NCBI GenBank assembly: GCA_964409875.1
Contig: CAYPEN010000002.1
Coordinates: forward strand, 210,630 to 274,629
Length of the DNA stretch: 64,000 nucleotides
Source of the DNA: an uncultured Gammaproteobacteria bacterium
Lineage (GTDB): Bacteria; Patescibacteriota; Microgenomatia; Levybacterales; GWA1-39-11
Direction of reading: 5' to 3'
This document shows, in pieces, positions 1 to 64,000 of this stretch; the stretch's first letter is position 1; each line of letters starts with the position of its first letter. Under the pieces are notes generated by a model. It saw only the letters and a list, made by a program, of their open reading frames with translations. It was not told the origin of the DNA and made no database searches. A program made the translations under genes and the position numbers.

Positions 1-148
1 AGATAATTTATTACCTCTTCACGAATTTCCTCAGTATCCTTAATTTTAGATTCTCCCCCTAATTTTATTTGCGGAATGAAAAGAAGATTCCTTCCTATGA
101 TAAGAAGGAAAAATGAATAAAAAAGAACTATCGCAAGTTTTCTCATAG

Positions 149-1669
149 CTATTCGGCAGTTCGGGGCCTGTATTGTAATGCTTCCAATATATGCTCGGAC
201 TTTACGCTACGTGACGAGTCTAAGTCCGCAATTGTGCGTGCAACTTTTAGCACTTTATTGAATGAACGGGCAGAAAGGGAGAGTGTTTTCATGGCGTTTT
301 TCATGACCATCTTCGCCTCATCTTCAATAAGAAGTAACTCTTTTAAGTCTCTTGCTGACATTTCGCTGTTCATTATAATCTTTTTTTCACTAAAGCGCTT
401 GCGCTGCTTCTGAAGCGCGCTTACAACGCGGCGTCTTACCGTTTTTGAATCCTCTATATTCTCTTCATCATCGACTAATTTCTCAACTTTAACTGCCGGT
501 ACGTCAATATGAATATCAATCCTGTCAAGAAGCGGACCGGATAATTTCTTTTGATATTTTAAGACCTGATTTGAGGAACACGTACACACTTTCGTGTTAT
601 CTCCATAATATCCGCAGGGACAAGGATTGGCGGCTGCCACAAGCATAAAGCGGCACGGAAAATTTGCCCTCTCTCTTGCACGGGAAATGCTTACAATTCC
701 ATCTTCCAAGGGTTGGCGGAGCGCCTCAAGAACATACCGGGAAAATTCAGGAAGCTCGTCTAAAAAAAGAACTCCTCTATGAGCAAGAGATATCTCTCCG
801 GGGCGAGGATTGGCACTTCCCCCCACAAGCCCTACATGGGAAGTGGTGTGATGAGGACTTCTAAATGGCCGGACTCTTAATATGGATTTTCCGAGCAAAA
901 GGCCTGAAATGCTATATATTTTTGTAACCTCCAGCGCCTCGTCAAATGAGAGAGGGGGAAGAATTGAGGGGATGGTTTTGGCAATAAGAGTTTTCCCGGC
1001 ACCGGGAGGTCCCTTGAGGAGAATATTATGTCCTCCAGCCACGGCTACTTCTACCGCCCGCTTAACGTACGCTTGTCCTTTGATGTCTTTTAGGTCAAAC
1101 TCATATTCCTCGTCATCCACCTCTTCTTCAAACCTGACGGGACTAAGAGGGGCAAGAAGTTTATTGCCAACCAAATGATTGAATAGTTCTTTAAGATTTT
1201 CTGCTGCATATACATCTATCCCGTGCACCACCTCAGCTTCTTTTTCGTTACTTTTTGGAATAAAAACACTTTTTAATCCTCTCTCTTTTGCAGCTAAAAC
1301 TATGGGCAGTATACCCTTTGATAGCCTTAATTCCCCATTAAGGGACAGTTCTCCAACGAAAAGCGCGCTTTTTGTATCAAAATTCAGCTGACCGGAGGAG
1401 AGAAGGATGGAAACAGCGATTGGCAAATCGAATGCAGGTCCCTCTTTTGGAAGATCACCTGGTGCCAAATTTACGGTCACTCTTTTTGTAGGAAACTCCG
1501 CTCCTGAATTCTTTATTGCCGAACGAACTCTTTCTTTCGACTCTTCAACTGCTTTATCCGGAAGACCAACAATAGTGAAAGAGGGGAGGCCGTTGAGAAT
1601 ATCTGTCTCCACCTCGACGAGAACGCCATCGAGTCCCACAACAGTTGCCGAAAGCACTTTGGAAACCAT
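149..1669 (-). CDS. comM: Mg-chelatase-like AAA+ ATPase YifB/ComM family
   Basis: 506 aa. N-terminal Lon-protease-like domain ('VGLDGVLVEVETDI...GLPDKAVEESKERVRSAI'). AAA+ Walker A 'LKGPPGAGKT'. C-terminal ChlI-type region. Length and domain order typical of YifB/ComM. Confidence 0.85.
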   Translation of the reverse strand: MVSKVLSATVVGLDGVLVEVETDILNGLPSFTIVGLPDKAVEESKERVRSAIKNSGAEFPTKRVTVNLAPGDLPKEGPAFDLPIAVSILLSSGQLNFDTKSALFVGELSLNGELRLSKGILPIVLAAKERGLKSVFIPKSNEKEAEVVHGIDVYAAENLKELFNHLVGNKLLAPLSPVRFEEEVDDEEYEFDLKDIKGQAYVKRAVEVAVAGGHNILLKGPPGAGKTLIAKTIPSILPPLSFDEALEVTKIYSISGLLLGKSILRVRPFRSPHHTTSHVGLVGGSANPRPGEISLAHRGVLFLDELPEFSRYVLEALRQPLEDGIVSISRARERANFPCRFMLVAAANPCPCGYYGDNTKVCTCSSNQVLKYQKKLSGPLLDRIDIHIDVPAVKVEKLVDDEENIEDSKTVRRRVVSALQKQRKRFSEKKIIMNSEMSARDLKELLLIEDEAKMVMKNAMKTLSLSARSFNKVLKVARTIADLDSSRSVKSEHILEALQYRPRTAE

Positions 1670-1780
1670 AAGGTTAGTTTATAGTATTTTGTAGCAGGTT
1701 TGTAGGTAGTCATACATTGTTAAAGTTGCTAAATTCTTCTTTTTGAACTATAAACTAAAGACCACTGGCCACATTATTCT

Positions 1781-3538
1781 ATGGATGACGTAGAACGAAT
1801 AAAACAGAAGCTCGACATAACAGATATTATCGGCGGATATATAGCAACAAAAAGAGCCGGACGTAATTTCAAAGCCGTTTGCCCCTTTCATAATGAAAAA
1901 TCCCCCTCATTTGTCATATCCCCTGAAAGACAAATATGGCACTGTTTTGGATGCAACAGGGGGGGAGACGTCTTTACCTTTGTCGAAGAATACGAACGGG
2001 TCGATTTTTCCGAGGCGCTTAAAATTCTTGCGGACAAAGCCAATATCACCTTAACAAAAACGGTTTTTGCCAACAAACAGGATGAAAAGAAAAACAGAAT
2101 ATACGAAATAAATCACCTTACCAGCCAATTCTATCACTTTCTTTTAACCGAGCATGCAAGCGGGAAACAGGCGCTATCCTATGTTGTTGAAAAACGGGGA
2201 TTAACTCCGGCTCTTATCAAAACGTATGCATTAGGATATGCACCACGACAGGCAAATGCCCTCGCCTCATACCTAATTAACAAAAAACATTATGTAAAAG
2301 ATGAACTCCTGGAAGCGGGCGTTGCAACGATACGAAACGGAAGGCTGTATGATTTCTTTCAAAACAGAATAATTTTTCCCATTCAGGATGCGAGAGGAAA
2401 TATCGTCGCCTTTTCAGGGAGAGGGCTTACTGACGAGGCAATCCCCAAATACATTAATACCAGAGAAACTCCAGTATATATTAAGGGAGATACGGTATTT
2501 GGCCTCTATCAGGCAAAGGATGCGATAAAAAAAGAGGGCAAGGTGATTCTTATGGAAGGAGAATTTGATGTCATTACCTCGTTTAAGGAAGGGCTTACGA
2601 ATGTTGTAGCGGTAAAAGGTACTGCTTTGACAGAAAACCAAATAAGGCTTCTTAAGCGATTCTGCCAGAAAATTGTATTTTGTTTTGATACCGACCCTGC
2701 GGGAACAGAAGCACAAAGACGTTCAATTGCTTTGATTGCCCACGAAGGCATTAATGCAAGCGTAGTTATACCTCCCCAAGGGAAAGATGCAGATGAAGCA
2801 TTGCGGGAAAACCCCCTCTTGTTCAAAAAAGCGCTAAAAAATGAAATAAATATTTACGATTTTATTATTGAAAGTGCAGCCCAAAATGAAGACCCTCAAA
2901 CAGTTGAAGGAAAAAAACACATCCTCACCCGCACCCTTTCCTATATTGCGGATATAGAAAACGAAATTGTTAAGGAACATTACTTAAAAAAACTTTCAGA
3001 GCTTCTTGATACCTCATATGAATCGGTCGTAAAAGAGGCTTTGAAAGAGAAAAAACCGACTCCTCCTGAGATTATCAAGAAAAAAACGGAAAAGAGGTCA
3101 CAGCTTGAGCTTTCGGAAGAGCATATATTAACGCTCATTTTTCAAGCACCCCGCCCAAAAGAAGCGGTCGTTACGGCTGTAAATATTCTTGACGGAATTC
3201 ATTTTTCCCACGATTCCTCACAAAAAATCTTTGAAACGACGAAGACGTATTTTCAGACAAGTGAGGAATTGAATGTTTCGGAATTAAGTAGACTGCTGCC
3301 CCAAGAGGTGCTTTCACAATTTGATTTTTATTTCCTATCCCCTTTGCCTCAATTCCCAAATGATGAAGCGTATATGCAAGAACTTGAGAAATCCATGCGC
3401 TCATACAAACAACTGGCGATAAAAAACCAATTACAAATGGTGTCTGAAAGGATAAAAAAAGCGGAAAAAGAGGGGAATGAGGAATCGCTACAAAAACTAC
3501 GGGTTGAGTTCAACACGCTTGCCTCCCACTTCAAGTAA
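1781..3538 (+). CDS. dnaG: DNA primase DnaG
   Basis: 585 aa. CHC2 zinc finger 'CPFHNEKSPSFVISPERQIWHCFGC'. TOPRIM region 'ILMEGEFDVIT...FCFDTDPAG'. Immediately upstream of rpoD, the classical dnaG-rpoD arrangement. Confidence 0.9.
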   Translation: MDDVERIKQKLDITDIIGGYIATKRAGRNFKAVCPFHNEKSPSFVISPERQIWHCFGCNRGGDVFTFVEEYERVDFSEALKILADKANITLTKTVFANKQDEKKNRIYEINHLTSQFYHFLLTEHASGKQALSYVVEKRGLTPALIKTYALGYAPRQANALASYLINKKHYVKDELLEAGVATIRNGRLYDFFQNRIIFPIQDARGNIVAFSGRGLTDEAIPKYINTRETPVYIKGDTVFGLYQAKDAIKKEGKVILMEGEFDVITSFKEGLTNVVAVKGTALTENQIRLLKRFCQKIVFCFDTDPAGTEAQRRSIALIAHEGINASVVIPPQGKDADEALRENPLLFKKALKNEINIYDFIIESAAQNEDPQTVEGKKHILTRTLSYIADIENEIVKEHYLKKLSELLDTSYESVVKEALKEKKPTPPEIIKKKTEKRSQLELSEEHILTLIFQAPRPKEAVVTAVNILDGIHFSHDSSQKIFETTKTYFQTSEELNVSELSRLLPQEVLSQFDFYFLSPLPQFPNDEAYMQELEKSMRSYKQLAIKNQLQMVSERIKKAEKEGNEESLQKLRVEFNTLASHFK

Positions 3539-3648
3539 TACTGAAGACCTTGAAAAATTGAGAAAAAAGAGGTACAATAAAGCTCATTCTTTTTCTGTGG
3601 GGATTTTTGTGTAAAAACAAAAGTTTTCTGCGATAAAGTATCATAAAT

Positions 3649-4737
3649 ATGAGGGTAGGTGCTGTTAAAAACGAACATATTGAAGAACTGTTAGCCTCGG
3701 CCAAGAAAAAAGGCTATATCACCCAGGAAGAGATTCTCCAAAAATTCCCAAAACCGGAACACTTCTTAGAAGAGCTTGACTATCTCTATGACCAGCTCAT
3801 CAAAAAAGAAATCGACATATTTGAAACAATTGAGCAAGAAAAAGAAACCCACAAATCAATTGAGGACTTAGAAAAAGAACTTGAAGCGCTAAATCTTATC
3901 CAAGGAGGAACCGTCTCAGACCCTGTGAGAATGTACCTTAAGGAAATTGGACGTATTCCACTTTTGACATTTGATCAGGAGGTTGACCTGGCAAAACGGC
4001 TTGAGGCGGGAGACGAGTCGGCACGCAAAAAGCTGGTTGAGTCAAATTTACGGCTTGTTGTCTCAATTGCCAAAAAATATGTTGGACGCGGAATGACGCT
4101 TTTAGACCTTATCCAGGAAGGAAATCAAGGACTTATTCGGGCGGTTGAAAAATACGACTGGAAAAAAGGGTTTAAATTCTCAACGTATGCTACCTGGTGG
4201 ATACGGCAGGCTATAACGCGGGCAATTGCCGACCAGGCTCGTACAATCCGCATTCCCGTTCATATGGTTGAAAATATAAATCGTACCATGCGTGTTCAAA
4301 GGCGTCTCATGCAAGAAATCGGCCGCCAGCCAACCCCTGAGGAAATTGCAAAGGAGCTAGAGACTGACCCAGATAAAGTCAGAGAGATTCTTAAAATTTC
4401 CCAGCAACCAGCTTCTCTAGATACTCCAGTTGGGGATGAGGAAGATTCATACTTAGGCGACTTTATCTATGACGTAACGGCGCCAACTCTTTTTGATACT
4501 GCATCACGGGGACTATTAAAAGAGCAGTTAAATTCGGTCTTAGGAACACTTTCCGACCGCGAGAGAAGAGTCTTGGAAGAACGTTTTGGCTTAAAAGACG
4601 GCAAACCAAAAACACTTGAAGAAGTAGGACGCATGTTTGCTGTTACCCGCGAGCGCATCAGACAAATTGAAGCAAAAGCTTTGAGAAAACTTCGCCACCC
4701 CTCCCGTGGCAACAAACTCCGCGACTACTTGGAGTAG
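3649..4737 (+). CDS. rpoD: RNA polymerase primary sigma factor (sigma-70 family)
   Basis: 362 aa. Region 2 '[29 protein letters not shown]'. Region 4 HTH '[30 protein letters not shown]'. Follows dnaG. Confidence 0.9.
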
Positions 4738-4810
4738 AACGACAGGCAAGCTCCGCTTATCTAGAGTAACTTCTGAAAGTTTTCATTTTTTGTGCTACGG
4801 TAAATATATT

Positions 4811-5359
4811 ATGAAATTATTCATTGTCTCGGCTTTTCTGCTCATCCTTTTTAGCACAAGCAACGCGTATGCCTCGTCATCTCACCGTAATTTTGCTTCA
4901 GACTCTGCTGATATGGTATTCACAGAGCTGCCCGAAGAAAACCCCAAATTCTCACTTGACGCGCTCAATGCTTTTGCATATATCTCCGACCAGGTAAGGA
5001 TCATCTCTGTTCTTCGGCTAGTCGGAGTAATCCAAGCACTAGGAATAGATCAAAACTCCTATTATGTTTCCGACTTTACCAAGAATGATGAATGGATAGA
5101 TAAATTAATTGAAAACGGCGAACTCTCCCCAACATACGCAAAAGTCCTTACTTTTTTCACCGGTAAAACCCAAAACTGTATGGACACAACGCAGCAAGGA
5201 GTGTGCTATTCATCAAATGGGAACCGCGCATTGCTTCTTGTTAAATTGACATATGGCCCAACAAACAGAAAATGCGGCAATGACTCTGCTTTTTATCTGT
5301 GGGACTCAAAGAGTGGAGGAAAGACAGTTTGTCTTACCCCAAAGACGCTTTCTATCTGA
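4811..5359 (+). CDS. hypothetical secreted protein (signal peptide, Cys-containing)
   Basis: The track ORF starts at 4706, but an internal ATG at 4811 gives the signal peptide 'MKLFIVSAFLLILFSTSNAYA'. No recognisable domain. Confidence 0.45.
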   Translation: MKLFIVSAFLLILFSTSNAYASSSHRNFASDSADMVFTELPEENPKFSLDALNAFAYISDQVRIISVLRLVGVIQALGIDQNSYYVSDFTKNDEWIDKLIENGELSPTYAKVLTFFTGKTQNCMDTTQQGVCYSSNGNRALLLVKLTYGPTNRKCGNDSAFYLWDSKSGGKTVCLTPKTLSI

Positions 5360-5451
5360 TGCTGTGGCAGAATACCATTTCAGGCTAGACTTCTGTTTTT
5401 CTAGGTGATAAAATAGCTAACACTCAGAAAATCTGAGATTTCTACCAATGT

Positions 5452-5731
5452 TCCGCGATAGCTCAGCGGTAGAGCAGGAAGCTGTGTTAGCAGCTCTTGA
5501 TGGAAACGTCAAGATGAATAAGTGGGTGAATTCAGGGAACGTTTCAACAACCCTGAGCCAAGCCCTTTCTGCAAAAAAGAAAGGGAAGGTGCAGAGACTA
5601 GGTGAGTACACCAATTAGCGCCCACCACCTACATCTTTTTAAGACATGGTGATGAGATAGTCCAAAAAGTAAAACAAATAGTTTTACTAACCGTAACTTC
5701 AAGGTCCTAGGTTCGAATCCTAGTCGCGGAG
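5452..5731 (+). tRNA. intron-containing tRNA, most likely tRNA-Asn(GUU); exon 1 5452..5485, exon 2 5694..5731
   Basis: Exon 1 is TCCGCGA-TA-GCTC-AGCGGTA-GAGC-A-GGAAG-CUGU. Exon 2 is UAA-CUUCA-AGGUC-CUAGG-UUCGAAU-CCUAG-UCGCGGA-G. Spliced product is 72 nt with a perfect 7-bp acceptor stem, D-arm, T-arm GGTTCGAATCC and anticodon loop CU-GUU-AA. The two halves are 208 nt apart. Confidence 0.75.
5486..5693 (+). ncRNA. group I self-splicing intron inserted in the tRNA anticodon loop (between nt 35 and 36)
   Basis: Exon ends in U (U-1). 'GCAGCU' at 5490..5495 can pair with exon 'AGCUGU' to form P1 with a terminal U·G. Intron ends in G (omega-G, 5693). Conserved core elements: R-like 'GUGCAGAGACUAG' (~5595) and S-like 'GAGAUAGUCC' (~5654). 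A P5-like stem 'UCAGGGAACG...CCCUGAG'. No ORF inside. Confidence 0.7.
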
Positions 5732-7321
5732 CAAAACAGGACGATGAAGATAAAAATCGTCCATTTGGACTGTTATATCAGCCTTTATTGGTGGTTCGAA
5801 AATCCTCGCAACTATTATGTCGTTTCTTTCCTCTTTCGAACTGATAAGCTCATTTGTAAGCTCGACCAGCTCAAGGAGTAATTTGAATGCTTTGGAATAA
5901 TTTGCAATCAGTTTTCCGTTTTCCAAATATAGGTCTGAAAAAACAAGGTTCGTTAATAGTCTCTTGTCTTCTTTCTGCGCCTTTTCATAAATGATATTTG
6001 CCCGTTGAGATAGTTCATACAAACTAGAACCCAATTCATAATATTTTTCATTCGCATTAGTGTGCTTCTCCAGAGACTTTGCTATGTCTTTTAGCTCTTC
6101 GAGGTAACGCTTTGAGCTTTGTGTGTAAAACGTCTCTGTAATTTTTTCATCCAGTTTGTCTTCGTACATTTTCTCCAGACGTTTATTGAGTTGCGTCTGA
6201 CGTTGATTAAGTTCATTGAGTGAAGAAGAATGATATTGAATTTTATCTTTATGTCCTTCTTTAAGTGCTTTTCGCACCCATTCAACAATACGGGGATTAT
6301 TTATACGTAACTTCCCAAACTCTTTGGCCAGAGCTTCTACTACTTCTTGCTGGGTATACCATATCTCCTGAGAGCAATCTTTATAACCGTTACAATGCCC
6401 ATAGACGATTCCTTTATGGATTTCCCAGGTAATTAACCCTCTGCATTCCATACACCGAAGCATACCTTGAAAAAGATGATTGTGTTTTCGATACTTTGGC
6501 GTGCTCTTGCTCCTCAATACTTCCTGCACCTTAGAAAATAAATCGTCACTGATAAACTGCTCGTGATTACCCTCATATAAAGCGTCATTCCATCTGATTT
6601 TTCCAATATAGAAAGGGTCAGTAAGATATTGATGAATTCTACTTTTTACAATCTTATTTCCGTTAGCATTGCGAAGACCTTTCTTGTATACGAACTCAGT
6701 TAACGCTTTCAGGGAATAATTTCTACTGGCGTATTGTGTGAACATCTCAATAACGAGCGGCATTTTATCCTCATCGATAACATGAGTTTTATGTCCTTTT
6801 TCTCCGACAGTTTTGTATCCGATTGGTGGTCTTGTGGGAAGCCATCCTTGGGCTATTTTTTCTTTTTGTCCCTTCTTTACGTTTTCCGAAAGAAGTCTCA
6901 CGTAATATTCAGCAGTAGCAACTTTTACTCTCCACATGAACCATTCATGGGATTTTGAATTCCTATGCAAAATACAGCCTTCTTTTACAAGATGAATTTG
7001 ATTACTCTCATCATCCATGACCCATTTATCAATTGTGGGAACGTCTGCAAAATTTCGGGTCAAGCGGTCTGTTGTTTCTACAACCATAGCGGGAATCTTA
7101 TTGTCACGAATGAATTTAGTCATTTCGTTAAAAGTCTTCCTTTGCGTATGTCCACTTGCCGATTCTGAAATAGCAAAAACTTTTATAATCTCTAGATTGT
7201 TTTTTGCAGCATACTCACGAAGGAATTTCTCCTGGGCAGGCAGAGAGTATCCTGTTTCCTCTTGTTCTTTACTGCTTACTCTACAAAATAAAATTGCTTT
7301 CATAATCTCAAATGCCCTCAC
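5720..7321 (-). CDS. large serine recombinase (integrase)
   Basis: 533 aa. N-terminal resolvase catalytic domain with nucleophile Ser in 'ILFCRVSSKEQ'. Central recombinase domain. Cys-rich zinc-ribbon 'CMECRGLITWEIHKGIVYGHCNGYKDC'. C-terminal coiled coil. Stop codon overlaps the 3' end of the tRNA by 12 nt. Confidence 0.85.
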   Translation of the reverse strand: MRAFEIMKAILFCRVSSKEQEETGYSLPAQEKFLREYAAKNNLEIIKVFAISESASGHTQRKTFNEMTKFIRDNKIPAMVVETTDRLTRNFADVPTIDKWVMDDESNQIHLVKEGCILHRNSKSHEWFMWRVKVATAEYYVRLLSENVKKGQKEKIAQGWLPTRPPIGYKTVGEKGHKTHVIDEDKMPLVIEMFTQYASRNYSLKALTEFVYKKGLRNANGNKIVKSRIHQYLTDPFYIGKIRWNDALYEGNHEQFISDDLFSKVQEVLRSKSTPKYRKHNHLFQGMLRCMECRGLITWEIHKGIVYGHCNGYKDCSQEIWYTQQEVVEALAKEFGKLRINNPRIVEWVRKALKEGHKDKIQYHSSSLNELNQRQTQLNKRLEKMYEDKLDEKITETFYTQSSKRYLEELKDIAKSLEKHTNANEKYYELGSSLYELSQRANIIYEKAQKEDKRLLTNLVFSDLYLENGKLIANYSKAFKLLLELVELTNELISSKEERNDIIVARIFEPPIKADITVQMDDFYLHRPVLLRD

Positions 7322-7427
7322 TGGTTGTGCTCAGAACGGTGATGTCCTGTCCAATGAGGGCATTAAAAAACACCACCTTGTTTACTGAGCACGTTTTAAA
7401 CATAGCGCTCTGATTTAATAAAATCAA

Positions 7428-7583
7428 CTATGTTTCTATATTACCATCTGTTACTTTCAATAGAACTTCATAATACTGAAAGATAGCACTACCGATTTCT
7501 GAAACAAGGTCGTCTGATAGGCTCACACCGTAATCACTTTTGAAAATCTCTTTAAGTTCTTCCAATAACTGTTTATTAATCAT
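7428..7583 (-). CDS. small hypothetical ORF (52 aa) in the island, not in the supplied track
   Basis: ATG at 7583 gives 'MINKQLLEELKEIFKSDYGVSLSDDLVSEIGSAIFQYYEVLLKVTDGNIET' on manual translation. Below the track length cut-off. No homology recognised. Confidence 0.2.
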   Translation of the reverse strand: MINKQLLEELKEIFKSDYGVSLSDDLVSEIGSAIFQYYEVLLKVTDGNIET

Positions 7584-7657
7584 GTTTTTTATCTCGAGAT
7601 GACTAAATGGTCACCTCTTATCTCTTCTGCACATTCTTGACTCTTGTGACAAATACT

Positions 7658-7954
7658 CTAGGCACAAACTTGCAATATAATTTCATTGTTCTGTTGTATC
7701 TTTTTAAACTCTGGTGTTTTCCGAAAAATGTTTCGAACTTCTTTCGGTTTCACTGCATATCTATTTTCCTTTGCAACCGCACAAACGAATGAAATAAGAG
7801 GATAGTCTCCAATAGCATCCCATCGAGCCTCGTTTCTCAAGAATGTAAAAATTGTTTTCAATCGCTTTTTTCTTTCAATCATTTTTTCAATAATAGGCTT
7901 AGACAGACTTAAATCTTGGAAAGAGTAATAGTTAAATTTATTTATTTTTCCCAT
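7658..7954 (-). CDS. hypothetical protein (island)
   Basis: 98-aa ORF, AT-rich island context, co-directional with the recombinase. Confidence 0.35.
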   Translation of the reverse strand: MGKINKFNYYSFQDLSLSKPIIEKMIERKKRLKTIFTFLRNEARWDAIGDYPLISFVCAVAKENRYAVKPKEVRNIFRKTPEFKKIQQNNEIILQVCA

Positions 7955-8109
7955 ATATCTATTAATTAATATTTATTAGTTACAAGATATTTACTTCTTA
8001 CTAGATAGTTAATATATAGTGATAGTAAATATTGATTATTTGCTCTCCAGTGAAAATAAGAATCTGATAAAAATAAGAATGATATATACATATTCATAAT
8101 TAATATTTA

Positions 8110-8481
8110 TTAGAAGGGAATATCATCTGGATTAACAACTTCTTCTGAGAACTCTCTTGTGTTTCCGAGCTCTTCATTGACCCTATCTAAAACTGCCTTG
8201 GATATTTCGAAGAACATGCTTTTGTCGGAGATGTAAACGGATTTTACATAGCTGTATCCAGCTTTATAGGCGGGCAAATCAAATACTAAAGTTTCATGGC
8301 CATCACCATTAAAATCTCTCTTCTTGATTGTTATGCCTTTGATTGTTATAAATCCGAAATCGACCTGTACGAAGGCAATAATTGAAGGATTTCCATGAGC
8401 TAATTTAATGCGTGCTGTAGCAAAATTAGTATTTAAATCTACGGGTATTTCTACCTCAATGTCTGATTTTTCCATATTCAT
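8110..8481 (-). CDS. hypothetical protein (island)
   Basis: 123-aa ORF, no recognisable motif. Confidence 0.4.
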   Translation of the reverse strand: MNMEKSDIEVEIPVDLNTNFATARIKLAHGNPSIIAFVQVDFGFITIKGITIKKRDFNGDGHETLVFDLPAYKAGYSYVKSVYISDKSMFFEISKAVLDRVNEELGNTREFSEEVVNPDDIPF

Positions 8482-8488
8482 TTAATTT

Positions 8489-8686
8489 TTAACTATGCTT
8501 ATGATTTTTCATAAACACATTGAGCGTCATATCAAACACTTTAATTCCTACAGCACGACAACTCTCGCAACAAATAAAATCGGGGTTCTCAAATAGACAA
8601 TAGTGAAGCGCTGCTCCTAAAGTCGAAAGTTCACCTTCACTTAGGTCAAGTACGTATCTGATTTCCTCTAGCTTAGTTTTTTTCAT
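8489..8686 (-). CDS. hypothetical small Cys-rich protein (island)
   Basis: 65 aa, 'CxxC...CC' content. 14-nt overlap with the upstream ORF suggests an operon. Confidence 0.3.
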   Translation of the reverse strand: MKKTKLEEIRYVLDLSEGELSTLGAALHYCLFENPDFICCESCRAVGIKVFDMTLNVFMKNHKHS

Positions 8687-8948
8687 AGGTTCCTTTCGTT
8701 TTCTCGTGAATTCGCGTTTTTAATTCATTAATTGTTTCTATGAGGAGACGGGATTCTACCTTGAGACTTCTATCCCAATGCTTTTTTATGATTTCTTCAC
8801 ACTTAACTGGAGTTGCAGAAAATTGAAAAGTGATGAATCTTCCGTTGCCACTTATGAGGCTAGTAAGAGGTATTCCGCTTGCTCTAACAAGCACTGCAGA
8901 ATAGAAATCATTTGTTTGCCAAGTTGTATTTTTATCTTTCATCTCCAT
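8673..8948 (-). CDS. hypothetical protein (island)
   Basis: 91-aa ORF overlapping the next gene by 14 nt. Confidence 0.35.
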   Translation of the reverse strand: MEMKDKNTTWQTNDFYSAVLVRASGIPLTSLISGNGRFITFQFSATPVKCEEIIKKHWDRSLKVESRLLIETINELKTRIHEKTKGTYEKN

Positions 8949-9019
8949 AAAAAAACTCTGAATTGTTTGAGTATCCAGAGTTTATAAAACGGAGCGATAT
9001 GGATTGAGACGTTATTTTT

Positions 9020-9844
9020 CTACTTTTTAAGCATGACTTTTTGTCTTTCTTTTAATCTTTGCTTCATTTTTCGAAGTGTATTGGCTTTCTTTTTGAGTTC
9101 ATCGTTATCGGCATGTTCGTATATCTCGGCCGCTTGTATCGTCGAGGTAATTTTTTCCTGAATTTTTCCATCAACGGAATCATAGTAAGTACGTTTTGTG
9201 CCAATCTCACCAGTTTTTAAGGATTGTGTTAAGTTACGTATTCGTCTGTGTTTATTTTTACTCATAGATAACGCTTGTAAAAGGCTTCTATATGCGGACT
9301 GCGCTTTTTTTGACGGTCTTCCCTTAATACCAACGTTGTTTTTGACAGTTCTACGAACATATTTCTTTTCCTGTGTGGTGAGCGGTATCCGTTGCAACTC
9401 ATCAGGGTTACTCATGATGTCATTCGGGAGTTCAGTGTTATAAAGTGGGGTCCATGGAGGTTGCCCATACAATACAAAGTATTGCATCCAGTCGTAGAAA
9501 CCAATAGGCAAGCCGTAGCTGACAAGTAAATGATTTATCCGTTTTTCGAATATGTCCCTAGTAGATTTATCCTGAGTTCTTAACCAAAAAGATTCTGCAT
9601 CAATATAATTATCATATTCAAAAGATTCCACATCTTTTTCTGAATTCAACTTTGGAATGCTCAGCTCTTTTCTCAACCCTTTTATGTCTTTCTTGAATCC
9701 AGTATCACTTTTTAAGTATGTCGAGAGTTCTCGATTTAATTCTTTTCGTGTTCCGAAATACTTTGTGTCTGCTTCATGCTTAATCGCATCTTGCATCAAT
9801 TCTCCAAGAGGGGATAACTTCGGCAAGTTCTTATTTCTCTTCAT
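9020..9844 (-). CDS. hypothetical protein (island), basic/charged
   Basis: 274 aa, Lys/Arg-rich termini. No motif recognised. Largest cargo ORF of the island. Confidence 0.45.
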   Translation of the reverse strand: MKRNKNLPKLSPLGELMQDAIKHEADTKYFGTRKELNRELSTYLKSDTGFKKDIKGLRKELSIPKLNSEKDVESFEYDNYIDAESFWLRTQDKSTRDIFEKRINHLLVSYGLPIGFYDWMQYFVLYGQPPWTPLYNTELPNDIMSNPDELQRIPLTTQEKKYVRRTVKNNVGIKGRPSKKAQSAYRSLLQALSMSKNKHRRIRNLTQSLKTGEIGTKRTYYDSVDGKIQEKITSTIQAAEIYEHADNDELKKKANTLRKMKQRLKERQKVMLKK

Positions 9845-10094
9845 ATTACATTTAATTTGTGCTTATTATACTAGATGGATATATTTGATTAAGATGATAT
9901 AGTTTATCTTTCTTTTATAATTCTAAAAATTGTCTTGTAAAACGCTCTTCTGATGAAGTTATTGTGGTCAATATCACATTAAAATATGTATAAAAAGCCT
10001 TACAAACTTATATATAACTGCAAACTAACGCATTCCGCTTTAAAAAGAATTAGAAAAACATGCAGAGGTTATCCTGTAATCAGAAAAGAAGTGC

Positions 10095-10322
10095 TTAAAA
10101 AGGTATAATTTTATTTACTTTTATTTGAAGTGCATTTGCAATCTTTTCCAAGGTTTTCATGCTCGCTTTCCTATGACCTGTCTCAACAAGACTAATAAAT
10201 GTTTGCGTTAAGTGTGTTTTCTCAGCAAGCTCTTCTTGAGTCATGCCTTTATCAGTTCTCGCACGAGCTATTGCTTTTCCTAATGCCTGTTCCTTCTTAG
10301 TTATTTTTTGCCTGTCTTTCAT
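10095..10322 (-). CDS. XRE-family helix-turn-helix transcriptional regulator (cI/Cro-like)
   Basis: 75 aa. 'LGKAIARARTDKGMTQEELAEKTHLTQTFISLVETGHRKASMKTLEKIANAL' is a canonical HTH_XRE. Confidence 0.8.
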   Translation of the reverse strand: MKDRQKITKKEQALGKAIARARTDKGMTQEELAEKTHLTQTFISLVETGHRKASMKTLEKIANALQIKVNKIIPF

Positions 10323-10358
10323 ACCATATCAAAAGTAACAAACACCCCTCAAAAAGTT

Positions 10359-10419
10359 TATTAACAACTGGTTATATTTCGAGGCCAAACTATTGCAATT
10401 CTATTAACTGGAGGTTATT
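10359..10419. promoter_or_regulatory. divergent promoter region with two related 17-bp motifs (putative operator sites)
   Basis: 'TATTAACAACTGGTTAT' (10359..10375) and 'TATTAACTGGAGGTTAT' (10403..10419) lie between the divergent XRE repressor and the 10443 gene. Confidence 0.25.
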
Positions 10420-10442
10420 ATGTTTTTGGGCCAATTTACACT

Positions 10443-10739
10443 ATGAGAGAGTACAAACACGCTAGGTTGATTGCGGGAATTTTATTTATTGGAGGATTAG
10501 TATTTAGTTTTTTTGTATTTGGAAAATCAGACTTTGTTTTGGTATTTACTTTAATTATTGTGTTTTCTATAGCTGGGATGCTCACTGGTCAAGAAATTGT
10601 TTACGACAAGCTTGGTAAAATGCACTATACGTTCTTTGAAGATGAAGCCAAAAAAAGGCGCGAGAAAGATGAAGAGTTATCAAAAAAGGTTCAGGAATCA
10701 ATGAAACAGTATGAAAAAGAACATCCAGAAACGAAATAA
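10443..10739 (+). CDS. hypothetical membrane protein (2 TM)
   Basis: 98 aa. Hydrophobic N-terminal half 'LIAGILFIGGLVFSFFVFG...LIIVFSIAGML', charged C-terminus. Confidence 0.4.
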   Translation: MREYKHARLIAGILFIGGLVFSFFVFGKSDFVLVFTLIIVFSIAGMLTGQEIVYDKLGKMHYTFFEDEAKKRREKDEELSKKVQESMKQYEKEHPETK

Positions 10740-11076
10740 GAGAGAGTTAATAATAGGAATTTCTTGTATTTTAATTGGTGCAATTATTACTTATCTGTTA
10801 ATAGGCAACAAAATAAAAGAACAAAAGAATCTAACCTCACGTATACTGAAAAACTCAATTCAAAGCATGGAAGCCTCCAATGAACTTGCCAACTCATGTG
10901 CTGACGCGTACAAAACCGCTACTGCCTGTGTTACTAATCTTCAGTCATGCAATATTTTAGAAGAATCAAAAAAATTAGACGAATACAATACAAGAAGAAA
11001 ACATGCGGACACTATTATCGACTGGGCCAACAAAGACATGAAGCAGATTATCGAAGAAGTTTCGACTAAACATTAG
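10711..11076 (+). CDS. hypothetical membrane-anchored protein
   Basis: 121 aa, single N-terminal TM 'LIIGISCILIGAIITYLLIG'. Overlaps the upstream ORF. Confidence 0.4.
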   Translation: MKKNIQKRNKRELIIGISCILIGAIITYLLIGNKIKEQKNLTSRILKNSIQSMEASNELANSCADAYKTATACVTNLQSCNILEESKKLDEYNTRRKHADTIIDWANKDMKQIIEEVSTKH

Positions 11077-11079
11077 TTT

Positions 11080-11295
11080 ATGGGAAGAAAAAGGAAGAAT
11101 GGAGTCTTAATTGATTTCGTGGTGGAAACGATTATAAAAGAACAATATGTTAGTGTTCCATTTATCCAGAGAAAATTTCAAATAAGCTATTCGACAGCAA
11201 GAAAAATCATTTCAAAACTGTTTGAAATGGGATATATCGAAAATGAAACTGAGTTTAAAGATATAAAAGTAATAAAACACAAATATATACAATGA
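11080..11295 (+). CDS. small winged-helix protein resembling the FtsK gamma domain
   Basis: 71 aa. 'YVSVPFIQRKFQISYSTARKIISKLFEMGYI' resembles the FtsK/SpoIIIE gamma wHTH consensus (…SISAVQRKLKIGYNRAARMIEAME…). Confidence 0.4.
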   Translation: MGRKRKNGVLIDFVVETIIKEQYVSVPFIQRKFQISYSTARKIISKLFEMGYIENETEFKDIKVIKHKYIQ

Positions 11296-11449
11296 AAAAG
11301 TTAATCGGAATATTTAACACTAAAATAAATACACCAGATGAAATTTATCAAAAAGTAAAAGAGGTTCTTGAAAATAGAAACAAAAAAAACTTAATAAACC
11401 TGAGAAAGGTAGCAAATGATGATATTCATAAGAAGTTTAAAAATATAGC

Positions 11450-12331
11450 TTAATTATTTTCTGGTGGACAATCTACAAGCTCTGTCTCGATAGTTGCGTG
11501 TTCAATGTGAAATTCTTCTTTTAGCTTTTCTTTAATTTCTTTCACAACCTTTATACTTTCTTCTAAGGTGCATTTTTCAATTGTAATATGACAGCTAAGT
11601 GCCGAATCATGAGACGAAATTGCCCATGCATGTAGGTCATCAGCGTTCTTTACATTTGGAGTGTCCAATACTGCTTTCTTTATTCTTTCCATATCTAATC
11701 CTTCAGGCACGCCCTCTAATAGAACATGCACAGCGTCTCTTACTACGCTCCAACTTCCCCGAATAAGAAATACGCCAATAACAACACTAATTAGTGAATC
11801 GAAGATAGACATACCTGTGATAAGAATCAGAACACCTGCAATAAGTGCACCAACTGAAGCTAATGCATCAAAAAGCATGTTTATGTAAGCACTCCTGATG
11901 TTTAAGTCTTTCTTTTCGCTTCTAAAAAGCAACGCGATGCTAAGATTTACACATAGACCAATAAAAGCTACTATCACCACAACCCCACCTTCAACTGGAT
12001 GAGGAGTTAATAATCTTTGATATGCCTCGTAAAAAATATATAGCGCGAGAAGAAACAGTATTAAACCATTTATCAAAGCGGCAAGAATTGTAGCTCTACC
12101 ATACCCGTAAGTATGGTCAACATTTGCCTTTCTTTTTGAAATCCTGTTTGCTAAAAATGAAATAAGAAGAGTTAGCGAATCAGTGAGGTTATGACCTGCA
12201 TCTGAAATAAGAGCAAGGCTTCCCGAAAGAATTCCAGCGATGAATTCAATAACTGTAAACCCAGTATTCAGAACTAGTCCTATTTTAAGTTTCCTATCTA
12301 ATTTTTCAGGGACGCTGTGATTTTCGCTCAT
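11450..12331 (-). CDS. cation diffusion facilitator family metal efflux transporter (CzcD-like)
   Basis: 293 aa. TM domain with 'HNLTDSL' and 'LISDAGH' His/Asp metal-site motifs. C-terminal cytoplasmic domain. Confidence 0.85.
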   Translation of the reverse strand: MSENHSVPEKLDRKLKIGLVLNTGFTVIEFIAGILSGSLALISDAGHNLTDSLTLLISFLANRISKRKANVDHTYGYGRATILAALINGLILFLLALYIFYEAYQRLLTPHPVEGGVVVIVAFIGLCVNLSIALLFRSEKKDLNIRSAYINMLFDALASVGALIAGVLILITGMSIFDSLISVVIGVFLIRGSWSVVRDAVHVLLEGVPEGLDMERIKKAVLDTPNVKNADDLHAWAISSHDSALSCHITIEKCTLEESIKVVKEIKEKLKEEFHIEHATIETELVDCPPENN

Positions 12332-12354
12332 GAATTAATTCTAGCACTTAAAAT

Positions 12355-12570
12355 CTAAACCAGTGGAGTAGCAGAATAACCGACAGTCTTTATTATATTA
12401 ATAATTTTTTGAAGATTAATCTTGGAATCATCAAACTCAATCTCCGTATGTTGCTTTGCATAGTTTGTGTTAGAACTTTTAACTCCATCTGTATCCTCAA
12501 GTTCTCCATCTATATTCATAGCACAACTCGTACAATGCATTCCTTCAATTTTAAGTTTTAACTTTGTCAT
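12355..12570 (-). CDS. copZ: heavy-metal-associated (HMA) domain copper chaperone CopZ-like
   Basis: 71 aa with 'GMHCTSCAMNI' (MxCxxC). Confidence 0.8.
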   Translation of the reverse strand: MTKLKLKIEGMHCTSCAMNIDGELEDTDGVKSSNTNYAKQHTEIEFDDSKINLQKIINIIKTVGYSATPLV

Positions 12571-13706
12571 ATTACGTTAATCACCCCTCTATACATTCCC
12601 ATACTACATGAAAAGGGAATTTGTGTTGGTTTATCTGGCATTTTCAATGCGAAAGTTTCAGTATTCCCAGCCTGAACAACTTTTTGATATTTAAAATATG
12701 GAATCGTAATAGCCGATGCACAAGTATATGTTCCTGCATTCTTAATCTTGAATGATACTGTTGTTCCTGCTTTAACTGTAATTTGATTTGGGACGTATCC
12801 TGATTTTTCAATATCAATCATTACGTTTTGGGATGGTTTGGCTTCAGCTGATACAGCTGTAGACTTTGCTGGTTTATTAAATAAGCTATTTAAAGTCCAT
12901 GAGCTACCTGTTAATGCCAGAATGTTATTTAAATTAAATACTGCAAGAAGGATAAGAACTACAGCTGCAAATTTCATAAATCTGTTTTGCATTGTTTCTC
13001 CAAGTCTTGTGGCAAAATATCCAAGAATAAAAAAGAGAGGAGAGGTGCCCAATACGAATGCGAAAAGAATAGCAGCACCCAAGAATGGACTACCTGAACC
13101 TATTGCTAATGCCATCATTGCTTGCGTAATGCCACAAGGAATTAGAACGGTGAATGCTCCAAGGAGAGCTGGAGCAAATATGCTCTTGCTCTTTGATTGA
13201 TTCCTAACCATACGTGTTAATGATTTTGGAGGCTGAATGATGAAATACCTGAAGATTGGATGAACATTCAGTAAATTAAGAGCAGTGCCCACCATAAATA
13301 TCACAACTGCAAGCTGCATTATAACTTGCGTGGCTATAGACAGTTGAAATAATGAGCCAAGCCAACCAAGAAGAAATCCTAATATTGTATATGCAATTAG
13401 CTTTGCAACTAAAAATGAGAGTATTGGTACGGCATTGTCTGTCTGTTTTGTTTTTTCCTTTAAATTCTCTTCTTCTCTCTGAGCTATGGTTGCAGCGAGA
13501 AGTCCTCCCTGTACTGCAAGACAAGTAAGTCCTCCAGTAAGAAGTCCTGTTAGAAATATTGTCCATAAATTAATATTTTTTGGATTTGGTGTTGGGGAAC
13601 CAGGATTCTGTAATGAATTAATTTTAAGCAGCAAAATTCCTATTAAAACAAATGCAATTACGACTGCACCAATAAGTAATTTTTCTTTTTTAATTTTTAT
13701 TTCCAT
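12567..13706 (-). CDS. polytopic membrane permease with C-terminal beta-sandwich (cupredoxin-like) domain; putative metal transport
   Basis: 379 aa, about 8 TM helices. C-terminal soluble domain 'VTVKAGTTVSFKIKNAGTYTCASAITIP...FSCSMGMYRGVINV' with Cys/Met candidate ligands. Sits between copA and copZ. Confidence 0.5.
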   Translation of the reverse strand: MEIKIKKEKLLIGAVVIAFVLIGILLLKINSLQNPGSPTPNPKNINLWTIFLTGLLTGGLTCLAVQGGLLAATIAQREEENLKEKTKQTDNAVPILSFLVAKLIAYTILGFLLGWLGSLFQLSIATQVIMQLAVVIFMVGTALNLLNVHPIFRYFIIQPPKSLTRMVRNQSKSKSIFAPALLGAFTVLIPCGITQAMMALAIGSGSPFLGAAILFAFVLGTSPLFFILGYFATRLGETMQNRFMKFAAVVLILLAVFNLNNILALTGSSWTLNSLFNKPAKSTAVSAEAKPSQNVMIDIEKSGYVPNQITVKAGTTVSFKIKNAGTYTCASAITIPYFKYQKVVQAGNTETFALKMPDKPTQIPFSCSMGMYRGVINVI

Positions 13707-13708
13707 AG

Positions 13709-15928
13709 TTATATTTTAACTCTTTTAAGCAAGAGAGAATTCGAAACCACTGAAACGCTCGATAATGCCATAGCAACAGATGCAAGTATAGGACTAAGTA
13801 AAATACCCCATATTGGATATAGTATCCCCATAGCTATTGGTATAAGCACTACATTATATCCAAATGCCCAGAAAAGATTTTGCTTAATGGTTCTCATGGT
13901 TTTTTTGGATAATTCTATAGACGATACGACAGAATTCAGATTCTTGTTAACTAAAGTAATGTCGGATGCTTCGATAGCAACATCTGTTCCTGTTCCCATA
14001 GCAATTCCAATATCTGCTCTTGCTAGTGCTGGAGCGTCATTAATTCCATCTCCAACCATAGCAACTTTTTTACCCTCAGCTTGAATTTTTCTAACCTCTT
14101 CTTCCTTGCCTTCAGGTAAAACTTCTGCTAGAACTCGAGTGATACCTAGTTTTCCAGCAATTGCATCAGCTGTTTTTTGATTGTCACCCGTAATCATTGC
14201 AACTTCTATTCCCATCTTTTGTAATTTTTCAACAGCTTTTTTAGCCGATTCTTTTACCGTATCTGCAACTGCAATTATTCCGATTGCTTTGCTATTTGAA
14301 GCAAGAAGCATAACTGTTTTACCTTGATTTTCGAGTCTATTAATTTGTTCTTTTAGTGCATCTAGTGAAACTTTTTCTCTATTCATAAGCCTTTGATTCC
14401 CAAAGAAGAATGTATCTTTGCCAATTGCTCCCTCAATGCCATGTCCTGAAGTTGCGTTAAATTTATTGACTGACTGTGTTTTTACTTTTTGATTTTCAGC
14501 ATGGGTTACTATCGCCTCAGCAAGTGAATGCTCTGAACCTTTTTCAAGAGAAGCTGCAATACTTAAAACCTCATTTTTCTTTAAGCCATCTATCGCAATA
14601 ATATCTGTTACTTCTGGCTTACCATTTGTTAATGTACCTGTTTTATCAAATATTACGGTCTGAATCTTATTTGCGATTTCAAGACTCTCTGCATCTTTAA
14701 TGAGTATTCCGTTTTCTGCTCCTTTGCCTGTTCCAACCATTATTGCAGTTGGTGTAGCAAGACCCATTGCGCACGGACACGCAATAACAAGAACTGAAAT
14801 CATAGCAACAAGCCCATTAATATAATTGCCCGTCAATAAACCCCATCCAAAAAAAGTTAAGATGGCAATAATCAAGACGGCTGGAACAAAAATTTCAGAT
14901 ACTCTATCAGCTAGTCGTTGAATTGGAGCCTTTGAACCCTGAGCCTCTTCAACAAGCCTTATGATTTGTGAAAGCATAGTGTCTGCTCCAACTTTTGTTG
15001 CTTTCATGACAAAAGTACCTGTTTTGTTCATGGTTGCACCAATTACTTGTGCTCCAATTGTTTTATCAACTGGGATACTTTCTCCTGTCACCATAGACTC
15101 ATTCACTGATGATTCACCTTCCATAATTACCCCATCAACAGGAATCTTTTCCCCTGGTCTGACTCGAATCAAATCACCAATCAGAACCTCTTCAATTGCA
15201 ACATCAATTTCTTTCCCATCCCTAATAACTCGTGCAGTCTTTGCTTGAAGATTTGCTAGTTTTTTAATTGCATCAGAAGTGTGAGATTTTGCTCTTGCTT
15301 CAAGATATTTCCCAAGAGTTATTAATCCAATTACAACAATTACTACGTCATAATAATTGTGCTCTGTATTGAGAAATGCTTTTAGAGGTGTTTCGAATGC
15401 TGTAACTGCAAAACTGTAAATGAAAGCGACAAGTGTTCCGATGCCTACCAACGAATCCATATCTGCTTTTCTGTATTTAATGAAACGCCATAGTCCAGCA
15501 AGATATGGCCTTCCAACAACAAACATCATGTATGTGGCAAAGATGGGTAAAAGGTGATGGAAGAATTCTTTTATCGTGTAGCTCATGGGTAAAAATATTT
15601 CCCAAAGCATAATAAATGAACTAATTCCTATGAGGACAAGTGAAACAATGACATTTTCTTTAAGTTTTGAGTCATAACCCATATTCATATGGTCATGAGA
15701 ACTTTGCATGGGCTCATCAACTACTAACTCGTAGCCTTTCTTTTTAACGGCTGAGGCAAGTGCTTGCTCTGAAGTGTTTTCATCACAATTAATAGTCGCT
15801 CGATTTGTTGCAAGATTAACAGTTGCATCAGTAACACCATCAACTTTTTTAAGAGTTCGTTCAAGAACATTTACGCAAGAAGCACAATGCATTCCTTTAA
15901 CATCAAATGTTTTCTTAATTTCAGACAT
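13709..15928 (-). CDS. copA: copper-translocating P1B-type ATPase CopA
   Basis: 739 aa. N-terminal HMA '[12 protein letters not shown]'. 'CPC' motif in '[12 protein letters not shown]'. Phosphorylation site 'DKTGTLT'. 'GDGINDAP' hinge. Confidence 0.9.
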
Positions 15929-15931
15929 AAA

Positions 15932-16252
15932 TTAACTTTTTTTCTTGAACACTTGCATTATTTCCTCAATAGACTCATCTGCATTGCCTTCTTTAATTGC
16001 ATCAGCAACACAGCCTTTAAGATGATTTTCTAAAAGAAGATTTCCTGTTTCTTTGAGACCTGATTCAACTGCCTGCATTTGATGCATAACATCTATGCAG
16101 TATGCATCTTCTTCCATCATCTTAATAACTTTATCTAAATGTCCTCTTGCTATCTTGAGACGGTGAGTTATTCTTTCGTGTGTGTCTTTTGGTCGGTAAG
16201 CCATATATCCCCCTATGAGGGATATACTAAGACTATTGAAATATTTTGTCAA
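15932..16252 (-). CDS. csoR: CsoR/RcnR-family metal-sensing transcriptional repressor
   Basis: About 90-106 aa (true start may be the internal Met at ~16205). 'RLKIARGHLDKVIKMMEEDAYCIDVMHQMQAVESGL' fits the CsoR helix-bundle with Cys/His ligands. Directly upstream of copA. Confidence 0.7.
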   Translation of the reverse strand: MTKYFNSLSISLIGGYMAYRPKDTHERITHRLKIARGHLDKVIKMMEEDAYCIDVMHQMQAVESGLKETGNLLLENHLKGCVADAIKEGNADESIEEIMQVFKKKS

Positions 16253-16283
16253 GACCTTAATAGGGTTATTAAAGTGATATAAT

Positions 16284-17030
16284 TTGCCTCACATGAGAAC
16301 TCCACCAAAGAAAGTGCTTTCAAGCAAAATTAAAGATTACAAAAGGGACAAAAAAGTTCTGACCCCTCCTTTCGGCCAAATAAACATGAGTCAGGTCATG
16401 TGGCATAAAGAGATGCTTCCTGATTTTTTATGGATAGATTCTCTTGTCGTGTTCTACGGAGACATAGAAGCATCAGAGTATTACAATCGAATGCTCAATG
16501 TTTTAGACGAATACCATAAAGCTGAACCCATTCTTACAGGTACAATAAGCGATTTTGGGTTAATCAAACCCGAAGATAGACCAAAAATCTTAAAAGCTAA
16601 TAAATTTCTAATAGAAGACGCTGTTATCCACCCATTCGCAAACATAATTCGGCTTTATCCCGAGTGCCCCATGTCTTGGTTACTTGAGGGTGCGTCTTTA
16701 TACGAGCTGAATGTTTCCGACACAATTGAAGATGCAAAAAAAGCTGTTGAAAGACTATTTCCAGCCAAAGATAATCATAGTGGACTTGTAAGAGCACTTC
16801 CTCTCAATAGATTCTTTAAGCACAAAAAAGTGCAAATAACTTCAAATATGAAAGAGACAATCAAAAGCATTGAAGAATATCCCAAGGGAGATAGATATAG
16901 AGCAGAGTCTTTTGCCAGAAATCTTCTTAACATGTTCTATATGCAGGAACATGAAAAAAACCCTGACTTAGCAAAATGGAGCAAATATTTTTGGACTTAT
17001 AATTTCAAAATTTCTAAATGTGAGGTATGA
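16284..17030 (+). CDS. hypothetical protein (ORFan module gene 1)
   Basis: 248 aa, no recognisable motif. 4-nt ATGA overlap with the next gene. Confidence 0.45.
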   Translation: MPHMRTPPKKVLSSKIKDYKRDKKVLTPPFGQINMSQVMWHKEMLPDFLWIDSLVVFYGDIEASEYYNRMLNVLDEYHKAEPILTGTISDFGLIKPEDRPKILKANKFLIEDAVIHPFANIIRLYPECPMSWLLEGASLYELNVSDTIEDAKKAVERLFPAKDNHSGLVRALPLNRFFKHKKVQITSNMKETIKSIEEYPKGDRYRAESFARNLLNMFYMQEHEKNPDLAKWSKYFWTYNFKISKCEV

Positions 17031-17848
17031 AAAGAGCTGAGAAAAAACACATAGACGTTATTGAGGAATTTAGAAACTGTGGAAGAAATGCCGCAGATAA
17101 AATTATTGCCGTTCTGGAGTCCCAACAGGAAAAAATCGAAATTGATACTTACTCAAGGCATAAAGATGAAGTTGTAAACGGATTGTTCTTCAGGGTCTTT
17201 AGGTTTTACCATAGTTTTCTTATCAGTTTTCACTTCTGGGCAGCAGACATAAGTGAAATGACGTATCGAACAATGCTAGAGAGTCTTTTCTACTTGAAAT
17301 TCCTGACACATGAAAACAAAGAAGATTTGTATAAAGAGTTTGTAAAATATGGGATTGGTCAAGAAAAGTTATTCAAAGCCCATCTAGGTACTCTTCTTGA
17401 CGAAAAGAAAATTGTAAGCTCACCTGAACTCATTGATTACATTAACTCTGGCAGTGATGATGAAATATGGGATGAACTAGTCTCAATAAAATTAGCTAAC
17501 TTTGAAAACCTAAATAAATTAGCAGAAAAAATAGATTCAAAATATGATTATACAGTTCACTACCAACCATATTCGATAACCGAACACGGGCAATGGCCAG
17601 CTTTAAAAAGATTTTATCTAAAAAGGTGTAGGAATCCATTACATAGATACCATTTTATCGGCAATGCAAGGCTTCCGTATATGGATTTGAGTTTTCTGTT
17701 TTCTACATCAAATCTTTTTTACGAAGCATATCTGATTTGGATAAAAACGTATAGTCTGCCAGACGAAGTTAAGCCTATTATTGATGAGTATGCAGAGTGT
17801 GTTGGGAAAATTGAAAAACCAGATGAGAAAAATTCTGAAAAAAAATAA
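17027..17848 (+). CDS. hypothetical protein (ORFan module gene 2)
   Basis: 273 aa, translationally coupled to gene 1. No known domain recognised. Confidence 0.45.
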   Translation: MKRAEKKHIDVIEEFRNCGRNAADKIIAVLESQQEKIEIDTYSRHKDEVVNGLFFRVFRFYHSFLISFHFWAADISEMTYRTMLESLFYLKFLTHENKEDLYKEFVKYGIGQEKLFKAHLGTLLDEKKIVSSPELIDYINSGSDDEIWDELVSIKLANFENLNKLAEKIDSKYDYTVHYQPYSITEHGQWPALKRFYLKRCRNPLHRYHFIGNARLPYMDLSFLFSTSNLFYEAYLIWIKTYSLPDEVKPIIDEYAECVGKIEKPDEKNSEKK

Positions 17849-18107
17849 TACCGTCTTTCAAAAGCAGGTACTGGTATCTCACGTAGAGGGGTTTATTACT
17901 ACTGTAAAAGCTTCCCGATATAAGGGTAAACTCAGCACAGGGGGTATCAATTTTTATCAGTCAGTTCTATACTACACACTGAGGAGATAGCGAGCCTGCT
18001 GCATCACCACGTCAGGGTAGATTACCAACTCTGGCCAGTTGGAGCCGTAGAAATCGTTCCATCGCTCGAGCACCCAATCATTTTTATAACCATTCCCTGG
18101 TTAATAA

Positions 18108-18533
18108 ATGAAAAACTATTGGAAATTATTAATCCCTCTTATTATTATCATCTTCGCATTTCCCTATTCTTTTGATTTAGGCCTTTTTAAGGGTGAGATT
18201 ACAGAATATTCACTCAGTTGCGATAAGGAAAAATATGTTAACTACAGATGTTTAGAAAAATGGCTTCCTCTCAACCCAACTACCTACAAACCAAATACAA
18301 ATAAACAGCAGGTATTATATTGGACTTTATCAGATATTCAGACTCTTAAGAAATGCTCTGTAGTAAATAGGAAAAATTGGACTTGTAGATATGATGACGA
18401 ATCTGCAGAATTTGGGTTTAAGGATGGACAGTTTTGGGAAGCATCACTTGGGAAAAGCATTTCAGATGACTTATTTGAAACAAGATATGTTTCAAAACTA
18501 GAATACCGACTCGAAGAAATGAAGTGGTGGTGA
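18108..18533 (+). CDS. hypothetical secreted Cys-containing protein
   Basis: 141 aa. Signal/TM 'LLIPLIIIIFAFPYSF'. Four Cys in the mature part. Confidence 0.45.
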   Translation: MKNYWKLLIPLIIIIFAFPYSFDLGLFKGEITEYSLSCDKEKYVNYRCLEKWLPLNPTTYKPNTNKQQVLYWTLSDIQTLKKCSVVNRKNWTCRYDDESAEFGFKDGQFWEASLGKSISDDLFETRYVSKLEYRLEEMKWW

Positions 18534-18629
18534 TACCTGTAGCCCTCGACAATAGCAAAAGCCTTAAAAGTTGACGCTTCTGAGCTTCTCCCTTTTTAAT
18601 ACCCAGGAGTGATACAATAGAAGGTAATC

Positions 18630-18655
18630 GGCTGCCCATCGTGCAGCCTTTTTTT
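18630..18655 (+). terminator. Rho-independent terminator-like hairpin
   Basis: 'GGCUGC-ccaucgu-GCAGCC' followed by UUUUUUU, about 100 nt after the 18108..18533 gene. Confidence 0.5.
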
Positions 18656-18657
18656 GT

Positions 18658-19407
18658 ATGAGTAAATACAGAGCAGTAGGCAGTAAACTCAAGAACGAAT
18701 CCGATCCTTCTCTTGCAAAGGAACATAAGGCTGGGGCTGTCGTTGAATTAGTTCAACCAGCTAAGGATGATCGCTGGGGCAGATACTACTTCAATCACTA
18801 TCAGCGTTATTGGAATATCCTGAACGAATCTCGAAGACACTACAATAGAGCTCTTATTTATCTTAAAAAATGTCGTCAGTTGCCAGTCGATACAAAAACT
18901 CAAAATAGACATGTACCTGAAGAACTAAGAGACAAACTTGAAATGCACTCAATGAAATATCTTGTCCTCCTGAAGATGGGGTATGAATATATGACTCTGG
19001 AGATGTTGTCATCAATAGATCATATAGAAGAAGCAAAACAAGGTATAGCAAAGACAGATTGGGATAAGGTTGATCTATTGAAAAGAATAAGCTCATTGAA
19101 GAGCAAATTGTCCATAAGCAAAGACATCCCTGACTGTCTCTTCCCACTTTTTGATCGAAGAGACATTGTTGAACACCCTAATCAAGAGCGCTTATACAAT
19201 GCTACCGATAATGGCTGGAAAAATAATCATTTAGCATGGGTTTTAAGTGGTGATATGGAAGGGACAATGGAAAAGATTGTTGATTTTACAAGCGAAATAA
19301 TCAAAGTGTTTGATGAATATGTAAAAAATAGTCCCATTCCTGGAACATTGGAAGGAGTAGTAAGGGGATTAAAAGCATCTGAGTCATATAAAAATCCTAA
19401 AAAATAA
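18658..19407 (+). CDS. hypothetical protein (ORFan module gene 3)
   Basis: 249 aa. The start abuts the terminator-like hairpin, so the real start may be an internal Met. No motif. Confidence 0.4.
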   Translation: MSKYRAVGSKLKNESDPSLAKEHKAGAVVELVQPAKDDRWGRYYFNHYQRYWNILNESRRHYNRALIYLKKCRQLPVDTKTQNRHVPEELRDKLEMHSMKYLVLLKMGYEYMTLEMLSSIDHIEEAKQGIAKTDWDKVDLLKRISSLKSKLSISKDIPDCLFPLFDRRDIVEHPNQERLYNATDNGWKNNHLAWVLSGDMEGTMEKIVDFTSEIIKVFDEYVKNSPIPGTLEGVVRGLKASESYKNPKK

Positions 19408-19409
19408 AC

Positions 19410-19928
19410 ATGAACAACTCTAATCTTAGATATATCAATACTGCATTAGCAGGAGCTAAGTATCACGAAGATCAAGCATTTCAAGTAAGAGGTAATCAAC
19501 CAAATGATTACAATAAAATTGTTTTTCATCTGAGGGCATATTTTTGGGAGCTTTGGTCTGCTTGGGACTATGTACTGCAGGAAACAAACAGGCAAACCTT
19601 TCATTTAGAACCACATGAGGTACGCAGAAATATCCTAAATAAAGTTAGGAAAGAAGTTCCTGACTATAAATTTCTCGAACTGCTCGAATCCATTCAGGAA
19701 AATGAAAGATTAAAAAGAATTATGTGGTTGCGTGACCATGCTCATAAATGGCAAATTGAGCCATATATGATTGACCATGATGATGAAAAAGTAAATATCA
19801 TTGCCTTAAATAATCTTGATTCACGAGATAAGTTTTTAGATAGGCAAATTAACATAGATAGAAATGATTTATATTTTATGCAAGAGTTCATAAACTCACT
19901 TTCGAAGGAAGGTTTTTTTGAAGCATGA
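19410..19928 (+). CDS. hypothetical protein (ORFan module gene 4)
   Basis: 172 aa, 2-nt gap from gene 3, 4-nt overlap with gene 5. Confidence 0.4.
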   Translation: MNNSNLRYINTALAGAKYHEDQAFQVRGNQPNDYNKIVFHLRAYFWELWSAWDYVLQETNRQTFHLEPHEVRRNILNKVRKEVPDYKFLELLESIQENERLKRIMWLRDHAHKWQIEPYMIDHDDEKVNIIALNNLDSRDKFLDRQINIDRNDLYFMQEFINSLSKEGFFEA

Positions 19929-20689
19929 ACTCCTTAAAAAAACTTGAAAGAGCAAAATATCACCTCAATATACTTACTCAGGAAGTAAAAGAATTTATTC
20001 AAAGCCAACCATACAAAATTTACACTACCGAAGAAGCTAATGGAGATCTGGTTTACAGATTGAAAACTATTAAGCCTGTTCCAGAAGAGTGGAGTTTAAC
20101 AATTGGAGACATAATACATAATCTTCGTTCATCCCTGGATCTTCTGATTTCAGATCTCCTGATAAAGAATGGCAAACATCCTGATAATAGAAGTGCGTTT
20201 CCAATTTATGAAACTGAGACAGAATTGTTAAAAGATTCTCAACACAGAATTACTGGAATAACTCCAGCAGCTCGAAAAGTCATTTCCAAGATTAAACCAT
20301 ACAAAGGACGAAACCAGATACTTTGGAAGCTACATAAACTTGATATTCTTGATAAACATAAACTAATTATTCCCGTAGGATCTGCATCGAGAAGTGTAGG
20401 AATTGATTTTAATTCCTTATTGCACACTCAGGGATTTTCAAGAGATGTAAAGTTACCTCCAATTTTTATTAGACCTGCTGACACACAATTTCCATTAAAA
20501 GATGGTATGGGATTATTTTCTATATTAAAACAGGCTCGGACAGGAGGTGAGCCGCCTCCACATTCGTTTGCTTTTGATATTGCATTTGGTGAAGGAGATT
20601 TAGTAAAGGGCGAGCCTATTATAGAAACATTAAATTCGTTTGTTATAGAAGTAGAGAGTATATTAAATAAGTTCAAAAAATTACTGTAG
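19925..20689 (+). CDS. hypothetical protein (ORFan module gene 5)
   Basis: 254 aa, no recognisable domain. Confidence 0.4.
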   Translation: MNSLKKLERAKYHLNILTQEVKEFIQSQPYKIYTTEEANGDLVYRLKTIKPVPEEWSLTIGDIIHNLRSSLDLLISDLLIKNGKHPDNRSAFPIYETETELLKDSQHRITGITPAARKVISKIKPYKGRNQILWKLHKLDILDKHKLIIPVGSASRSVGIDFNSLLHTQGFSRDVKLPPIFIRPADTQFPLKDGMGLFSILKQARTGGEPPPHSFAFDIAFGEGDLVKGEPIIETLNSFVIEVESILNKFKKLL

Positions 20690-20955
20690 TTTGTGGAGAG
20701 ATAAGGAATCCTATTATTTCTTTGTTTGCCTGGAAACACATACCCCCTCCAGTATCATGATAAACTCATGGGGTTTACATGAGCTTCTACAGTAGGTAAT
20801 ACTGGGATGCTTACATAATCTTTGGTGGTGGTGTAATATGTTCGCATCTGCTCCATGAGGGAGAGCAATTAAAAAAGTCGGGTTTTATACTCAGCTTTTT
20901 TTGTTGTTTGGTAAGACTCTTTATCATGCCTTATTAATTTGATATCTTTAAACAT

Positions 20956-21387
20956 ATGACAACATTAAATCCTTGGATAAATTTCAATGGGAATGCGGAA
21001 GAGGCATTTACTTTTTATCAATCTGTTTTTGGTGGAGAGTTTACAAAAATAGTGCGTTTCAAAGATATCGCAAGCGATGAAGTGAAAATCGATGAAAAAG
21101 AAGAAAATAAAATAATGTATATTGCTCTGCCTATCGGAGACAATACAATACTCATAGCCAACGATGTCCCGGAGGCTCTGGGGGTAGTCAACGAGCATGA
21201 AAATCGAAGCAAAATTTTGGTAAGTACTCAAAGTCGCGAAGAAGCTGATAGATTGTTTAATGGCTTGTCGGTTGATGGAGAAGTAGAGGGAAGCATGGGA
21301 GACAGTCCGTGGGGCACATACGCGGGGATGTTTCGGGATAAATACGGCATTGAGTGGATAATAGAATTTTCTTCTGATAAAAAATAG
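20956..21387 (+). CDS. VOC-family (glyoxalase/PhnB-like) protein
   Basis: 143 aa. 'INFNGNAEEAFTFYQSVFGG...MYIALPIGDNTILIAND' and 'SPWGTYAGMFRDKYGIEW' resemble the PhnB/3-demethylubiquinone-9 methyltransferase-like VOC fold. Confidence 0.65.
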   Translation: MTTLNPWINFNGNAEEAFTFYQSVFGGEFTKIVRFKDIASDEVKIDEKEENKIMYIALPIGDNTILIANDVPEALGVVNEHENRSKILVSTQSREEADRLFNGLSVDGEVEGSMGDSPWGTYAGMFRDKYGIEWIIEFSSDKK

Positions 21388-21475
21388 TCTTTCAAAGACT
21401 GTTTCTTCTCTGAGTATAAAATCAGTAGTGACTGGTATCACATCGTTTTTTATCCTGCTGAACTATAAATAAATT

Positions 21476-21844
21476 ATGGATATCTCAACTTTCTTGGCAA
21501 GATTTTGGGGAAGCCTTTTTATAATCCTTGGGTTATCAACGGTCCTCAAAGGTTTTTTGGGGAAGGTAATTGTCTACACGGAAGACAGGACCATTACTGT
21601 CTCGACGGGGTATATTACTTTTTTGCTGGGACTTGCTACTGTTGTTGCCCACAATGTATGGGTTATGGACTGGAGGATTACTATCACAGTCTTGGGATGG
21701 ACGACTTTATTTAAAGGCATTGAGAAGGTTGTGTTTCCCAATCGCATTAACAAAGTGGCACAAAAATTTAAAGGTAGTCAATCTATTTGGGGACTTGTCA
21801 TTCTACTTATTGGCACCTGGTTCTTCTGGATGAGTTTTCTGTAA
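21476..21844 (+). CDS. hypothetical membrane protein (4 TM)
   Basis: 122 aa, entirely hydrophobic segments. Confidence 0.4.
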   Translation: MDISTFLARFWGSLFIILGLSTVLKGFLGKVIVYTEDRTITVSTGYITFLLGLATVVAHNVWVMDWRITITVLGWTTLFKGIEKVVFPNRINKVAQKFKGSQSIWGLVILLIGTWFFWMSFL

Positions 21845-21890
21845 ATTACCCGTTTGAGCACGCTGTTTCACCCTTTGTTATACTGTCAAA

Positions 21891-22205
21891 ATGAGCCTTA
21901 GCAACATCGCAAATGAACCACACACAGTTATAGCACGTGTTTGGCAGTGGGAGGGGGACGGAGCGTGGCATTTTATAACCATCGAAATTGAACAGGCGTT
22001 AGAGATAAAAAAGGATTGGCACTGGCCCCGCCGGGGATTCGTCTCTATTCCAATTGAAGCAACTCTTGGGGCAACCACATGGAACACGTCAATATTTCCG
22101 GAAAAAGGAGGAACATTTGTACTTCCCCTCAAAAAAGCAGTACGGGAAAAAGAAGGTGTGGTTGTCGGCAAAACAATCACACTTTCCCTTACTGTTCTCT
22201 CTTAG
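21891..22205 (+). CDS. DUF1905-like small beta-barrel protein
   Basis: 104 aa. 'WHFITI...GFVSIPIEATLGATTWNTSIFPEKGGTFVLPLKKAVREKEGVVVGKTI' matches the DUF1905/YdeI N-terminal pattern. Confidence 0.5.
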   Translation: MSLSNIANEPHTVIARVWQWEGDGAWHFITIEIEQALEIKKDWHWPRRGFVSIPIEATLGATTWNTSIFPEKGGTFVLPLKKAVREKEGVVVGKTITLSLTVLS

Positions 22206-22232
22206 CTTTACACCAGTGGTATACTAAAAGGT

Positions 22233-22631
22233 ATGAAACAATCCCCCGTTGTACATTTCGAAATGCCCGCAAAAGACAAAGCGCGGGTTAGTAAATTTTA
22301 TACCGAGGCATTCGGTTGGCAAATGAACCAACTCGGTGAGGATATGGGAGGGTATGTTCTCGCCGGGACTACACCTGTTGATGAAAATATGATGGCTATA
22401 AATCCGGGAGCAATTAACGGCGGGTTTTTTGAATACAAAGACGAGGACGGATTTAATGCTCCGCATGTTGTTATTCAAGTTGAGAATTTAGATGAGTCAA
22501 TTGAAGCTGTTAAGCATGCAGGCGGAACCGTAACCGGCGAGAAGATGCCAATCCAAGGAATAGGTATGTATGTTTCGATAAAAGACAGCGAAGGAAATAA
22601 CGTCGGCATGCTCCAGCCCGACAGACCATAA
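22233..22631 (+). CDS. VOC-family glyoxalase-like protein
   Basis: 132 aa. 'VVHFEMPAKDKARVSKFYTEAFGWQ' is a glyoxalase/bleomycin-resistance fold N-terminus. Confidence 0.6.
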   Translation: MKQSPVVHFEMPAKDKARVSKFYTEAFGWQMNQLGEDMGGYVLAGTTPVDENMMAINPGAINGGFFEYKDEDGFNAPHVVIQVENLDESIEAVKHAGGTVTGEKMPIQGIGMYVSIKDSEGNNVGMLQPDRP

Positions 22632-22801
22632 CTACTTCCCCATGAAAATTAATGCTGAGTGGCATAAGGCAAATCGGATGCCAAAAAACCAACAGAGCAA
22701 GAAAGGGCCACGTGGCACATAGAACATCAGATTAAATGCTCCTGCCGACAACCATCGGAACAAGAAAAAGCTTTAATTGAAAAATATAAATAACTTTAAG
22801 A

Positions 22802-23221
22802 CTAAACTGCAGCAAAGAGTCTTTTTACGACAGTTCTTGGAACCATCGGTAACGCCATTAAAAATCCAATAAGTACCGGCACTCCCCACATGATGTGTAG
22901 CCAATGAACCGTGTGAAGAATAATAATTTCAACCGTAAACCAAATAATAAATCCGCCCATAGACAAAATGGCAAATAGCCAACTGAATTTTGTTTTGTGA
23001 AGGACTTCAAAAAAGGCACTGACAGTAAGAATTCCCATTCCTGTTAGAATAAGTCCGGGAATAAGAAAGTCGGGGAAAAAACCATTCATAATGTCTGAAG
23101 ACATTTTCATAATATGACCATCGGGAGCAAAGGTGAGAAGAGTTCCACCGGTAATCCCACCCCAACCCTCATAAGCAAGGATTAAAAGAAGAATTATCCG
23201 CTGCCAAGTTGTTTGTCTCAT
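22802..23221 (-). CDS. hypothetical membrane protein
   Basis: 139 aa, 4 predicted TM helices. Confidence 0.45.
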   Translation of the reverse strand: MRQTTWQRIILLLILAYEGWGGITGGTLLTFAPDGHIMKMSSDIMNGFFPDFLIPGLILTGMGILTVSAFFEVLHKTKFSWLFAILSMGGFIIWFTVEIIILHTVHWLHIMWGVPVLIGFLMALPMVPRTVVKRLFAAV

Positions 23222-23313
23222 ACAACATATATTAAAACGGAAAGTATCAACATCTCAGTGACGCATGTCACAATGCCTTGATTTTAGACTTGCAATACGA
23301 TACCATTCCCACC

Positions 23314-23955
23314 ATGCCTGCTGAAAAAACAGGAAAACTTATTGTATTGACGGGACCCACTGCCTCAGGAAAATCCCATATAAGCTCTGTTCTTGAAAGA
23401 GAGCATGGAGTAACTGTCGCAGTATCGGCAACAACAAGAAAATTACGCCGTGGTGAACGGTGGGGAAAAGATTATTACTTTCTGACAAGAACTCGCTTTG
23501 AAAGAGAAATTACCGAGGGGAAATATCTTGAATGGAATGAGTATGCGGGAAATCTCTATGGAACAAGAAAAAGCGAAATAGAACCCGTCTTAGAAGGAAA
23601 CCATGTTATAACAACGACAGAAATTGAGGGAGCATCAAATTTTCGGAACAATATCATGAAAGCATACGATGATGATTGGGAAATGCGTGATGCCCTATTG
23701 GAAAGTCTGACAACAGTTTTTTTGGGTGTAGAAAATGGATTTGTCATAAAAGACCGATTTTTTAAGAGGGCGGGGAAAGGAAGTTCTGGCAACATGGATA
23801 TGCGTGATAATTTTAGAAGGCGAGCAAGACGGGATTGGCAAGACTGGAAGGAGCACGGTCATACATTTGATCATATTGTGGTAAATAATGGCCCAATTGA
23901 GCTTGCTGTTGGGCAAGTTTTGCAAATCCTGAACCCTTCCCCGCATAACATTTAA
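23314..23955 (+). CDS. guanylate-kinase-family protein (extra, accessory-context copy)
   Basis: P-loop 'LTGPTASGKSH'. GMP-binding 'SATTRKLRRGERWGKDYYFLTRTRFE...EWNEYAGNLYGT'. Start placed at the internal ATG at 23314. Confidence 0.6.
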   Translation: MPAEKTGKLIVLTGPTASGKSHISSVLEREHGVTVAVSATTRKLRRGERWGKDYYFLTRTRFEREITEGKYLEWNEYAGNLYGTRKSEIEPVLEGNHVITTTEIEGASNFRNNIMKAYDDDWEMRDALLESLTTVFLGVENGFVIKDRFFKRAGKGSSGNMDMRDNFRRRARRDWQDWKEHGHTFDHIVVNNGPIELAVGQVLQILNPSPHNI

Positions 23956-23975
23956 CCCTTGACTTAATTAAGTGA

Positions 23976-24299
23976 ATGGTTTATTATATCCTTAATATGG
24001 ACATTTATACAGCGCTCGCAGAACCGAATAGACGGCGCATTATAGAGCTAATCGCCCAAAAAGGAAGCCTTAACGCAACGGATATTTCCGACAAATTCGA
24101 TATCACGCCACCTGCAATTTCCCAGCATTTAAAAGTATTACGAGAATCACAGCTCGTGCAAATGGAAAAGGTTGCTCAGAGAAGAATTTATAGAATTAAC
24201 GCCGATAAATTGAGCGAGATAGAAGAGTGGATTCAGAAATTAAAAAAAGTTTGGAACGAACGGTTTGACAGACTTGACAAAATTCTTACCGAAAAATAA
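23976..24299 (+). CDS. ArsR/SmtB-family metalloregulatory transcription factor
   Basis: 'LAEPNRRRIIELIAQKGSLNATDISDKFDITPPAISQHLKVLRESQLV' is a canonical ArsR HTH. Confidence 0.8.
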   Translation: MVYYILNMDIYTALAEPNRRRIIELIAQKGSLNATDISDKFDITPPAISQHLKVLRESQLVQMEKVAQRRIYRINADKLSEIEEWIQKLKKVWNERFDRLDKILTEK

Positions 24300-24301
24300 A
24301 C

Positions 24302-24745
24302 ATGGTACATCACGCAACATTTACAATAGAAAGAGAGTTTGATGCTCCTGTTGAAAAAGTGTTTTCGGCTTTTTCGGATCTGGAAAAGAAGAAAATGTGG
24401 TTTTTTGGACCAGAGGGGGAAGATGAGCAAATGATGGATTTCCGAGTTGGCGGCATTGAAACATCGAGCGGAAAAATTCACGGAATTGTTCATGAATTTA
24501 AAGCGATGTACTATGACATCGTCCCCAATGAGCGGATAATTTTCGTTTATGATATGTTTGTAAACAATATGCATTTCTCTGTTTCACTTACTTCAGTTGA
24601 ATTTGAAAATATCGGAAGTAAAACAAAACTTATGTTTACAGAACAAGATATGTTCTTATCCGAAGAAGATACAGTTGAAGGAAGAAAGAAGGGAACAGAA
24701 GATCTCATGGATCAATTACAAAAATTTGTAGAAGTTAAAAAATGA
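24302..24745 (+). CDS. SRPBCC-superfamily (AHSA1/Aha1-like) protein
   Basis: 147 aa, 'EREFDAPVEKVFSAFSDLE...W' is the typical Aha1/SRPBCC N-terminus. First of three tandem paralogues after ArsR. Confidence 0.6.
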   Translation: MVHHATFTIEREFDAPVEKVFSAFSDLEKKKMWFFGPEGEDEQMMDFRVGGIETSSGKIHGIVHEFKAMYYDIVPNERIIFVYDMFVNNMHFSVSLTSVEFENIGSKTKLMFTEQDMFLSEEDTVEGRKKGTEDLMDQLQKFVEVKK

Positions 24746-25158
24746 AAGACAACGCTATTACAATTCAAGCAACAGTAAGTGCTCCAATTGAGAAAGTATG
24801 GGAATATTGGAACAATCCCACACGCATTTCAGGATGGGCATTTGCTTCGGACGATTGGATGGCCGAAGGGAAAGAAAATGATCTTCGGATGGGGGGAACA
24901 TTTAAAACTAAAATGGCGGCAAAAGACGGAAGCGCGGAATTTGAATTCGGAGGAACCTACACTGCAATAGACAAAAACAAAATCATCGAATACGACATGA
25001 GAGACGGTAGACACGTTAAAACCGTTTTTAAAGAAACCCCCGGGGGCGTAAAAATCACCGAGACATTTGATCCCGAAAACGAGAACACATTGGAAATGCA
25101 ACGGGAAGGTTGGCAGGCAATTCTTGATAATTTTAAAAAATATACGGAGAGTAGGTAA
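24742..25158 (+). CDS. SRPBCC-superfamily protein
   Basis: 138 aa, 'ATVSAPIEKVWEYWNNP'. Overlaps the previous gene by 4 nt. Confidence 0.6.
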   Translation: MKDNAITIQATVSAPIEKVWEYWNNPTRISGWAFASDDWMAEGKENDLRMGGTFKTKMAAKDGSAEFEFGGTYTAIDKNKIIEYDMRDGRHVKTVFKETPGGVKITETFDPENENTLEMQREGWQAILDNFKKYTESR

Positions 25159-25163
25159 TAATA

Positions 25164-25670
25164 ATGGAAAACGTTGGGGTAAAAATTGAAAGAGTTTTTA
25201 ATGCACCGCGCGAAAAAGTATGGCAGGCATGGACAACTCCTGAAATGGTCATGAAGTGGTGGGGACCTGAAGGATTCACTGCACCGTCTGCAACAGTCGA
25301 CTTTCGGGTTGGCGGTAAATATATTTATGCGATGCATGGACCCGAAGGCTCCGAGTGGGACAGGGATATGTACTCTGCCGGCATTTACAAAGAGATAGTG
25401 CCGAATGAAAAAATTGTCGTTACAGATTATTTTTCGGATAAGGATGGGAATAAAATTAAACCTTCGGATGAGGGGATGGATGTGAATTTTCCCGATGAAA
25501 TGACAGTCACTGTCCTTTTTGAAGAAGTCGAGAATGGTAAAACTAAACTTTCAATTGTTTATCCAAAACCGGAGACAGAAGAGCAACTGCAGGCGATGAT
25601 AAAGTCAGGCATGAACGACGGATGGAATTCAAGCCTCAACAAACTGGAAGAAGCACTAAAACAAATTTAA
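25164..25670 (+). CDS. SRPBCC-superfamily (Aha1 domain) protein
   Basis: 168 aa, 'ERVFNAPREKVWQAWTTPEMVMKWWGP'. Confidence 0.65.
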   Translation: MENVGVKIERVFNAPREKVWQAWTTPEMVMKWWGPEGFTAPSATVDFRVGGKYIYAMHGPEGSEWDRDMYSAGIYKEIVPNEKIVVTDYFSDKDGNKIKPSDEGMDVNFPDEMTVTVLFEEVENGKTKLSIVYPKPETEEQLQAMIKSGMNDGWNSSLNKLEEALKQI

Positions 25671-25776
25671 ATGTTTTACAGAAAAAGAGGTGAACAAATA
25701 TAAATAACACAAAAACAAAAAATAAGAACTATTTGCTACTCCCGGAACCTTGTTTTTTGTTTGTGTTAATAAGAAT

Positions 25777-26238
25777 ATGAAACAAAAAATTACGCCGTTT
25801 CTCTGGTTTGATAAAGGAAAAGCACGGGAAGCGGCACAATTCTACTCTGAAGTTTTTAGGGACGTAAAAATTGCAAACCCCGAAATGCTTTCCGATACTC
25901 CTTCGGGAGATGTTGAAATCATTTTGATAGAAATTTTTGGACAACAGTTTACTCTTATGGGTGCAGGTTCTGAATTTAAATTCAATGAGTCGGTTTCATT
26001 TGTTATCGACTGCGATGGACAAGAAGAGGTGGATTATTACTGGAACGCTTTAACAAATGGCGGTGAAGAAAGCCAATGCGGATGGTTGAAAGATAAGTTT
26101 GGACTTTCTTGGCAAGTTATCCCAAAGCAACTAAATGAGCTTATGGCAAAAGACGCATCAGGACAAGTCATGCAATGCATGCTGGGTCAAAAGAAAATTA
26201 TCATTTCAGAACTTGAGAAAGCATATGAATCAGCTTAA
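25777..26238 (+). CDS. VOC-family PhnB-like protein
   Basis: 'ITPFLWFDKGKAREAAQFYSEVF...DGQEEVDYYWNAL...CGWLKDKFGLSWQ' is the PhnB-like motif set. Start at the internal ATG 25777. Confidence 0.65.
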   Translation: MKQKITPFLWFDKGKAREAAQFYSEVFRDVKIANPEMLSDTPSGDVEIILIEIFGQQFTLMGAGSEFKFNESVSFVIDCDGQEEVDYYWNALTNGGEESQCGWLKDKFGLSWQVIPKQLNELMAKDASGQVMQCMLGQKKIIISELEKAYESA

Positions 26239-26584
26239 GTCAGTCGATAGCTATATCCTATCTTTCCCGGAAGATGTTCAGAGGAACTTACAAAAAATAA
26301 GAAATACGGTTAAAAATCTTCTGCCAAAAGCAACCGAGACAATTTCGTACGGCATTCCGACAGTTAAACTGAATGGGAAAAATGTGGTTCATTACGCAGC
26401 TTTTAAAAATCACTATAGTTTTTTTCCTACAGCAAGCGGAGTGGAAGCTTTTAAAAAAGAGTTGTTGATGTATGAAGTTTCAAAAGGCACCATTCAATTT
26501 CCAAAAGACAAACCAATACCGTTTGATTTGATAAGTAAAATAACCGTGTTCAGAAAAGAGCAGATAGAAAGAGTTAATAAATGA
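26225..26584 (+). CDS. DUF1801 (YdhG-like) protein
   Basis: 'SYILSFPEDVQRNLQKIRNTVKNLLPKATETISYGIPTVKLNGKNVVHYAAFKNHYSFFP' is the DUF1801 pattern. Start at the internal ATG 26225. Confidence 0.55.
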   Translation: MNQLKSVDSYILSFPEDVQRNLQKIRNTVKNLLPKATETISYGIPTVKLNGKNVVHYAAFKNHYSFFPTASGVEAFKKELLMYEVSKGTIQFPKDKPIPFDLISKITVFRKEQIERVNK

Positions 26585-26596
26585 TATGATAAATAG

Positions 26597-27016
26597 ATGC
26601 ATGGACCACTTTTCTCAACCATAACCTTATTCACCGAGCTTCTTGTTTCCGCTGCAGTTTATTTCACAATTTACAAAGGGTACCGCCATAATAAATTCCC
26701 CACAAAAATAGCGTTTTCTGCACTTGCATATGAGACCTTATTTAATATTTCTTACATGTTCTCGCGCGTCCCTTCCCATGCTAAAGCTGCAAAAGCAACA
26801 CCTCCTTTATTAATACTTCTTGCTGTTGTTCATGGAATTTTGTCCCTCGTAATGTTCATTGCTCTTATTATTTTTTTTGTTTTGGCGTATAGAAGCTATA
26901 AAAAAGAGAAGAATTATTTTTATGAACACAAAAAACTTACCTATATATTTTTATTCTTTTGGACATTTTCAATTATAAGCGGTGTGCTATTTTATTGTCT
27001 TGAATACGGGATATAG
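26597..27016 (+). CDS. hypothetical membrane protein (4 TM)
   Basis: 139 aa hydrophobic. Convergently overlaps the truB 3' end. Confidence 0.4.
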   Translation: MHGPLFSTITLFTELLVSAAVYFTIYKGYRHNKFPTKIAFSALAYETLFNISYMFSRVPSHAKAAKATPPLLILLAVVHGILSLVMFIALIIFFVLAYRSYKKEKNYFYEHKKLTYIFLFFWTFSIISGVLFYCLEYGI

Positions 27017-27800
27017 ATTGTTCCACCCGCAATGCATCCTTATAGCCAAAATCCCCAATTTTTGTTCTTTGTATTGAAAGGCAAAAGGCAGGACAATTAA
27101 GACTTTCCCCCAAATCTGAGGCAAAACGACGGACATAAGTGCCTGCCGAACAGGTAATTTCAAGCTCTATAAGAGCAAATTCGCAAGAAGCTTCCTTTTT
27201 GTAAACATCTTCCCATGCGGCAAGAATTTTCTCTTGCCGGAAATTTCCCTCAACCTTTTTTATTCTCTTGTTCACGTGTTGAAATAATCTCGCAAAAGAG
27301 ATTGTCTTATATGAGTTAATGTTGATTTTTTTTATTTCAATTTCTCTTGTGGGTATCGCAATTTCCTTTAGCCTTTCCTGCCGTGCCCACCAGAAAAGCG
27401 GCTTACCACTAACTGTTTTTGAAGAGTAGGGCGGATACAGCTGTTTCTGTTTTCCAATGAAATACTTAAGCGACGCAGCCACTTCATTTTCTTCCGGGAT
27501 ATTCCCGTGTATGTTTTCTACCATTCCGAGCGCATCGAATGTGTCAGTAGAAATTCCCAAGACAATTTCTGTTTTGTATTCTTTGGAGAGATTTTCATAT
27601 GCTTTGCGGTTTTTGTTTTCCTCGCCTACAAGTAAAAGCAGAATTCCTTCAGCCATAGGGTCAAGTCTTCCGGCGTAAGAAATTTTTTTAGATTTAAGAT
27701 GTGGGTATCTCTCTTTCAATTTTTTAACGGCCCAGAGGGGAGTTTTTCCTAATGGCTTTATAACCGGTACTGCTTTACCATCATTAATCAAATCATTCAT
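26973..27800 (-). CDS. truB: tRNA pseudouridine(55) synthase TruB
   Basis: 275 aa. Catalytic 'AGRLDPMAEG'. 'KxYxA' motif region ('KAYENLSKEYKTEIVLG'). Confidence 0.85.
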   Translation of the reverse strand: MNDLINDGKAVPVIKPLGKTPLWAVKKLKERYPHLKSKKISYAGRLDPMAEGILLLLVGEENKNRKAYENLSKEYKTEIVLGISTDTFDALGMVENIHGNIPEENEVAASLKYFIGKQKQLYPPYSSKTVSGKPLFWWARQERLKEIAIPTREIEIKKININSYKTISFARLFQHVNKRIKKVEGNFRQEKILAAWEDVYKKEASCEFALIELEITCSAGTYVRRFASDLGESLNCPAFCLSIQRTKIGDFGYKDALRVEQSISRIQDNKIAHRL

Positions 27801-27848
27801 AAGAAACGAATCGTATCACAGAGGGATGAGAAATAAAATAAAGAAAGG

Positions 27849-28142
27849 CTATGACTTTGCGCTTAATCGTGCAAGCTTAATGTGGGTTGCAATGATGCCA
27901 GACATTACGAATCCAAGATAGATAAGCCCGGTAAAGCATGCAGACACGAGATGCGATGGGGTAACCATAACCAAATAAGATCCGGTCACAAAGGTCAGGC
28001 CCACCCATACATATGAAGAGAGGAGTTTTGTCTTGGAGGGATGAAGAAAAGTGTATCCGGTGAAGACAATGCTTGAAATGGCAATAATAATATGAATTAA
28101 CAACATATTAAAAGTATATACATTAATGCAAGACCATATCAA
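27849..28142 (-). CDS. hypothetical small membrane protein (3 TM) downstream of cyoE
   Basis: 97 aa hydrophobic. Overlaps cyoE by 20 nt. Confidence 0.35.
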   Translation of the reverse strand: MIWSCINVYTFNMLLIHIIIAISSIVFTGYTFLHPSKTKLLSSYVWVGLTFVTGSYLVMVTPSHLVSACFTGLIYLGFVMSGIIATHIKLARLSAKS

Positions 28143-28974
28143 GAGACAGCATGAGAGAAAACATAAGAAGCGTAATTAGGGAGAATCCGAACATTTTCCT
28201 CGCCCACCTGACACTATCTTCCATTTTAAAACCTTTCACTCCCATAAATACCCAGTACAGTGCGAGAAAAACCATAACAGAAAAGAAGACATAACCGGTT
28301 ACCCCTTTTACTAGAAGCATCACAATAAAACACGCATAAAGAACAGAAAAAATCACCATGTGTTTTTTAACAGTAATAGGCGTGCTTACCACTGACATGA
28401 CAGGTAAATGTGCGTTTTTATAATCATCGTGCCGGAAAATTGAAATGGCATAAAAGTGTGGCATTTGCCAGACAACCATTGTCATAAATAACAACATTGC
28501 TCCCACATCAAAAACTCCTGTTACCGCGCAGTATCCGACAACCAACGGTATTGCGCCGGGTATGCTTCCAACAAGCGTACTGTAGCGCGAATGTCTCTTA
28601 AAATATCCGTACACAAAAACATAAAAAACGAATCCTGTCAGGGCCAGAAGGGTAGACAGAAGGTTCGTACCGAAATATAAAATAAGAAATCCCATCACTC
28701 CCAAAAAGGAACCGTAAATAAGCGCGTTCTTGCGGGAAACACTCCCTACAACAAGAGCACGTTTTTTTGTACGGGACATCAAGGCATCGATTCTTCTGTC
28801 CATATAATTGTTAAAAACGCATCCAGACGCAATTACAAGAGCGATACCAACGGTCACGGAGAGAAACAACATCCAATCAATCGTGCCTTTTGAAGCTAGC
28901 AAAAAACCACCTATTGTCGTGATAAGGTTTCCCATAATAATTCCCGGTTTTGTAAGCGTAATGTATTCTTTCAT
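28123..28974 (-). CDS. cyoE: protoheme IX farnesyltransferase (heme O synthase), UbiA family
   Basis: 283 aa. 'NNYMDRRIDALMSRTKKRALVVG' Asp-rich UbiA motif. Last gene of the cyo operon. Confidence 0.85.
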   Translation of the reverse strand: MKEYITLTKPGIIMGNLITTIGGFLLASKGTIDWMLFLSVTVGIALVIASGCVFNNYMDRRIDALMSRTKKRALVVGSVSRKNALIYGSFLGVMGFLILYFGTNLLSTLLALTGFVFYVFVYGYFKRHSRYSTLVGSIPGAIPLVVGYCAVTGVFDVGAMLLFMTMVVWQMPHFYAISIFRHDDYKNAHLPVMSVVSTPITVKKHMVIFSVLYACFIVMLLVKGVTGYVFFSVMVFLALYWVFMGVKGFKMEDSVRWARKMFGFSLITLLMFSLMLSLDMVLH

Positions 28975-28979
28975 TGAAA

Positions 28980-29369
28980 TTAGTGCTGATAAATACCCTC
29001 ATCACGGATAATGTGGTTCTCAACCGTTGAGGGGTTCATGTTGTGGTTGAGGTTTTCCATTATCCAAAGGCTTCCGATAACGACCATAACAACAACCCCA
29101 ATTGTCGAGATAAGAAAAGCGAGTCGAAAGCGCGGACGCGATTCAAACGCCAAATGCAGGAAAAACACCGTCTGAATAAAAAGCTGGATAATTGCCAGCA
29201 CCAAAACAAAGGGGAGTAAAAATTCATGGGAAAAAATAGCGTGATGGGATGAAAAGTGCATCTCAACCGGAATATAGGCACCAAGAGTCAAAAGGAGGGA
29301 GAAGAGAAATCCCCACATGTACGATAAAAGGGTCCCATGTGAAACGGCTGTGTGTTTTATATTAGTCAT
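28980..29369 (-). CDS. cyoD: cytochrome o quinol oxidase subunit IV
   Basis: Small 3-TM protein. Start chosen at the ATG 29369..29367, which overlaps the cyoC stop (ATGA coupling). The track ORF extends to 29414. Confidence 0.6.
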   Translation of the reverse strand: MTNIKHTAVSHGTLLSYMWGFLFSLLLTLGAYIPVEMHFSSHHAIFSHEFLLPFVLVLAIIQLFIQTVFFLHLAFESRPRFRLAFLISTIGVVVMVVIGSLWIMENLNHNMNPSTVENHIIRDEGIYQH

Positions 29370-29941
29370 AAAATTCCTCCAAATAAATATACAATCGTAA
29401 AAATAAATATCCAAACGATATCCAGAAAGTGCCAGAATACACTCAGAAGGGTTATTTTTCTTACCATAGAGTCGGTTAACCCACGCCGTCGTATATAAAA
29501 CAGAAGTATTAGTATCCAGGTTACACCGGTAAGAATATGTAAACCATGGAATCCAAGTAGTGTAAAGAACGATGAAAGAAATGCGCTTTTCATATAGGTA
29601 TGCCCTTCAGAAATTAGAGTTGTGAATTCATACAATTCCATCGCCAAAAATGAAATCCCAAGAAGGGCTGTAAGGAACAGTAGAAGCATTGTTTTTGTTT
29701 TGTCAAAAGAACGTGCAAAAAGCACCCCAATGCCCACCACAAAACTGCTTGAAAGAAGTATGAGGGTCTCATTGAGGACAAATGGAAAATTAACAATCTT
29801 ATCTATAGAAACACTTCCGGCAGTAGCACTTCTCAAAACTGCATATACAGCGAACAAAACAGAGAACATGATAAGGTCTGTCATAAGGTATATCCAGAAC
29901 CCCAGATAAACCCGTTCGTTTTTTTCTTGATGTGTATTCAT
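29366..29941 (-). CDS. cyoC: cytochrome o quinol oxidase subunit III
   Basis: 191 aa, 5 TM, heme-copper oxidase subunit III-like ('FWHFLDIVWIFIFT'). Confidence 0.8.
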   Translation of the reverse strand: MNTHQEKNERVYLGFWIYLMTDLIMFSVLFAVYAVLRSATAGSVSIDKIVNFPFVLNETLILLSSSFVVGIGVLFARSFDKTKTMLLLFLTALLGISFLAMELYEFTTLISEGHTYMKSAFLSSFFTLLGFHGLHILTGVTWILILLFYIRRRGLTDSMVRKITLLSVFWHFLDIVWIFIFTIVYLFGGIL

Positions 29942-31902
29942 TTTTTTGATTCTATTTTTGCAACCATTGAGGCTGGGATTACATACTCCGTATCTTCATC
30001 AAATGTCCGCAAAATAATGCAAATTATAATGCCTATAACGCTTACGGCCGCCAACCAGAATATATGCCAAATCATTGCAAATCCCAACACGAGTGCTAAA
30101 AGCGAAATATAAATACCCATTGCAGTGGGTTTTGGCGCTTCAATATCCTCGTATTTCCCGTGCTTTTCCTCCTTATTTTTTCCATATTTTATTTCCCAGA
30201 ACGCGTCGGTAGATGTCACTTTTGGAATATGGGAAAAATTATATGACGGAGCAGGTGAAGCGGTCGCCCATTCAAGAGTTCTTCCATTCCAAGGGTCTCC
30301 GGTTGTATCCAAGTGCTCTTTTCTTTTCCAGACACTATAGACCACTTGGATAATAAGAAATACGGTACCCATAACAAGCAGTAAAAACCCAATAAGCGAC
30401 ATCGCAAAAAACGGCTGGAAGGAGGCAACATTATAATGGTCAAGTCTTCTCGTTGCTCCCATAAGCCCCAATACATACAGTGGTCCAAATGACACCCAAA
30501 AACCAATAAACCAAAACCAAAAAGCATACCGTCCTAGCCGCTCATTCAGAACTATGCCGGTAACTTTTGGAAACCAATAGGTAAATCCGGCCAACACACC
30601 AAATATAACACCTCCTATAACCTGCGTATGGAAATGTGCGACGAGAAACAGGCTATTATGAAGCTGAAAATCAGCAGGCGGAACCGCTAGGAGAACACCA
30701 GTCATGCCTCCTATTGTAAATGTTGCAACAAAACCCAAAAACCACAACATGGGATTTGAAAATCTGATGTGGCCCTTATACATCGTTGCTATCCAGTTGA
30801 TAAATTGCACGCCTGTCGGAATAGCAATAAACATCGTCATGATTCCAAAAAATGCATTGACATTGGCACCCGCACCCATAGTAAAGAAGTGATGCAACCA
30901 TACAAGAAGTGAAAGGGTTGCGACAAGAATTGCTGCCACAACACCTGTTGCATAGCTTGCGAGCTTCTTTTGAGAGAACGTTGAGACAATCTCGGAATAC
31001 ACGCCAAATGCGGGGAGAATGAGGATATACACCTCAGGGTGTCCCCACATCCATATAAGATTTGTGTACATCATGGCATTTCCTCCGGCATTTGTTGTAA
31101 AAAAGTGCATTCCCAACAGCCTGTCGAGGTTGAGAAGTAAAATCGTTGCAGTCAGTATTGGAAAAACAGTCACAACCATAAGCATGCTGCAAAGCGATGT
31201 CCACGTAAAAATCGGCATACGCATGAGCGTCATTCCCGGAGCGCGCATTTTAAGAATGGTAACGATGAAGTTAATTCCTCCAAGGGTAGTTCCGATGCCT
31301 GAAATCTGCAAACTCCATATCCAATAGTCCATCCCCACTCCGGGACTAAATTCGCTACCTGAAAGAGGAGCAATAGCAAGCCATCCGGCTCCGGCAAAAT
31401 GTCCGCCAAATATGAAAAACATATTGATAAGAATTGCTCCTGCTGCATACAACCAAAAACCCAACGTGTTGAGAAGAGGGGAGGCCAGGTCTCGTGCTCC
31501 AATCTGAAGCGGAATTACAATATTCAAAAGTCCAAATATAAAACCGGACGCCACGAAAAAGACCATAATAACACCATGTGCGGTGAATATCTCCTGAAAA
31601 TGCTCGGCATTCAAGTATCCATGAGACGCACCGCTTGATAATGCTTGTTGAAGCCATATCATTCCAGCATCGAGCCCGCCCCTTAAAAGCATAAGGGTAG
31701 CAACGATAATATACATAATTCCTATTTTTTTAGGGTCAACGGAGGTCAACCACTCACCCCACAGCCATCTCCAGCGCTTCAATTTGGTTATTAAAAACGC
31801 AACCATTGCAAGCATTCCGCTCATTGCTATTGTTCCTCCAAGAGTGAACCACTCGTGGGGTAGCGCATCTAGCGTTAGCCGTCCAAATAAAAATTCCATC
31901 AT
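29938..31902 (-). CDS. cyoB: heme-copper quinol oxidase subunit I
   Basis: 654 aa. 'WFFGHPEVYILILPAFG' and 'HFHTQV' His-ligand motifs of subunit I. Confidence 0.9.
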   Translation of the reverse strand: MMEFLFGRLTLDALPHEWFTLGGTIAMSGMLAMVAFLITKLKRWRWLWGEWLTSVDPKKIGIMYIIVATLMLLRGGLDAGMIWLQQALSSGASHGYLNAEHFQEIFTAHGVIMVFFVASGFIFGLLNIVIPLQIGARDLASPLLNTLGFWLYAAGAILINMFFIFGGHFAGAGWLAIAPLSGSEFSPGVGMDYWIWSLQISGIGTTLGGINFIVTILKMRAPGMTLMRMPIFTWTSLCSMLMVVTVFPILTATILLLNLDRLLGMHFFTTNAGGNAMMYTNLIWMWGHPEVYILILPAFGVYSEIVSTFSQKKLASYATGVVAAILVATLSLLVWLHHFFTMGAGANVNAFFGIMTMFIAIPTGVQFINWIATMYKGHIRFSNPMLWFLGFVATFTIGGMTGVLLAVPPADFQLHNSLFLVAHFHTQVIGGVIFGVLAGFTYWFPKVTGIVLNERLGRYAFWFWFIGFWVSFGPLYVLGLMGATRRLDHYNVASFQPFFAMSLIGFLLLVMGTVFLIIQVVYSVWKRKEHLDTTGDPWNGRTLEWATASPAPSYNFSHIPKVTSTDAFWEIKYGKNKEEKHGKYEDIEAPKPTAMGIYISLLALVLGFAMIWHIFWLAAVSVIGIIICIILRTFDEDTEYVIPASMVAKIESKK

Positions 31903-31907
31903 AAAAA

Positions 31908-32792
31908 TTATTTACCTCCTGTCTCTTCCATGGGCTGTTGGTACTTCGTCAATATCTTATTATAAAGGCCTTTCTCATATGAGCCGTAGAGCAACATTGG
32001 GGCATCCTCCGACGGAATAGCCAACTTTTTATAGCCATCTGTGTCCAGCATTTTGTTGTTTTTTGTTTCCTTTACCCATTTATCATATTCTTCTTTTTTG
32101 ACCGAACGGGCAGTAAATTTCATCCCCGAATATCCCTTTCCGTTTATTTCTGCTGCAAACCCGTTAAAATCCCCCAAAGAAGTGGCTTCCATGTGTAATT
32201 TTGTACTCATGCCACTCATAGCATATATTTGGCCTGAAAGAGCGGGGAGCCAAAACGAGTTCATGGGACCATCGGATGTTAATTCGAGTGCGACCGGAGT
32301 CTTTTCTGGAAATTCCACGAAGTTAACGGTTGCAATATTCTCTTCAGGATAGAGAAAAAGCCATTTCCATTGCAATGCAACGACCTGGATTTTCAAAGGC
32401 ATCGCCTCAGAATCCAATGCATTGTAGGGGTCAAGCTTGTGCGTCTTTCCCCATGTGATAAAGGCAATCGCAAGAATTATTAAAGTTGGTGCCAGCCACC
32501 AAAGTAACTGTACTTTTTTGGGAATTTTTTGCCCATGGCTGCTTTTCTCGTTTTTTTTGCCCGAGCGGAATTTGAACACAACGAAGAAAAGCGTTGCGTA
32601 CACCGGCACAATAATAATAAGCATTATGGCTATTGCCAGAAAAATAAGATGAGCCTGCGCTTGAGCAATTGTTCCATGTGGAAAGAGCAACACGAGGCGA
32701 TTTTGACCAGCAATAAAGGCGAATACAAAAAACAGAATCAAACCAATGAGGGGAATAAGGACTGAAAGTTTTTTCATGCTCTCCTTAATCAT
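31908..32792 (-). CDS. cyoA: quinol oxidase subunit II (no CuA ligand set apparent)
   Basis: 294 aa. N-terminal signal plus 2 TM. Periplasmic cupredoxin-like domain 'LTSDGPMNSFWLPALSGQIYAMSGMSTKLH'. Precedes cyoB. Confidence 0.8.
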   Translation of the reverse strand: MIKESMKKLSVLIPLIGLILFFVFAFIAGQNRLVLLFPHGTIAQAQAHLIFLAIAIMLIIIVPVYATLFFVVFKFRSGKKNEKSSHGQKIPKKVQLLWWLAPTLIILAIAFITWGKTHKLDPYNALDSEAMPLKIQVVALQWKWLFLYPEENIATVNFVEFPEKTPVALELTSDGPMNSFWLPALSGQIYAMSGMSTKLHMEATSLGDFNGFAAEINGKGYSGMKFTARSVKKEEYDKWVKETKNNKMLDTDGYKKLAIPSEDAPMLLYGSYEKGLYNKILTKYQQPMEETGGK

Positions 32793-32944
32793 ACCAAGAA
32801 TTCAAGCCGCCAACAAAGTTATTGTGCATTCCTCAGATTTAAAATTGAAGATGTTGTTTTGGATATGAATACAAATGGGTTTGCTTAAAAACCAAATGGG
32901 GGCTTCATTAAAAAATCAAGCAACGCTTACCGTAAATACATTAA

Positions 32945-33490
32945 TTACTTCTCTTTATACTCATCTTTCACATCTTTTGAATATTCTTTTAGCAACTTTT
33001 GTATCTTTGGTCCAATAACATACGAACAGTACTCCTGATTTTTATTGTTATCGTAATAATTCTGATGGTACTCCTCTGCGGCATAAAAAGCCTCGAAAGG
33101 GATGATTTCGGTAAGAATCGGGTCTTTCCAAATACCTTCATCGGCCACCTCATCGCGCACTTTGAGCGCTTTTTCTTTCTGCTCCTCGCTGTGATAAAAA
33201 ATAATGGAACGGTACTGCGTCCCCTCATCATTCCCCTGCCTATTAAGAGTAGTGGGGTCATGAAGGTGAAAAAATATCGTAAGGAGTCGCTCATAAGGAA
33301 TGATGTTAGGGTCAAACTCTATTTGAATAGCCTCGGCATGTCCCGTTGCTCCTGTCGAGACCTGCTCGTACGTAGGATTGGATCGGATGCCACCGGTATA
33401 CCCCGGCACGACACTTTCAACGCCTCTTAATCTTTTAAATATTGCCTCAGTACACCAAAAACATCCGCCGGCCAGAGTAGCAAGTTCCAT
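32945..33490 (-). CDS. msrA: peptide methionine sulfoxide reductase MsrA
   Basis: 'LATLAGGCFWCTEAIF' is the active-site GCFWC motif. Confidence 0.9.
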   Translation of the reverse strand: MELATLAGGCFWCTEAIFKRLRGVESVVPGYTGGIRSNPTYEQVSTGATGHAEAIQIEFDPNIIPYERLLTIFFHLHDPTTLNRQGNDEGTQYRSIIFYHSEEQKEKALKVRDEVADEGIWKDPILTEIIPFEAFYAAEEYHQNYYDNNKNQEYCSYVIGPKIQKLLKEYSKDVKDEYKEK

Positions 33491-33553
33491 CTATTAAGTA
33501 TACATCTTTTAGCACTCGTTGACAAATACTGCTAATTTTACTACAATTGAGGT

Positions 33554-35710
33554 ATGAGTGACGAAAATTTAGATTTTTTAAAACCGGTAACACCCGAGGA
33601 GGCTTTAAAAAAATTCACCCTGGACCTTACCGAGCAAGCACATCAAAACAAGCTGGACCCGGTTGTTGGGAGAGAAGAGGAAATACGAAGGGTAATGGAA
33701 ATTCTGTCCCGCAGGACAAAAAACAATCCTATTCTTATAGGAGACCCGGGTGTTGGAAAAACGGCAATTGTTGAGGGATTGGCACAAAAAATTTCATCAG
33801 GCAACGTTCCCACAACGCTTGCAAACAAAACTGTCCTAACGCTTGATTTTGCCCAACTATTGGCGGGGGCTAAATTCAGGGGAGAGTTCGAAGAACGGCT
33901 GAAAGCGGTTGTAAAGGCAGTTGAGGATTCGAATGGTAAATTTATCATATTTATCGACGAGCTTCACACGCTTATTGGCGGGGGGTCGGCAGAAGGGGCG
34001 GTTGATGCTGCCAATATTCTCAAGCCTTCATTAGCCCGCGGTCTTCTTCGTGTCATTGGAGCAACAACCACTGCCGAGTACAGAAAATATATCGAGCGCG
34101 ACCAGGCGTTGGCACGGCGCTTTCAACCCGTTACAGTAAATGAGCCCACAATTGAGGACACCATTTCTGTTTTGAGGGGGTTAAAAGACCGCTACCAGCT
34201 TCACCACGGAATTCGGATAACCGATAATGCCCTTATAGCCGCAGCAAAGCTTTCCGCCCAATATATTCCCCAACGCTTCCTACCCGATAAAGCAATAGAC
34301 CTTGTTGATGAAGCTGCTGCTGCAATAAAGATTGAGGCAGAAAGCATGCCAACAGAACTTGACACACTGAAACGAAAAATAACAAGTATTGAAATTGAAC
34401 TGGCGGCACTTAAGAAAGAGTCAGGGGAACAGGCAAAACGCAGAAGACAGGAAGGGGAAACTGAACTAAAACAACTCAAACAGAAAAGCGACTCGCTTGA
34501 GAAACGATGGAGAGAGCAAAAAGAACTCATCCAAAAAATCCAAGAAGGGAGGGCAAAGCTTGATGCCGCACGCATTGAACTCGAAAAGGCAGAGCGGGAG
34601 GTAGACCTGCAAAAAGCTGCAGAAGTTGCATACGGACGCATTCCTGAACTTGAGAAACAGAATAATGAGCTTCACGCAACGTGGGAGAAAATTCCCCAGG
34701 AGGAAAAAATTCTCCGGGAAGAGGTGGATGAAGACGATATCGCACGTGTTGTTGCCCGTTGGACAGGAATTCCGGTAACCAAGCTTCTCTCAACCGAATC
34801 GGAGAGGTTATCCCACCTGGAGGAAGAACTCAAAAAGCGGGTCGTAGGACAGGACGAGGCACTTTCGGTTCTCTCAAAAGCCATACGGCGCTCAAGAACG
34901 GGGCTTGGGGCAAAGAACAAGCCTATCGGCTCATTTCTCTTCTTGGGGCCAACTGGTGTTGGAAAGACGGAAACAGCAAAAGCACTGGCCTCCATATTAT
35001 TCTCAGACGAGCACGCAATAACCCGTATTGATATGAGCGAGTACCAAGAAGCCCACAGCGTTGCTCGGCTCATTGGTGCGCCACCCGGCTATGTCGGATA
35101 CGAGGAGGGCGGCCAACTAACCGAGGCTGTAAGAAGAAAGCCATACTCGGTTGTCCTTATTGATGAAATCGAAAAAGCCCACCCGCAAGTCTTCAATCTT
35201 TTCCTTCAAATCTTTGACGAGGGAAGGCTGACAGACAGCGCTGGCAAAACAATTGACTTTAAAAATGCCATACTTATTATGACCTCAAACTTAGGAAGCG
35301 ATATCATCCTGGCTGGCAAAGACAGTGAAAAAACAAAAAAAGAAGTAATAAAGCTTCTCCACCAATTTTTTAGGCCAGAATTTCTCAACAGAATCGATGC
35401 AACAGTCATCTATAATAGCCTTACCCAAAGTGACATTCTTACCATTACCAGGCTTCAACTTATGGAAGTTGCTAAAAGACTGGCCGAATCGGGAGTAACG
35501 CTTACAGAAAATGACAGCCTTGTTGAGCATTTTGCTAAGATAGGCTATGACCCAAGCTTTGGTGCCCGGCCCCTGAAGCGGGCAATAGAAGATGAATTGG
35601 TAGACAAAATCGCAATGGAAATTTTGGAAGGGACCGTCAAGTCTGGGGACACAATAGAACCAAAAGTGAAGGCGGGGAGCATTGAAATCAACGTCTCCTT
35701 TCCCAATTAA
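33554..35710 (+). CDS. clpB: ClpB-like AAA+ disaggregase lacking the N-domain
   Basis: 718 aa. NBD1 Walker A '[15 protein letters not shown]'. Long coiled-coil M-domain. NBD2 '[15 protein letters not shown]'. Sensor 'GARPLKR'. Confidence 0.85.
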
Positions 35711-35734
35711 AGCGTTGTAGGAAATTGGGGCGAT

Positions 35735-36745
35735 ATGGGCTACAATATGCCCAGGGCAATGATAAAAACACTTCTTACATATCTGGGGAAAAACCAATTC
35801 GTTGTTGGCATCCTTTTTCTGGCGTTTCTTATTCTTTTGTACCAACTCAAAGAAATCCTCCTCATTGTATTTATTGCATATATTATTGTTGCCTCTCTTA
35901 TTCCCGTCGTTGAGTACTTAAGAAAAAAAGGCTTCCCGCGGACAATTGCAGTCCTTACAACATTTTTTACGGCGCTTCTTTTATTCATTCTCCTTATCGC
36001 TCCCCTTGTGCCTTTTCTGGCTGCTCAAATTCAGCAACTAACAAAAAGCTTTCCCCAGTATCTTCACCAGGCTGCAGTTGCGGTAGGTGTTCAGCTTGAC
36101 GCACGGGAGTTGGGGCAAGTCTTCACGCCTCAGCAGTTGGGCCAAAATGCATTTGCCCTTGCAGGCGGGGTATTTGGTGGTTTTTTTGCAGTCGTCACAA
36201 CGGTTGCGATAAGCTTTTATCTTCTTTTGTCTTATGACAGTGCAAAAAGCAGCGTTGCCAACCTTTTTGCCACAAAGAGCAGGGAAAAGGCAATGAATGT
36301 TATTGAGCAAATTAATGATAAATTGGGAGCATGGCTTCAAGGACAATTCCTTCTCTCCCTTTCGATAGCGCTTCTTACCTGGATTACGCTTATGGCCCTT
36401 GGCATGCCATTTGCTTTGCCGCTTGCGGTTCTTGCGGGATTATTTGAAATAGTGCCGACAATTGGGCCTATTATCTCCGCCGTACCTGCGGTTGTTGTTG
36501 CCCTAACCATTTCGCCCAACATGGCATTTATCATAATGGGGGCCTATATCGTCATACAAATGATTGAAAACCACCTATTGGTACCGCGCATTATGCAAAG
36601 AGCAGTCGGTCTTAATCCTGTTGTTGTTATCATTGGCGTAATCGTAGGAGACAGACTCTTAGGAATACCGGGAGCACTTCTTTCTGTCCCATTTATCTCG
36701 CTTATCGTTCTTCTCTCAAAAAATTTTGATGAATTGACAGGGTAA
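35735..36745 (+). CDS. AI-2E family transporter (PerM/UPF0118)
   Basis: 336 aa, 8 TM. 'GLFEIVPTIGPIISAVPAVVVAL' is typical of AI-2E. Confidence 0.75.
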   Translation: MGYNMPRAMIKTLLTYLGKNQFVVGILFLAFLILLYQLKEILLIVFIAYIIVASLIPVVEYLRKKGFPRTIAVLTTFFTALLLFILLIAPLVPFLAAQIQQLTKSFPQYLHQAAVAVGVQLDARELGQVFTPQQLGQNAFALAGGVFGGFFAVVTTVAISFYLLLSYDSAKSSVANLFATKSREKAMNVIEQINDKLGAWLQGQFLLSLSIALLTWITLMALGMPFALPLAVLAGLFEIVPTIGPIISAVPAVVVALTISPNMAFIIMGAYIVIQMIENHLLVPRIMQRAVGLNPVVVIIGVIVGDRLLGIPGALLSVPFISLIVLLSKNFDELTG

Positions 36746-36765
36746 TGTAGCGTAAGTTATCCCAT

Positions 36766-36799
36766 ATTAAAATAGCCTCTTGACAAGGACTTATCCACA
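36766..36799. promoter_or_regulatory. DnaA boxes upstream of dnaA
   Basis: Perfect 'TTATCCACA' at 36791..36799. 'TTATCCCAT' (1 mismatch) at 36766..36774. Confidence 0.6.
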
Positions 36800-36869
36800 T
36801 TCCATACTGAGTATCGAAACGCGACTTTCAGCCCCTCTGTCCATGGCTTTATAGCCCCAGTCCGCACGT

Positions 36870-38201
36870 GTGTTTATGGATGATATTTGGCAACAAGTAC
36901 TTTCGGAAATTCAAGTAGAGGTTTCCCAACCCCGATTTATTGCCTTTTTCAAATCCACCCACCTGTTGTCTCTTGAAAATTCGATAGCAACCATTGCCAC
37001 GCCTAACCCCATGACTGCCGACCTTTTGGAAAAAAACTACTACGCGCTGATAAAAAATGTTCTCGATAAAAAAACTGACCAGAATACAAGCCTCGTCTTT
37101 ACTATTAAAAGAGCAGAAGAGATTGCCCAAAAAGATAGTGGTCCGCTTTTTACTGAACGGGCGGTGGCAACAAAAAAACTCCCCCGTATTCGAGATGACT
37201 ACACATTTGACACCTTCGCTGTTTCGGACAGCAACCAGCTGGCATATACCGCCGCTTATGCGGTAGCTACCGACCCGGGCGGCAAATACAACCCTTTATT
37301 TTTGTATGGGAGCGTTGGGGTAGGGAAAACGCACCTTATGCACGCTATTGCCAACACGGTTTTTGAAAAAAACCCAAGCGCTTCAATTGCGTATCTTACC
37401 ACCGAAGAATTCACAAATGAGATGGTCGAAGCTATTCAGACAAAAAGTACGGCAAAAATGCGAAAAAAATTCCGCAACACCGACCTTCTTCTTTTGGACG
37501 ACATCCAATTTTTGAGCGGAAAAGAGAAAATTCAGGAAGAGCTCTTTCACACCTTCAACACGCTTATCGATAACCATGGGCAGGTTATATTCTCTTCTGA
37601 CAGACCACCGCATGAGATTAAAAAAATTGAAGCAAGGCTTGCGTCGCGGTTTGAAAGCGGACTCACTATTGACATTGAACCCCCCGATTTTGAACTAAGA
37701 ACCGCAATTCTTCTTATTAAAAGCCGGAAACACAATATTGAACTTAACCCTGAGCACGCAAAAAAAATAGCCGAAAAAATAACCGAACCGCGGGCGCTTG
37801 AAGGCTTTCTGTTAAAACTCGTGACACTCCTTACAATGGAGGGAGAACAAATAGTAACTGACAGGCTGATAGATAAGGCGCTTGGAAATATGCGCGAAGA
37901 ACGACCGTCAATTCACCCCGATGATGTCATCAGAACGGTATGTGACTACTACAATATAAAGCCAACCCAATTGAGGGGAACCAGGCGAGACGCGCTTTTT
38001 GTGAAACCCCGTCAAATTTGCATGTATCTTCTAAAGGAAGACCTCAAAATCACACTAGTTGAAATAGGAAACCTTTTGGGTGGACGCGACCACACAACTA
38101 TTATGCACGGGGTAGAAAAAATAAGACTAACGAAAGAGAATAACCCCCAACTAGAGCATGAAATGACCTCAATTAAGAATGCTTTATTGGAGGTTGAATA
38201 A
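36870..38201 (+). CDS. dnaA: chromosomal replication initiator DnaA
   Basis: 443 aa. 'LFLYGSVGVGKTHLMHAI' Walker A. 'LLLDDIQFL' Walker B. C-terminal DNA-binding 'YLLKEDLKITLVEIGNLLGGRDHTTIMHG'. Confidence 0.95.
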   Translation: MFMDDIWQQVLSEIQVEVSQPRFIAFFKSTHLLSLENSIATIATPNPMTADLLEKNYYALIKNVLDKKTDQNTSLVFTIKRAEEIAQKDSGPLFTERAVATKKLPRIRDDYTFDTFAVSDSNQLAYTAAYAVATDPGGKYNPLFLYGSVGVGKTHLMHAIANTVFEKNPSASIAYLTTEEFTNEMVEAIQTKSTAKMRKKFRNTDLLLLDDIQFLSGKEKIQEELFHTFNTLIDNHGQVIFSSDRPPHEIKKIEARLASRFESGLTIDIEPPDFELRTAILLIKSRKHNIELNPEHAKKIAEKITEPRALEGFLLKLVTLLTMEGEQIVTDRLIDKALGNMREERPSIHPDDVIRTVCDYYNIKPTQLRGTRRDALFVKPRQICMYLLKEDLKITLVEIGNLLGGRDHTTIMHGVEKIRLTKENNPQLEHEMTSIKNALLEVE

Positions 38202-38408
38202 AAAATGTGGATAAATTTATATTTTTTTGTGGAAAAGTAGGGGACAGCAAGACCCCCAAAACCTGGTTATCCAATGAAACAACAACAACGCTCAATCCAT
38301 GCACAAGTTATCCACAAAGTTATCATTAGGTTGTCCACAAATATTCATGGCGGGCCGTTTGCTTTTATACACTTATCCACCTATACTACTACTGCTACTA
38401 TTTAATAT
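38202..38408. promoter_or_regulatory. oriC: DnaA-box cluster with AT-rich tracts between dnaA and dnaN
   Basis: 'TGTGGATAA' 38206..38214. 'TTATCCAAT' 38267..38275. 'TTATCCACA' 38308..38316. 'TTGTCCACA' 38331..38339. 'TTATCCACC' 38373..38381. AT-rich stretches 38211..38229 and 38381..38407. Confidence 0.7.
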
Positions 38409-39500
38409 ATGAAAGTAACTCTTCTACCCGAAAACGTTACGGTTTTTGCAACACTTCTTAATAAAATTATCCCCTCACACTCTCAACTCCCGATACTATC
38501 AAATCTTTTAATAGAAGCTGCAGAATCAAGTCTTACTATAAAAGCAACCGATTTAGAAATGGGGGCTCAGGTGAAAATTGCAGCAAAAATTGAAGAAGAT
38601 GGTGCAGTAACCGTACCGGGAAAAGAATTCTTAGAGGCAATTACGTCCCTTCCAAAAGACAAGACAACCATAAGTCTTGAAAAGGATACTCTTGTTGTTG
38701 TCTGCCGGGGGAACAAAATGTCTTTCAATACTATCCCTAAAGACGAGTTTCCTCAACTTTTTAAAGAAAAAGGGGTTGAGGTAGATAGGTTTATGAGGAA
38801 AGAGTTTGTTGAAATATTTTCTTGCTTAATTTTTTCGGTATCAGCAGAGGAAACAAGACCTCAGCTAAGCGGAGTGTATGTCGACAAGAAGAAGGGGTAT
38901 GTTAATTTTGTCTCAACAGATGGATATAGAATGTCTGTTAAGAGAGTTGTGCGAAAGGATGGTGGGGGTGAAAATATTATTGTTCCGGTTGGGTTGATTG
39001 GTGAGGTGATTGCTTTAAAGGGTGAGGATGAGATCGTTTTGTATGTGAATAAGGATGAAAATCAGGTTCTTTTTGAAGTAGGGGATGCGGTAATTGTGGG
39101 CCGAATGATAGAGGGGGCCTTTCCGGATTATGAAAAAGTTTTGCCTGGAAACACAATTACAAAAGCGACAGTTAATAGGGAAGAGTTTTTTCAGAACGTA
39201 AAACTTGCTTCTGTTTTTGGAAGGGAAAACAGCAATATTGCCAGTCTTGAAGTTGTTGGGGACACCTTGAGGATTTCGACACGGACCCAAGGGGTAGGTG
39301 AGGGTGAGGTTTCTGTAGAGTGTGTTAAAGAGGGGGAAGACAATAAAATATCTTTTAATATCAGATATTTGCTGGATGTGTTGAAGAATATGTCTGTTGA
39401 GGATGTTGTTTTAGGTCTTAACTCTGCTGTTGAGCCCGCTGTTTTTACGACAAAAGAAGGGGATTTCTCTCATGTAATAATGCCCATTCAGGTTGACTAG
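38409..39500 (+). CDS. dnaN: DNA polymerase III beta sliding clamp
   Basis: 363 aa immediately after dnaA/oriC. Three-domain beta-clamp-like sequence ('LSGVYVDKKKGYVNFVSTDGYRM'). Confidence 0.85.
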   Translation: MKVTLLPENVTVFATLLNKIIPSHSQLPILSNLLIEAAESSLTIKATDLEMGAQVKIAAKIEEDGAVTVPGKEFLEAITSLPKDKTTISLEKDTLVVVCRGNKMSFNTIPKDEFPQLFKEKGVEVDRFMRKEFVEIFSCLIFSVSAEETRPQLSGVYVDKKKGYVNFVSTDGYRMSVKRVVRKDGGGENIIVPVGLIGEVIALKGEDEIVLYVNKDENQVLFEVGDAVIVGRMIEGAFPDYEKVLPGNTITKATVNREEFFQNVKLASVFGRENSNIASLEVVGDTLRISTRTQGVGEGEVSVECVKEGEDNKISFNIRYLLDVLKNMSVEDVVLGLNSAVEPAVFTTKEGDFSHVIMPIQVD

Positions 39501-40537
39501 TCTATTGCAGGTAGATATACCGTAATCGGGGTTTTTGTATCTTTAATAAGCGCGTTTCCTCTAAATATGAAAATTGGAAAAAGTAATGCGTCTCTTCCAC
39601 TATTGAAATAACCCACCTCAACAGAGGCGAAAACAGTTTTGGTAGGGGCTGCTAGTTGGGGCTGCTGATAGTCGGCGCCAAGGCCGACAATTATGCCTTT
39701 CCCGCTTTTTATTGACTCTTCGGCTTGGGTTAGTGGCGGAAGGAGGATGGACTTTTGGGGTACGTATTGGGGGGTGTAGAAATACGTAAACTTCTTTATA
39801 AGACCATCTTTTGTGAGCCAAACGTGAGTTGAGGCAGAGCTTCCATACTGGCGAAAAACCGTAAGACCTGAAACAACTTCCTTGAACGCAATATCTATAA
39901 GGTTTGCTTCCGTTTCGGAGTTAGCCTGCGTAAGGTCTCCTGTTTTGTTGGAAAAATACTTAACAGTGGCTTCATTTTTGTCAAAAGGGAGGTTAAGAGA
40001 CGTAATGAAATCAGACGCCTTTTTAATAAGAGATGCAGTGTCTGTTGTGGGTGCCGTGGGTGAGGTTTTTTCCTCGTCCGAGTAGGAGATGGTTCTGGAA
40101 TAAAGGTAGATAGATAATGTCTTTGCACCTTTTTGCATAAAGAGGACCTGTCCGTTGGGAGTATTTATTATGCGCTCAGACCCACCTGTTATTAGTTTTT
40201 CCTGTATTTTTGCAATGGTGTCCGCCGGGATGCTTGTGGGGGCCTGTGTGTAGATTTGACCCGTTGTGGGAATATTTTTTGTCTGATAGTCGAAAAATAT
40301 TTCCCCCAGTCGGTTGCCTTCCACCGCGGCAGCGCTGTCGATTTGTAATTTTGTGGAAGATGCTCGGTTGTTACTGTTTGTATCGATGGGAACAAGCGTG
40401 GGGGTTGGAGTGTTTGCGCTTCTTTGAACTGGTCCTTTTTTTACGAAGACACTAACAAATAAAAGCACTATAAAAACCACCACAAACAAAAAGGAGATGG
40501 TAAGCCTTTTTTTTAATGACAAAAATCCTTCAGACAT
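39497..40537 (-). CDS. hypothetical membrane-anchored protein with Thr/Pro-rich linker (T4SS-like locus)
   Basis: 346 aa, N-terminal TM 'ISFLFVVVFIVLLFVSVFV'. Overlaps the M23 gene end. Confidence 0.4.
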   Translation of the reverse strand: MSEGFLSLKKRLTISFLFVVVFIVLLFVSVFVKKGPVQRSANTPTPTLVPIDTNSNNRASSTKLQIDSAAAVEGNRLGEIFFDYQTKNIPTTGQIYTQAPTSIPADTIAKIQEKLITGGSERIINTPNGQVLFMQKGAKTLSIYLYSRTISYSDEEKTSPTAPTTDTASLIKKASDFITSLNLPFDKNEATVKYFSNKTGDLTQANSETEANLIDIAFKEVVSGLTVFRQYGSSASTHVWLTKDGLIKKFTYFYTPQYVPQKSILLPPLTQAEESIKSGKGIIVGLGADYQQPQLAAPTKTVFASVEVGYFNSGRDALLFPIFIFRGNALIKDTKTPITVYLPAID

Positions 40538-40538
40538 G

Positions 40539-41111
40539 TTAAATTGAGCCTGGATTACAGGGAATATTGAAAGGTGGATCCGGGTCGCAGTTTGAGGGAG
40601 TGATTGGTTCGGGAATGTAGGGTGGTGCCATGGGTGCGCCCCTTAATTCAAAATGCAAATGGGTCCCAGAGGAAACCCCCGTTGTTCCCATGAGCCCAAT
40701 TTCGTCACCTTTTGAGACGTTTTGACCAACTGAAACCTCAATTACCGACAAATGTCCATATAGGGCAATTACCCCTTCGCTGTTTTTGATTTGCACAGAG
40801 TTGCCGTATCCACCCCAGCCCCTACTGCAATCTCCATCAGCCGAGCAGTCATGAACTTCAGAGACAATGCCGTCAAAAGCACTGTGCACAGGAGGGGAGC
40901 CCGTGTTGGCAATATCTAGTGCGTTTAGATGGAGAGGTCCATGGTCGGTACCCCCTTCCGGACCTTGGGTTATTATTCCCGTTGTGGGCCATCCTCCGTC
41001 TCCACCCTTAGGTGTTCCTACTTTTGTTCTGACAGAGCTCGTTTGGGCGACAACAACGGTAGCACAGGAAAGAAACATAAGAGGCGCTATAAGCAGCAAA
41101 AACCGTTTCAT
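40539..41111 (-). CDS. M23-family (LytM) peptidoglycan endopeptidase, secreted
   Basis: 190 aa, signal peptide. 'GHLSVIEVSVGQNVSKGDEIGLMGTTGVSSGTHLHFELR' is the M23 HxH/His motif. Confidence 0.8.
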   Translation of the reverse strand: MKRFLLLIAPLMFLSCATVVVAQTSSVRTKVGTPKGGDGGWPTTGIITQGPEGGTDHGPLHLNALDIANTGSPPVHSAFDGIVSEVHDCSADGDCSRGWGGYGNSVQIKNSEGVIALYGHLSVIEVSVGQNVSKGDEIGLMGTTGVSSGTHLHFELRGAPMAPPYIPEPITPSNCDPDPPFNIPCNPGSI

Positions 41112-41806
41112 TATTTATATAGATATTTAATAGTTACAGAATTGGGGTCAATATTTTTGCTCGCAATATATTCACTGACACTTTTCTTTGCTTTTTCAAA
41201 TTGCTCCGTAAAAGAAAGGGGGGAGGTTGCGTCGTATTTAAAGTGCATAAGGTACATGTTTTGGTCATGGTCAAATTCGAGCAGATAAATAAGGGTCTCG
41301 TGCGGAAGGTGGTTTGCAAGAGCCGTGTTGTTTGTTGGGAGGGGGGTTGGTGAAGGCGCTTCGCTCAAGTAAGACTTCTGGAGGATGCTTTGCCCCCGAA
41401 GGGTAAGCGTAAGGGTGTAGGTTGTAAACGGTTCGATTGCTTTTGTGGCTGTTGCCGTAATGGTATTCTTATTGTTGGAAATAGAGAGGGGAATTACTGT
41501 TTTTTCTGCAGCATTTGAAGGAGGGGAAGATGTCAGTTGTGTTGTTATAAGCGAGGGGTCAAGAGCGCTATCCAGCATTATCGTAAATGTTTGGTTCTGA
41601 TAACTTCTAAGAGGCTGTGCTGAGTCGGGTAAAACCGATTTTATAAGCGATGTAGTTGTGTCCTTTGGAACCCTTTTTTGTACGGAAACGGTAGTGGGGG
41701 GCTCTTTTTTTAATGATGAGACGAAAAGAAACAGTACGGTTAAGACGGCAAGCGAGGCAATAACTCCTCCAATGTAAAATAGTTTTTTTGCCAACGGTTG
41801 CTTCAT
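41111..41806 (-). CDS. hypothetical membrane-anchored protein (possible VirB8-like scaffold)
   Basis: 231 aa, single N-terminal TM. Overlaps both neighbours by 1-4 nt. Confidence 0.35.
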   Translation of the reverse strand: MKQPLAKKLFYIGGVIASLAVLTVLFLFVSSLKKEPPTTVSVQKRVPKDTTTSLIKSVLPDSAQPLRSYQNQTFTIMLDSALDPSLITTQLTSSPPSNAAEKTVIPLSISNNKNTITATATKAIEPFTTYTLTLTLRGQSILQKSYLSEAPSPTPLPTNNTALANHLPHETLIYLLEFDHDQNMYLMHFKYDATSPLSFTEQFEKAKKSVSEYIASKNIDPNSVTIKYLYK

Positions 41807-43287
41807 ATCCCTTTAAATTTCTTGTAAAAGCTAGTAAAATTTCCGCGCGCCGGGTCGTTGTGGTCGTTTACATGGCATATGGGTGCATACATTTCATAAG
41901 CATATACAAATGCGTCGGTGTAGATACAAGTATTTCCTATGCTGCTCGGAATTTCAAGCGACCCTCCGACATTATTTGTTTCAAAAGTGCTCATTAATTG
42001 GTTTAGGCTTCCCGCCGCGCACGTGACATTTTCCGTAAAGCCTGCGTCGGAGGGATTAAGACAACCGAAGGGGTAGGTTGCTGCGGTGTCAAACCCGGAT
42101 TCGGTGCCCCAAATCGATGCAAGAATAAGCGGATTAACATTGTATTGAACGCCTGCATCGTAAATTTGCCCCAGGTTGGCCTCTTTTCCCGCGAGGGGAA
42201 GTCCTGACGAATTTGCAATAATGCTTGAGATAAAAGTTGCTCTGTCGCCAAGAACATTGGTATTTCGTCCTTGCCCGACAACGAGCGCTAAAAATTCCGG
42301 CGGGTCACCCGTTGGGCTTCCGGTTCCACTCCCGGTGCTTGCCCCCGCGGCAAGTTTTGCAGATATTACGTTGTTGATGTAGGTGTCCTCCGCCGTAGGG
42401 TGGAGGATTACTTTGAAGGGTTTTTGGTTGCCTGGTTCTTCAAGAGACCATGTCACAAGAGTGGATGTTGAGTCTGTGGCTTGTATTCCGTCGGTCAAAA
42501 CAAACCTAGCATTGGCGGGTACGGCATCAACGAGAATTATTTTTTCAACCGGAATTTTCCCTACGCTTGCGTCATAAGTGTAACTTACCGTGTATTCAAT
42601 ATCTTCCCCGTTGTTGATAGAAGTAGGCCCTGAAAGGGTAAGGGTAAGCCCGGGAATTTTGTTTGCTTGGCTGGATCCGCCGGGGAGGGAGGAGGATGTG
42701 GGGGTTTGACTCGTCGAGTCGTCATTGTCGGAAGAAGAAGAGCCTTTAAAAAAGAAGAAATATATCAGGATGATGCCCACCACAATTAATATGGCAGCAA
42801 TTACCCAGGGAGCTATGGCAGCGCCCCCCGCTGCAGCTGCTCCACCGGCTGCTGCTCCTCCTGCCGCTGCTCCTCCCGCCGCTCCGGCTGCTGCTGTGCC
42901 ACCTGCAGCAGCGCCCCCGGCCGTTGCGGCACTGCCTGCAGCGCCCGCCGCTTCACCAGCCGCTGCTGCTCCTTGCGCTGCGCTGCCCGCAGTCTCAGCC
43001 GCTGTGCTTGCTCCTTCCGCGGCTTGGGATGCGGATTTTCCTTTTCTTGCCCAGTTAAGAATATTTCTTGCTCTATTGCCGGAGTCTTTTAGATTTTGGA
43101 GCGAGCTGCTTGGGTCTTGTGATTCTTCTTTCTTTTCTTTTTCCGTATCTTCTTCGGGAAGACCAAATGGTTCTTCTGGGTTTTGCAGTTCTTCTTTTTC
43201 TTCTTCTTCCTCTTTTTCATCCTCCTCATCTTCCTCAAGGGGTTCATCTGGTTCTTCTTGCCAGGGAGGAGGGGTGTCGTTTTTCAT
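41803..43287 (-). CDS. VirB1-like membrane-anchored lytic transglycosylase with acidic N-terminus and Ala/Gly-rich tract
   Basis: 494 aa. C-terminal 'VNPLILASIWGTESGFD' resembles the SLT-domain catalytic E-S motif. TM 'IAPWVIAAILIVVGIILIYFFFF'. About 80-residue (A/G)n repeat. Confidence 0.5.
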   Translation of the reverse strand: MKNDTPPPWQEEPDEPLEEDEEDEKEEEEEKEELQNPEEPFGLPEEDTEKEKKEESQDPSSSLQNLKDSGNRARNILNWARKGKSASQAAEGASTAAETAGSAAQGAAAAGEAAGAAGSAATAGGAAAGGTAAAGAAGGAAAGGAAAGGAAAAGGAAIAPWVIAAILIVVGIILIYFFFFKGSSSSDNDDSTSQTPTSSSLPGGSSQANKIPGLTLTLSGPTSINNGEDIEYTVSYTYDASVGKIPVEKIILVDAVPANARFVLTDGIQATDSTSTLVTWSLEEPGNQKPFKVILHPTAEDTYINNVISAKLAAGASTGSGTGSPTGDPPEFLALVVGQGRNTNVLGDRATFISSIIANSSGLPLAGKEANLGQIYDAGVQYNVNPLILASIWGTESGFDTAATYPFGCLNPSDAGFTENVTCAAGSLNQLMSTFETNNVGGSLEIPSSIGNTCIYTDAFVYAYEMYAPICHVNDHNDPARGNFTSFYKKFKGI

Positions 43288-43289
43288 GG

Positions 43290-45434
43290 TTAGCTACTTT
43301 GTTGCAATGGGTTTTGTTGGAGATTTTGGACCGGTTGGGGTATGCCGGGAGAAGGTGGGGGTAGTGGTGAGGGGGAGGCGGACGTTGAGAGAATTGGTGG
43401 GTTTTGAACAAATTGTTGCACTGTGGGAGCCGGCGGTTGTGTTGGTGGGGTTTGTGTGATGGGTTGGATCGCAGGTGGCATTTGTTGTGGGAACGGCTGG
43501 AGTGGTGCCTGTTGTTGTGGCTGTGGGACTGCCGGACCTGCTAGGGGATCTTGTGGCGTGGGCTCTACGGGGGGTTGCGGATTTTGTACCTCGTTTTGCA
43601 TGGTGTCTTGAGGTTTTGAGGTGACAAGGTCGTATTCAAACTGGGACGCGACGAATTGTGCCGTAACGTGGTTTTGCCCTGCAAAAAGAAGACCTTCGCC
43701 CACTTGGGCTGTTAGGAGATACTGCTTTTCTCCCTCTGACAGGTTGAGGGTTTTAGCAAGCGCTTCAACTTCGGAAGAGCCCTGCTTTAGAAGTATTTGC
43801 ACAGAAGAGCTTGAAAGAATAGCTTTTCCATAATCTGAAGAAAGGAAGTCCTCAATATCTTGCGTAAGGGTGGTGAGTCCCAGGTAGTATTTTCTGCACC
43901 TCTTTGCAATTCCCTGCAAAAATGCGGCCGAATCCGGGTAGCGCATCATGTACCACGCCTCATCAACAATGAGGATCCTTTTCTTCATTTTTGTTCTGAC
44001 ACGAGTCCATATAAAGTCCAAAATAACGTGCATTGCAATTGGTCGCAACACATCTTCTAATTGTCTCAAGGAAAAGACGGTGAGTTGATTTCTTACATCG
44101 TAATTTGTCTGATGGTTAAAGAGGCCTGAAAATCCGCCTTTGACATATTTTTCAAGCCTGAAGGCCAGTTCTTTTGCGTCTGCCTCTTCCATGTTGAGAA
44201 GCGTCTTGTATAGGTCTTCAAGAATCGGTGGCTCATTTTTATATGTTGATGGGTCTGGAGATATCCCTTTTTGTTTATAGGCAAGAACAATTGCGCGGTC
44301 CAATATTGCTTCTTGGGTGGCCGACATTTCGCCCATCATGGTTTTTAAAAGCCCATGCACCGAAAGTATTTTTACCCCTAGTTGCGCTTCTGATTGGTCA
44401 TCGGGAAGTAGGGCAAAGGGGTTAATTTTTATCTCAGAGTCTTTTGAAAAAGAGATGTATTCTCCTTCAAGAGATTGGCAGAGCACCTTGTATTCGTCCT
44501 CGGGGTCGATAATGAGAACCTCAGTGTCAAACATCATTTGTCGCAGCACTTCAAGCTTCACAAGAAAAGACTTCCCCGAACCTGATTTTCCAAAGACAAC
44601 AGAGTTGGCGTTTTCAAAAGAGAACCTGTCAACGATGACTAGGGAATTATTAAGCGTGTTTATCCCATAGAGAATTCCATTGGGGTGAGAAATTTCGTAG
44701 GAGGTGAATGGAAACGTGGAGGCAACCGAGGTTGTATCCATGTTCCTTGTGGAGAACAATTTGTCATTTCCAGTAGGAAGGGTGGTTTTGAACCCATCCT
44801 CCATCTGAAGGGTGGCTGGCTTTATGATAAGCAGATTTGATGAGAGAAGCGACATCAGCTCTTTCGAGCGGAGGTTAAGATCTTCTATGTCTTGAGAGGC
44901 AAGTGTTACATAGAGCCCAAATTGGTAGAAGCGCTCAAGGCCCCGCGCCAATTCTTCGCGAAGGGCAATTGCGTCTTCTAGTTGGGCGCGGATTTTGGGA
45001 TCGGGTTCGAGCCCCTGCTGGGTATCTGACTCAATAGTGGCCTCCATTTCGGCGATTTTTCGTCTCAAATTTGAGAGAACATCCTTTGACTCGACTGGGT
45101 AGATAAACATTGAGATATTCATGGTCTCTTTGTAGTCGATAAGAATTGAAAGCCAATTGGGGGAAACCTGGCGGGGATAATCAACGACAAAAAAGGTGCG
45201 GTAGTAGGTGTCCCCTACGCGAATATGTTTGAAATCCACCTCAACAGAAGAGGGGGCAATTATGTCGACTATTGATACCGAACCCTGCTTTAGCGCTTCA
45301 GTTGTTTTGGCATTAACGGGTGGTTTTGCCGGAGCCTGCTGTGCTGCCGGGGCCGTTGTCACCGGAGGAGTCTGTCCCTGAACGGGGGTAGCCGGAGCGG
45401 GTTGTTGTGTTGGTTGTTTTTTCTTTCCGAACAT
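43290..45434 (-). CDS. VirB4/TrbE/PrgJ-family type IV secretion ATPase with Pro/Gln-rich C-terminal tail
   Basis: 714 aa. Walker A 'FGKSGSGKSFLVK'. Walker B 'ILIVDEAWYMM' (DEAW is the VirB4 hallmark). N-terminal 'YYRTFFVVDYPRQV' CagE/TrbE/VirB4 signature. Confidence 0.8.
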   Translation of the reverse strand: MFGKKKQPTQQPAPATPVQGQTPPVTTAPAAQQAPAKPPVNAKTTEALKQGSVSIVDIIAPSSVEVDFKHIRVGDTYYRTFFVVDYPRQVSPNWLSILIDYKETMNISMFIYPVESKDVLSNLRRKIAEMEATIESDTQQGLEPDPKIRAQLEDAIALREELARGLERFYQFGLYVTLASQDIEDLNLRSKELMSLLSSNLLIIKPATLQMEDGFKTTLPTGNDKLFSTRNMDTTSVASTFPFTSYEISHPNGILYGINTLNNSLVIVDRFSFENANSVVFGKSGSGKSFLVKLEVLRQMMFDTEVLIIDPEDEYKVLCQSLEGEYISFSKDSEIKINPFALLPDDQSEAQLGVKILSVHGLLKTMMGEMSATQEAILDRAIVLAYKQKGISPDPSTYKNEPPILEDLYKTLLNMEEADAKELAFRLEKYVKGGFSGLFNHQTNYDVRNQLTVFSLRQLEDVLRPIAMHVILDFIWTRVRTKMKKRILIVDEAWYMMRYPDSAAFLQGIAKRCRKYYLGLTTLTQDIEDFLSSDYGKAILSSSSVQILLKQGSSEVEALAKTLNLSEGEKQYLLTAQVGEGLLFAGQNHVTAQFVASQFEYDLVTSKPQDTMQNEVQNPQPPVEPTPQDPLAGPAVPQPQQQAPLQPFPQQMPPAIQPITQTPPTQPPAPTVQQFVQNPPILSTSASPSPLPPPSPGIPQPVQNLQQNPLQQSS

Positions 45435-45453
45435 ATATTAATAGGTTGTTAGA

Positions 45454-46152
45454 TTAAAGTATGACGTTTTGGACATCCTGTGAATTAAAATCGACCGTTA
45501 TCGTATCATTGTTGAGTATTTCATAAAAAAGTTTTATCAATTCTTCGTGTTGAAGTGGACGGGCAGAAAGCCCCATTCTTTCAACCTGAGCCTGAATAAC
45601 TGAGCGTTTCGAAATGAGAGCATTTTTTGCTTGGTCTGCAAAGGTGCCTGTTTTTGTTTGCTGTTGGGGTTTTTGTCCTGGGGGAGTAGTGGTTTGTGCT
45701 CCCAGAGTTCCCTCAAGATACGAATAGGGAACGACAATATAAATCTTTTTATCCAAAAGTCCCTCATTTTTTACAAGTTCGTCGATGAATTGCCGGTACA
45801 TTGCCAAGTGTTCTTTTATCCGCTGGTTCTGTAGGTCGTCAATTTTTTTATCCAAAAGCTTAAGGTAGTTTCCCATATCTACCCGTTTTGAAATAATGAG
45901 GATTTGTATAGCAAAAGAAAGAGAATTAATAAGTGACATATATCCATAAATTCGTGCGTTTTGCTCATCTGCTGATAAAAGAAAGAAATTGACTGAAGAG
46001 ACTTCCAAAACAGAGCAGGCATTTTTACCTTTAAACAACACAACATCATCGACGATATCAACTATTTCTGTAAAGTCTTGCGTTGTTGAGTGTATTTTGT
46101 CTTTTTTTGCCATATTTTTATACCGCCGCTTGTGGAGCCGGCGTATTGCCAA
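45454..46152 (-). CDS. hypothetical protein between the VirB3-like and VirB4 genes
   Basis: 232 aa, no clear motif. Overlaps the upstream gene by 35 nt. Confidence 0.4.
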   Translation of the reverse strand: MAIRRLHKRRYKNMAKKDKIHSTTQDFTEIVDIVDDVVLFKGKNACSVLEVSSVNFFLLSADEQNARIYGYMSLINSLSFAIQILIISKRVDMGNYLKLLDKKIDDLQNQRIKEHLAMYRQFIDELVKNEGLLDKKIYIVVPYSYLEGTLGAQTTTPPGQKPQQQTKTGTFADQAKNALISKRSVIQAQVERMGLSARPLQHEELIKLFYEILNNDTITVDFNSQDVQNVIL

Positions 46153-47440
46153 AGAGCTCTCTTCGTAGTCGTTCGCGCTGATCTATTGAAAAAATTTCTA
46201 GCGGGTTGAATATTTTTCCATCAAGCGCAATCTGGATTTGCTCAAATTCATTTTGCTTCCGCGGGTCTTCGAGAATAACGATATAGTTGCCGTTAGGAAG
46301 GGGAGTTGCTGCGGCAAATTGTCCCAATGCATTTGTCTTAAATGCTCTTACAGGGACGCCTTGTTCGTTCATAATTTCAACCAAAATATTGGGGAGCACT
46401 TTTCCCCTAGGGTCGCGGATAATGCCCATGACGATATTGGGGGTATCGGGGAGTTGGGGAAAGCCCGCCTTAAGACTTTTTTCAGGAGTGACAGTGGTAA
46501 CGCTGGCACTTTGACCGGGGGCAACTGTGGGGGCAGATGCAGTTGTTGCAGTGGGGATAGACGGTTGTAGCGGAGACGCATCGGGAAGAGGATTTGATTC
46601 TATCTGTTGCACAACGTGTGTTATTTGTGGAGTTTGTTGTGGCTTGGTAGTGGCAGCAGGCGCTAAGGGAACCTCCTCCTGTGTTTTTGCGGGGGCCTGG
46701 GGTGTTACGAGTTTTGTATTGGCATTGGTATCAAGGTTTTGTATCTTTTGGGCAACGCTTACCACGACCTGTGGGTCAGGAGCGGCAGATGGAGTTTGTG
46801 TGGTCGGTAGTTCATGGGGAGTTGTTAGCTCTTTTACCTCTTTTGTTGCAATAGTAACCGAGGGGGTAACAATTTGCAGAGCCGGAGGTATCTCTTTAGG
46901 TGCATCATCAACTCTTTGTACGGAAGGGCTTGCCGAATGGGAGGCCTCATTAAGATACTCGTTGATATTGGTGAGAACTGCTTGTTCTCTTTCATCCGGT
47001 TTGTAAGTCTTTTTAAGCGTTTTATAGAGAAGGGCACGCCTTGAATCGCGGTCATTAGTCTGAGGGGTTGCTGTTGGTTCCGTTTTTTGGACGACCTGAA
47101 GCTTCGGGGTAAAGAAGTCAAAGATTAGCGCTTCGGCCCCTTTTTTCCTGAAGACATACTGGTTTTCGGCAGGGAGCGCTTTAAGAAAATTTTTGAGCAT
47201 TACGTCCATCGGGCGCCCCTCAATTGGAATAAAAGCAATTGCAGCACCCAGTCCTCCAAAAAGAAGAGCAAGAGGCACTTTTATTACACCCGAAACGGGA
47301 AGAATAAAACACACTCCCGCAAGAATGCCGCCTCCCAATATGTAGAGGAATTGTTTTATGGTGACGCTGCCAATAAGCTTAAATTTAAATCCAGTAACGT
47401 CCTGGGGAATAGGGTGATTCTCCATAATAAATGCAAACAC
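46118..47440 (-). CDS. PrgI/VirB3-like two-TM protein fused to Pro/Thr-rich linker and C-terminal transthyretin/CarboxypepD_reg-like beta-sandwich
   Basis: 440 aa. N-terminus 'FKFKLIGSVTIKQFLYILGGGILAGVCFILP...LLFGGLGAAIAFIPIEGRPMD' is PrgI-like. C-terminus 'MGIIRDPRGKVLPNILVEIMNEQGVPVRAFKTNALGQFAAATPLPNGNYIVIL' fits the CarboxypepD_reg pattern. Confidence 0.45.
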   Translation of the reverse strand: MFAFIMENHPIPQDVTGFKFKLIGSVTIKQFLYILGGGILAGVCFILPVSGVIKVPLALLFGGLGAAIAFIPIEGRPMDVMLKNFLKALPAENQYVFRKKGAEALIFDFFTPKLQVVQKTEPTATPQTNDRDSRRALLYKTLKKTYKPDEREQAVLTNINEYLNEASHSASPSVQRVDDAPKEIPPALQIVTPSVTIATKEVKELTTPHELPTTQTPSAAPDPQVVVSVAQKIQNLDTNANTKLVTPQAPAKTQEEVPLAPAATTKPQQTPQITHVVQQIESNPLPDASPLQPSIPTATTASAPTVAPGQSASVTTVTPEKSLKAGFPQLPDTPNIVMGIIRDPRGKVLPNILVEIMNEQGVPVRAFKTNALGQFAAATPLPNGNYIVILEDPRKQNEFEQIQIALDGKIFNPLEIFSIDQRERLRRELFGNTPAPQAAV

Positions 47441-47595
47441 ACCGTATCGATGTGCTGCATCTAAGCGTATAACGTGAAAATTTTGGATGCAACGCGTTCA
47501 AACTGGGTCAAAATGGATAGCTCTTTGAGGCTGCTGTGAAAAGGGGAGCGAAAAATTTATTGACTTCAATTCGAAAATAGTATTACTATGATGAT

Positions 47596-47934
47596 ATGGC
47601 GCTGTCGCATGAGCAAAAGGAAATACTTTTTAAGAAAATTTTAGACGTAATGCAAATGGGGGCAGAAGCCGGTGCTCTCGAGCAATACGAACTAAATGAC
47701 ATTTCAGAGTATTCACTCAAGCGTGCAAATGAATTGAATAGCGAAGGAGAGATTCGAATGTTTTATGAAGAACTTTCTGATAGGTGGCCTGTTTTTGGGA
47801 TCCTCTTAGAAGAGGAAGACAGTAGGGTGAAAGAAAGGGCTGAGGAAGAGGCTACTGAAGGCGCAGCCACACTTCTTCAGCATGGGAAAATAGATGAAGC
47901 GCTTGCGTTAGTTAAAAGCGCTACCACAACTTAA
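47596..47934 (+). CDS. hypothetical acidic protein
   Basis: 112 aa, Glu-rich. Confidence 0.35.
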   Translation: MALSHEQKEILFKKILDVMQMGAEAGALEQYELNDISEYSLKRANELNSEGEIRMFYEELSDRWPVFGILLEEEDSRVKERAEEEATEGAATLLQHGKIDEALALVKSATTT

Positions 47935-47936
47935 AT

Positions 47937-49925
47937 ATGCCAGATCCAACACGACTTGAGAGACCGATGTCTGCTGCTGAGGCACAATTTGGTGGTGCCG
48001 GAAGAACATTGACTCCCGAGCAGCAGCAGTCGTGGGAGGCCGGTCAAAGAATTCAAAGAAAACGGGCAGAGAATACCAGTGAGCAATCTGTCCTTGAGAG
48101 TTTTGTTCCCCACCCACCGCCTACAGAAGCACGCGTAAGACACGTTAATAATGAGAATATTGGTACCACCAGAAAAGGGGGAAGCGGGCCGGATGCAGGA
48201 GAGAAAAAATATACAGGCAGAGGTGAGCAGCGTTCGCGAGAGTATAGGGAGAAGGCGGATAAATTTGCAGGACTTTCACAAGAGCTTCTTGCAAAAGGAC
48301 TCGACAAATTAGAAGATTCCCCCGGCTTTACCGCAGCCCAAAAAAAAGAATTCCTAACAAACGAAATGCTTGAAGCCTCAAAGTCCTGGCCGCTTGCGCG
48401 CGGCGTATTGGAATCCTACGGTCCTTATGGTGATCCCGCTGCTGATGCTGCAAGGAATGCATTAATGGAGAAAATGCTTCAAGACCCAAATTTTCTGAAA
48501 AAGCTCGCCAACCATTTTGGTGAAATTTACGATGGAGATGGAGCCTTATTGAAAGAAGTCGTCGCAGAAGCTCAAGAAGAATTTGAGAAAGCAAAGGCGA
48601 AAAAAGAGGCTAAGGAAAAAGAATTGGCCGAAGTTGATGCTAGGTTGGCTGTTTTAGATGTTGCGCACACTAAATATCAACCAGGCGGGGTTGATTATAT
48701 AAGGATTGAAGCTTTGCGTACGCAATCGGCAACATGGCCAGCTGATATCGACAATGCAAATGTTGAAATAAATAGACTTAATTCGGAAATGGCTCGGTTA
48801 AGACCTCAGCAGTTTAAAAGAAGGGTCGTTCCGGACTACGATAATACCGTTACTCCTCCAGTTAGGATCGGGTCGCATGAAGAGACAGTTGAAGATACAG
48901 CGGTGACTGGTACCCTGACAACTCTTCGAAGCGAGCTAGAAACACAGCAACGGATCTTAAGAGATATTAAAGAAAAACAGGCGAAACTGGAGGCCTATAC
49001 TGGAGAATCATCGAAGATTGACCAGGAGAGAAATGAGTTACGACAAAAACAGGCACAACTACAGGGAGAAGTCGGAGAACTAGATGTAGAATACCAGATG
49101 GCAGAGGGAAAGTTTAATGCCCAAAAAGCCCTCAGGAGGGCAGAAGAAGAGGAATTTGTGAATAAAATTCAGGGAATGGTAAGAGAGGCCGGAAGACAAT
49201 ATGTCAAAGAAGATGCAAGGCAAAACGAGGCTGCACAAAAAAAGCTTATTGAAAAAGCTATATCTGATGCAAATGATAGAGATGAAAAGCAGCTTCAAAC
49301 ATGTATGAACGAAAATTGGAGGAGGACTAAGCAGGTGGGTGTCGTTCGCACGCGTAATGTCGAGGAGGTTAACAAGGAAGTTGTCCGTTCGACCTATGAA
49401 CGTGCGATTCAGGAACGCGGCATGGACTGGTATGTAAGAAATTCTATGGAAACCCATCTCAACACGCTTACGCCGGGTAGCCCTGAGTACATCGAAGAAA
49501 GGGCGCGGCTTGATAGTAAATTTGCTGACAAAGAATTTATGAAAAAGATGAATGCTATGGCTATGGAGCGGCTCTTTAAGAATTATCTTGAGAGCGGTGG
49601 AAAGTTGAAGCGGGAAGATGTTTCGATATTGACCGAAACCGAAGGAGGGCTTGGAGCGGTTGATAGAGCTCTTGATGCTAACAAGGCGGTGAGTGCAGCT
49701 ATAGAAAAGCTTAAGGGAGAAAAGGGCTTTAGCGGATCGAACAGAGAATTTATCACGCGTATCGCAAAAGACAAGAGGACGCACGGGGCGCTTGCCGGAC
49801 TTCTGGCAGCTCTTTTTGCAGCTCCATTTGCCATATCAGGCCTTACTGTTGGGGCGGCGTTATATGAAAAAGGTGCTGAGCTTGCATGGAGTGGTTCAGG
49901 AGCGCTGGCGGCAGCTATCAACTAA
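47937..49925 (+). CDS. large coiled-coil protein with C-terminal hydrophobic anchor
   Basis: 662 aa. Extensive heptad-like charged repeats. C-terminal 'ALAGLLAALFAAPFAISGLTVGAALY'. Confidence 0.45.
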   Translation: MPDPTRLERPMSAAEAQFGGAGRTLTPEQQQSWEAGQRIQRKRAENTSEQSVLESFVPHPPPTEARVRHVNNENIGTTRKGGSGPDAGEKKYTGRGEQRSREYREKADKFAGLSQELLAKGLDKLEDSPGFTAAQKKEFLTNEMLEASKSWPLARGVLESYGPYGDPAADAARNALMEKMLQDPNFLKKLANHFGEIYDGDGALLKEVVAEAQEEFEKAKAKKEAKEKELAEVDARLAVLDVAHTKYQPGGVDYIRIEALRTQSATWPADIDNANVEINRLNSEMARLRPQQFKRRVVPDYDNTVTPPVRIGSHEETVEDTAVTGTLTTLRSELETQQRILRDIKEKQAKLEAYTGESSKIDQERNELRQKQAQLQGEVGELDVEYQMAEGKFNAQKALRRAEEEEFVNKIQGMVREAGRQYVKEDARQNEAAQKKLIEKAISDANDRDEKQLQTCMNENWRRTKQVGVVRTRNVEEVNKEVVRSTYERAIQERGMDWYVRNSMETHLNTLTPGSPEYIEERARLDSKFADKEFMKKMNAMAMERLFKNYLESGGKLKREDVSILTETEGGLGAVDRALDANKAVSAAIEKLKGEKGFSGSNREFITRIAKDKRTHGALAGLLAALFAAPFAISGLTVGAALYEKGAELAWSGSGALAAAIN

Positions 49926-49935
49926 GGTGTCTACC

Positions 49936-50631
49936 ATGCCCTGGGTATTTTTTCTCATAGAATTTCTTACTCTCTTTTTTACCTCCCGTTTTCTTTTTAA
50001 ATCATTTTATGCGCTTTTATATTTTGTGTTCCGAAGTAAGCGCATAGCAGTTGTTCTACTCTCTGCATTTTTCCTCCCCGGAGTCTTTATCCATGAATTG
50101 GCGCATCTTATTGTTGCAGAGCTTGTAAGAGTAAAAACGCATGGAATTGAATTTGTGCCGGAACTAACCGGTACTTCGTTAAAAATGGGGAGCGTAAGAG
50201 TGGAGAAGAGCGATGTTTTTAGAAATCTTTTTATAGGTATTGCCCCTATTATTGTCGGCATTTTAATACTGACATTGTCGATGTATGGCATGAGCCGGAT
50301 GTTTTCGTATTCCCAAATCTTCTCATCCCCCTTGTCTTTTGTGATAACGGTTCTGATAGGGTATGTAGTTTTTGTAATAACAAACACGATGTTTTCAAGC
50401 AGAAAAGATGTCGAGGGAGCAGTCGAGCTTTTTCTTGGGGTGGCAATTATTGTCGGAGCGCTATACCTTATGGGGCTCACACCGCACACATGGATTGTAA
50501 AAACGGCAGGACAAAAACAAGTAGTTAGCTTTGTGCAGCAAGTCGTATGGCTTCTTACAGTTCCTGTCGGGATAAATATTGCCGTTGTAATAGGGGCATA
50601 CCCTCTACTGAAAAAGCTTCGTCTTGCTTAG
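49936..50631 (+). CDS. polytopic membrane protein with HExxH motif (putative zinc metalloprotease)
   Basis: 'FIHELAHLIVAEL' lies inside a TM segment. Start at the internal ATG 49936 (the track ORF starts at 49792, overlapping the previous gene). Confidence 0.35.
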   Translation: MPWVFFLIEFLTLFFTSRFLFKSFYALLYFVFRSKRIAVVLLSAFFLPGVFIHELAHLIVAELVRVKTHGIEFVPELTGTSLKMGSVRVEKSDVFRNLFIGIAPIIVGILILTLSMYGMSRMFSYSQIFSSPLSFVITVLIGYVVFVITNTMFSSRKDVEGAVELFLGVAIIVGALYLMGLTPHTWIVKTAGQKQVVSFVQQVVWLLTVPVGINIAVVIGAYPLLKKLRLA

Positions 50632-50632
50632 G

Positions 50633-50929
50633 CTACAATGAAGGATTTGCTATTTGACTGACTCCGGTGAGGGTTGAGATAAGATTTACTATGAAGAATG
50701 AAAGGAAGATGAGTACGAGCCCGACAACGGCCCAGGTAATGGTTTTTTTTGCGCTATCAATCTTTGCCTGGTCACCTTTTGACATGATATATTGTGCCCC
50801 TCCCCAGATAATAAGGACCAATGCGACGACACCTGAAAAAACGAGCGCAGCATTAATGACGTTGTGAATTACGATTGGAATGCATCCGAGTGTTGCAACA
50901 TCGCCGTTTTCGAGGCATTTATCCCACAT
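50633..50929 (-). CDS. T4SS pilin-like (VirB2/TrbC-like) small membrane protein, paralogue 1
   Basis: 98 aa. Two TM helices flanking 'IWGGAQYIMSKGDQAKIDSAKKTITWAVVGLVLIFLSFFIVNLI'. This motif is shared with the next three genes. Confidence 0.5.
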   Translation of the reverse strand: MWDKCLENGDVATLGCIPIVIHNVINAALVFSGVVALVLIIWGGAQYIMSKGDQAKIDSAKKTITWAVVGLVLIFLSFFIVNLISTLTGVSQIANPSL

Positions 50930-50936
50930 ATATGTT

Positions 50937-51350
50937 TTATGAGCCGGTTAAGGTAGGAAGTTGTAGGTTAAAGAGGCTCAGGTTGAAGAGCCCAAGGATG
51001 AGGTTGAGAATAAAGAACGCCAGAAAAACAATAATAAGTCCGATAATAGCAGCAATGATTTGGTTTCTGGCAGCTTCAACTCCGCCTTTGTCTCCTCCTG
51101 ATGTTATCCATTTGATGCCTCCCCAGATAAGAAAGAGGAGTGCAACAAGAACCGCGATAACAAAAACAATAGTAATAACAAATCCCAAAACGGAACCAAG
51201 GCTTAGGCCTTTTCCAGCACATGCAGCTTTTAAAGCGCCACTATTTGCGTTGGGGCTTTGGCATGGATCCAGCGAGTCTGCTGCATAAAGATATGGCGCG
51301 GTTGCAAGGAATAGGTAGGAAGCGGATGCTACTGCAGCGAGTTTTTTCAT
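50937..51350 (-). CDS. T4SS pilin-like protein, paralogue 2 (signal peptide)
   Basis: 137 aa, 'LIWGGIKWITSGGDKGGVEAARNQIIAAIIGLIIVFLAFFILNLI'. Confidence 0.5.
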   Translation of the reverse strand: MKKLAAVASASYLFLATAPYLYAADSLDPCQSPNANSGALKAACAGKGLSLGSVLGFVITIVFVIAVLVALLFLIWGGIKWITSGGDKGGVEAARNQIIAAIIGLIIVFLAFFILNLILGLFNLSLFNLQLPTLTGS

Positions 51351-51398
51351 ATCTTATTTATTGTTATCAGGTTTGTTTTCCCTTGTCAAGTACAAGGC

Positions 51399-51731
51399 TT
51401 AGCCAAGCGACAAATTAAATAAGTCAACTTTAAAGACTTGTCCTAAAAAGTTTATTACAAAAAAAGCAAGGAAGCAGATAAGAAGCCCGAAAAGAGCGTA
51501 AATAATGGTGCGCCTTGAGCTTTCAATCTTTTGTTTGTCTCCCTCCGACCATATCCACGTAAGAGCGCCCCACACAATGAATCCAAGCGAGAGAATAATG
51601 GCTGCAATAAGAATAAGAGCCAGCCCAAATCCGATTATTTTTCCTCCGCTTCCGGAAAGTCCTTCGGTCGGAATACCGGAGGGGGCGGGAACGGGAGTTC
51701 CATTAATGGAAAGTGAAAGTAATTGTTTCAT
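51399..51731 (-). CDS. T4SS pilin-like protein, paralogue 3
   Basis: 110 aa, 'IVWGALTWIWSEGDKQKIESSRRTIIYALFGLLICFLAFFVINFL'. Confidence 0.5.
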   Translation of the reverse strand: MKQLLSLSINGTPVPAPSGIPTEGLSGSGGKIIGFGLALILIAAIILSLGFIVWGALTWIWSEGDKQKIESSRRTIIYALFGLLICFLAFFVINFLGQVFKVDLFNLSLG

Positions 51732-51776
51732 GGTTAATGGCTAATAGTTGATAAATTGTTAATCATTAACTATTTT

Positions 51777-53234
51777 TTACCCGAAGCCCGGGATCTTTAA
51801 GATATCGACTCCTATTATCGATAGTATCACATAGGCAAAAATGATGAAAGCAAGGCCGATGATTGCAGAAGTAAGTTGCGAACGGGCTTGGGAAATAATC
51901 TCCTTGTCACCTCTGGAGTACATGAATTTATAGGCGGCACGGATAATAATTGCCATTGCGGCAATTCCGGCAAACGACAACACAATAGTATATAGGCTCT
52001 TTATAAATGAAAGAGGGTCAAGTGGAATTTTTCCGAGAAGCGCGACATTGAATGCTTTGCAATTCCCAGTGTCTTCATCTATTTCACCAGCGGCACAGGG
52101 AATGGGAGGGACAGGTGGAACCTTGTCGATATCTTCACGGTCTGAATTGTTAGGGTCATAAACTACCTTCAGAATTTTCAATTCCTTTTTCTTCGAGAGA
52201 ATTTGGAAATAAATTTGCATGTAGGTGTATCCTCCCTCACAATTGTTTCCAATTCCAAATGGCCTGTTGTCACTTACTCTCTCGTTTATTTTTGCAACGT
52301 ATGTGCCGCTACTAAGTCCTCCGTTTGATTTATCTTTCCCCCGGCCGTATGTATTTACAGCCCCCAACTCATCTGCCCGTTTTGTAACGGAGTAACCGGT
52401 CCCGTCAAGTATGTGCTCGGGGTGGGGCTTTTGTCCGATATCTGCATACCATTGGGTGTTAATTCCAACGGTCAAATTTTGTGTCCACCAATCTTTTTCA
52501 GGAACCGTATAGCAATGTTCCTTTTTGTAACCATTGTCTGTTCCCTCGACGACCACTTGATAATTATTTTTGTTGTCGCCTCCGGGACGCCTTCCCCAAA
52601 GTGTTATTGCGACGGGTTGGCTGGTAACGTCTGAAGAGTTAAGGCGCACAAGCGGATAGGAGTGTGCAACGAAAAACTTTGCAGCAACAATTTCTCCTCC
52701 GTCTTTTCCGGGGTCAGGCCTATCAGACTTATCATCATAGTCAGCATACAGGCTTAGTTTGTATACATGGCCTTCATGGAAGTAGTCGCGTGATTCCTTG
52801 CATTTTTCTTTTAATTTCCCACCTACTTGGTCTGTTGATTTGAAACCTTGCACTTGCACTCCTTTTGCTGTTTCTTGTCCGTTGCCGCATACACTAAGTG
52901 TTATAGAGCCGTCCGATCCGGGCTTGAAATGGTTGCTGCAGCTGTCTTTTTCGTAACCGCTGCAGATGGAGTACTGTGTGCCGGGGTCAAGGTTAGTAAA
53001 TTGCACCCATACAATGCGGGTATTCCCGTCAATTCTTGTCTCCGGGTGGTTGTAGAGGTCATACAAAAGTTCGGGGTTGTCGCCAACAGGCAGGTCATTG
53101 AGCTTGTAGGAAATGGAGCTAGGCGAAGGCGGGGTTGTGGGAGCTGGGGTAGGTGTTTCTTGAGCTAAGACAACACTAGTAAAAGAGGAGGTAAATTGTA
53201 AGAACAAAAGAAATACGGCAATAAATCGTTTCAT
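51777..53234 (-). CDS. large secreted Cys-containing protein with C-terminal pilin-like module (adhesin-pilin fusion)
   Basis: 485 aa. Signal peptide. About 390-residue extracellular region with multiple Cys. C-terminus 'AAYKFMYSRGDKEIISQARSQLTSAIIGLAFIIFAYVILSII' matches the paralogue motif. Confidence 0.5.
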   Translation of the reverse strand: MKRFIAVFLLFLQFTSSFTSVVLAQETPTPAPTTPPSPSSISYKLNDLPVGDNPELLYDLYNHPETRIDGNTRIVWVQFTNLDPGTQYSICSGYEKDSCSNHFKPGSDGSITLSVCGNGQETAKGVQVQGFKSTDQVGGKLKEKCKESRDYFHEGHVYKLSLYADYDDKSDRPDPGKDGGEIVAAKFFVAHSYPLVRLNSSDVTSQPVAITLWGRRPGGDNKNNYQVVVEGTDNGYKKEHCYTVPEKDWWTQNLTVGINTQWYADIGQKPHPEHILDGTGYSVTKRADELGAVNTYGRGKDKSNGGLSSGTYVAKINERVSDNRPFGIGNNCEGGYTYMQIYFQILSKKKELKILKVVYDPNNSDREDIDKVPPVPPIPCAAGEIDEDTGNCKAFNVALLGKIPLDPLSFIKSLYTIVLSFAGIAAMAIIIRAAYKFMYSRGDKEIISQARSQLTSAIIGLAFIIFAYVILSIIGVDILKIPGFG

Positions 53235-53270
53235 GTATTAATCGTAGCCAAAAACGGGATACTTTGCAAT

Positions 53271-54593
53271 TTAATCCTCGAATTTATATCCGCGGCCCTT
53301 GAGGGTTTGGATGTAGTGCGGGTGATTGGGGTCTGCTTCAATTTTCTTCCTGAGCCTGTAGATTATTTGGTCAAGCGCCTGGTCGGTTACCCCTTCTTGG
53401 GTCTTCGTGTCTTTCCAGGTGGCTGTTATAATTTCATCCTTTGTGCAAATGCGTCCTTTGTTTTCAAGTAAGAAAAGTAATAGTCTAAATTCGGAAGGGG
53501 AGAGAAGGTCAGATATAGGCTGTCCTCCTTTTGTGATTTCGTTGGTGTTGGGGTCTATTTCAATTTTTTCCGTTGTTGATATGGAAAGGTTGTTGATGAA
53601 CTCTGATAAAAGGCCAATTTGAATAACCCCGTCTTTTATGAGGCCGGAGTACGTCAAAAATTCAGGAATTGGCTCCTGAGTTTTCTTTGTCAAAAATAAC
53701 TTGAGAAAAAGCTGCTCTGAAGGGAGAAGGCTTAGCCAAATTTCGTACAATGCTCCTTGTACTGCTGTTTTTTTAAGGAGGAAAGAAGAAAGTATTCCCT
53801 GAGGTATTTCGCTCAATATAGCCTCGTATGAGGCCCGTGTTAATTTGCCGTGCCCTCCGGTAAGTGCAATAAGCTCTTTTTTGAGCGCTTCATCGGCTTT
53901 TTTCCCTGTCGTTTTCTCCAAGTACGAAAGCCGGAATTCCATGCCAGTCTTGTCATACAGGTTGACGTACACAAAGTTGCCGACGACAAAATCATAAAAA
54001 TCAGAAAAAAGAGTTGGTTCCAAAAGCTCCTCAAGGGGTCTTCCGACAGCAAAAATACATGAAAACCTATATTTTGCCCTGTTTCTTAATATCTTTAAAT
54101 TGTTGAAAAACTGACTTGTCACTTCGGGAATATAGTCATGGAAACGGTCAAGAGAAAAAACGACCGTCAGTTCTTTTTCTTCACAGAGAAAATCAATACT
54201 TTGCTTGAGTGCTTGAAAAAGGATGAGCTCGTCATGAAAAGGAAGAGCTTCTTTAGTAAATGTATTAATCCGTTCTGCCTCTTCAACAAGTCCTCTTTCG
54301 TTAAGCGAGTATGAAAGGGAAATGAGGAAAAATTTTGTGGTATCAAGAAGCGTTCTTTCTTTTAGCTCCGAGCAATCAAGGTAGACGAAGTGAACATATG
54401 GTTCAAGCTCTTTTAGGTTATGAAGGCGAACCTCTTTGTTATAAGAAAGAAGGTTGAGGATATTGTTTTTTCCACCCCCGGGAAGCCCGATTAGTTGCAT
54501 AGAAAGGCCTTTTTTGATGAAAGGGACCAGGGAGGAAATTTCATGCTCGCGGGTTGTTGGTGGATAGAGGCTTTCAAAATGTTTGACTTGCAT
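53271..54593 (-). CDS. transcriptional regulator: N-terminal AAA/ORC-like NTPase domain plus C-terminal OmpR/PhoB-type winged helix
   Basis: 440 aa. P-loop-like 'LIGLPGGGKNNILNLL'. C-terminus 'LLSPSEFRLLLFLLENKGRICTKDEIITATWKD...ALDQIIYRLRKKIE...IQTLKGRGYKF' is a clear trans_reg_C signature. Confidence 0.6.
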   Translation of the reverse strand: MQVKHFESLYPPTTREHEISSLVPFIKKGLSMQLIGLPGGGKNNILNLLSYNKEVRLHNLKELEPYVHFVYLDCSELKERTLLDTTKFFLISLSYSLNERGLVEEAERINTFTKEALPFHDELILFQALKQSIDFLCEEKELTVVFSLDRFHDYIPEVTSQFFNNLKILRNRAKYRFSCIFAVGRPLEELLEPTLFSDFYDFVVGNFVYVNLYDKTGMEFRLSYLEKTTGKKADEALKKELIALTGGHGKLTRASYEAILSEIPQGILSSFLLKKTAVQGALYEIWLSLLPSEQLFLKLFLTKKTQEPIPEFLTYSGLIKDGVIQIGLLSEFINNLSISTTEKIEIDPNTNEITKGGQPISDLLSPSEFRLLLFLLENKGRICTKDEIITATWKDTKTQEGVTDQALDQIIYRLRKKIEADPNHPHYIQTLKGRGYKFED

Positions 54594-54699
54594 ATATCAA
54601 TTGTACCTCAAATGAGGCCTCTTTTGTTGATGTTTTGTGAGCATTTTGTAAGGCAAACGTCAAGGTGAGAGGCGTCTTCTTTATTACAATTAGCGCACT

Positions 54700-57600
54700 A
54701 TGTCAGAACAAGAATATTCCTATCTTTCTTCTCAAAACGAGGCTGCATTGACAAAGAAAACGGTGAACCGTACACTGAAGAGTACAGCAAGTCCCCGTAT
54801 GGAAGAAGATCAGGAAGATATAAAAAAGGTCACGAAAAAGATAAAGGATATTGTCCGGGAGAGACAGCGCCGTGGTATCAGTGCTGACCAAGCGGCTGCT
54901 TCAAAAACGGTGTGGGAGACGATGCTCGGAAGAAAACTTACCGAGCAGGAGTCAAAAACAACTGTTGAAAAAGGTTCCCCCCTGGGTCCTGAGAACGAGC
55001 CGACAAAAGAGGAGTTGGGAATTGTTGAGAAGATAGTCAAAAATCAGAAAAAGTACGAGGACCTTATTAGTTCTACCAAAACTTATACCCCCGAGCAGTT
55101 GCGCCAAACCTTTTCGGGAGATTTGGGGAAAATCGTCACTATTATGCTGACTGAGGGGGTGGTTGGTGAGGAGAGGTATTTACACGACCTCAATGAGACA
55201 ATTGCAAAAAAAGGGCCGCAGATGCACCAGGAGGTAGCCGATATTGTCAAGAAAATCGAGCAAGATGTAGCGGAGAGAAAAAAGCAGGAAGCATTGGAGG
55301 AGGAGAAGCGCATGAAACCTGAGGGGGTTGACCTTCGAAAAGAAAAGGTGCGGGAGGCATGGGATAAGCATTTGGAGGAAAAAAGGAAAAGGGGCGAGCA
55401 GATAACAGAAGAATATTTAAAGCGGGCTAACGAACAGATAGATAGGGGAATAATGCCAAACAATGGGCCGGAGGGTGGGTTTTCAACGTTTGATTATGAC
55501 AAGTATGACAATGTTGAGCTGCGGGTTTTAGGAATAGAGCTGCGTACCCTTGGAGAGACAAATCAGTTAGATGAGAAAGTAATCCAAAGGCAAATTGGAA
55601 GGCTGAACCGCTTACTCGCTGAAAGAAAAATTACCGAACAAGAATTCAATACATTTAGAGCAGATTTAGGAGGGAAATTACAACAATGGCTCGGCGAGCG
55701 AGAGAAGGGGCTTGGTGTTTCACCAGAGCTTAACAAGCAGGACAAAAGCCAGGCGGAAAACAATGCAAAGGAAAAATTGGAATCCGCCATTGCCTCAATT
55801 CGTGGTGACGAGGAAAAAGCACTATTTGAGCAAAAGAAGAGGGAAATTCTTACTGATGATCCTATCGACCTATTGATTACAGAGCACATAAAAGATACGG
55901 AGTTGGCAAATGAGATAAAAAGAGAGTGGCTCGGGCTTCAAGAGGTAGAGAATCCGGCGGAGTTTAAGGAGAGGACAAAAGCGCTCATTGAGAAAGTGCT
56001 GGCGATAAAGCCACCCGAGGAGGAGAAGGAGGGGTCATCAAAAAGTGACGCCGAACTTGCCGAAAAAGCGGAAAAAAAGGGATTGAAGTTCAACAGTATC
56101 TATCAGGAAGGGATTGAACAGGGATGGTTTGACCCGGACCTTTTGAGAACTGAGCCGCGAAGCATCGTGGACTTGGCCAAATGGATTATGATAACTGATG
56201 ATGCCCGCATTTGGGGACCAGAGGGAGACCATCCGCTTTTTATGGTAAAAAAAGTCGGTGTCCCAGAAAGAGATCCTGCAACCGGTGAGCAATTGAGAGA
56301 TAAAAACGATAAGCTCATATGGAAAGAACAAGCCGAGATCGAATTTCAGTCGGACAGTTTTATTATCTGGCTACGTAATAAGATGATTGAGCTGCATCTT
56401 GATAACTCAACCGACCCCATGAGTCCCCTCACACAAGTTGCGATACGTACGCTCTATAGCCCTGTCAATTTGATTTCAATGAAATACGACAAGCAGCGGT
56501 ACTTTTCAGACCCTAAAACGGGAGAGATTATGGATGACCTTTACAATGAAGTCATTCTTGAAGCCTGGCTTTTCGGCGTGAGGCGCAATAATGACCTTGC
56601 GTACCGTCAGGCAATGAATAGTGACGACAAGCTTTTTGAGACAATGGTTGGACTCAATTCCAAAAATGAGCACACAAATTCCACAAACGCTGCAGATTAT
56701 TACTCAATGGCCGATAAATATGTGAGAGGATACGATGAGAATGGGAGGGAAAGACAAAGGGATACGAAAGTTGGAGACGCTATTCTTTTATCAAACGCAT
56801 TATACCGGAATATTTCAGATATTGAAAAACTGCGTCAACTTCTGCCTTCTGATAGCCCACTTTTTACCCGCGAGGGGTGGGAAAATGCAGTACGGATAAT
56901 TCAAGGGAAGGGACAATGGGAGCAAGTTAACGAGTATGCCAACATGCGGTTCGATGCAAATAGGGTGTATGTAATTGACCCTGCAACCAAGCAAGAGCAG
57001 GTAATTTTTGACGAGAACGGAAAGCTTAACGAAGCAAATTTCATAAAATATCTCAACTTCTTTGTTTCACCAACCTCTCTTCAGACAAATGTCGCTCACG
57101 TTAGGGAGCTTGTAAAACTATCTATTGCCAAAGAAATCGGTCTTGATGACGGTCTTTCATATCCTCCCGACGAAGAAACATGGGATAAAGAGGAGCAGCA
57201 GGCAAAAAATGAGAGGCGAAGTATATCTATTAAAGGAAGACGGAATACAAAGCGCATCAATTTGGAATTTGCTGAAATCAATTCATATGTTGAGCAGCGG
57301 TGGAACGGGGCGGCCGCGCGCTCAGATACAAATGTAAGAGGGTATGACGCATGGACAAAAATGTTTGCGCAAAGATATAGGGAGAGACAGTCAGGAATTG
57401 ACACAATGGGGCCGATTGGGAACCCAAATGATATACCAATTCTTAAGCAGCTTGCACCCGATATGTGGCTTGCGCTAAAGACTGAGAATGGAGAAGTAGC
57501 TCAGGAAGTATTCGAGAAGATCTTGAGCGTTATTCCAAGACTATATAAAGAGGCAAAGACAGATGAGGAACGCGCTCAGGTGCAGGAGCTTCGCAATAAA

Positions 57601-58431
57601 CTTATCAGTACGCTTCGCTTCCCTGAGGGGACACAACTTGATTGGGCGTCTAACCAAGTGATGAGAGCTGCAAATGTGTGGCATGCGATGCTTGACACGG
57701 AGGACCTTGGGTTTAACAAGCTTGTAACGCGCAATGTATGGGGCGTTTTGCAGTATAGTAGGGCAGATTTTGAGAAAACAGTAAAGGACACATTTATCAA
57801 AAACAGGCGGTATGCGTTCAAGTCAAATAACGCTCTCAATTACGGTGCAAAAGAACGGGTGTGGGTGGGGGAGAAAGATGGGGTACCAATCTACAAAGAG
57901 ATGACGGTGGCAGAATATATGTTCGGGCACAATGTGACCGCTCCTCTTATCGATGACTGGTATGACGGGAAAGCAAAAATAAAAAAAAGAGTTAATCCAA
58001 CAACAGGAAAAGTAGAGGATGATGTTACTTATAAGGGGGCGCAGCTTGAGGAATACCTGGCAAGCTCTGAGGGGAGAAACCATTTGTTTAAAAACGTCTG
58101 CCGGGCGGGTCTTGCCGCACAATTGAAGGCGCACAGCAATTGGCAGGGGACTGGGGAGCGGTGGAGCAATTCTATGGTAAGGAATTTCGTAGACTCACTC
58201 AAGACGCTGCGGGCATATAAGGAAGAACCCCCGGGTAGCGGAAATGAAGTGGTAGACACCTCAAAAGGTGCCTTTTTTTCCCAGGAGGATATTGATTGGA
58301 TTTTGGAGCAGGCCGGACGTCAGAAGTGGAGAATGGCCCTCGAAGATGCAGCAGTTACGGGAATAGATTTGAGTAAAAGTATTCCAGAACTTCTAAAAGC
58401 ATTTATGGGTGGGATTGTGGATTTCTCTTAA
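54700..58431 (+). CDS. giant hypothetical protein (1243 aa), charged/coiled-coil N-terminal third
   Basis: Single uninterrupted ORF. No signal peptide or NTP-binding motif. Divergent from the regulator gene. Confidence 0.5.
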   Translation: MSEQEYSYLSSQNEAALTKKTVNRTLKSTASPRMEEDQEDIKKVTKKIKDIVRERQRRGISADQAAASKTVWETMLGRKLTEQESKTTVEKGSPLGPENEPTKEELGIVEKIVKNQKKYEDLISSTKTYTPEQLRQTFSGDLGKIVTIMLTEGVVGEERYLHDLNETIAKKGPQMHQEVADIVKKIEQDVAERKKQEALEEEKRMKPEGVDLRKEKVREAWDKHLEEKRKRGEQITEEYLKRANEQIDRGIMPNNGPEGGFSTFDYDKYDNVELRVLGIELRTLGETNQLDEKVIQRQIGRLNRLLAERKITEQEFNTFRADLGGKLQQWLGEREKGLGVSPELNKQDKSQAENNAKEKLESAIASIRGDEEKALFEQKKREILTDDPIDLLITEHIKDTELANEIKREWLGLQEVENPAEFKERTKALIEKVLAIKPPEEEKEGSSKSDAELAEKAEKKGLKFNSIYQEGIEQGWFDPDLLRTEPRSIVDLAKWIMITDDARIWGPEGDHPLFMVKKVGVPERDPATGEQLRDKNDKLIWKEQAEIEFQSDSFIIWLRNKMIELHLDNSTDPMSPLTQVAIRTLYSPVNLISMKYDKQRYFSDPKTGEIMDDLYNEVILEAWLFGVRRNNDLAYRQAMNSDDKLFETMVGLNSKNEHTNSTNAADYYSMADKYVRGYDENGRERQRDTKVGDAILLSNALYRNISDIEKLRQLLPSDSPLFTREGWENAVRIIQGKGQWEQVNEYANMRFDANRVYVIDPATKQEQVIFDENGKLNEANFIKYLNFFVSPTSLQTNVAHVRELVKLSIAKEIGLDDGLSYPPDEETWDKEEQQAKNERRSISIKGRRNTKRINLEFAEINSYVEQRWNGAAARSDTNVRGYDAWTKMFAQRYRERQSGIDTMGPIGNPNDIPILKQLAPDMWLALKTENGEVAQEVFEKILSVIPRLYKEAKTDEERAQVQELRNKLISTLRFPEGTQLDWASNQVMRAANVWHAMLDTEDLGFNKLVTRNVWGVLQYSRADFEKTVKDTFIKNRRYAFKSNNALNYGAKERVWVGEKDGVPIYKEMTVAEYMFGHNVTAPLIDDWYDGKAKIKKRVNPTTGKVEDDVTYKGAQLEEYLASSEGRNHLFKNVCRAGLAAQLKAHSNWQGTGERWSNSMVRNFVDSLKTLRAYKEEPPGSGNEVVDTSKGAFFSQEDIDWILEQAGRQKWRMALEDAAVTGIDLSKSIPELLKAFMGGIVDFS

Positions 58432-58437
58432 GTTCTG

Positions 58438-60786
58438 TTACGATGTTCCATCGGGAGGCGGTTGGCTACGGTGGGTTGCGATAATATCAGAAGTTACTTC
58501 TCTGATTTTACTTCTAATATCCTCACTCATGCTTGTTGCTCCTGCTATGTTTCCATGGTGTTTTCCCACGGCTTCCCGCACCGCTGCCTCAATTTGCGCC
58601 AGCTCATCGTCACTAAATCCACCAGTTCTTTGAGCCTCATCCCGCACTGAGACATTAATTTCCTGATTGATTATATCTGAGGTCGGAACGGGCGTTGTAG
58701 GTGCTCCTGTCCCTGTTCCGGCAGTGGCTGTTGTCCCCCCCGCCGCTGTAGCGGCAGCTGTCCGCGTTGACGCTGCATGGGCAGCTGCTTCCTCCGGAGT
58801 CATTCTATCCCAATGCGCTTCTGATTTGTGAATGGTGTGTTGACCGGCCCGTGTCTCAATTGTTACCGTGTCATTCTCATTTTCCCAAGCTGTTTCTCCC
58901 CCAATTGTTCCCCTGAACAGGCCGGTTTTCGGATCAGCTGCACCTCTTCTGTCTTTGTATTCATCCAGAGCGCGTCCACTAACCCCCATTCCTTCTGCCG
59001 AGCGCGCATTTGCAGCTAGTGCTGCATTTCTTGCTCTTCGTGTTTTTACACGTTTCCCCATACCAAAGGGAAGTTTGCTTGCGGCGGTTGCAATTGGTGA
59101 AGTAACTGCCTTCACTGCCTTTCCGTTAGAGGCATTTCTAAATCTGTCAAGGTACCATTTCTTGAGTCTCTCAGGAGAGCCATCTTTGGGGTTAGTGTGC
59201 CACAATGCATCTTTCGTCTTTCCGAAAAGCATTCCTCCCACTTTTTGTCCCTGTCCCAAGCTTTGGGCAATTTGCTGTGTGTACTTAAAGCCGGGAGCTT
59301 TGAGAGTCTCACGGACCATCGTAACAACGCTTGGAAGAAGAAGTATTATCCCCAGACCAATAATTGGCCCAAAGCTGTCTATGTCGCCGACATTTCCGAT
59401 AAGGGGTGGCACAAAGGGATGTGCGCTTGCGTCCTGCCCAAATTGTGCGGTGATAATTTTCCCAAGAAGTAAAATGAAAAGTGTTGCGGGAAAAACTGCT
59501 AAATTTGCCACAATATCCCGTAGCCACGAGCCAAATCCGGCACTTGCACCTTTGGGCAAAAGCCCCAGCCCTATCCAAAATGGGGCCAAAATGACATCAA
59601 TGAGAAAAAAGACGTAGGAGCGAAGGAGTAAAAACCACAGCCGGAACATCGCCCACAGGACAGCGATGGTTATTATGATATATGCCAAAAGGCCACCGAT
59701 GACACCTAAAAGTTTGCTTCCGGCAAAAATACCGGCTACAAGACCAATTGTGCCTCCGACGAGTATTCCAGCCGGACCGAAAATAGAGCCAGCGCCTCCA
59801 CCAATCATTGTTCCAACGAGCGATGCGATGACGTGTCCAAACGTGTTGTCAAAAAGAGATGCTAGGATGTGCCCGAAGGGTTTTGCGGCTCCCATCGCAA
59901 TACCACTTGCTCCCCCAAGACCGCCTATTGCCGAAATGGGATTCCCCCCCTGAAGAGAGGAGGGGCTCAAGCCCCCCATATCAACCCCCGAGCCCTGCTG
60001 CGTGTAGCTGTAAAAGAGGTAGTAGACAAGATACATAAGAACATACATCATATCGACAATAAATCCGGCAATTGCGTACGAAAACGTAATAAGGATAATG
60101 CCGATTATTATTTTCGGAAGCTGATTTTGAATGGACATGACGGAGCGTGCATCAACATTGACCCGAAGCATTATTCCAACACCTATGATGATAAAAATGA
60201 TAACCAGGAAAAGGTAGACAATATTTCTAAAAAGTCTCCATAGTCCGATGAGCGGCTTAAGACCCGTATAGCCATATCCTGCTGCAAAAGTGCCGTCGTT
60301 GTCTGCCTTGTCTCCCCCCACATTTACTTGCGTTGCTGCAAGTCCGGTTTTGGTAATACCAAAATGAGAGGCAAGGTCTTTTACATAGGTACTTGAAGAG
60401 ACAGGGATATTAAACGTCATTCCTATCATATTCCCCATAATTCCTATTGCTCCTCCCTGTCCGCCGTCAACGTAGCCTATCTTGTGGGTAGCAGGGTTTA
60501 TTCCCAGACATTTACCTGAAGCAGTCAGCGGGTCATATCCTGTCAAAACGCATGAGATGCTCGTCAAAATTTCTATAAAAACATTTTGTGAATAAGTATG
60601 GAAATTTTGGGGGACGTCACTGTCTGTTTGGAGAGGATACGTATTTTTATTGATCTGCTGAGGAGTTGTGGTGGATTGAGTGGAGGAAGCATTTTGGATA
60701 GGAGGCAAAACCGATTGGGCATGCGCAGAAGGGACGACAACAAGCAAAAGCAGAAAGGAAAAAAGGGCAGTAAGTATTTTTTTCAT
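58438..60786 (-). CDS. polytopic Gly-rich membrane protein, possible VirB6/TrbL-like channel component, with Ala-rich hydrophilic C-terminus
   Basis: 782 aa. Signal peptide 'MKKILTALFSFLLLLVVVPSAHA'. Seven or more TM helices with Gly-rich segments 'GGGAGSIFGPAGILVGGTIGLVAGIFAG'. C-terminal about 250-aa soluble region. Confidence 0.4.
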   Translation of the reverse strand: MKKILTALFSFLLLLVVVPSAHAQSVLPPIQNASSTQSTTTPQQINKNTYPLQTDSDVPQNFHTYSQNVFIEILTSISCVLTGYDPLTASGKCLGINPATHKIGYVDGGQGGAIGIMGNMIGMTFNIPVSSSTYVKDLASHFGITKTGLAATQVNVGGDKADNDGTFAAGYGYTGLKPLIGLWRLFRNIVYLFLVIIFIIIGVGIMLRVNVDARSVMSIQNQLPKIIIGIILITFSYAIAGFIVDMMYVLMYLVYYLFYSYTQQGSGVDMGGLSPSSLQGGNPISAIGGLGGASGIAMGAAKPFGHILASLFDNTFGHVIASLVGTMIGGGAGSIFGPAGILVGGTIGLVAGIFAGSKLLGVIGGLLAYIIITIAVLWAMFRLWFLLLRSYVFFLIDVILAPFWIGLGLLPKGASAGFGSWLRDIVANLAVFPATLFILLLGKIITAQFGQDASAHPFVPPLIGNVGDIDSFGPIIGLGIILLLPSVVTMVRETLKAPGFKYTQQIAQSLGQGQKVGGMLFGKTKDALWHTNPKDGSPERLKKWYLDRFRNASNGKAVKAVTSPIATAASKLPFGMGKRVKTRRARNAALAANARSAEGMGVSGRALDEYKDRRGAADPKTGLFRGTIGGETAWENENDTVTIETRAGQHTIHKSEAHWDRMTPEEAAAHAASTRTAAATAAGGTTATAGTGTGAPTTPVPTSDIINQEINVSVRDEAQRTGGFSDDELAQIEAAVREAVGKHHGNIAGATSMSEDIRSKIREVTSDIIATHRSQPPPDGTS

Positions 60787-60918
60787 AACACTAACAAAAA
60801 TCCTTGGCTACGCTAAGTATTTTCTTCATACAACTAACAAAAATCCTTGGCTACGCTAAGTATTTTTTTCATACAACTAACAAAAATCCTTGGCTACGCT
60901 AAGTATTTTTTTCATACC
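60776..60918. repeat. 43-bp direct tandem repeat (3 full copies plus 1 partial) covering the start codon/5' leader of the 58438..60786 gene
   Basis: 'CTAACAAAAATCC' recurs at 60791, 60834 and 60877. Each unit contains 'CAT' (ATG on the minus strand) followed by the same leader 'GAAAAAAATACTTAGCGTAGCCAAGGATTTTTGTTAG'. Confidence 0.85.
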
Positions 60919-61035
60919 ACAGCAATCTCTAGCGAGTAAGTACATTTTAGTATGGGGAAAGAAGCTTGAAAAATCAAGCATATATAGGAAGGGTGTTGTT
61001 GACAATGTCCACACCCGGAAGTACTATATGGGGAC

Positions 61036-61644
61036 ATGAAACGGCTGGTTTTTCTTTTCATAGCAACATTTTTGGTAACCGCTCTTTATGGGAGTGTGTC
61101 GCGTGTAAATGCCCAGGATACAGTAATTGAGACCGATACTCCTTTAGGGAGCGAAATGCCGGCAACTCCAAGTTCTACAATTAATGTAGGACGGGTCAAT
61201 TACGAACTCGCTTATCCGGGAATGCTTCCCGACAATCCATTTTATGTATTAAAAGTAATAAGAGACGGGGTGGTGAAGATGCTTATCAACGACCCATTCA
61301 AAAGAGCAAAATTTAGTTTGCTTAATTCTGATAAGCGGATTTTTGCTGGAAAGCTACTTCTTGATAAAGGAAAAGACGCGTTAGCACTTGAGACAATAGA
61401 AAAGAGTAATAATTATCTTGACGACGCGTTGCGGGCAGTTAGAGATTTAAAGAAGCAAAGCCCGAAGAGTCCTGATACCGAACCCTTTCTTCAACAATTA
61501 AAGACAGCAGTAAAAAAACACAAAGAATTCATGGAGGACATGACCCCCTTTGTAGACGCCAAATTGACCGACCGTTTCTCAGGGCAAAAGGGGCGGCTTG
61601 AGAATGTAAGAAAAACAGTCGAGAGCATGCTGTCTAAGAAGTGA
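61036..61644 (+). CDS. hypothetical secreted protein
   Basis: 202 aa, signal peptide 'MKRLVFLFIATFLVTALYGSVSRVNA'. Confidence 0.45.
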   Translation: MKRLVFLFIATFLVTALYGSVSRVNAQDTVIETDTPLGSEMPATPSSTINVGRVNYELAYPGMLPDNPFYVLKVIRDGVVKMLINDPFKRAKFSLLNSDKRIFAGKLLLDKGKDALALETIEKSNNYLDDALRAVRDLKKQSPKSPDTEPFLQQLKTAVKKHKEFMEDMTPFVDAKLTDRFSGQKGRLENVRKTVESMLSKK

Positions 61645-61806
61645 AGGAAAAACCTCTCATTTGAATATTTTTTTTGAGCATTTTTGATGAGCATTCTGAA
61701 GTTCCCACCCGTGAAAACAAATTTGAGGCAAAAATGAAAATTGGTATAATTTGATACATTTATTAGTAGTTGACTCTATAAATCTAGTGGTTTACATTAG
61801 TTACTG

Positions 61807-61822
61807 ACACTAAATATTGTGT
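61807..61822. promoter_or_regulatory. NrdR-box-like palindrome upstream of nrdR
   Basis: 'ACACTAAATATTGTGT' fits the acaCwAtATaTwGtgt consensus. Preceded by 'TTGACT' and a TTTACATT -10-like element. Confidence 0.4.
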
Positions 61823-61906
61823 TTTTTCTTTTCACGAAAAATGAAAAGAAATGAGGCAGAAAAGCAGTATTTAGATGGAGGTACTTTAAAAATACGCTTA
61901 CACTTT

Positions 61907-62356
61907 ATGCATTGTCCCTATTGCAATTCAAACGATACAGAAGTTTCAGAAACCAGAGTTGCCGAAGATGGAAGCAACATCCGAAGAAGAAGACTTTGCG
62001 GTAAATGCAAAAAAAGATTTACCACATATGAGAGGGTTGAGAATATAACGCTTCTTGTTAAGAAAAAAGACAATAGGTCGGAACGGTTTAATAGGGATAA
62101 GTTGCGGGGCGGAATATTAAAGTCGGTTGAAAAGACGACGGTTACTCTTTCTCAAGTCAATCAGATTGTTGATGAAGTTGAAAAAGAGCTTTTGGGGGCG
62201 GATACGGTTGAGGTTGATAGTAAGAAAATCGGAAGGCTCGTTGCCACGCGTCTCAAGAAAATAGATAAAATTGCATATATAAGATTTGCAAGCGTATTTC
62301 AGCACTTTGTTGATATTGAAGATTTTGAAAGAGAAGTGAAGAAATTATTAAAGTAA
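61907..62356 (+). CDS. nrdR: transcriptional repressor NrdR
   Basis: 'MHCPYCNSNDTEVSETRVAEDGSNIRRRRLCGKCKKRFTTYE' is the zinc ribbon, followed by an ATP-cone. Start at the internal ATG 61907. Confidence 0.85.
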   Translation: MHCPYCNSNDTEVSETRVAEDGSNIRRRRLCGKCKKRFTTYERVENITLLVKKKDNRSERFNRDKLRGGILKSVEKTTVTLSQVNQIVDEVEKELLGADTVEVDSKKIGRLVATRLKKIDKIAYIRFASVFQHFVDIEDFEREVKKLLK

Positions 62357-62368
62357 ATTTTAGTCATC

Positions 62369-62397
62369 TTCTGTTTGAATATTTACCCAAACAGAAA
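62369..62397 (+). terminator. hairpin after nrdR (9-bp stem, no U-tract)
   Basis: 'TTCTGTTTG-aatatttaccc-CAAACAGAA'. Confidence 0.25.
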
Positions 62398-62459
62398 GAA
62401 GAAAATATATATTGAAAAGTAGAGTAAAAAGTAGTTATATTAAAATCCGAAAAAATAAT

Positions 62460-64000
62460 ATGGAACTAACAGGAATTCGACAAAAAGTATTTTTAGACAG
62501 ATACGCACTCAAAGATAAAGACGGAACCCTCCTTGAGACTACGCCCCAAGAGATGTGGAAAAGAGTAGCATGGGGAATTTCCCAAAACGAGAAAAAGGCA
62601 GACAGGGCAAAATGGGAAAAAGAGTTTTACCGCGTCATGGAGGATTTTAAATTCGTTCCGGGCGGAAGAATTCTTTCCGGCGCGGGAACGAATTATCAGG
62701 TGACGTATTTTAATTGTTTTGTTATTCCATCTCCACAAGACTCCCGGGACGGCATTTTAGATTCATTAAAACAATTAGTCGAAATTCAAAGCAGGGCAGG
62801 CGGGGTCGGACTCAATTTGTCCTCTCTTCGTCCTCGGGGAGCACGGGTCAAAAAAGTGAACGGCACTTCCTCAGGTCCCGTCACATGGGCCGGTCTTTTT
62901 TCTTACGCAACCCACGACGTCGTGCAACAAGGAGGGAGCAGGCGCGGTGCCACAATGCTCATGCTGTGGGATTGGCATCCCGATATCGAGGAATTTATCA
63001 CCGTCAAAGAGGATCTCTCAAAAATTAACGGCGCGAATTTGTCGGTCTGCGTGTCTGACGCATTTATGGAAGCGGTCAAAGCGGACCGTGACTGGGAGCT
63101 TGTGTATCCTGATATCGATGACCCTGAGTATGATGCAAAATGGAATGGGGAAATCGACCAGTGGAGAGCGCTTGGAAAAGCGGTCAAGGTATACAAAACC
63201 GTGAAGGCGCGTGAATTGTGGGACCTTATTTGCAAAGCAGCATGGAATAGTGCCGAGCCGGGACTTCATTTCATGGAGCGTTCGAACAAAAGGTCCAACA
63301 CCTGGTATTTTGAACGGCTTATCGCAACCAACCCTTGCGGGGAACAACCATTGGGGGCATGGGCGGTTTGTAATTTGGGGGCGATGAACTTGTCTGCCTA
63401 TGTGAAGGGTGCGGATTTGACGAAAGATATAGCAGGGGAATTCGATTTCGAATCTTTTGGGAAAGACGTTAAAGTTGCGATGCGGCTTTTGGATAATGTT
63501 ATCGACCAGACGTATTATTTCTTCAAGGAAAACGAAAAAGTCGCAAAAGAAATCCGCCGCACGGGCCTGGGGATAATGGGCCTTGGAGACGCGCTTATCA
63601 AAATGCAGCTTGCATACGGCTCGGAAGAGTCGCTTCCTGTCATTGAGAAAATATTCAAAACATTAAGGGACAGTGCGTATGATGCGTCCTCCGATATCGC
63701 AAAAGAGAAGGGGTCGTTCCCTAAATTTATCAAGGAAAAATATCTTGAAGGGTATCACATTAAAGCGCTTCCAAAAACCATCCGCGAGAAAATTGCAAAA
63801 CAGGGAATTAGAAACGCCGTCCTTTTGACAATTGCTCCTACCGGTACGACGTCTCTTGTCTCAGGGGTCTCATCGGGGGTCGAGCCTGTCTATGAATTCT
63901 CATTCTTAAGAAGATGGAGAGGCGGAGAGGAAGTAATATACCACCCATTATTTGAGGAATGGAAGAAGTCACATCCCGAGTCGGAGAAGCCCGGGTATTT
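62460..64000 (+). CDS. nrdJ: class II adenosylcobalamin-dependent ribonucleotide reductase (5' partial, runs off the window)
   Basis: ATG at 62460. Manual translation 'MELTGIRQKVFLDRYALKD...FKFVPGGRILSGAG...NCFV...SRRGATMLMLWDWHPDIEEFI' is typical of NrdJ/class II RNR. No stop before 64000. Confidence 0.8.
   Translation, partial: MELTGIRQKVFLDRYALKDKDGTLLETTPQEMWKRVAWGISQNEKKADRAKWEKEFYRVMEDFKFVPGGRILSGAGTNYQVTYFNCFVIPSPQDSRDGILDSLKQLVEIQSRAGGVGLNLSSLRPRGARVKKVNGTSSGPVTWAGLFSYATHDVVQQGGSRRGATMLMLWDWHPDIEEFITVKEDLSKINGANLSVCVSDAFMEAVKADRDWELVYPDIDDPEYDAKWNGEIDQWRALGKAVKVYKTVKARELWDLICKAAWNSAEPGLHFMERSNKRSNTWYFERLIATNPCGEQPLGAWAVCNLGAMNLSAYVKGADLTKDIAGEFDFESFGKDVKVAMRLLDNVIDQTYYFFKENEKVAKEIRRTGLGIMGLGDALIKMQLAYGSEESLPVIEKIFKTLRDSAYDASSDIAKEKGSFPKFIKEKYLEGYHIKALPKTIREKIAKQGIRNAVLLTIAPTGTTSLVSGVSSGVEPVYEFSFLRRWRGGEEVIYHPLFEEWKKSHPESEKPGY

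Follow-up and report, generated by a model that had tools for sequence, protein, structure and literature searches.

A stretch of bacterial DNA of 64 kb (hereafter the window) contains, at positions 5452 to 5731, two segments resembling the halves of a single tRNA, which raises the question of which tRNA they would compose, what kind of sequence keeps them apart, and whether such a gene could still yield a mature product. The answer favoured here is that a Levybacteria-like CPR bacterium very probably has in this region a functional tRNA-Asn(GUU) gene, split between U35 and U36 by a self-splicing group I intron of 208 nt. The tRNA, its intron and all their elements described below map to the plus strand. 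The 5′ exon (TCCGCGATAGCTCAGCGGTAGAGCAGGAAGCTGT, 34 nt, positions 5452-5485) comprises the 5′ strand of the acceptor, the D arm, the 5′ strand of the anticodon stem and the nucleotides C32, U33, G34 and U35, the last of them being its final base. The 3′ exon (TAACTTCAAGGTCCTAGGTTCGAATCCTAGTCGCGGAG, 38 nt including the discriminator G, positions 5694-5731) starts with U36, A37 and A38, which places the insertion at the bond 35/36, and continues with the 3′ strand of the anticodon stem, the variable loop, the T arm and the 3′ strand of the acceptor; the CCA is not encoded at its end. Both halves lie 208 nt apart and share a perfect acceptor stem of 7 bp (TCCGCGA/TCGCGGA), just as a preliminary description of this DNA had it. 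When positions 5486-5693 are removed in silico, ARAGORN recognizes the joined sequence as tRNA-Asn(gtt), with a normal cloverleaf in which both the D arm and the T arm are regular and the anticodon loop reads CU-GUU-AA. The tRNA of the window carries U1-A72 and G73, and the same holds for 110 other reconstructed tRNA-Asn genes with U1-A72 (bacterial type). A consensus scan upstream of the gene gave a weak candidate promoter (TAGACT-17-TAAAAT, with a TG before the -10 box, positions 5386-5414) about 38 nt 5′ of the tRNA, one site being seen where 1.0 would be expected by chance.

The genes located 5′ of the tRNA encode a ComM/ChlI-like ATPase (minus strand), DnaG (dnaG, 1781-3538) and RpoD (rpoD, 3649-4737). 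The closest RpoD matches show 87-96% identity, and the named relatives, with 75-86% identity, are labelled either 'Patescibacteria group bacterium' or 'Candidatus Levybacteria', the Levybacteria being placed within the Microgenomates group of the CPR. Judging from this one marker protein, the host is probably a Patescibacteria (CPR) bacterium of the Levybacteria group. A blastn search with positions 5300-5900 against phage and plasmid collections gave zero matches. On the other side of the gene, an island of about 15.7 kb and low GC content, with a serine recombinase gene in first place, adjoins the 3′ end of the tRNA, and a search for a direct repeat of this 3′ end (att) at the far end of the island gave none of 14 nt or longer.

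The intervening sequence occupies positions 5486-5693 (208 nt) and ends with a guanosine. The comparison with the Rfam group I model RF00028 proposed in the preliminary description gives a match at positions 5473-5689 of the plus strand with 62.4 bits (E 1.9e-13; gathering score 50) that spans the full model (positions 1-253), and RF00028 is the sole Rfam family at or above its gathering score in the 64-kb window. The elements CAGAGACUA and GAGAUAGUCC align with the conserved core of the model. The minimum-energy fold of the intron alone reaches -61 kcal/mol (z = -4.5), with none of 200 dinucleotide shuffles folding as well, and this unconstrained fold already yields P2, P3, P4, P6, P7.1, P8 and P9. 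No open reading frame longer than 65 aa was found in the intron, only chance ones, which indicates that it harbours no homing endonuclease gene and bears out the compact and endonuclease-free nature attributed to it from the start.

A view of the same site that does not depend on intron models comes from the relatives of the host. Contigs encoding three RpoD homologs, here called L001, L003 and L006, were scanned for a tRNA-Asn downstream of dnaG-rpoD. In the case of L001 (GCA_964425075.1; RpoD 96% identical), the tRNA-Asn is split at 35/36 by an intron of 207 nt, which scores 63.3 bits with RF00028 and differs from that of the window by compensatory changes in P2, P3 and P6. The L006 gene (RpoD 87%) is split at the same bond by an intron of 569 nt (RF00028, 100.5 bits), which encodes, upstream of the guide and the ribozyme core, a protein of 110 aa with a CxxC...HH...CxNCH motif that gives a sub-threshold score against the Pfam HNH family (17.4 bits, E 0.005). 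The first exon of the window can be aligned with those of L001 and L006, and the 3′ exon shows 95% identity over 43 nt with that of L001. The third relative, L003 (RpoD 88%), carries an uninterrupted tRNA-Asn(GTT) (Rfam tRNA, 65.2 bits). The sequence of its anticodon arm, GGAAGCTGTTAACTTCA, coincides exactly with the one that ligation would produce in the window (GGAAGCTGT|TAACTTCA), so that the splice junction is fixed independently of the intron models. A G27·A43 mismatch that tops the anticodon stem of the window tRNA is also present in the intron-less L003 arm and can therefore be regarded as a feature of the lineage. The loop CU-GUU-AA anticipated in the preliminary description is thus recovered twice, by ARAGORN on the spliced sequence and by the L003 arm.

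These data bear on the identity of the tRNA, for which the standard software gives another answer. In its default mode, ARAGORN detects zero tRNAs in the unspliced 64-kb window. In its intron mode, it does call a split tRNA and names it tRNA-Tyr(gta), with 87 bases and an intron of 194 nt, a name and a length that were rejected. A tRNA-Tyr(GUA) with these boundaries, or a tRNA-Thr(UGU) with an intron at 33/34, would reproduce an ambiguity already documented in PMC13011429. However, to arrive at Tyr the program has to build a long extra arm out of intron sequence and to accept a mismatched anticodon stem, and the intron so delimited ends in ...CAAAT, without the terminal G. A tRNA-Thr would need TGTAA at the 3′ junction, where the window has CCG|TAA. 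Moreover, 35/36 is the only position that suits the U·G wobble in P1 and the G at the intron end, and the intron-less L003 ortholog reads CTGTTAA. Altogether, a Tyr or Thr identity is scarcely credible, and the gene is treated in what follows as a tRNA-Asn(GUU) split at 35/36.

The helices of the intron were assigned by combining its sequence with the Rfam alignment, and the covariation figures given with them come from an alignment of 87 introns that is described below. P1 (5480-5495) is formed by the exon sequence AGCUGU (5480-5485) and the internal guide GCAGCU (5490-5495), which begins 4 nt into the intron, closed by a GUUA loop; the wobble pair U5485·G5490 marks the 5′ splice site, and GCAGC is invariant in an alignment of 10 sequences. 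The same GUUA (5486-5489) can pair with UAAC (5694-5697), the four bases that open the 3′ exon, and would make up the 5′ strand of P10. Among the relatives, P1 is not conserved beyond CUGU/GCAG, GCAG being followed by a C in 24 of 28 introns irrespective of nucleotide 31. In these 28 introns, in which a guide was located by means of a poorly chosen anchor, P10 is mostly undetectable, so that little independent support can be drawn from either element. P2 (CUUGAUG-GAAA-CGUCAAG, 5496-5513) is a hairpin of 7 bp with a GNRA loop, in which all seven pairs covary on both sides (93.7% paired). P3 (GUGGGUG, 5522-5528, with CGCCCAC, 5619-5625) is 99.3% paired and shows two-sided changes in four of its seven pairs, and P4 (UCAGGG/CCCUGA, 5532-5537 with 5551-5556) is 96.8% paired with three covarying pairs and encloses a very small P5 (within 5538-5550). 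P6 (CC/GG) and P6a (CCCUUUC/GAAAGGG) follow at 5558-5589, all seven pairs of P6a being covariant (92.4% paired). P7 (GACUA, 5596-5600, within CAGAGACUA, and UAGUC, 5658-5662, within GAGAUAGUCC) forms a pseudoknot with P3, and we take it to be the guanosine-binding helix. Between P7 and the 3′ strand of P3 there is a P7.1-like hairpin (GGUG-AGUA-CACC, 5601-5612), which occurs in roughly 35-45 of the 87 relatives, where its four pairs all covary (99.4% paired), and is missing from L001 and from two other introns (L089 and L067). P8 (5626-5651) combines CACC/GGUG and UCUU/AAGA with an internal loop, and its outer four pairs all covary (96% paired). P9 (GUAAAAC-AAAUA-GUUUUAC, 5669-5687) is seen in the fold, in a region that is variable and poorly aligned by the model, and the last nucleotide of the intron, G5693, corresponds to the terminal guanosine (ωG). 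The hallmarks listed in the preliminary description, namely the U at the exon end, the GCAGCU/AGCUGU pairing with its U·G pair, CAGAGACUA, GAGAUAGUCC and the final G, are thus all found in the sequence, and elements from P1 to P10 could be assigned.

Support for this structure was sought among homologous introns. A covariance model, R1 (236 positions and 54 pairs), was built from the 10-sequence alignment, which includes the window intron, and a hand-drawn structure. When applied to 87 loci with short tRNA-Asn introns, this model finds exactly one match per locus, at 72-205 bits. The 23 loci whose introns are long are matched too (one of them twice), and the intron-less L003 has zero matches. 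In the alignment of the 87 short introns, with P7 added as a pseudoknot and 59 pairs scored, standard pairs fill 84.0% of the cells, as compared to 64.4% in shuffles and 35-40% when the partners are slid. Two-sided changes occur in 43 of the 59 pairs and in 1021 cells, against 331 in the control, and the covariation score is 0.467 as compared to 0.144, with none of 500 shuffles attaining the observed value. P2, P3, P4, P6a, P7.1 and P8 are 92-99% paired, each with several types of pairs. P1 and P9 are uninformative for covariation because their lengths vary and the model aligns them poorly, and P7, which is 100% paired and invariant in the 87 introns, is for that reason uninformative as well. 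An alignment fitted to a structure is biased toward pairing, but the conclusion on the helices is safe in view of the controls with slid partners and of how many types of pairs occur.

The same comparison speaks to whether the intron could be a decayed and catalytically dead relic, the split gene being a pseudogene whose function is covered by an intact tRNA-Asn elsewhere in the genome. This is very improbable, even though the visible 64 kb contain no other tRNA: all the core elements are intact, the P7 sequence matches without exception the consensus that is invariant in the 87 relatives, both exons form a perfect cloverleaf, and the window intron, with 204 bits, has the second-highest R1 score, albeit as a member of the set of ten sequences from which the model was built. 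A functional split gene is therefore retained as the preferred reading.

A further issue is how widespread such genes are. Species-representative genomes were scanned with the pattern AGATAGTC-N10-40-GTAA-N12-14-GGTTCRAATCC, which joins the 3′ strand of P7, a gap, the terminal G followed by U36 A37 A38, a second gap and the T loop, and at least 120 loci were matched. A script that seeks upstream the complementary acceptor strand and the CTGT exon end, and submits the product to ARAGORN, rebuilt an Asn(gtt) split at 35/36 in about 107-108 of the 120 scan loci listed. Together with the window, L001, L002 and L006, these loci amount to 111 reconstructed cases, and the class is found in more than 100 species-level genomes; the final G present in all 111 introns was built into the search pattern. 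The host labels among the 120 loci listed include 47 CPR, 8 cyanobacteria and 8 Chloroflexi/Limnocylindria, with others spread over many phyla. Among the matches listed, the closest intron is that of an unclassified Patescibacteria (locus L055), with 76% identity over 200 nt. A WWE3 locus, L007, scores 150 bits with R1 and corresponds to the WWE3 entry GCA_000503835.1 of Nakagawa et al., with identical boundaries of the intron (756863-757431).

The preliminary description had considered an Asn(GUU) host interrupted at 35/36 as unusual, on the ground that the classical hosts of bacterial tRNA introns are Leu, fMet, Ile and Arg, a view that does not stand, since the combination has been published by Williams (2020) and in PMC13011429, apart from its presence in the genomes mentioned above. 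Through an exon-based mapping, Williams (2020; bioRxiv 10.1101/2020.01.27.920355) extended the known tRNA/site types that host group I introns from 4 to 21, and these types include 'Asn.4Ug' according to Nakagawa et al. The latter authors (preprint July 2025; mSystems January 2026; PMC13011429) described tRNA-Asn(GUU) genes of Patescibacteria that are interrupted by group I introns at 35/36. In their survey of 95 complete Patescibacteria genomes, introns at 35/36 were reported for 15 tRNA-Asn(GUU) genes and 3 tRNA-Asp(GUC) genes, and it was noted that standard tools miss such introns, ARAGORN and tFind giving miscalls such as Thr 33/34 or Tyr 36/37. Precise self-splicing in vitro was shown for two introns in that work. 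In the case of a 234-nt intron at 35/36 of a Patescibacteria tRNA-Asn, splicing was GTP-dependent, the correct junction was sequenced, and a change of the terminal G to C blocked exon ligation. The window resembles this class in its host tRNA, anticodon, insertion site, U-1 and terminal G, and phylum, as well as in the failure or miscall by ARAGORN and in its size (184-894 nt being the reported range), and it lacks a homing endonuclease gene, as most members do. The exact exon and intron strings of the window are absent from the part of the PMC13011429 supplement that could be searched, including its table of 22 Patescibacteria cases. The experimentally spliced intron of GCA_016700035.1 is about 57-72% identical to that of the window, from which it differs in a longer element between P7 and the 3′ strand of P3, where the window has the 12-nt P7.1 hairpin.

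With respect to the ribozyme subgroup, the published survey placed in IA 25 of the 28 introns located at 35/36, along with almost every tRNA intron of Patescibacteria, and none of the latter in IC (PMC13011429). The extra helices between P7 and P3′ are a trait of subgroup IA, and the P7.1-like hairpin of the window falls there, although some close relatives are without it. Classical IC3 introns sit in other positions, namely 34/35 of tRNA-Leu(UAA) in cyanobacteria and plastids, 33/34 of tRNA-fMet, and 36/37 in the tRNA-Ile(CAU) of Azoarcus and the tRNA-Arg(CCU) of Agrobacterium. The window intron is like them in its compact size (about 200-250 nt for IC3), its location in the anticodon loop and a very similar P3-P8 core (AAUUC.GGGAA, GAGCCAAG, GUGCAGAGACUA and GAUAGUC), with about 71% identity to the tRNA-Leu intron of Nostoc in the aligned columns. 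It departs from classical IC3 in its Asn(GUU) host and its 35/36 bond, so that neither host nor site is that of the IC3 introns, and in the extra P7.1-like hairpin.

With a canonical group I anatomy, the standard two-step pathway would apply to the window intron, whose self-splicing is expected by homology with the tRNA-Asn intron spliced in vitro. The process would start with the transcription of the precursor as a single RNA, and the intron would then fold into its P3-P9 core, with GCAGCU paired to AGCUGU in P1 and the U35·G wobble set at the 5′ splice site. P7 would bind an exogenous guanosine, which would attack after U35. In the second step, G5693 would replace this guanosine in the P7 site, and the GUUA/UAAC pairing of P10 would help to align the 3′ exon. 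Finally, the freed 3′-OH of U35 would attack after G5693, resulting in a ligated tRNA of 72 nt with the loop CU-GUU-AA. A true group I intron could also need a protein cofactor in the cell, or act as a regulated gate on the supply of tRNA-Asn instead of being a neutral selfish element. The very small P5 and the absence of peripheral extensions would fit the first possibility, as introns of such reduced architecture sometimes depend on a chaperone or on high Mg2+. For the second, a regulatory role at the RNA level has been the subject of speculation by Nakagawa et al. (PMC13011429), but the presence of the intron varies among close relatives (L003 as compared to the window, L001 and L006), which fits better with a dispensable mobile element than with a gate. 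A requirement for a cofactor or a gating role is, in any case, quite unlikely, and autonomous self-splicing in a functional gene is still the favoured interpretation.

A last question is related to the origin of the intron and its possible mobility. Nakagawa et al. (PMC13011429) found HNH endonucleases in four tRNA-Asn introns. The HNH-bearing introns of this study (such as L006, the WWE3 locus L007 and L027) have the same site and ribozyme core as the window (R1, 103-188 bits), together with an ORF (about 100-146 aa) that is conserved among them and has the CxxC...HH...CxNCH motif, near the 5′ end of the intron and upstream of the guide and the core. In contrast, the window intron has a P1 loop of only 4 nt and no such ORF. 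Most likely, the window intron was inherited vertically and derives from a mobile family with HNH-bearing members. The tRNA-Asn site shows several states among the closely related, Levybacteria-like genomes compared, with a P7.1-bearing intron in the window, a P7.1-less one in L001, an HNH-bearing one in L006 and none in L003, and a serine recombinase gene adjoins the 3′ end of the tRNA in three of these four genomes. From these states, one could picture the tRNA-Asn gene as a hotspot at which introns continue to be gained, lost and replaced. The copies without endonuclease would be mobilised in trans by the conserved HNH endonuclease, and the exchange would cross phylum borders and extend as far as DPANN archaea (L025). 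This picture, which contrasts with the 'limited horizontal transfer' concluded in the published survey (PMC13011429), seems rather unlikely, and vertical inheritance is preferred for the window intron. A clean split into two lineages, with independent invasions, was also considered, but the pairwise identities among introns are too flat (57-75%) to support it.

Some additional observations concern the surroundings and the distribution of these elements. In both the intron-less L003 and the endonuclease-bearing L006, the serine recombinase gene is found at the same place as in the window. Among the loci listed, 17 of the 23 long tRNA-Asn introns have one HNH ORF family in common, with representatives in several phyla. 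The L025 locus has an HNH-bearing intron in a tRNA-Asn with G1-C72, and its contig also encodes MCM, TBP, aIF1A and aIF2-beta, which indicates that it is archaeal. By the account of Nawrocki et al. (2018), the group I introns of archaea were confined to rRNA genes, and a lone archaeal tRNA case was dismissed as mis-binning by Williams (2020; bioRxiv 10.1101/2020.01.27.920355).

Taken as a whole, the window intron is well supported as a new instance of an already described and experimentally validated class, and it opens no new question, given that the class, the site, the host phylum and the activity have all been published. What it adds to this class, already shown to self-splice, is a compact ribozyme of 208 nt free of endonuclease. 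There is also a consequence for annotation, as ARAGORN reports no tRNA by default and a Tyr(GUA) in intron mode: when the standard finders miss or mislabel such a gene, the genome would seem to be without tRNA-Asn and would be scored as less complete. Finally, the window and its relatives constitute a natural series at one site, with intron-less, endonuclease-free and endonuclease-bearing alleles of the same tRNA-Asn gene.

The group I introns that interrupt tRNA genes between anticodon nucleotides 35 and 36 (35/36) have been surveyed in complete genomes, where 28 cases were recorded (Nakagawa et al., mSystems 2026, PMC13011429). A pattern scan of species-representative genomes, however, allowed at least 107 split tRNA-Asn to be reconstructed among the at least 120 loci listed (L007-L126), and this tRNA-Asn class is therefore far more widespread than those 28 complete-genome cases suggest. 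When introns are allowed, ARAGORN calls the tRNA-Asn gene of the window (5452-5731) as a tRNA-Tyr(gta) with a 194-nt intron, a miscall that we rejected and that is the same kind of error as the survey reports for the 35/36 class. Of the listed loci, 14 come from records labelled as uncultured Gammaproteobacteria or Pseudomonadales, some of them with CPR-like tRNAs, such as L044, whose acceptor and T arms are identical to those of the window tRNA-Asn. For such loci, these labels of metagenome-assembled genomes may be wrong.

Among the matches listed, 17 of the 23 long (>345 nt) tRNA-Asn introns encode proteins of a single conserved family, about 100-146 aa in length, which has a CxxC...HH...CxNCH motif and matches Pfam HNH only below threshold. 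The reference member lies at 8263-8595 in L006, the contig of a relative of the window, where, in the one intron inspected for this feature, the guide sequence and the ribozyme core are located downstream of the ORF. The other 16 members (in L007, L010, L015, L022, L025, L027, L032, L040, L047, L049, L053, L065, L074, L087, L110 and L116) were recovered by phmmer against the L006 ORF with E values from 3e-30 to 1e-56. By record title, the hosts of the 17 introns comprise CPR, Nitrospiria, Deltaproteobacteria, Actinomycetota and an archaeon.

The archaeal record, L025, is labelled as Woesearchaeota and carries a group I intron of 511 nt that contains an HNH ORF (locus 96-621 of contig CAYIBB010000024.1, minus strand; 97.2 bits with RF00028) and splits a tRNA-Asn(GUU) at 35/36. 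In archaea, group I introns had been found in rRNA genes only (Nawrocki 2018), and a chimeric assembly may lie behind this case. The 8.9-kb contig also codes for an MCM with an archaeal winged helix, TBP, aIF1A, aIF2-beta and a DUF424 protein, and its tRNA-Asn is the only one of the 111 reconstructed tRNAs to show a G1-C72 pair. L025 thus appears to be a genuine archaeal tRNA with a group I intron.

In the closest genome found, L001 (GCA_964425075.1; RpoD 96% identical in amino acids, rpoD DNA 78%), the intron of the tRNA-Asn gene (gene at 7969-8246, against 5452-5731 in the window) occupies the same site and is only 62-71% identical to the window intron. It lacks the P7.1 hairpin of the latter (5601-5612), which is present in roughly 35-45 of 87 aligned homologous introns. 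Either a fast divergence or an intron replacement may account for this difference. Between rpoD and the tRNA, the window contains a 217-aa ORF with a GTG start (4706-5359), which overlaps the end of rpoD and has no Pfam match; the equivalent place in L001 holds a called gene of 246 aa, also devoid of Pfam matches, that extends into the tRNA 5' exon.

Downstream, a large serine recombinase ORF (5720-7321, minus strand) ends 12 nt within the tRNA-Asn 3' exon of the window. GC content drops to 33-37% as far as ~21 kb, synteny with L001 breaks at 5735 and restarts at 21464, and the cargo includes a CDF transporter, a DsbD/cupredoxin protein and a heavy-metal P-type ATPase. A repeat of the tRNA end of at least 14 nt was sought for this island and not found. 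Altogether, the region 5720-21460 looks like a ~15.7-kb integrated element at the tRNA-Asn 3' end. Large serine recombinases on the opposite strand also lie directly 3' of an intron-less tRNA-Asn in the relative L003 (10681-12201) and of the tRNA-Asn with the HNH-bearing intron in L006 (8188-10506), whereas the tRNA-Asn of L001 has no adjoining one. Since the recombinase adjoins both intron-less and HNH-intron genes, this tRNA-Asn has apparently served repeatedly as an integration site in the lineage of the window, whatever the state of its intron.

Follow-up and report, generated by a model that had tools for sequence, protein, structure and literature searches.

A split DitA-like protein and a mosaic p4-p5-p6 cassette on a low-GC accessory island of a probable Levybacteria genome

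Described relatives of the locus

In the Aditi anti-phage system, DitA works with a partner, DitB, which is required in the described system and is 361-372 aa long in the verified ones (Millman et al. 2022, bioRxiv 10.1101/2022.05.11.491447). Stand-alone HEPN proteins of the abortive-infection or toxin kind (AbiV, AbiJ, AbiU2 and the Cthe_2314 family) are, in turn, marked by an Rx4H-type motif placed at a helix end (Anantharaman et al. 2013, PMC3710099). ORF-sized units that are swapped at precise points of a conserved frame, and whose defined ends recur in unrelated contexts, characterise integron-type gene cassettes and the "moron" or cargo slots of integrative elements. Finally, insertion sequences of the IS1595 family may carry passenger genes, and the subgroups of these passenger-carrying elements bear names such as ISNwi1.

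The locus studied here lies on the forward strand of the window (the whole stretch of DNA analysed, 64,000 nucleotides). The sequence-only reading had described it as a single undescribed module of five ORFans (p1, p2, p4, p5 and p6) with no assignable motif, forming a two-gene and a three-gene unit. The five ORFs were found at the positions claimed when these were rechecked, and so were their junctions, i.e., a 4-nt overlap between p1 and p2, a 2-nt gap between p4 and p5 and a 4-nt overlap between p5 and p6. The term ORFan does not hold, since p2 exceeds the cut-off of Pfam DUF5677, the PADLOC DitA model is matched by p1 in one half and by p2 in the other, the homologs of p4 form 29 clusters and p6 belongs to a family of 10,554 cluster representatives (E<=1e-3); no PADLOC model other than DitA matches any of the five genes. 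The reading that we prefer, and hold to be reasonably probable, is that the interval comprises three independent accessory DNA pieces (the p1-p2 pair, p3 and the cassette) on a low-GC island. Mobile defence or addiction genes, independent of one another, would have settled in this variable island next to a tRNA-Tyr gene and a serine recombinase, and their anti-phage or toxin functions stay putative.

A DitA-like protein encoded in two halves

Judged by their sequences, p1 (16284..17030) and p2 (17027..17848), the supposed two-gene unit, are the two halves of one protein of a known type, DitA-like (Aditi; DUF5677). The first corresponds to positions 3-236 of the 486 of the PADLOC DitA model (E 4.6e-13) and the second to positions 259-445 (E 4e-15), so that the halves stand in the correct order and are together collinear with DitA over positions 3-445; p2, which contains the DUF5677 domain, reaches 55.8 bits against the Pfam model (cut-off 27.1). 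Both are also significant by BLASTP against the experimentally verified DitA proteins of Saccharibacillus and Bacillus (p1 against residues 4-233, E 7e-8 and 3e-9), with which they share an N-terminal LP(D/E)(F/Y)(L/F)WI motif, an FW...S.C motif closing the first domain and YGIGQxKL in the second, and p2 carries a further conserved motif, S..HG.W...C.NPLHRYH. Single-chain homologs of 500-573 aa span 87-94% of p1+p2, p1 aligning with their N-terminal half, and in this alignment the p1/p2 junction falls within the variable inter-domain linker. For p1, the ATG at 16293 (giving 245 aa, as called in L001) is a more likely start than the TTG at 16284. The split itself is conserved: a second locus (L002) likewise encodes the protein in these two ORFs, which overlap by 4 nt there too and are 55-57% identical to p1 and p2, and an identical 273-aa p2 is found in several samples.

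Unlike the Aditi system, this DitA is encoded by two overlapping ORFs, is merely 23-26% identical to the verified proteins and belongs to a probable CPR bacterium instead of a Firmicute. Furthermore, no DitB relative is found in the window or beside any of the DitA-like homologs examined and, DitB being required in the described system, an Aditi-type activity cannot be assumed. A natural fission of the gene at the inter-domain linker would account for the arrangement: the overlapping stop and start codons may keep the two halves co-produced, and these could reassemble into a two-domain protein that would work without its canonical partner. The invariant His/Cys/His/His cluster of DUF5677 might then form a metal-binding or catalytic centre, and the fusion to a NUDIX domain in the closest relative hints at a nucleotide-type substrate. 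The DitA-like homologs reside on mobile or defence-type DNA, one of them in an integrase-flanked islet with Mrr and PDC-S39 and another adjoining an IS110 transposase and conjugation genes; the viral contigs searched hold no relatives of the DitA-like protein, p4 or p5.

A cassette with sharp ends and exchangeable contents

The supposed three-gene unit is instead a mosaic, in which p6 has been inserted into a p4-p5 backbone. The segment 18581-20868 (2.3 kb, comprising a leader hairpin, p4, p5, p6 and a 179-nt tail) is 98.6% identical to L005, a locus in another MAG, and the identity is confined to this segment, the flanks being unrelated. A third locus, L091, whose flanks are unrelated as well, begins to match at the same nucleotide and has p4, p5 and the tail but lacks p6, and its p4 is separated from p5 by two other genes. 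Since L091 keeps the frame of the cassette without p6, p6 represents an ORF-sized insertion, located here between p5 and the tail. The non-coding tail (20690..20868), which ends in AGGGAGAGCAA, shows one mismatch in 179 nt with L005 and is 76% identical to the DNA immediately after p5 in L091, and it has neither significant RNA structure nor an Rfam match. MAG contigs could be chimeric, yet three independent assemblies have the same left end.

The leader (18581..18657) comprises the TGAGCTTCTCCC end, a -10-like TGATACAAT (18610-18618) and a G+C-rich hairpin (18630-18648) with T7 directly before the ATG of p4. The terminator hairpin that had been noted here is real, including its run of T, but to call it the terminator of p3, the small secreted gene upstream, is too simple, because the leader accompanies p4 in L005 and L091, where p3 is absent. 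That gene (18108..18533) encodes, as claimed, a 141-aa protein with a hydrophobic N-terminal segment and several Cys; it has no match in family and profile searches, is also missing at L002, is part of neither conserved unit and is predicted to be an unrelated small exported protein. The assembly of one sample breaks between p2 and p3.

The cassette would thus behave as a discrete, horizontally moving unit with a backbone of leader hairpin, p4, p5 and tail, p6 having been inserted later, and the terminator-like hairpin may keep the expression of p4 and p5 low. In its swapping of ORF-sized units at precise points and in the recurrence of its ends in unrelated contexts it resembles integron-type cassettes and cargo slots; it differs from them in that its neighbourhood has a single recombinase, a large serine recombinase about 11 kb off. 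The cassette ends lack target-site duplications and share only an imperfect terminal inverted repeat of about 10 nt.

p4 and p5 as candidate HEPN-type proteins

The HEPN fold, one of those anticipated for these genes, is plausible, although it lacks Pfam or PDB support in p4 and stays below threshold in p5. p4 (18658..19407; 249 aa), from a family of about 250-aa proteins, is a candidate HEPN-type RNase, an assignment made from its motif alone: in an alignment of 29 sequences with 22 invariant columns, R167, R168, D, I, V, E172, H173 and P174 (RRDIVEH, Rx4H) never vary, and the AF2 model (pLDDT 79) places RRDIVEH at the end of helix 161-172. With HEPN Abi and toxin proteins it shares the R-D-x-x-x-H pattern, the polar residue after the R and the position at a helix end. 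It differs from the known HEPN families in having no profile or structural match, as no Pfam HEPN family is matched by any of the 29 members and Foldseek returned no PDB match.

As for p5 (19410..19928; 172 aa; conserved stretch RIMWLRDHAHKWQI), it resembles the Cthe_2314 family in matching Pfam HEPN_Cthe2314 over nearly its full length (E 8e-5), but its 23.1 bits are below the cut-off of 27.1 and its R and H are unusually spaced (Rx6H or Rx3H). Comparing the profiles of p4, p5, p6 and DUF5677 with one another gave no significant match. The homologs are, like the HEPN Abi and toxin genes, small stand-alone genes beside restriction-modification and Abi genes. Those of p4 adjoin an AbiJ-like gene, a BglII restriction-modification system, Terminase_2 or serine recombinase genes; those of p5 stand alone in L089 and L090 (58% identity), and the copy in L091 (76%) is accompanied by an additional gene with an RNKVSH motif. 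From these features, p4 and p5 would be RNases of the HEPN type that act in abortive infection or as toxins. Unlike HEPN Abi/toxin systems, no MNT or other antitoxin partner is present here.

p6 and the IS1595 elements

p6 (19925..20689; 254 aa) belongs to a very large family that carries the motifs GDxIHNLRSALD and LHxLDIxDKH. The family has no Pfam model, and the AF2 model of p6 (pLDDT 94.7) has no fold match in the PDB; one phage protein was matched. In 26 of 79 genomic loci, about a third, an IS1595-type transposase (Zn-ribbon and DDE) lies typically within about 0-600 bp of a p6 relative, on either side and in either orientation, and in three loci examined (L065, L072 and L036) both genes are enclosed by one pair of terminal inverted repeats (20, 25 and 29 nt, respectively), as in passenger-carrying IS1595-family elements. 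The uncharacterised p6 family often travels inside IS1595-family insertion sequences. In the window, unlike in those elements, p6 is embedded in the p4-p5 cassette, with neither a transposase nor such inverted repeats nearby.

The island and its neighbourhood

A tRNA-Tyr(GTA) gene with a 194-nt group I intron lies at 5452..5732 on the forward strand (ARAGORN with intron search; Rfam Intron_gpI at 5473-5689, 62.4 bits), and its 3' end is abutted by the gene of a 533-aa large serine recombinase on the reverse strand (5720..7321; Pfam Resolvase 1.8e-19, Recombinase 1.9e-14). Between 5733 and 20868 the GC content drops from 0.42 to 0.34-0.38, and the tRNA-Tyr gene is the probable left anchor of this low-GC island, which probably belongs to a Candidatus Levybacteria (Patescibacteria) genome. 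The neighbourhood had been read correctly from the letters: on the left there are metal-resistance genes (CsoR, a Cu P-type ATPase, DsbD/cupredoxin, HMA and a CDF transporter), on the right stress and detoxification genes (glyoxalase, AHSA1, DUF1801 and related genes), and the recombinase represents the adjoining mobile element. The view of the region as an accessory, defence-island-like stretch is supported.

Other readings of the locus

The modules could instead be selfish, toxin-like genes that retain the mobile element in the host by addiction or stabilisation and confer no anti-phage immunity. Every homolog context examined is indeed mobile DNA (integrases, serine recombinases, IS110, IS1595, conjugation genes, a small terminase), insertion sequences carry p6 relatives inside them, and the terminator-like hairpin immediately ahead of p4 points to a harmful product whose level is held low. 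Nonetheless, no cognate antitoxin is recognisable, the 77-nt leader has no type III-like tandem repeat array (repeat search of 18400-21000), and the only tested role of DitA is anti-phage; we regard this explanation as unlikely, and the same genes could serve both defence and addiction.

Rather improbable is a service of p6, and possibly of p4 and p5, to the mobile element (e.g., as an accessory factor of transposition or regulation) unrelated to phage conflict. It would fit the p6 relatives near or within IS1595-type elements, and the p4 homologs that directly follow HTH (Cro/CI-like) genes of integrative elements. However, about two thirds of the sampled p6-relative loci have no adjacent transposase, an IS1595 transposase is missing altogether from the window, L005 and L091, and the variable side and orientation of the transposase are those expected of cargo and not of a fixed co-factor. 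The conserved His, Asn, Arg, Asp and Lys of the p6 family, moreover, suggest an enzyme and not a DNA-binding regulator.

That all five genes form one coordinated accessory system, as first proposed, is very doubtful and already largely refuted. Their common strand, closeness, tight junctions and location within the accessory island speak for it, but p1 and p2 occur without p4-p6 in L002 and the cassette, which has sharp ends of its own, without p1 and p2 in L005 and L091, the two units never being together outside this contig. Between the units lie about 800 bp and an unrelated gene, p6 is swapped out in L091, and p4, p5 and p6 are each found alone in other genomes; the five-gene set was not found elsewhere nor, L005 apart, was p6 with p4 and p5.

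Hardly credible, lastly, is that a frameshift has turned DitA into a decaying pseudogene, p1 and p2, and that the genes of the cassette are hitch-hiking junk: most relatives are single-chain proteins, DitB is missing and p4 has a pN/pS of 0.63 against L005 (from 7 changes only), but both ORFs are intact in L002, the split falls exactly within the linker, the same p2 recurs across samples and the p4 family keeps its invariant columns. The five ORFs behave as real coding genes, and p5 and p6, with pN/pS values against L005 of 0.14 and 0.22, are under purifying selection.

Genes and genomic setting

The genes p1, p2, p4, p5 and p6 had been claimed, in the sequence-only reading, to form a single translationally coupled module of ORFans and a candidate for an undescribed accessory system. 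What is found in its place is a DitA-like gene that is split in two (p1 and p2) and is not accompanied by DitB, and a mosaic mobile cassette holding p4, p5 and p6, with an unrelated gene, p3, between them. The gene structure itself was correctly described, both in the coordinates of the five open reading frames (p1, 16284-17030; p2, 17027-17848; p4, 18658-19407; p5, 19410-19928; p6, 19925-20689) and in the junctions, where p1/p2 and p5/p6 each overlap by 4 nt and p4 and p5 are 2 nt apart. An independent gene call places the start of p1 at the ATG at 16293 (245 aa), 10 nt downstream of a TATAAT box. The product of p3 (18108-18533), a protein of 141 aa with a hydrophobic N-terminus, is an unrelated small protein, predicted to be exported, that separates p2 from the cassette. 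Upstream of p4 there is indeed a G+C-rich hairpin (18630-18648), followed by seven T's and lying ten bases 5' of the p4 ATG. The neighbours on both sides are likewise those first proposed, namely CsoR, a Cu P-type ATPase, DsbD/cupredoxin, HMA and a CDF transporter to the left, on the minus strand, and glyoxalase, DUF1905, guanylate kinase, ArsR, AHSA1 and DUF1801 to the right.

Further to the left, a tRNA-Tyr(GTA) gene (5452-5732) carries a 194-nt group I intron in the anticodon loop (Rfam Intron_gpI); it is overlooked by ARAGORN with default settings and recovered when the intron search is used. Its 3' end is overlapped by the gene of a large serine recombinase of 533 aa (5720-7321, minus strand; Resolvase and Recombinase domains), an arrangement suggestive of the integration of an element at this tRNA. 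The GC content drops from 0.42 left of the tRNA to 0.34-0.38 in 5733-20868, and then rises to 0.39 just beyond and to 0.44 in the remainder of the window. Taken together, the tRNA, the recombinase and the drop in GC assign the five genes to the right-hand portion of an accessory island of low GC. For the far end of this island, a second copy of the tRNA 3' end was sought downstream and was not found.

Two further observations concern the surroundings of p1 and p2. Between the csoR-cop operon and p1 there is a perfect 8-bp inverted repeat, TATATCCC-N7-GGGATATA (16204-16226), which we take to resemble a CsoR-type operator; if it is one, a divergent promoter region that responds to copper might be common to p1/p2 and that operon. 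In addition, the assembly of sample SRR11845633 is split into two contigs between p2 and p3, at about 18035-18060 of the window (the ends of the loci L001 and L004), which hints at strain-level variation at that point.

A split DitA-like protein without DitB

Together with DitB, DitA makes up Aditi, an anti-phage system validated by experiment, in whose proteins no domain was recognisable (Millman et al. 2022, bioRxiv 10.1101/2022.05.11.491447). Far from being ORFans with no assignable motif, as had been stated, p1 and p2 both match the PADLOC model of DitA (486 positions), p1 at positions 3-236 (E 4.6e-13) and p2 at positions 259-445 (E 4e-15). Moreover, p2 scores 55.8 bits with Pfam DUF5677 (PF18928; cut-off 27.1; profile positions 1-160 of 166), a domain matched by all the aligned relatives (15/15). 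Compared by BLASTP with the two verified DitA sequences of the preprint supplement, p1 aligns over residues 4-233 (26% and 23% identity, E 7e-8 and 3e-9) and p2 over about residues 305-392 (E 3e-5). A DitA homolog is thus present, but the similarity is remote, and whereas verified DitA is one chain of 483 or 490 aa, the window has two open reading frames of 248 and 273 aa. It is on DitB (372 and 361 aa in the verified systems), which has to be adjacent in Aditi, that membership fails, since none is found beside p1 and p2: there is no PADLOC match to it at E<=1 among the six window proteins tested, nor at E<=0.1 among the scanned neighbours in L002 and L003 (two loci with relatives), and tblastn and HMM searches from the two verified DitB sequences find none in these two loci or in the window (best E 1.4). 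The DitA-like family has no match among PDB sequence profiles.

The split between p1 and p2 is a gene fission that has been conserved, rather than a recent frameshift, as indicated by the position of the junction and by its recurrence in another genome. A joined p1+p2 query retrieves 14 relatives, most of them undivided chains (500-573 aa) with a query coverage of 87-94%, and in their alignment the junction corresponds to a poorly conserved linker of variable length separating two conserved domains. The closest relative, P0001, has its N-terminus exactly at the p2 start, and in its locus (L002) the gene is preceded, with a 4-nt overlap, by a 243-aa open reading frame that is 57% identical to p1. 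The two chains would be expected to reassemble into one two-domain protein. In P0001, the DUF5677 half is fused to a C-terminal NUDIX domain (L002 10001-11242); in another relative, P0005, it is fused to a fragment of a class II aminoacyl-tRNA synthetase, a fusion that may be a gene-call artefact. The C-terminal domain of the family contains the invariant block S..HG.W...C.NPLHRYH, which we infer to be a metal-binding or catalytic site.

No conserved partner accompanies the full-length DitA-like genes, the genes next to them in L003, L095 and L096 being unrelated. Their surroundings are mobile or defence-type DNA: one full-length relative lies in an islet flanked by an integrase, together with Mrr and a candidate PDC-S39, and another adjoins an IS110 transposase and conjugation genes.

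A mosaic cassette with precise ends

The limits of the cassette (18581-20868: leader hairpin, p4, p5, p6 and a 179-nt non-coding tail) are given by the comparison with L005, a 440-kb MAG contig (CAZIMC010000001.1) in which p1, p2 and p3 are absent. The nucleotide identity is 98.6% and is confined to 18581-20868, the 6 kb on either side being without similarity. As L005 bears the label "uncultured Gammaproteobacteria", this implies either a recent transfer or a mislabelled MAG. The same contig has detox-type genes similar to those of the window (3-dmu-9_3-mt, DUF1801). Between the two copies, pN/pS is 0.14 for p5 and 0.22 for p6, indicating purifying selection on both, while the changes in p4 are too few for selection to be judged. 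An inverted repeat at the two cassette ends is imperfect and at most 10 nt long (GCTTCTCCCT / AGGGAGAGC); no target duplication is seen at these ends when the window is compared with L005.

A third, more divergent copy (L091) reveals the mosaic composition. Its left end falls at the same nucleotide (TGAGCTTCTCCC...) and it has the same leader with the hairpin, followed by a p4 homolog (77% identical), two unrelated genes, one of them with the canonical HEPN motif RNKVSH, and a p5 homolog (76% identical); the DNA immediately 3' of the latter is 76% identical to the non-coding tail of the window (20672-20866). In the junction alignment with L091, p6 lies between the ancestral p5 end and the tail, and its final few codons derive from the old p5 end. 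The backbone of the cassette is therefore the leader, p4, p5 and the tail, and p6 is an ORF-sized insertion. Seen as a whole, the stretch 1707-6257 of L091, with an HTH gene followed by p4-like, 234-aa (RNKVSH), 236-aa, p5-like and 421-aa genes and with Terminase_2 nearby, has the appearance of several HEPN-like genes lined up on an element related to phages.

The conservation of the leader is limited to the three closest copies and does not extend to all p4 homologs; in the more distant ones, the ATG is preceded at a distance of a few bases by a TATAAT-like box. A type III toxin-antitoxin system (ToxIN-like) is not supported, since the terminator-like hairpin upstream of p4 is present but the conserved leader is merely 77 nt long and no tandem repeat array is found in it by a repeat search of 18400-21000. 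The hairpin could limit expression downstream. A structured RNA in the 179-nt tail was also considered and rejected (z-score -1.06, one compensatory pair, no Rfam match).

p4 and p5 as candidate HEPN proteins

A word-indexed search with p4, p5 and p6 joined gives no match, which would make them orphans; this null result reflects a limit of the candidate step of that search, and relatives are retrieved by exhaustive HMMER and by a query with p4 alone. The p4 family comprises 29 homolog clusters, all of about 250 aa, and 22 columns of the alignment of these 29 sequences are invariant, including R167 R168 (D I V) E172 H173 P174. The motif R168-D-I-V-E-H173, invariant or nearly so, conforms to Rx4H, the Arg being followed by Asp. 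In the HEPN superfamily, an Rx4-6H motif with a polar residue after the R is found at the end of a core helix (PMC3710099). p4 shows this pattern and, in its AF2 model (pLDDT 79, and about 75-95 around the motif), also this position, as helix 161-172 ends at the motif, H173-P174 come next and a short helix (176-180) follows.

In p5, the evidence is a match to HEPN_Cthe2314 (PF18730) that remains under the cut-off (23.1 against 27.1 bits, E 8e-5) and extends over almost the whole length (residues 21-149, aligned with profile positions 30-161 of 174). Its conserved stretch RIMWLRDHAH can be read as R103-x6-H110 or as R108-x3-H112, and neither has the canonical HEPN spacing. The suggestion of a HEPN fold among the five genes is thus sustained in part: the p4 motif and the weak p5 match favour it, whereas p4 gains no profile or fold support, its 29 members having no Pfam match at E<=1 and p4 itself having neither a sequence-profile nor a Foldseek fold match in the PDB. 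Accepting p4 and p5 as putative HEPN members, for which there is partial support, they might act as RNases.

Homologs of p4 are mostly stand-alone genes, with an AbiJ-like gene, a BglII R-M pair, and small terminase and serine recombinase genes among their neighbours. Homologs of p5 at 58% identity are also stand-alone (loci L089 and L090). A pair in L085 that is similar in size to p4 and p5 (250 aa and 173 aa) proved unrelated to them.

The p6 family and its IS1595 carriers

With 10,554 cluster representatives at E<=1e-3 in exhaustive HMMER, p6 is anything but the ORFan for which it had been taken. It has no match in Pfam, PADLOC or PDB sequences. Its AF2 model is of high confidence (pLDDT 94.7, pTM 0.89) and the fold has no match in the PDB (TM below 0.2); in BFVD there is a single match, an unnamed phage protein (E 4.8e-12). 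The conserved polar residues (D62 H65 N66 R68 D72, and H137 D143 K144 H145) suggest that p6 may be an enzyme. The p6 family (alignment A3) and DUF5677 (alignment A2) have the same order of motifs, W..GD.IHNLR..LD then PYKGGN..LW.LH in the former and LW..D.G..LR..D then YG.GK.KL.KLH in the latter; the hhalign probability between them is 0.9%, which is not significant. The resemblance, in the motifs W..GD..H.LR..D and YxGGxxxLxxLH, may at most be taken as a lead towards a distant relationship.

Relatives of p4 or p5 are absent from the vicinity of p6 relatives (80 genomic loci). What does recur there is an IS1595-type transposase (Zn-ribbon and DDE domains), which neighbours the p6 relative in 26/79 loci. 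In three of them, both genes are enclosed by terminal inverted repeats of 20-29 nt, yielding complete IS1595-family elements of about 1.9-2.3 kb with a p6-family passenger (L065 4780-7069; L072 4861-6766; L036 5919-7937), and the repeats of the first two have a common TATATACTTGAC core. Many members of the family are therefore IS passengers. A transposase of this type is missing from the window, L005 and L091, and the window lacks such a repeat as well.

One system or several

That the five genes constitute one system, or that their products are paralogous, is not borne out by hhalign, with probabilities below 3% among the p4, p5, p6 and DUF5677 profiles. The most economical reading is that they are independent conflict genes (defence and/or addiction) gathered in a variable island, in view of what has been validated for DitA, of the HEPN-type motif, of the Abi and R-M neighbours of homologs and of the carriage by mobile elements. 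The defence or toxin roles of p1+p2, p4, p5 and p6 are putative on this reading, and so are the reassembly of p1 with p2, the RNase activity of p4 and p5 and the limiting effect of the leader hairpin. On viral contigs, phages or plasmids, no relatives of p4, p5, the DitA-like family, the leader or p6 were found. As a whole, the finding is a useful re-annotation and, on present evidence, not a categorically new system; the unexpected details are few, namely the conserved fission of DitA, the precise ends of the cassette, the ORF-sized swapping and the very large, unnamed, IS-borne family.

A further-reaching reading, which we consider unlikely, would combine a new mobile defence cassette of CPR bacteria, a new enzyme class carried by IS1595 elements and a DitA-like action without DitB. 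Were it true, the 2.3-kb unit (leader hairpin, p4, p5 and tail) would represent a new kind of small mobile defence cassette, with fixed ends and internal slots in which whole ORFs are swapped site-specifically (p6 here, two others in L091). The p6 family, with more than 10^4 clusters, no Pfam model and a confidently modelled fold unlike any in the PDB, would constitute a novel class of enzymes that IS1595 elements disseminate as cargo for defence or addiction, and DUF5677 would be the real effector of Aditi, with DitA-like proteins acting without DitB. 

Aditi is among the few validated defence systems whose proteins lacked a recognisable domain, and the conserved split at a domain boundary, the DitB-less relatives on mobile elements and the NUDIX fusion are handles for dissecting DitA part by part. 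The function of the p6 family, once known, would provide an annotation for thousands of genes. The cassette shows an exchange of very small, precisely bounded gene modules among Patescibacteria, and these can be studied as natural "plug-in" units.

As to the host, the primary sigma factor encoded in the window (3649-4737) belongs to a 90%-identity cluster that includes a protein named Candidatus Levybacteria, which makes a Patescibacteria (CPR) MAG the probable source. The contig also encodes, on the minus strand, UbiA, COX3 and COX1 (heme-copper oxidase; window 28123-31902), an uncommon gene set in CPR bacteria, provided that the contig is correctly binned.

Follow-up and report, generated by a model that had tools for sequence, protein, structure and literature searches.

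What is a type IV secretion system (T4SS) for when it is encoded beside the replication genes of an ultrasmall bacterium, with neither a coupling protein nor a relaxase nearby? We asked this for positions 39497–60786 of the window, i.e., the whole 64-kb stretch of DNA analyzed here, in which gene boundaries across the locus agreed with the list of open reading frames. The source organism is an uncultivated ultrasmall CPR bacterium of the Levyibacteriota. Judged from its sequence, the locus is a real T4SS gene cluster and belongs to the non-conjugative T4SS of Patescibacteria already published in 2023–2025. As the system is thus known in Patescibacteria, we regard the locus as a further example and not as a discovery.

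Translocon core and chromosomal setting

The core genes lie on the minus strand. One of them (43290..45434) encodes a Gram-positive-type VirB4 ATPase (MPF-FATA, CD1110). An earlier sequence-only reading had listed it as VirB4 with GKSGSGKS and DEAW; both motifs (Walker A and Walker B, respectively) are present, and profile searches bore the assignment out, with 408 bits against the curated cut-off of 325 for NF045971 ("VirB4-like conjugal transfer ATPase, CD1110 family") and a match to PF19044 (E 1e-34). The best solved relative was Thermoanaerobacter VirB4 (PDB 4AG5, 2e-45); TrwK matched with 6e-6. The protein covers NF045971 positions 177–732 of 752, i.e., the first ~176 profile positions are missing, and its tails are Pro/Gln-rich. 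The adjoining 232-aa protein (45454..46152, minus strand), previously listed as an unknown, can now be described as TrsD-like, an N-terminal VirB4 module present as its own gene. It matched NF045975 at positions 92–237 (E 7e-11) and NF045971 at positions 25–106; its match to TrsD NF041427 (E 5e-7, 29.7 bits) was far under the cut-off of 200, and a direct hhalign comparison with the family's own VirB4 alignment gave no significant match. The third core gene (46118..47440, minus strand) encodes a PrgI/VirB3-like membrane protein, an assignment that passed the PF12666 cut-off (residues 10–88, 28.8 bits, cut-off 27). After its N-terminal part come an extended linker rich in Pro, Thr and Gln and, at the C-terminus, a β-sandwich resembling CarboxypepD_reg (PF13620, E 3e-5).

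The PrgI-TrsD-VirB4 core was kept in 74–76 of 80 related Microgenomatia loci, with the TrsD-like gene adjoining virB4 in 76 and the PrgI-like gene upstream of the TrsD-like gene in 74. In 65–68 of the 80, which span several candidate phyla, dnaN/dnaA followed downstream of the core. We therefore conclude from this synteny that the T4SS locus is chromosomally and vertically inherited and is no mobile element. The spacer between dnaA and dnaN contains a probable oriC (38202..38408), a cluster of two perfect DnaA boxes (TTATCCACA; 38206 and 38308) and three with one mismatch (38228, 38331 and 38373); the first T4SS gene lies 1.1 kb away. A further perfect box lies at 36791, and the GC skew turns positive from ~38 kb. 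The window also holds a large serine recombinase gene (5720–7321), which is separated from the T4SS locus by truB, the cyo operon, clp, dnaA and dnaN, and a ComM-like gene (149–1669), 38 kb from the locus. The closest VirB4, 98% identical, belongs to a Levyibacteriota metagenome-assembled genome (MAG). A search of the genome collection confirmed 359 VirB4 relatives; those of the best 80 that carry names come from Levy-, Beckwith-, Shapiro-, Woese-, Curtiss- and Gottesmanbacteria and other Patescibacteria.

At the other end of the locus, a 782-aa polytopic membrane protein (58438..60786, minus strand) has a signal peptide, an ectodomain of ~165 aa, at least seven TM helices and a hydrophilic C-terminal domain of ~290 aa. 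Its identification as VirB6-like had no direct match in profile searches to stand on, but two of its 638 homologues, P0059 and P0066 (~45% identical), exceeded the Pfam TrbL/VirB6 cut-off (32 versus 25.9 bits). The top PDB match of its structural model was TrwI/VirB6 (7o3v_G) at a non-significant E of 0.1, and of 26 more distant loci, 18 have the gene upstream of virB4. From topology, homologues and model, with modest statistics, we take the protein to be a very divergent, extended VirB6-like protein. Its start codon and 5' leader are spanned by a 43-bp tandem repeat of 3.4 copies (60771..60917; Tandem Repeats Finder score 273, 96% matches), from which three upstream 12-codon ORFs (MKKILSVAKDFC*) arise. 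The extra copies are missing in the relatives L087 and L088, and two Logan assemblies break at the repeat.

VirD4, relaxase and VirB11 domains were found neither in any ORF of at least 250 aa in the window nor in the 10 kb beyond its left edge, and no VirB8-like protein was identified at the locus. The previously claimed lack of VirD4, relaxase and VirB11 thus stands for ~74 kb. For VirD4 we do not extend it to the whole genome, where a coupling protein may be encoded elsewhere, since a published table lists two Levybacteria genomes with VirB2, TrsD, VirB4 and a T4CP-profile match far from virB4 (PMC12102498). Across Patescibacteria, the same study counted 5,713 T4CP homologues in 2,918 genomes, of which no more than 148 stand near virB4.

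Cell-wall enzymes and envelope proteins

Four genes on the minus strand connect virB4 with dnaN. The first (41803..43287) encodes a 494-aa protein composed of an acidic Ala/Gly-rich cytoplasmic N-terminal part, a TM helix (residues 162–180), a β-sandwich and a C-terminal lysozyme/SLT-like domain. The AlphaFold model of residues 200–494 had a pLDDT of 83. Its β-sandwich resembles CBM2/chitin-binding domains (carbohydrate-binding module), and its helical domain resembles SLT/GEWL transglycosylases of phages, with matches to CP20 (E 2e-3, probability 1.0) and to the PRD1 transglycosylase (E 0.02). Glu396 is invariant in the family and sits in a nearly invariant E-S-G-type motif, WGxESGF. The earlier description as an SLT hydrolase is hence backed at the level of the fold and the invariant glutamate, but sequence-profile searches gave no SLT match; on the strength of the model, whose matches have modest statistics, we consider the protein a membrane-anchored candidate for a lysozyme/SLT-like cell-wall hydrolase in the VirB1 role. 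The secreted M23 (LytM-type) peptidoglycan endopeptidase (40539..41111) is clear from PF01551 (79 bits, E 3e-22), as previously assigned, and has an N-terminal hydrophobic segment. In other Microgenomatia, an M23 domain is fused into a single hydrolase of 700–1056 aa directly after virB4.

The remaining two proteins are bitopic. A 231-aa protein with an Ig-like domain (41111..41806; TM helix at residues 12–30) gave weak Big_5/Big_8 matches. The last gene of the core operon (39497..40537) shares a 4-bp overlap with the dnaN stop codon and encodes a 346-aa envelope protein with an N-terminal membrane helix (residues 14–32), a Pro/Thr-rich linker and a C-terminal domain of unknown fold. It had no match in Pfam, NCBIfam or PHROG; by iterated profile, family members occur in 49 loci, mostly as the last gene before dnaN. 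Ten of 46 pooled members of the 231-aa and 346-aa families matched Big_5 (best E 6e-11). The sole PDB profile match of the 346-aa protein, to the TM helix and Pro-rich N-terminus of VirB10 (6gyb_c, E 2e-4), is probably due to composition.

Pilins, regulator and large accessory proteins

Four pilin genes are arrayed on the minus strand. Three encode short VirB2-like two-helix hairpins (50633–50929, 50937–51350 and 51399–51731), which scored 40.2, 40.3 and 23.8 bits with PF18895 (cut-off 26.6). The fourth encodes a 485-aa "long pilin" (51777..53234) with a signal peptide, a cysteine-rich ectodomain of ~370 aa and a C-terminal VirB2-like pilin hairpin, which matched PF18895 at residues 411–474. 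Two of the four pilins claimed by the sequence-only reading therefore lie above the cut-off; the third short pilin (E 5e-5) and the long one (E 4e-4) fall below it. Across the last 85 residues, both share 27–42% identity with their paralogues, and the long pilin is backed by its homologues as well. Counted as representative clusters, these number 5847 at E≤1e-3 and 59 at E≤1e-30; among the 150 best, most have lengths of 350–680 aa and match at their C-terminal ends. PF18895 was matched by 79 of 81 long homologues. In these 81, the ectodomain matched no known family; it contains conserved cysteines and motifs. Of 21 close loci whose flanking sequence sufficed, 20 have such an array.

Upstream of the array, here and in 17 of 21 close loci, lies the gene of a 440-aa one-component regulator (53271..54593, minus strand) with an N-terminal P-loop NTPase-like domain and a C-terminal OmpR/PhoB-type winged helix (wHTH). 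The wHTH half of the earlier AAA-wHTH assignment is firm (PF00486, 77 bits) and PDB matches are confined to residues 340–440; the AAA half is indicated only by the Walker-A-like motif G-x-P-G-x-G-K, which is conserved in 22 homologues together with an h-h-D-R-F motif.

On the other side of the array, a polytopic membrane protein with six hydrophobic helices and an HELAH (HExxH) motif is encoded on the plus strand (49936..50631). ATG 49936, which gives 231 aa as in the homologues, is most likely the start instead of the listed 49792. In the inspected gene maps, its nine homologues in the loci (223–234 aa) directly adjoin the array. The match to the YydH/LiaK HExxH membrane metalloprotease profile NF058609 was weak (E 7e-4, far under the cut-off), and the protein is a candidate membrane metalloprotease by its sequence features.

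The divergent plus-strand operon begins with a small acidic protein of 112 aa (47596..47934; pI 4.5), followed by a 662-aa E/K-rich protein (47937..49925) with a sole TM helix at 618–636 and no signal peptide. The 112-aa family had no match in profile searches and occurs in 20 other loci; where gene maps were inspected, its neighbor belongs to the superfamily of the 662-aa protein. From composition and position, the 112-aa protein is possibly a chaperone-like partner of the 662-aa protein. The 662-aa superfamily was found in 12 of 21 close loci. By hhalign, the 662-aa protein has relatives in two further Levyibacteriota families (probabilities 99.5% and 97.8%) and showed no relation to large proteins of other Microgenomatia. 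A 1243-aa protein (54700..58431, plus strand), divergent from the regulator gene, has neither signal peptide nor TM helix; its N-terminal ~480 aa are E/K-rich and its C-terminal ~760 aa globular. Only six homologues, 43–100% identical, were found in a large protein database. Its position is likewise occupied in the close relatives L087–L089, and unrelated proteins of ~940–1420 aa stand there in other Microgenomatia.

Relation to known systems and possible role

Gene order places the locus with CPR/Saccharibacteria loci, as had been suggested, above all with SEML1_0004–0019 of Southlakia epibionticum ML1. There the order is dnaA, dnaN, recF, envelope/Ig-like protein, lysozyme, large protein, VirB4, 293-aa protein and PrgI, then the VirB6-like protein and pilins (Wang et al. 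2023, Cell; PMC10633639). Both clusters begin right after the replication genes, which include recF in S. epibionticum, and share the succession of small envelope/Ig-like proteins (SEML1_0005, PEGA/Ig-like, being the positional counterpart of our 231-aa protein), a lysozyme-like hydrolase, VirB4, a ~230–290-aa (TrsD-like) protein and PrgI. An extended polytopic VirB6-like protein, a PF18895 pilin array and large proteins of unknown function are also common to both, and neither cluster contains a coupling protein or relaxase. They differ in pilins (six short in S. epibionticum, three short and one long here), in the strand of the large proteins (that of VirB4 in S. epibionticum, divergent from VirB4 here) and in an NTF2-like (VirB8-like) protein annotated only there. 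Nearly all S. epibionticum cluster genes are essential for epibiotic growth; of the three large proteins (998–1113 aa), two were essential at every time point and the third, which is VirB6-like, at two of the three time points (PMC10633639). This essentiality is established for S. epibionticum.

A survey of Patescibacteria T4SS by Quinonero-Coronel et al. (2025, Microb Genom) described a specific VirB4 clade related to MPF-FATA with TrsD and PrgI, VirB2 arrays especially abundant in Microgenomatia, and a dnaA/dnaN-proximal location (PMC12102498). Our locus agrees in its MPF-FATA-related VirB4, PrgI-type VirB3 and VirB2 array, in a TrsD-like gene (TrsD being the commonest partner in the survey), in the absent relaxase and rarely nearby T4CP, and in its location near dnaA/dnaN. 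In the survey VirB6 is scarce in Microgenomatia and VirB3 is near virB4 for only 22.6% of Microgenomatia homologues; we found a divergent, syntenic VirB6-like family and, in 74 of 80 loci, a PrgI-like gene adjoining the TrsD-like gene and virB4. The accessory set had been called undescribed. This does not apply to large proteins, which occur in S. epibionticum too, but no description of the regulator, long pilin and HExxH protein was found in the main texts of PMC10633639 and PMC12102498, nor any discussion of long pilin, regulator or giant proteins in the latter. In the part of the S. epibionticum cluster rows consulted, regulator, HExxH and small acidic protein were not seen.

The earlier reading as a T4SS-like machine of the Gram-positive type, here MPF-FATA-like, that is equipped with VirB2-like pilins holds, with VirB4, PrgI and two pilins above their cut-offs. 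Conjugative T4SS of the MPF-FATA class include C. difficile CTn/CD1110-type systems, pCF10 (Prg/Pcf), pIP501 (Tra) and pGO1 (Trs). Our VirB4 is of this class and passes the CD1110-family cut-off; a TrsD-like protein is shared with pGO1 and pIP501, and PrgI-type VirB3 and a VirB6-like protein are common to the class and our locus. Like PrgK and TraG, which are multidomain hydrolases, the locus has lysozyme-like and M23 modules for the cell wall, a parallel that draws in part on PMC12102498. Unlike the Gram-positive systems, the locus is off mobile elements, is without a relaxase, a coupling protein or an oriT context, and lacks an LPXTG-type adhesin and a recognized VirB8-like protein; conversely, VirB2-like pilins are present here and absent there.

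We propose, at a probability of roughly 85%, that the locus derives from Gram-positive conjugation machinery (MPF-FATA), has become fixed in the chromosome and is put to a non-conjugative use. The sequence-only reading had also argued for a non-conjugative use, from the gene composition, and such use is probable; relaxase, T4CP and VirB11 are absent nearby, and the core is fixed by dnaN/dnaA. It is very improbable that we are dealing with an ordinary Gram-positive-type ICE transferring DNA to other cells, with coupling protein, relaxase and oriT elsewhere in the genome. The name of the NF045971 family, the distant T4CP matches in two Levybacteria genomes and the serine recombinase in the window would fit an ICE, but the conserved location by dnaN/dnaA across candidate phyla speaks for vertical inheritance, and housekeeping genes stand between recombinase and T4SS. 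Relaxases occur in only 103 Patescibacteria genomes, only 15 near virB4, and the S. epibionticum T4CP homologue is non-essential although other T4SS genes are essential (PMC12102498). Gram-positive conjugation, moreover, works without pilin arrays.

DNA uptake in the manner of Helicobacter ComB or archaeal Ced, with host DNA serving as nucleotide source or for transformation, appears improbable. VirB4 did match CedB (39 bits) and CedD (26 bits), but far under the cut-offs (700 and 600 bits), as expected from general VirB4 homology only. The lack of nucleotide synthesis in CPR bacteria (PMC10633639) and comF, recG and radA beside T4SS loci of the ABY1 class (PMC12102498) would suit uptake. No competence gene lies inside our locus, the ComM-like gene being remote, and deletion of S. 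epibionticum comEC abolished competence and spared viability (PMC12857230); the essential T4SS role therefore does not act via ComEC-dependent transformation. A purely adhesive pilus, an attachment organelle without translocation, is very improbable, as is an ICE. Four pilin genes, one with a large cysteine-rich ectodomain, and the dedicated regulator beside them are in line with it, as is the mainly attaching function of known type IV secretion pili (PMC12857230). Yet Saccharibacteria already adhere via type IV pili, a different system (PMC10633639), and a VirB6-like channel subunit is kept throughout the lineage. Adhesion is also compatible with transport, and sequence data do not separate it from our main model.

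In the proposed non-conjugative machine, the VirB4/TrsD motor would be membrane-anchored by PrgI beside VirB6 and would drive assembly of a VirB2-type pilus, while the two hydrolases would open the peptidoglycan locally. In a cell with one membrane (monoderm), such a pilus is unusual. Within it, the long pilin may be an adhesive or tip subunit contacting the host cell, and pilin expression would be controlled by the adjoining P-loop/winged-helix regulator. More speculatively, the giant proteins (662 aa with its small acidic partner; 1243 aa) might be cargo or cytoplasmic accessory factors; all that ties them to secretion is where they lie, that they lack Sec signals and how fast they diverge.

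Our additions are incremental. They comprise VirB3-like and VirB6-like genes present and syntenic in Microgenomatia, where the published survey seldom found VirB3 close to virB4 and seldom found VirB6 anywhere, a widespread cysteine-rich long-pilin family, a conserved P-loop/winged-helix regulator and fast-evolving giant proteins without export signals. Functional evidence for Patescibacteria T4SS so far is essentiality in one Saccharibacteria species (PMC10633639), and a review has suggested a pilus-like conduit for host exchange (PMC12857230). By analogy with S. epibionticum, the machine may thus serve an epibiotic lifestyle, in which proteins or other molecules would be exchanged with the host rather than DNA transferred by conjugation.

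Translocon core and its setting beside the probable replication origin

The locus under study (39497–60786) lies in a CPR/Patescibacteria genome. Its VirB4 protein (43290–45434, minus strand) is 98% identical to a protein of a Candidatus Levyibacteriota MAG, and the named records among its best 80 relatives came from Levy-, Beckwith-, Shapiro-, Woese-, Curtiss- and Gottesmanbacteria and from other Patescibacteria. Many Levyibacteriota-like loci (L002–L008 and others of the related virB4 loci) carry the record title ‘uncultured Gammaproteobacteria bacterium’, and the records of L058 and L067 include the titles ‘Candidatus Bathyarchaeia archaeon’ and ‘Nevskiaceae bacterium’, once each. Such titles are almost certainly wrong for Levyibacteriota-like contigs, i.e., they are placeholder names or stem from mis-binning.

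The locus directly follows dnaA (36870–38201) and dnaN (38409–39500), and its start coincides with the end of the latter. The spacer between both genes contains two perfect DnaA boxes and three with one mismatch (38206–38381), and the GC skew becomes positive there; from this we conclude that the probable replication origin is about 1.1 kb away from the start of the locus. Within the region 38202–47440, the core operon (minus strand) is located just right of the DnaA-box cluster and transcribed towards it, and hence would meet the replication fork head-on. For comparison we used 80 related loci (L001–L080), with virB4 flanks of up to 10 kb per side. Genes for PrgI, the TrsD-like protein and VirB4 occurred together in 74–76 of these; the TrsD-like gene adjoined virB4 in 76 and the PrgI gene was syntenic in 74. 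The genes dnaN and dnaA then followed downstream in 65–68 of the 80 loci, from several candidate phyla and always on the strand opposite to virB4, i.e., the convergent arrangement is kept.

VirB4 scored 408 bits with NF045971 (‘CD1110 family’, cut-off 325) and matched PF19044 at 1e-34, in agreement with its initial assignment. Its closest relative of solved structure was the Thermoanaerobacter VirB4 (4AG5, 2e-45), with the Gram-negative TrwK reaching only 6e-6. Because a species-level genome collection yielded 359 confirmed relatives from Patescibacteria, we infer that this VirB4 belongs to the published Patescibacteria clade. The neighboring gene for a 232-aa protein (45454–46152) had been noted as an unknown; the gene stands, and we now assign it as TrsD-like. 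Its product matched NF045975 over positions 92–237 (E 7e-11) and NF045971 over positions 25–106, with VirB4 itself spanning only NF045971 positions 177–732. The match to the TrsD/TraD family NF041427 (E 5e-7) stayed far under the curated cut-off. Judged from these profiles, both genes look like one VirB4 with a separately encoded N-terminal module, which is TrsD in the usage of the literature. An hhalign comparison of the 232-aa family with the VirB4 alignment of its own family covered the expected segment at a non-significant probability of 0.5, and the NCBIfam profiles were used instead to decide the identity of the protein. The 440-aa product of the next gene (46118–47440) has a PrgI/VirB3-like N-terminus with a score above the PF12666 cut-off (28.8 versus 27 bits), as the sequence-only reading had it.

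The 782-aa polytopic protein (58438–60786) is putatively VirB6-like, on indirect evidence. Pfam, NCBIfam and PDB-sequence profile searches gave no direct match, and neither did a Pfam scan of 12 members from the related loci. A large database contained 638 homologues, and only from this set came proteins that exceeded the cut-off of Pfam TrbL/VirB6 (PF04610), two in number and about 45% identical to the 782-aa protein. The best PDB match of the predicted model was TrwI/VirB6 of R388 at a non-significant E of 0.1. PHROG matches of the 782-aa protein were discarded, as all or most of each match fell into Ala/Gly-rich or membrane-spanning segments. PDB-sequence profile searches gave nothing useful for the VirB6-like, 232-aa and 494-aa families. 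The start codon of the VirB6-like gene and its leader lie within a 43-bp tandem repeat (60771–60917; 3.4 copies, 96% matches), which yields three upstream 12-codon ORFs (MKKILSVAKDFC*) ahead of the real start. The unit is single-copy in two relatives, and two Logan assemblies break at the repeat, which could represent strain-specific regulatory variation or an assembly effect.

Cell-wall enzymes, pilins and the outer block

Two predicted peptidoglycan hydrolases are encoded directly downstream of virB4. The M23 endopeptidase (40539–41111) was confirmed with 79 bits. For the 494-aa protein (41803–43287), earlier described as a VirB1-like SLT hydrolase, sequence profiles (Pfam, NCBIfam, PDB sequences) gave no match; a lysozyme/SLT-like fold is nevertheless predicted. 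The model of residues 200–494 (pLDDT 83) has two domains, a β-sandwich resembling carbohydrate-binding modules and a helical domain whose best viral matches were SLT/GEWL transglycosylases, including that of PRD1. Moreover, the glutamate in ‘WGxESGF’ is invariant in 21 homologues. PHROG matches of this protein were discarded for the same reason as those of the 782-aa protein. In more distant Microgenomatia, the gene after virB4 codes for a single 700–1056-aa hydrolase, and in many of these loci the M23 domain, encoded on its own in the window, is part of it.

Two bitopic proteins of 231 aa (41111–41806) and 346 aa (39497–40537, minus strand) complete this part. In 46 members of both families we found no VirB8/TcpC match and only Ig-like (Big_5) matches. 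The profile of the 346-aa family matched Xanthomonas VirB10 (6gyb_c, E 2e-4), but we rejected this identity because the match spans only the N-terminal transmembrane and proline-rich segment and is probably due to composition. The architecture of the protein, with membrane anchor, proline-rich linker and C-terminal domain, is VirB10-like.

Of the four VirB2/TrbC-like pilin paralogues named previously, two short pilins (within 50633–51731) reached 40 bits with PF18895 (cut-off 26.6). The other two pilin-like genes remained under this cut-off and are clear paralogues, 27–42% identical over the pilin hairpin. The long pilin (485 aa, 51777–53234) is composed of a signal peptide, an ectodomain of about 370 aa and a C-terminal pilin hairpin. 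In a full HMMER scan, 5847 representative clusters matched this protein at E ≤ 1e-3, and 59 reached E ≤ 1e-30; the best 150 matches were mostly 350–680 aa long and aligned via their C-terminal ends. Among 81 long homologues scanned, 79 matched PF18895, and no family or Pfam model matched the ectodomain. The latter has conserved cysteines and the motifs DYFHxG, RNNYQ, KINEQxNE and GGFTYY, and in the homologues examined it was always fused to the C-terminal T4SS pilin hairpin. From the number of long homologues and their PF18895 matches we conclude that this architecture is widespread. The ‘pilin-adhesin fusion’ of the sequence-only reading is hence not unique to this locus.

The 440-aa regulator (53271–54593), described initially as AAA-wHTH, has an OmpR-type winged helix (77 bits), whereas its AAA part is indicated by a single feature, the motif G-x-P-G-x-G-K conserved in the N-terminal domain of 22 homologues. 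The gene boundaries agreed with the ORF list, and one start is corrected, that of the HExxH gene. Its ORF as listed (49792–50631, plus strand) starts with a TTG at 49792 and overlaps the gene of the 662-aa protein (47937–49925). As homologues are 223–234 aa long, the start is probably the ATG at 49936; the region 47596–50631 would then be a tight three-gene operon for a small acidic protein (112 aa, 47596–47934), the 662-aa protein and the HExxH membrane protein.

Large proteins on the opposite strand are conserved in position, not in sequence, across Microgenomatia loci, and a signal peptide was found in none of them. In profile–profile comparison, the 662-aa protein was related to just two other Levyibacteriota families, and no giants were linked across Microgenomatia lineages or to the 1243-aa protein (54700–58431), for which a large database held only six homologues. 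Among close (Levyibacteriota) loci, 21 had enough upstream flank to be counted. The pilin array including the long pilin was present in 20 of these and the regulator in 17, and 12 had both the small acidic protein and a protein of the 662-aa superfamily. Close relatives with further-reaching contigs share the outer block with a VirB6-like protein, a 1247-aa protein, regulator and long pilin. In more distant Microgenomatia, 18 of 26 loci had a VirB6-like gene no more than 10 kb upstream, and 24 of 26 an opposite-strand protein of at least 550 aa.

Relation to published Patescibacteria systems and alternative functions

An ‘apparent T4SS’ most like Gram-positive conjugative systems was described in Southlakia epibionticum by Wang et al. 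2023 (PMC10633639). Its pilin series is essential, neither a coupling protein nor a relaxase could be recognised in it, and the authors suggested protein export or another role. A requirement for epibiotic growth was found by Tn-seq, in S. epibionticum only. According to the tables of that paper, the cluster begins right after dnaA, dnaN and recF. As listed there, it continues with a small protein, an Ig-like, a lysozyme-like and a 1113-aa protein, VirB4, a 293-aa protein and PrgI, after which come a 998-aa, an NTF2-like and a 1088-aa VirB6-like protein and finally six pilins; almost every gene in this cluster is essential. The gene order in the core of our locus agrees with that of this cluster. 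In their phylum survey, Quinonero-Coronel et al. 2025 (PMC12102498) defined a distinct VirB4 clade related to MPF-FATA, with TrsD as the commonest partner, VirB2 arrays especially abundant in Microgenomatia and the T4SS often close to dnaA/dnaN. The present locus shares the Gram-positive-type VirB4, the TrsD-like gene beside virB4, the PrgI/VirB3-like gene, the PF18895 pilin array, the cell-wall hydrolases directly downstream of virB4 and the position near dnaA/dnaN; neither a relaxase nor a T4CP accompanies its virB4 within the 64 kb and the additional 10 kb. The survey found VirB6 homologues scarce in Microgenomatia and only 22.6% of the VirB3 homologues of the class near virB4; in contrast, VirB3-like and, on indirect evidence, VirB6-like genes are both present and syntenic in our loci.

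The locus is hence a known system and a real feature that the sequence-only reading described correctly in outline. Right in substance, that reading had depicted a system already published. It had also set the accessory genes outside any described system; the machine is published, and in the main texts of both papers (PMC10633639, PMC12102498) we found no discussion of the regulator, the long-pilin family, the HExxH protein beside pilins or the pair formed by the small acidic protein and its large neighbor.

Conjugation with the remaining parts encoded elsewhere in the genome we consider unlikely, because the position of the locus is ancient and fixed and relaxases are rare in the phylum, occurring in only 103 genomes of the survey (PMC12102498). 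As stated originally, VirD4, VirB11 and relaxase domains were absent from ORFs of at least 250 aa in the 64-kb window, and none were found in the 10 kb to its left. The relaxase and the VirD4/TcpA-type coupling protein of a conjugative MPF-FATA system are thus missing from the stretch covered, and the synteny with dnaN/dnaA in 65–68 of 80 loci from several candidate phyla argues against a mobile element. The claim ‘lacking VirD4’ thus holds for this region only. Coupling-protein homologues occurred in 2,918 genomes of the survey, only 148 of 5,713 near virB4, and a table of that paper places VirB2, TrsD and VirB4 of two Levybacteria genomes together, with a T4CP-profile match hundreds of genes away (PMC12102498). 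The non-conjugative use favored from the start agrees with the lack of a nearby relaxase or T4CP and with the ancient synteny.

A Gram-negative MPF-T system would bring further components, and Pfam and NCBIfam gave no matches for VirB7, VirB9, VirB10, VirB11 or VirB5. A DNA-uptake machine is a less likely reading, for which only VirB4 matches to Ced profiles far below their cut-offs speak (CedB 39 versus 700 bits, CedD 26 versus 600 bits); no other Ced or ComB component was matched, and the outcome for comEC in S. epibionticum speaks against uptake. A pilus for adhesion only would agree with the same sequence data as our main model, and these data do not separate the two.

The window also contains a large serine recombinase (5720–7321; PHROG integrase, E 3e-69). 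We rejected an ICE built on it, since housekeeping genes lie between the recombinase and the T4SS and the synteny of the latter is ancient. With the recombinase starts a low-GC stretch (about 5700–27000; 0.33–0.38 versus 0.39–0.46 elsewhere), probably a genomic island. It encodes a CDF transporter, a DsbD-cupredoxin protein and a copper P-type ATPase, along with many small ORFs on the same strand that belong to no family. Of two Logan contigs, one terminates at the recombinase and the other just before reaching it. A cytochrome bo3-type quinol oxidase operon (28123–32792, minus strand) encodes subunit II with a COX_ARM motif, subunits I and III and a UbiA/CyoE-type prenyltransferase, which is notable because Patescibacteria are generally described as being without a respiratory chain.

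Proposed role of the machine

The sequence shows the components of a translocon of the Gram-positive type, together with cell-wall enzymes and pilins, in a fixed position next to the replication origin. In the machine, PrgI would anchor the VirB4/TrsD motor beside VirB6, and the lysozyme-like and M23 enzymes would open the wall. A VirB2-type pilus would be assembled, with the long pilin as a putative adhesive or tip subunit, and the regulator may control the pilin genes. The machine would thereby serve host-cell contact and exchange, not conjugation. More speculatively, the giant proteins without export signals might be cargo or cytoplasmic accessory factors.

A bolder proposal, which we regard as rather improbable, is that the T4SS of Levyibacteriota/Microgenomatia is a self-contained host-interaction module. 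Its divergently transcribed, fast-evolving and Sec-less giants, of which one has a small acidic, chaperone-like protein as its partner, would be delivered to the host as substrates with no need for a coupling protein; the pilus, built by a single-membrane cell, would have the cysteine-rich long pilin as host-recognition subunit, and the P-loop/winged-helix regulator would switch the pilin set. If true, the first candidates for the effectors and adhesin of an essential, functionally unexplained machine could be named from these loci.

The Patescibacteria T4SS is essential in the sole species tested. The present locus does not answer what it carries and in which direction, nor does it alone make the question of its role more testable, and the main value of our analysis is the correct classification of a known system. 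Since VirB3-like and VirB6-like genes are present and syntenic, the latter on indirect evidence, the T4SS of Microgenomatia appears more complete than the profile-based survey suggested. Moreover, it comes with lineage-wide accessory genes, i.e., the long pilin, the regulator and giants without export signals, as its possible adhesin, switch and cargo.
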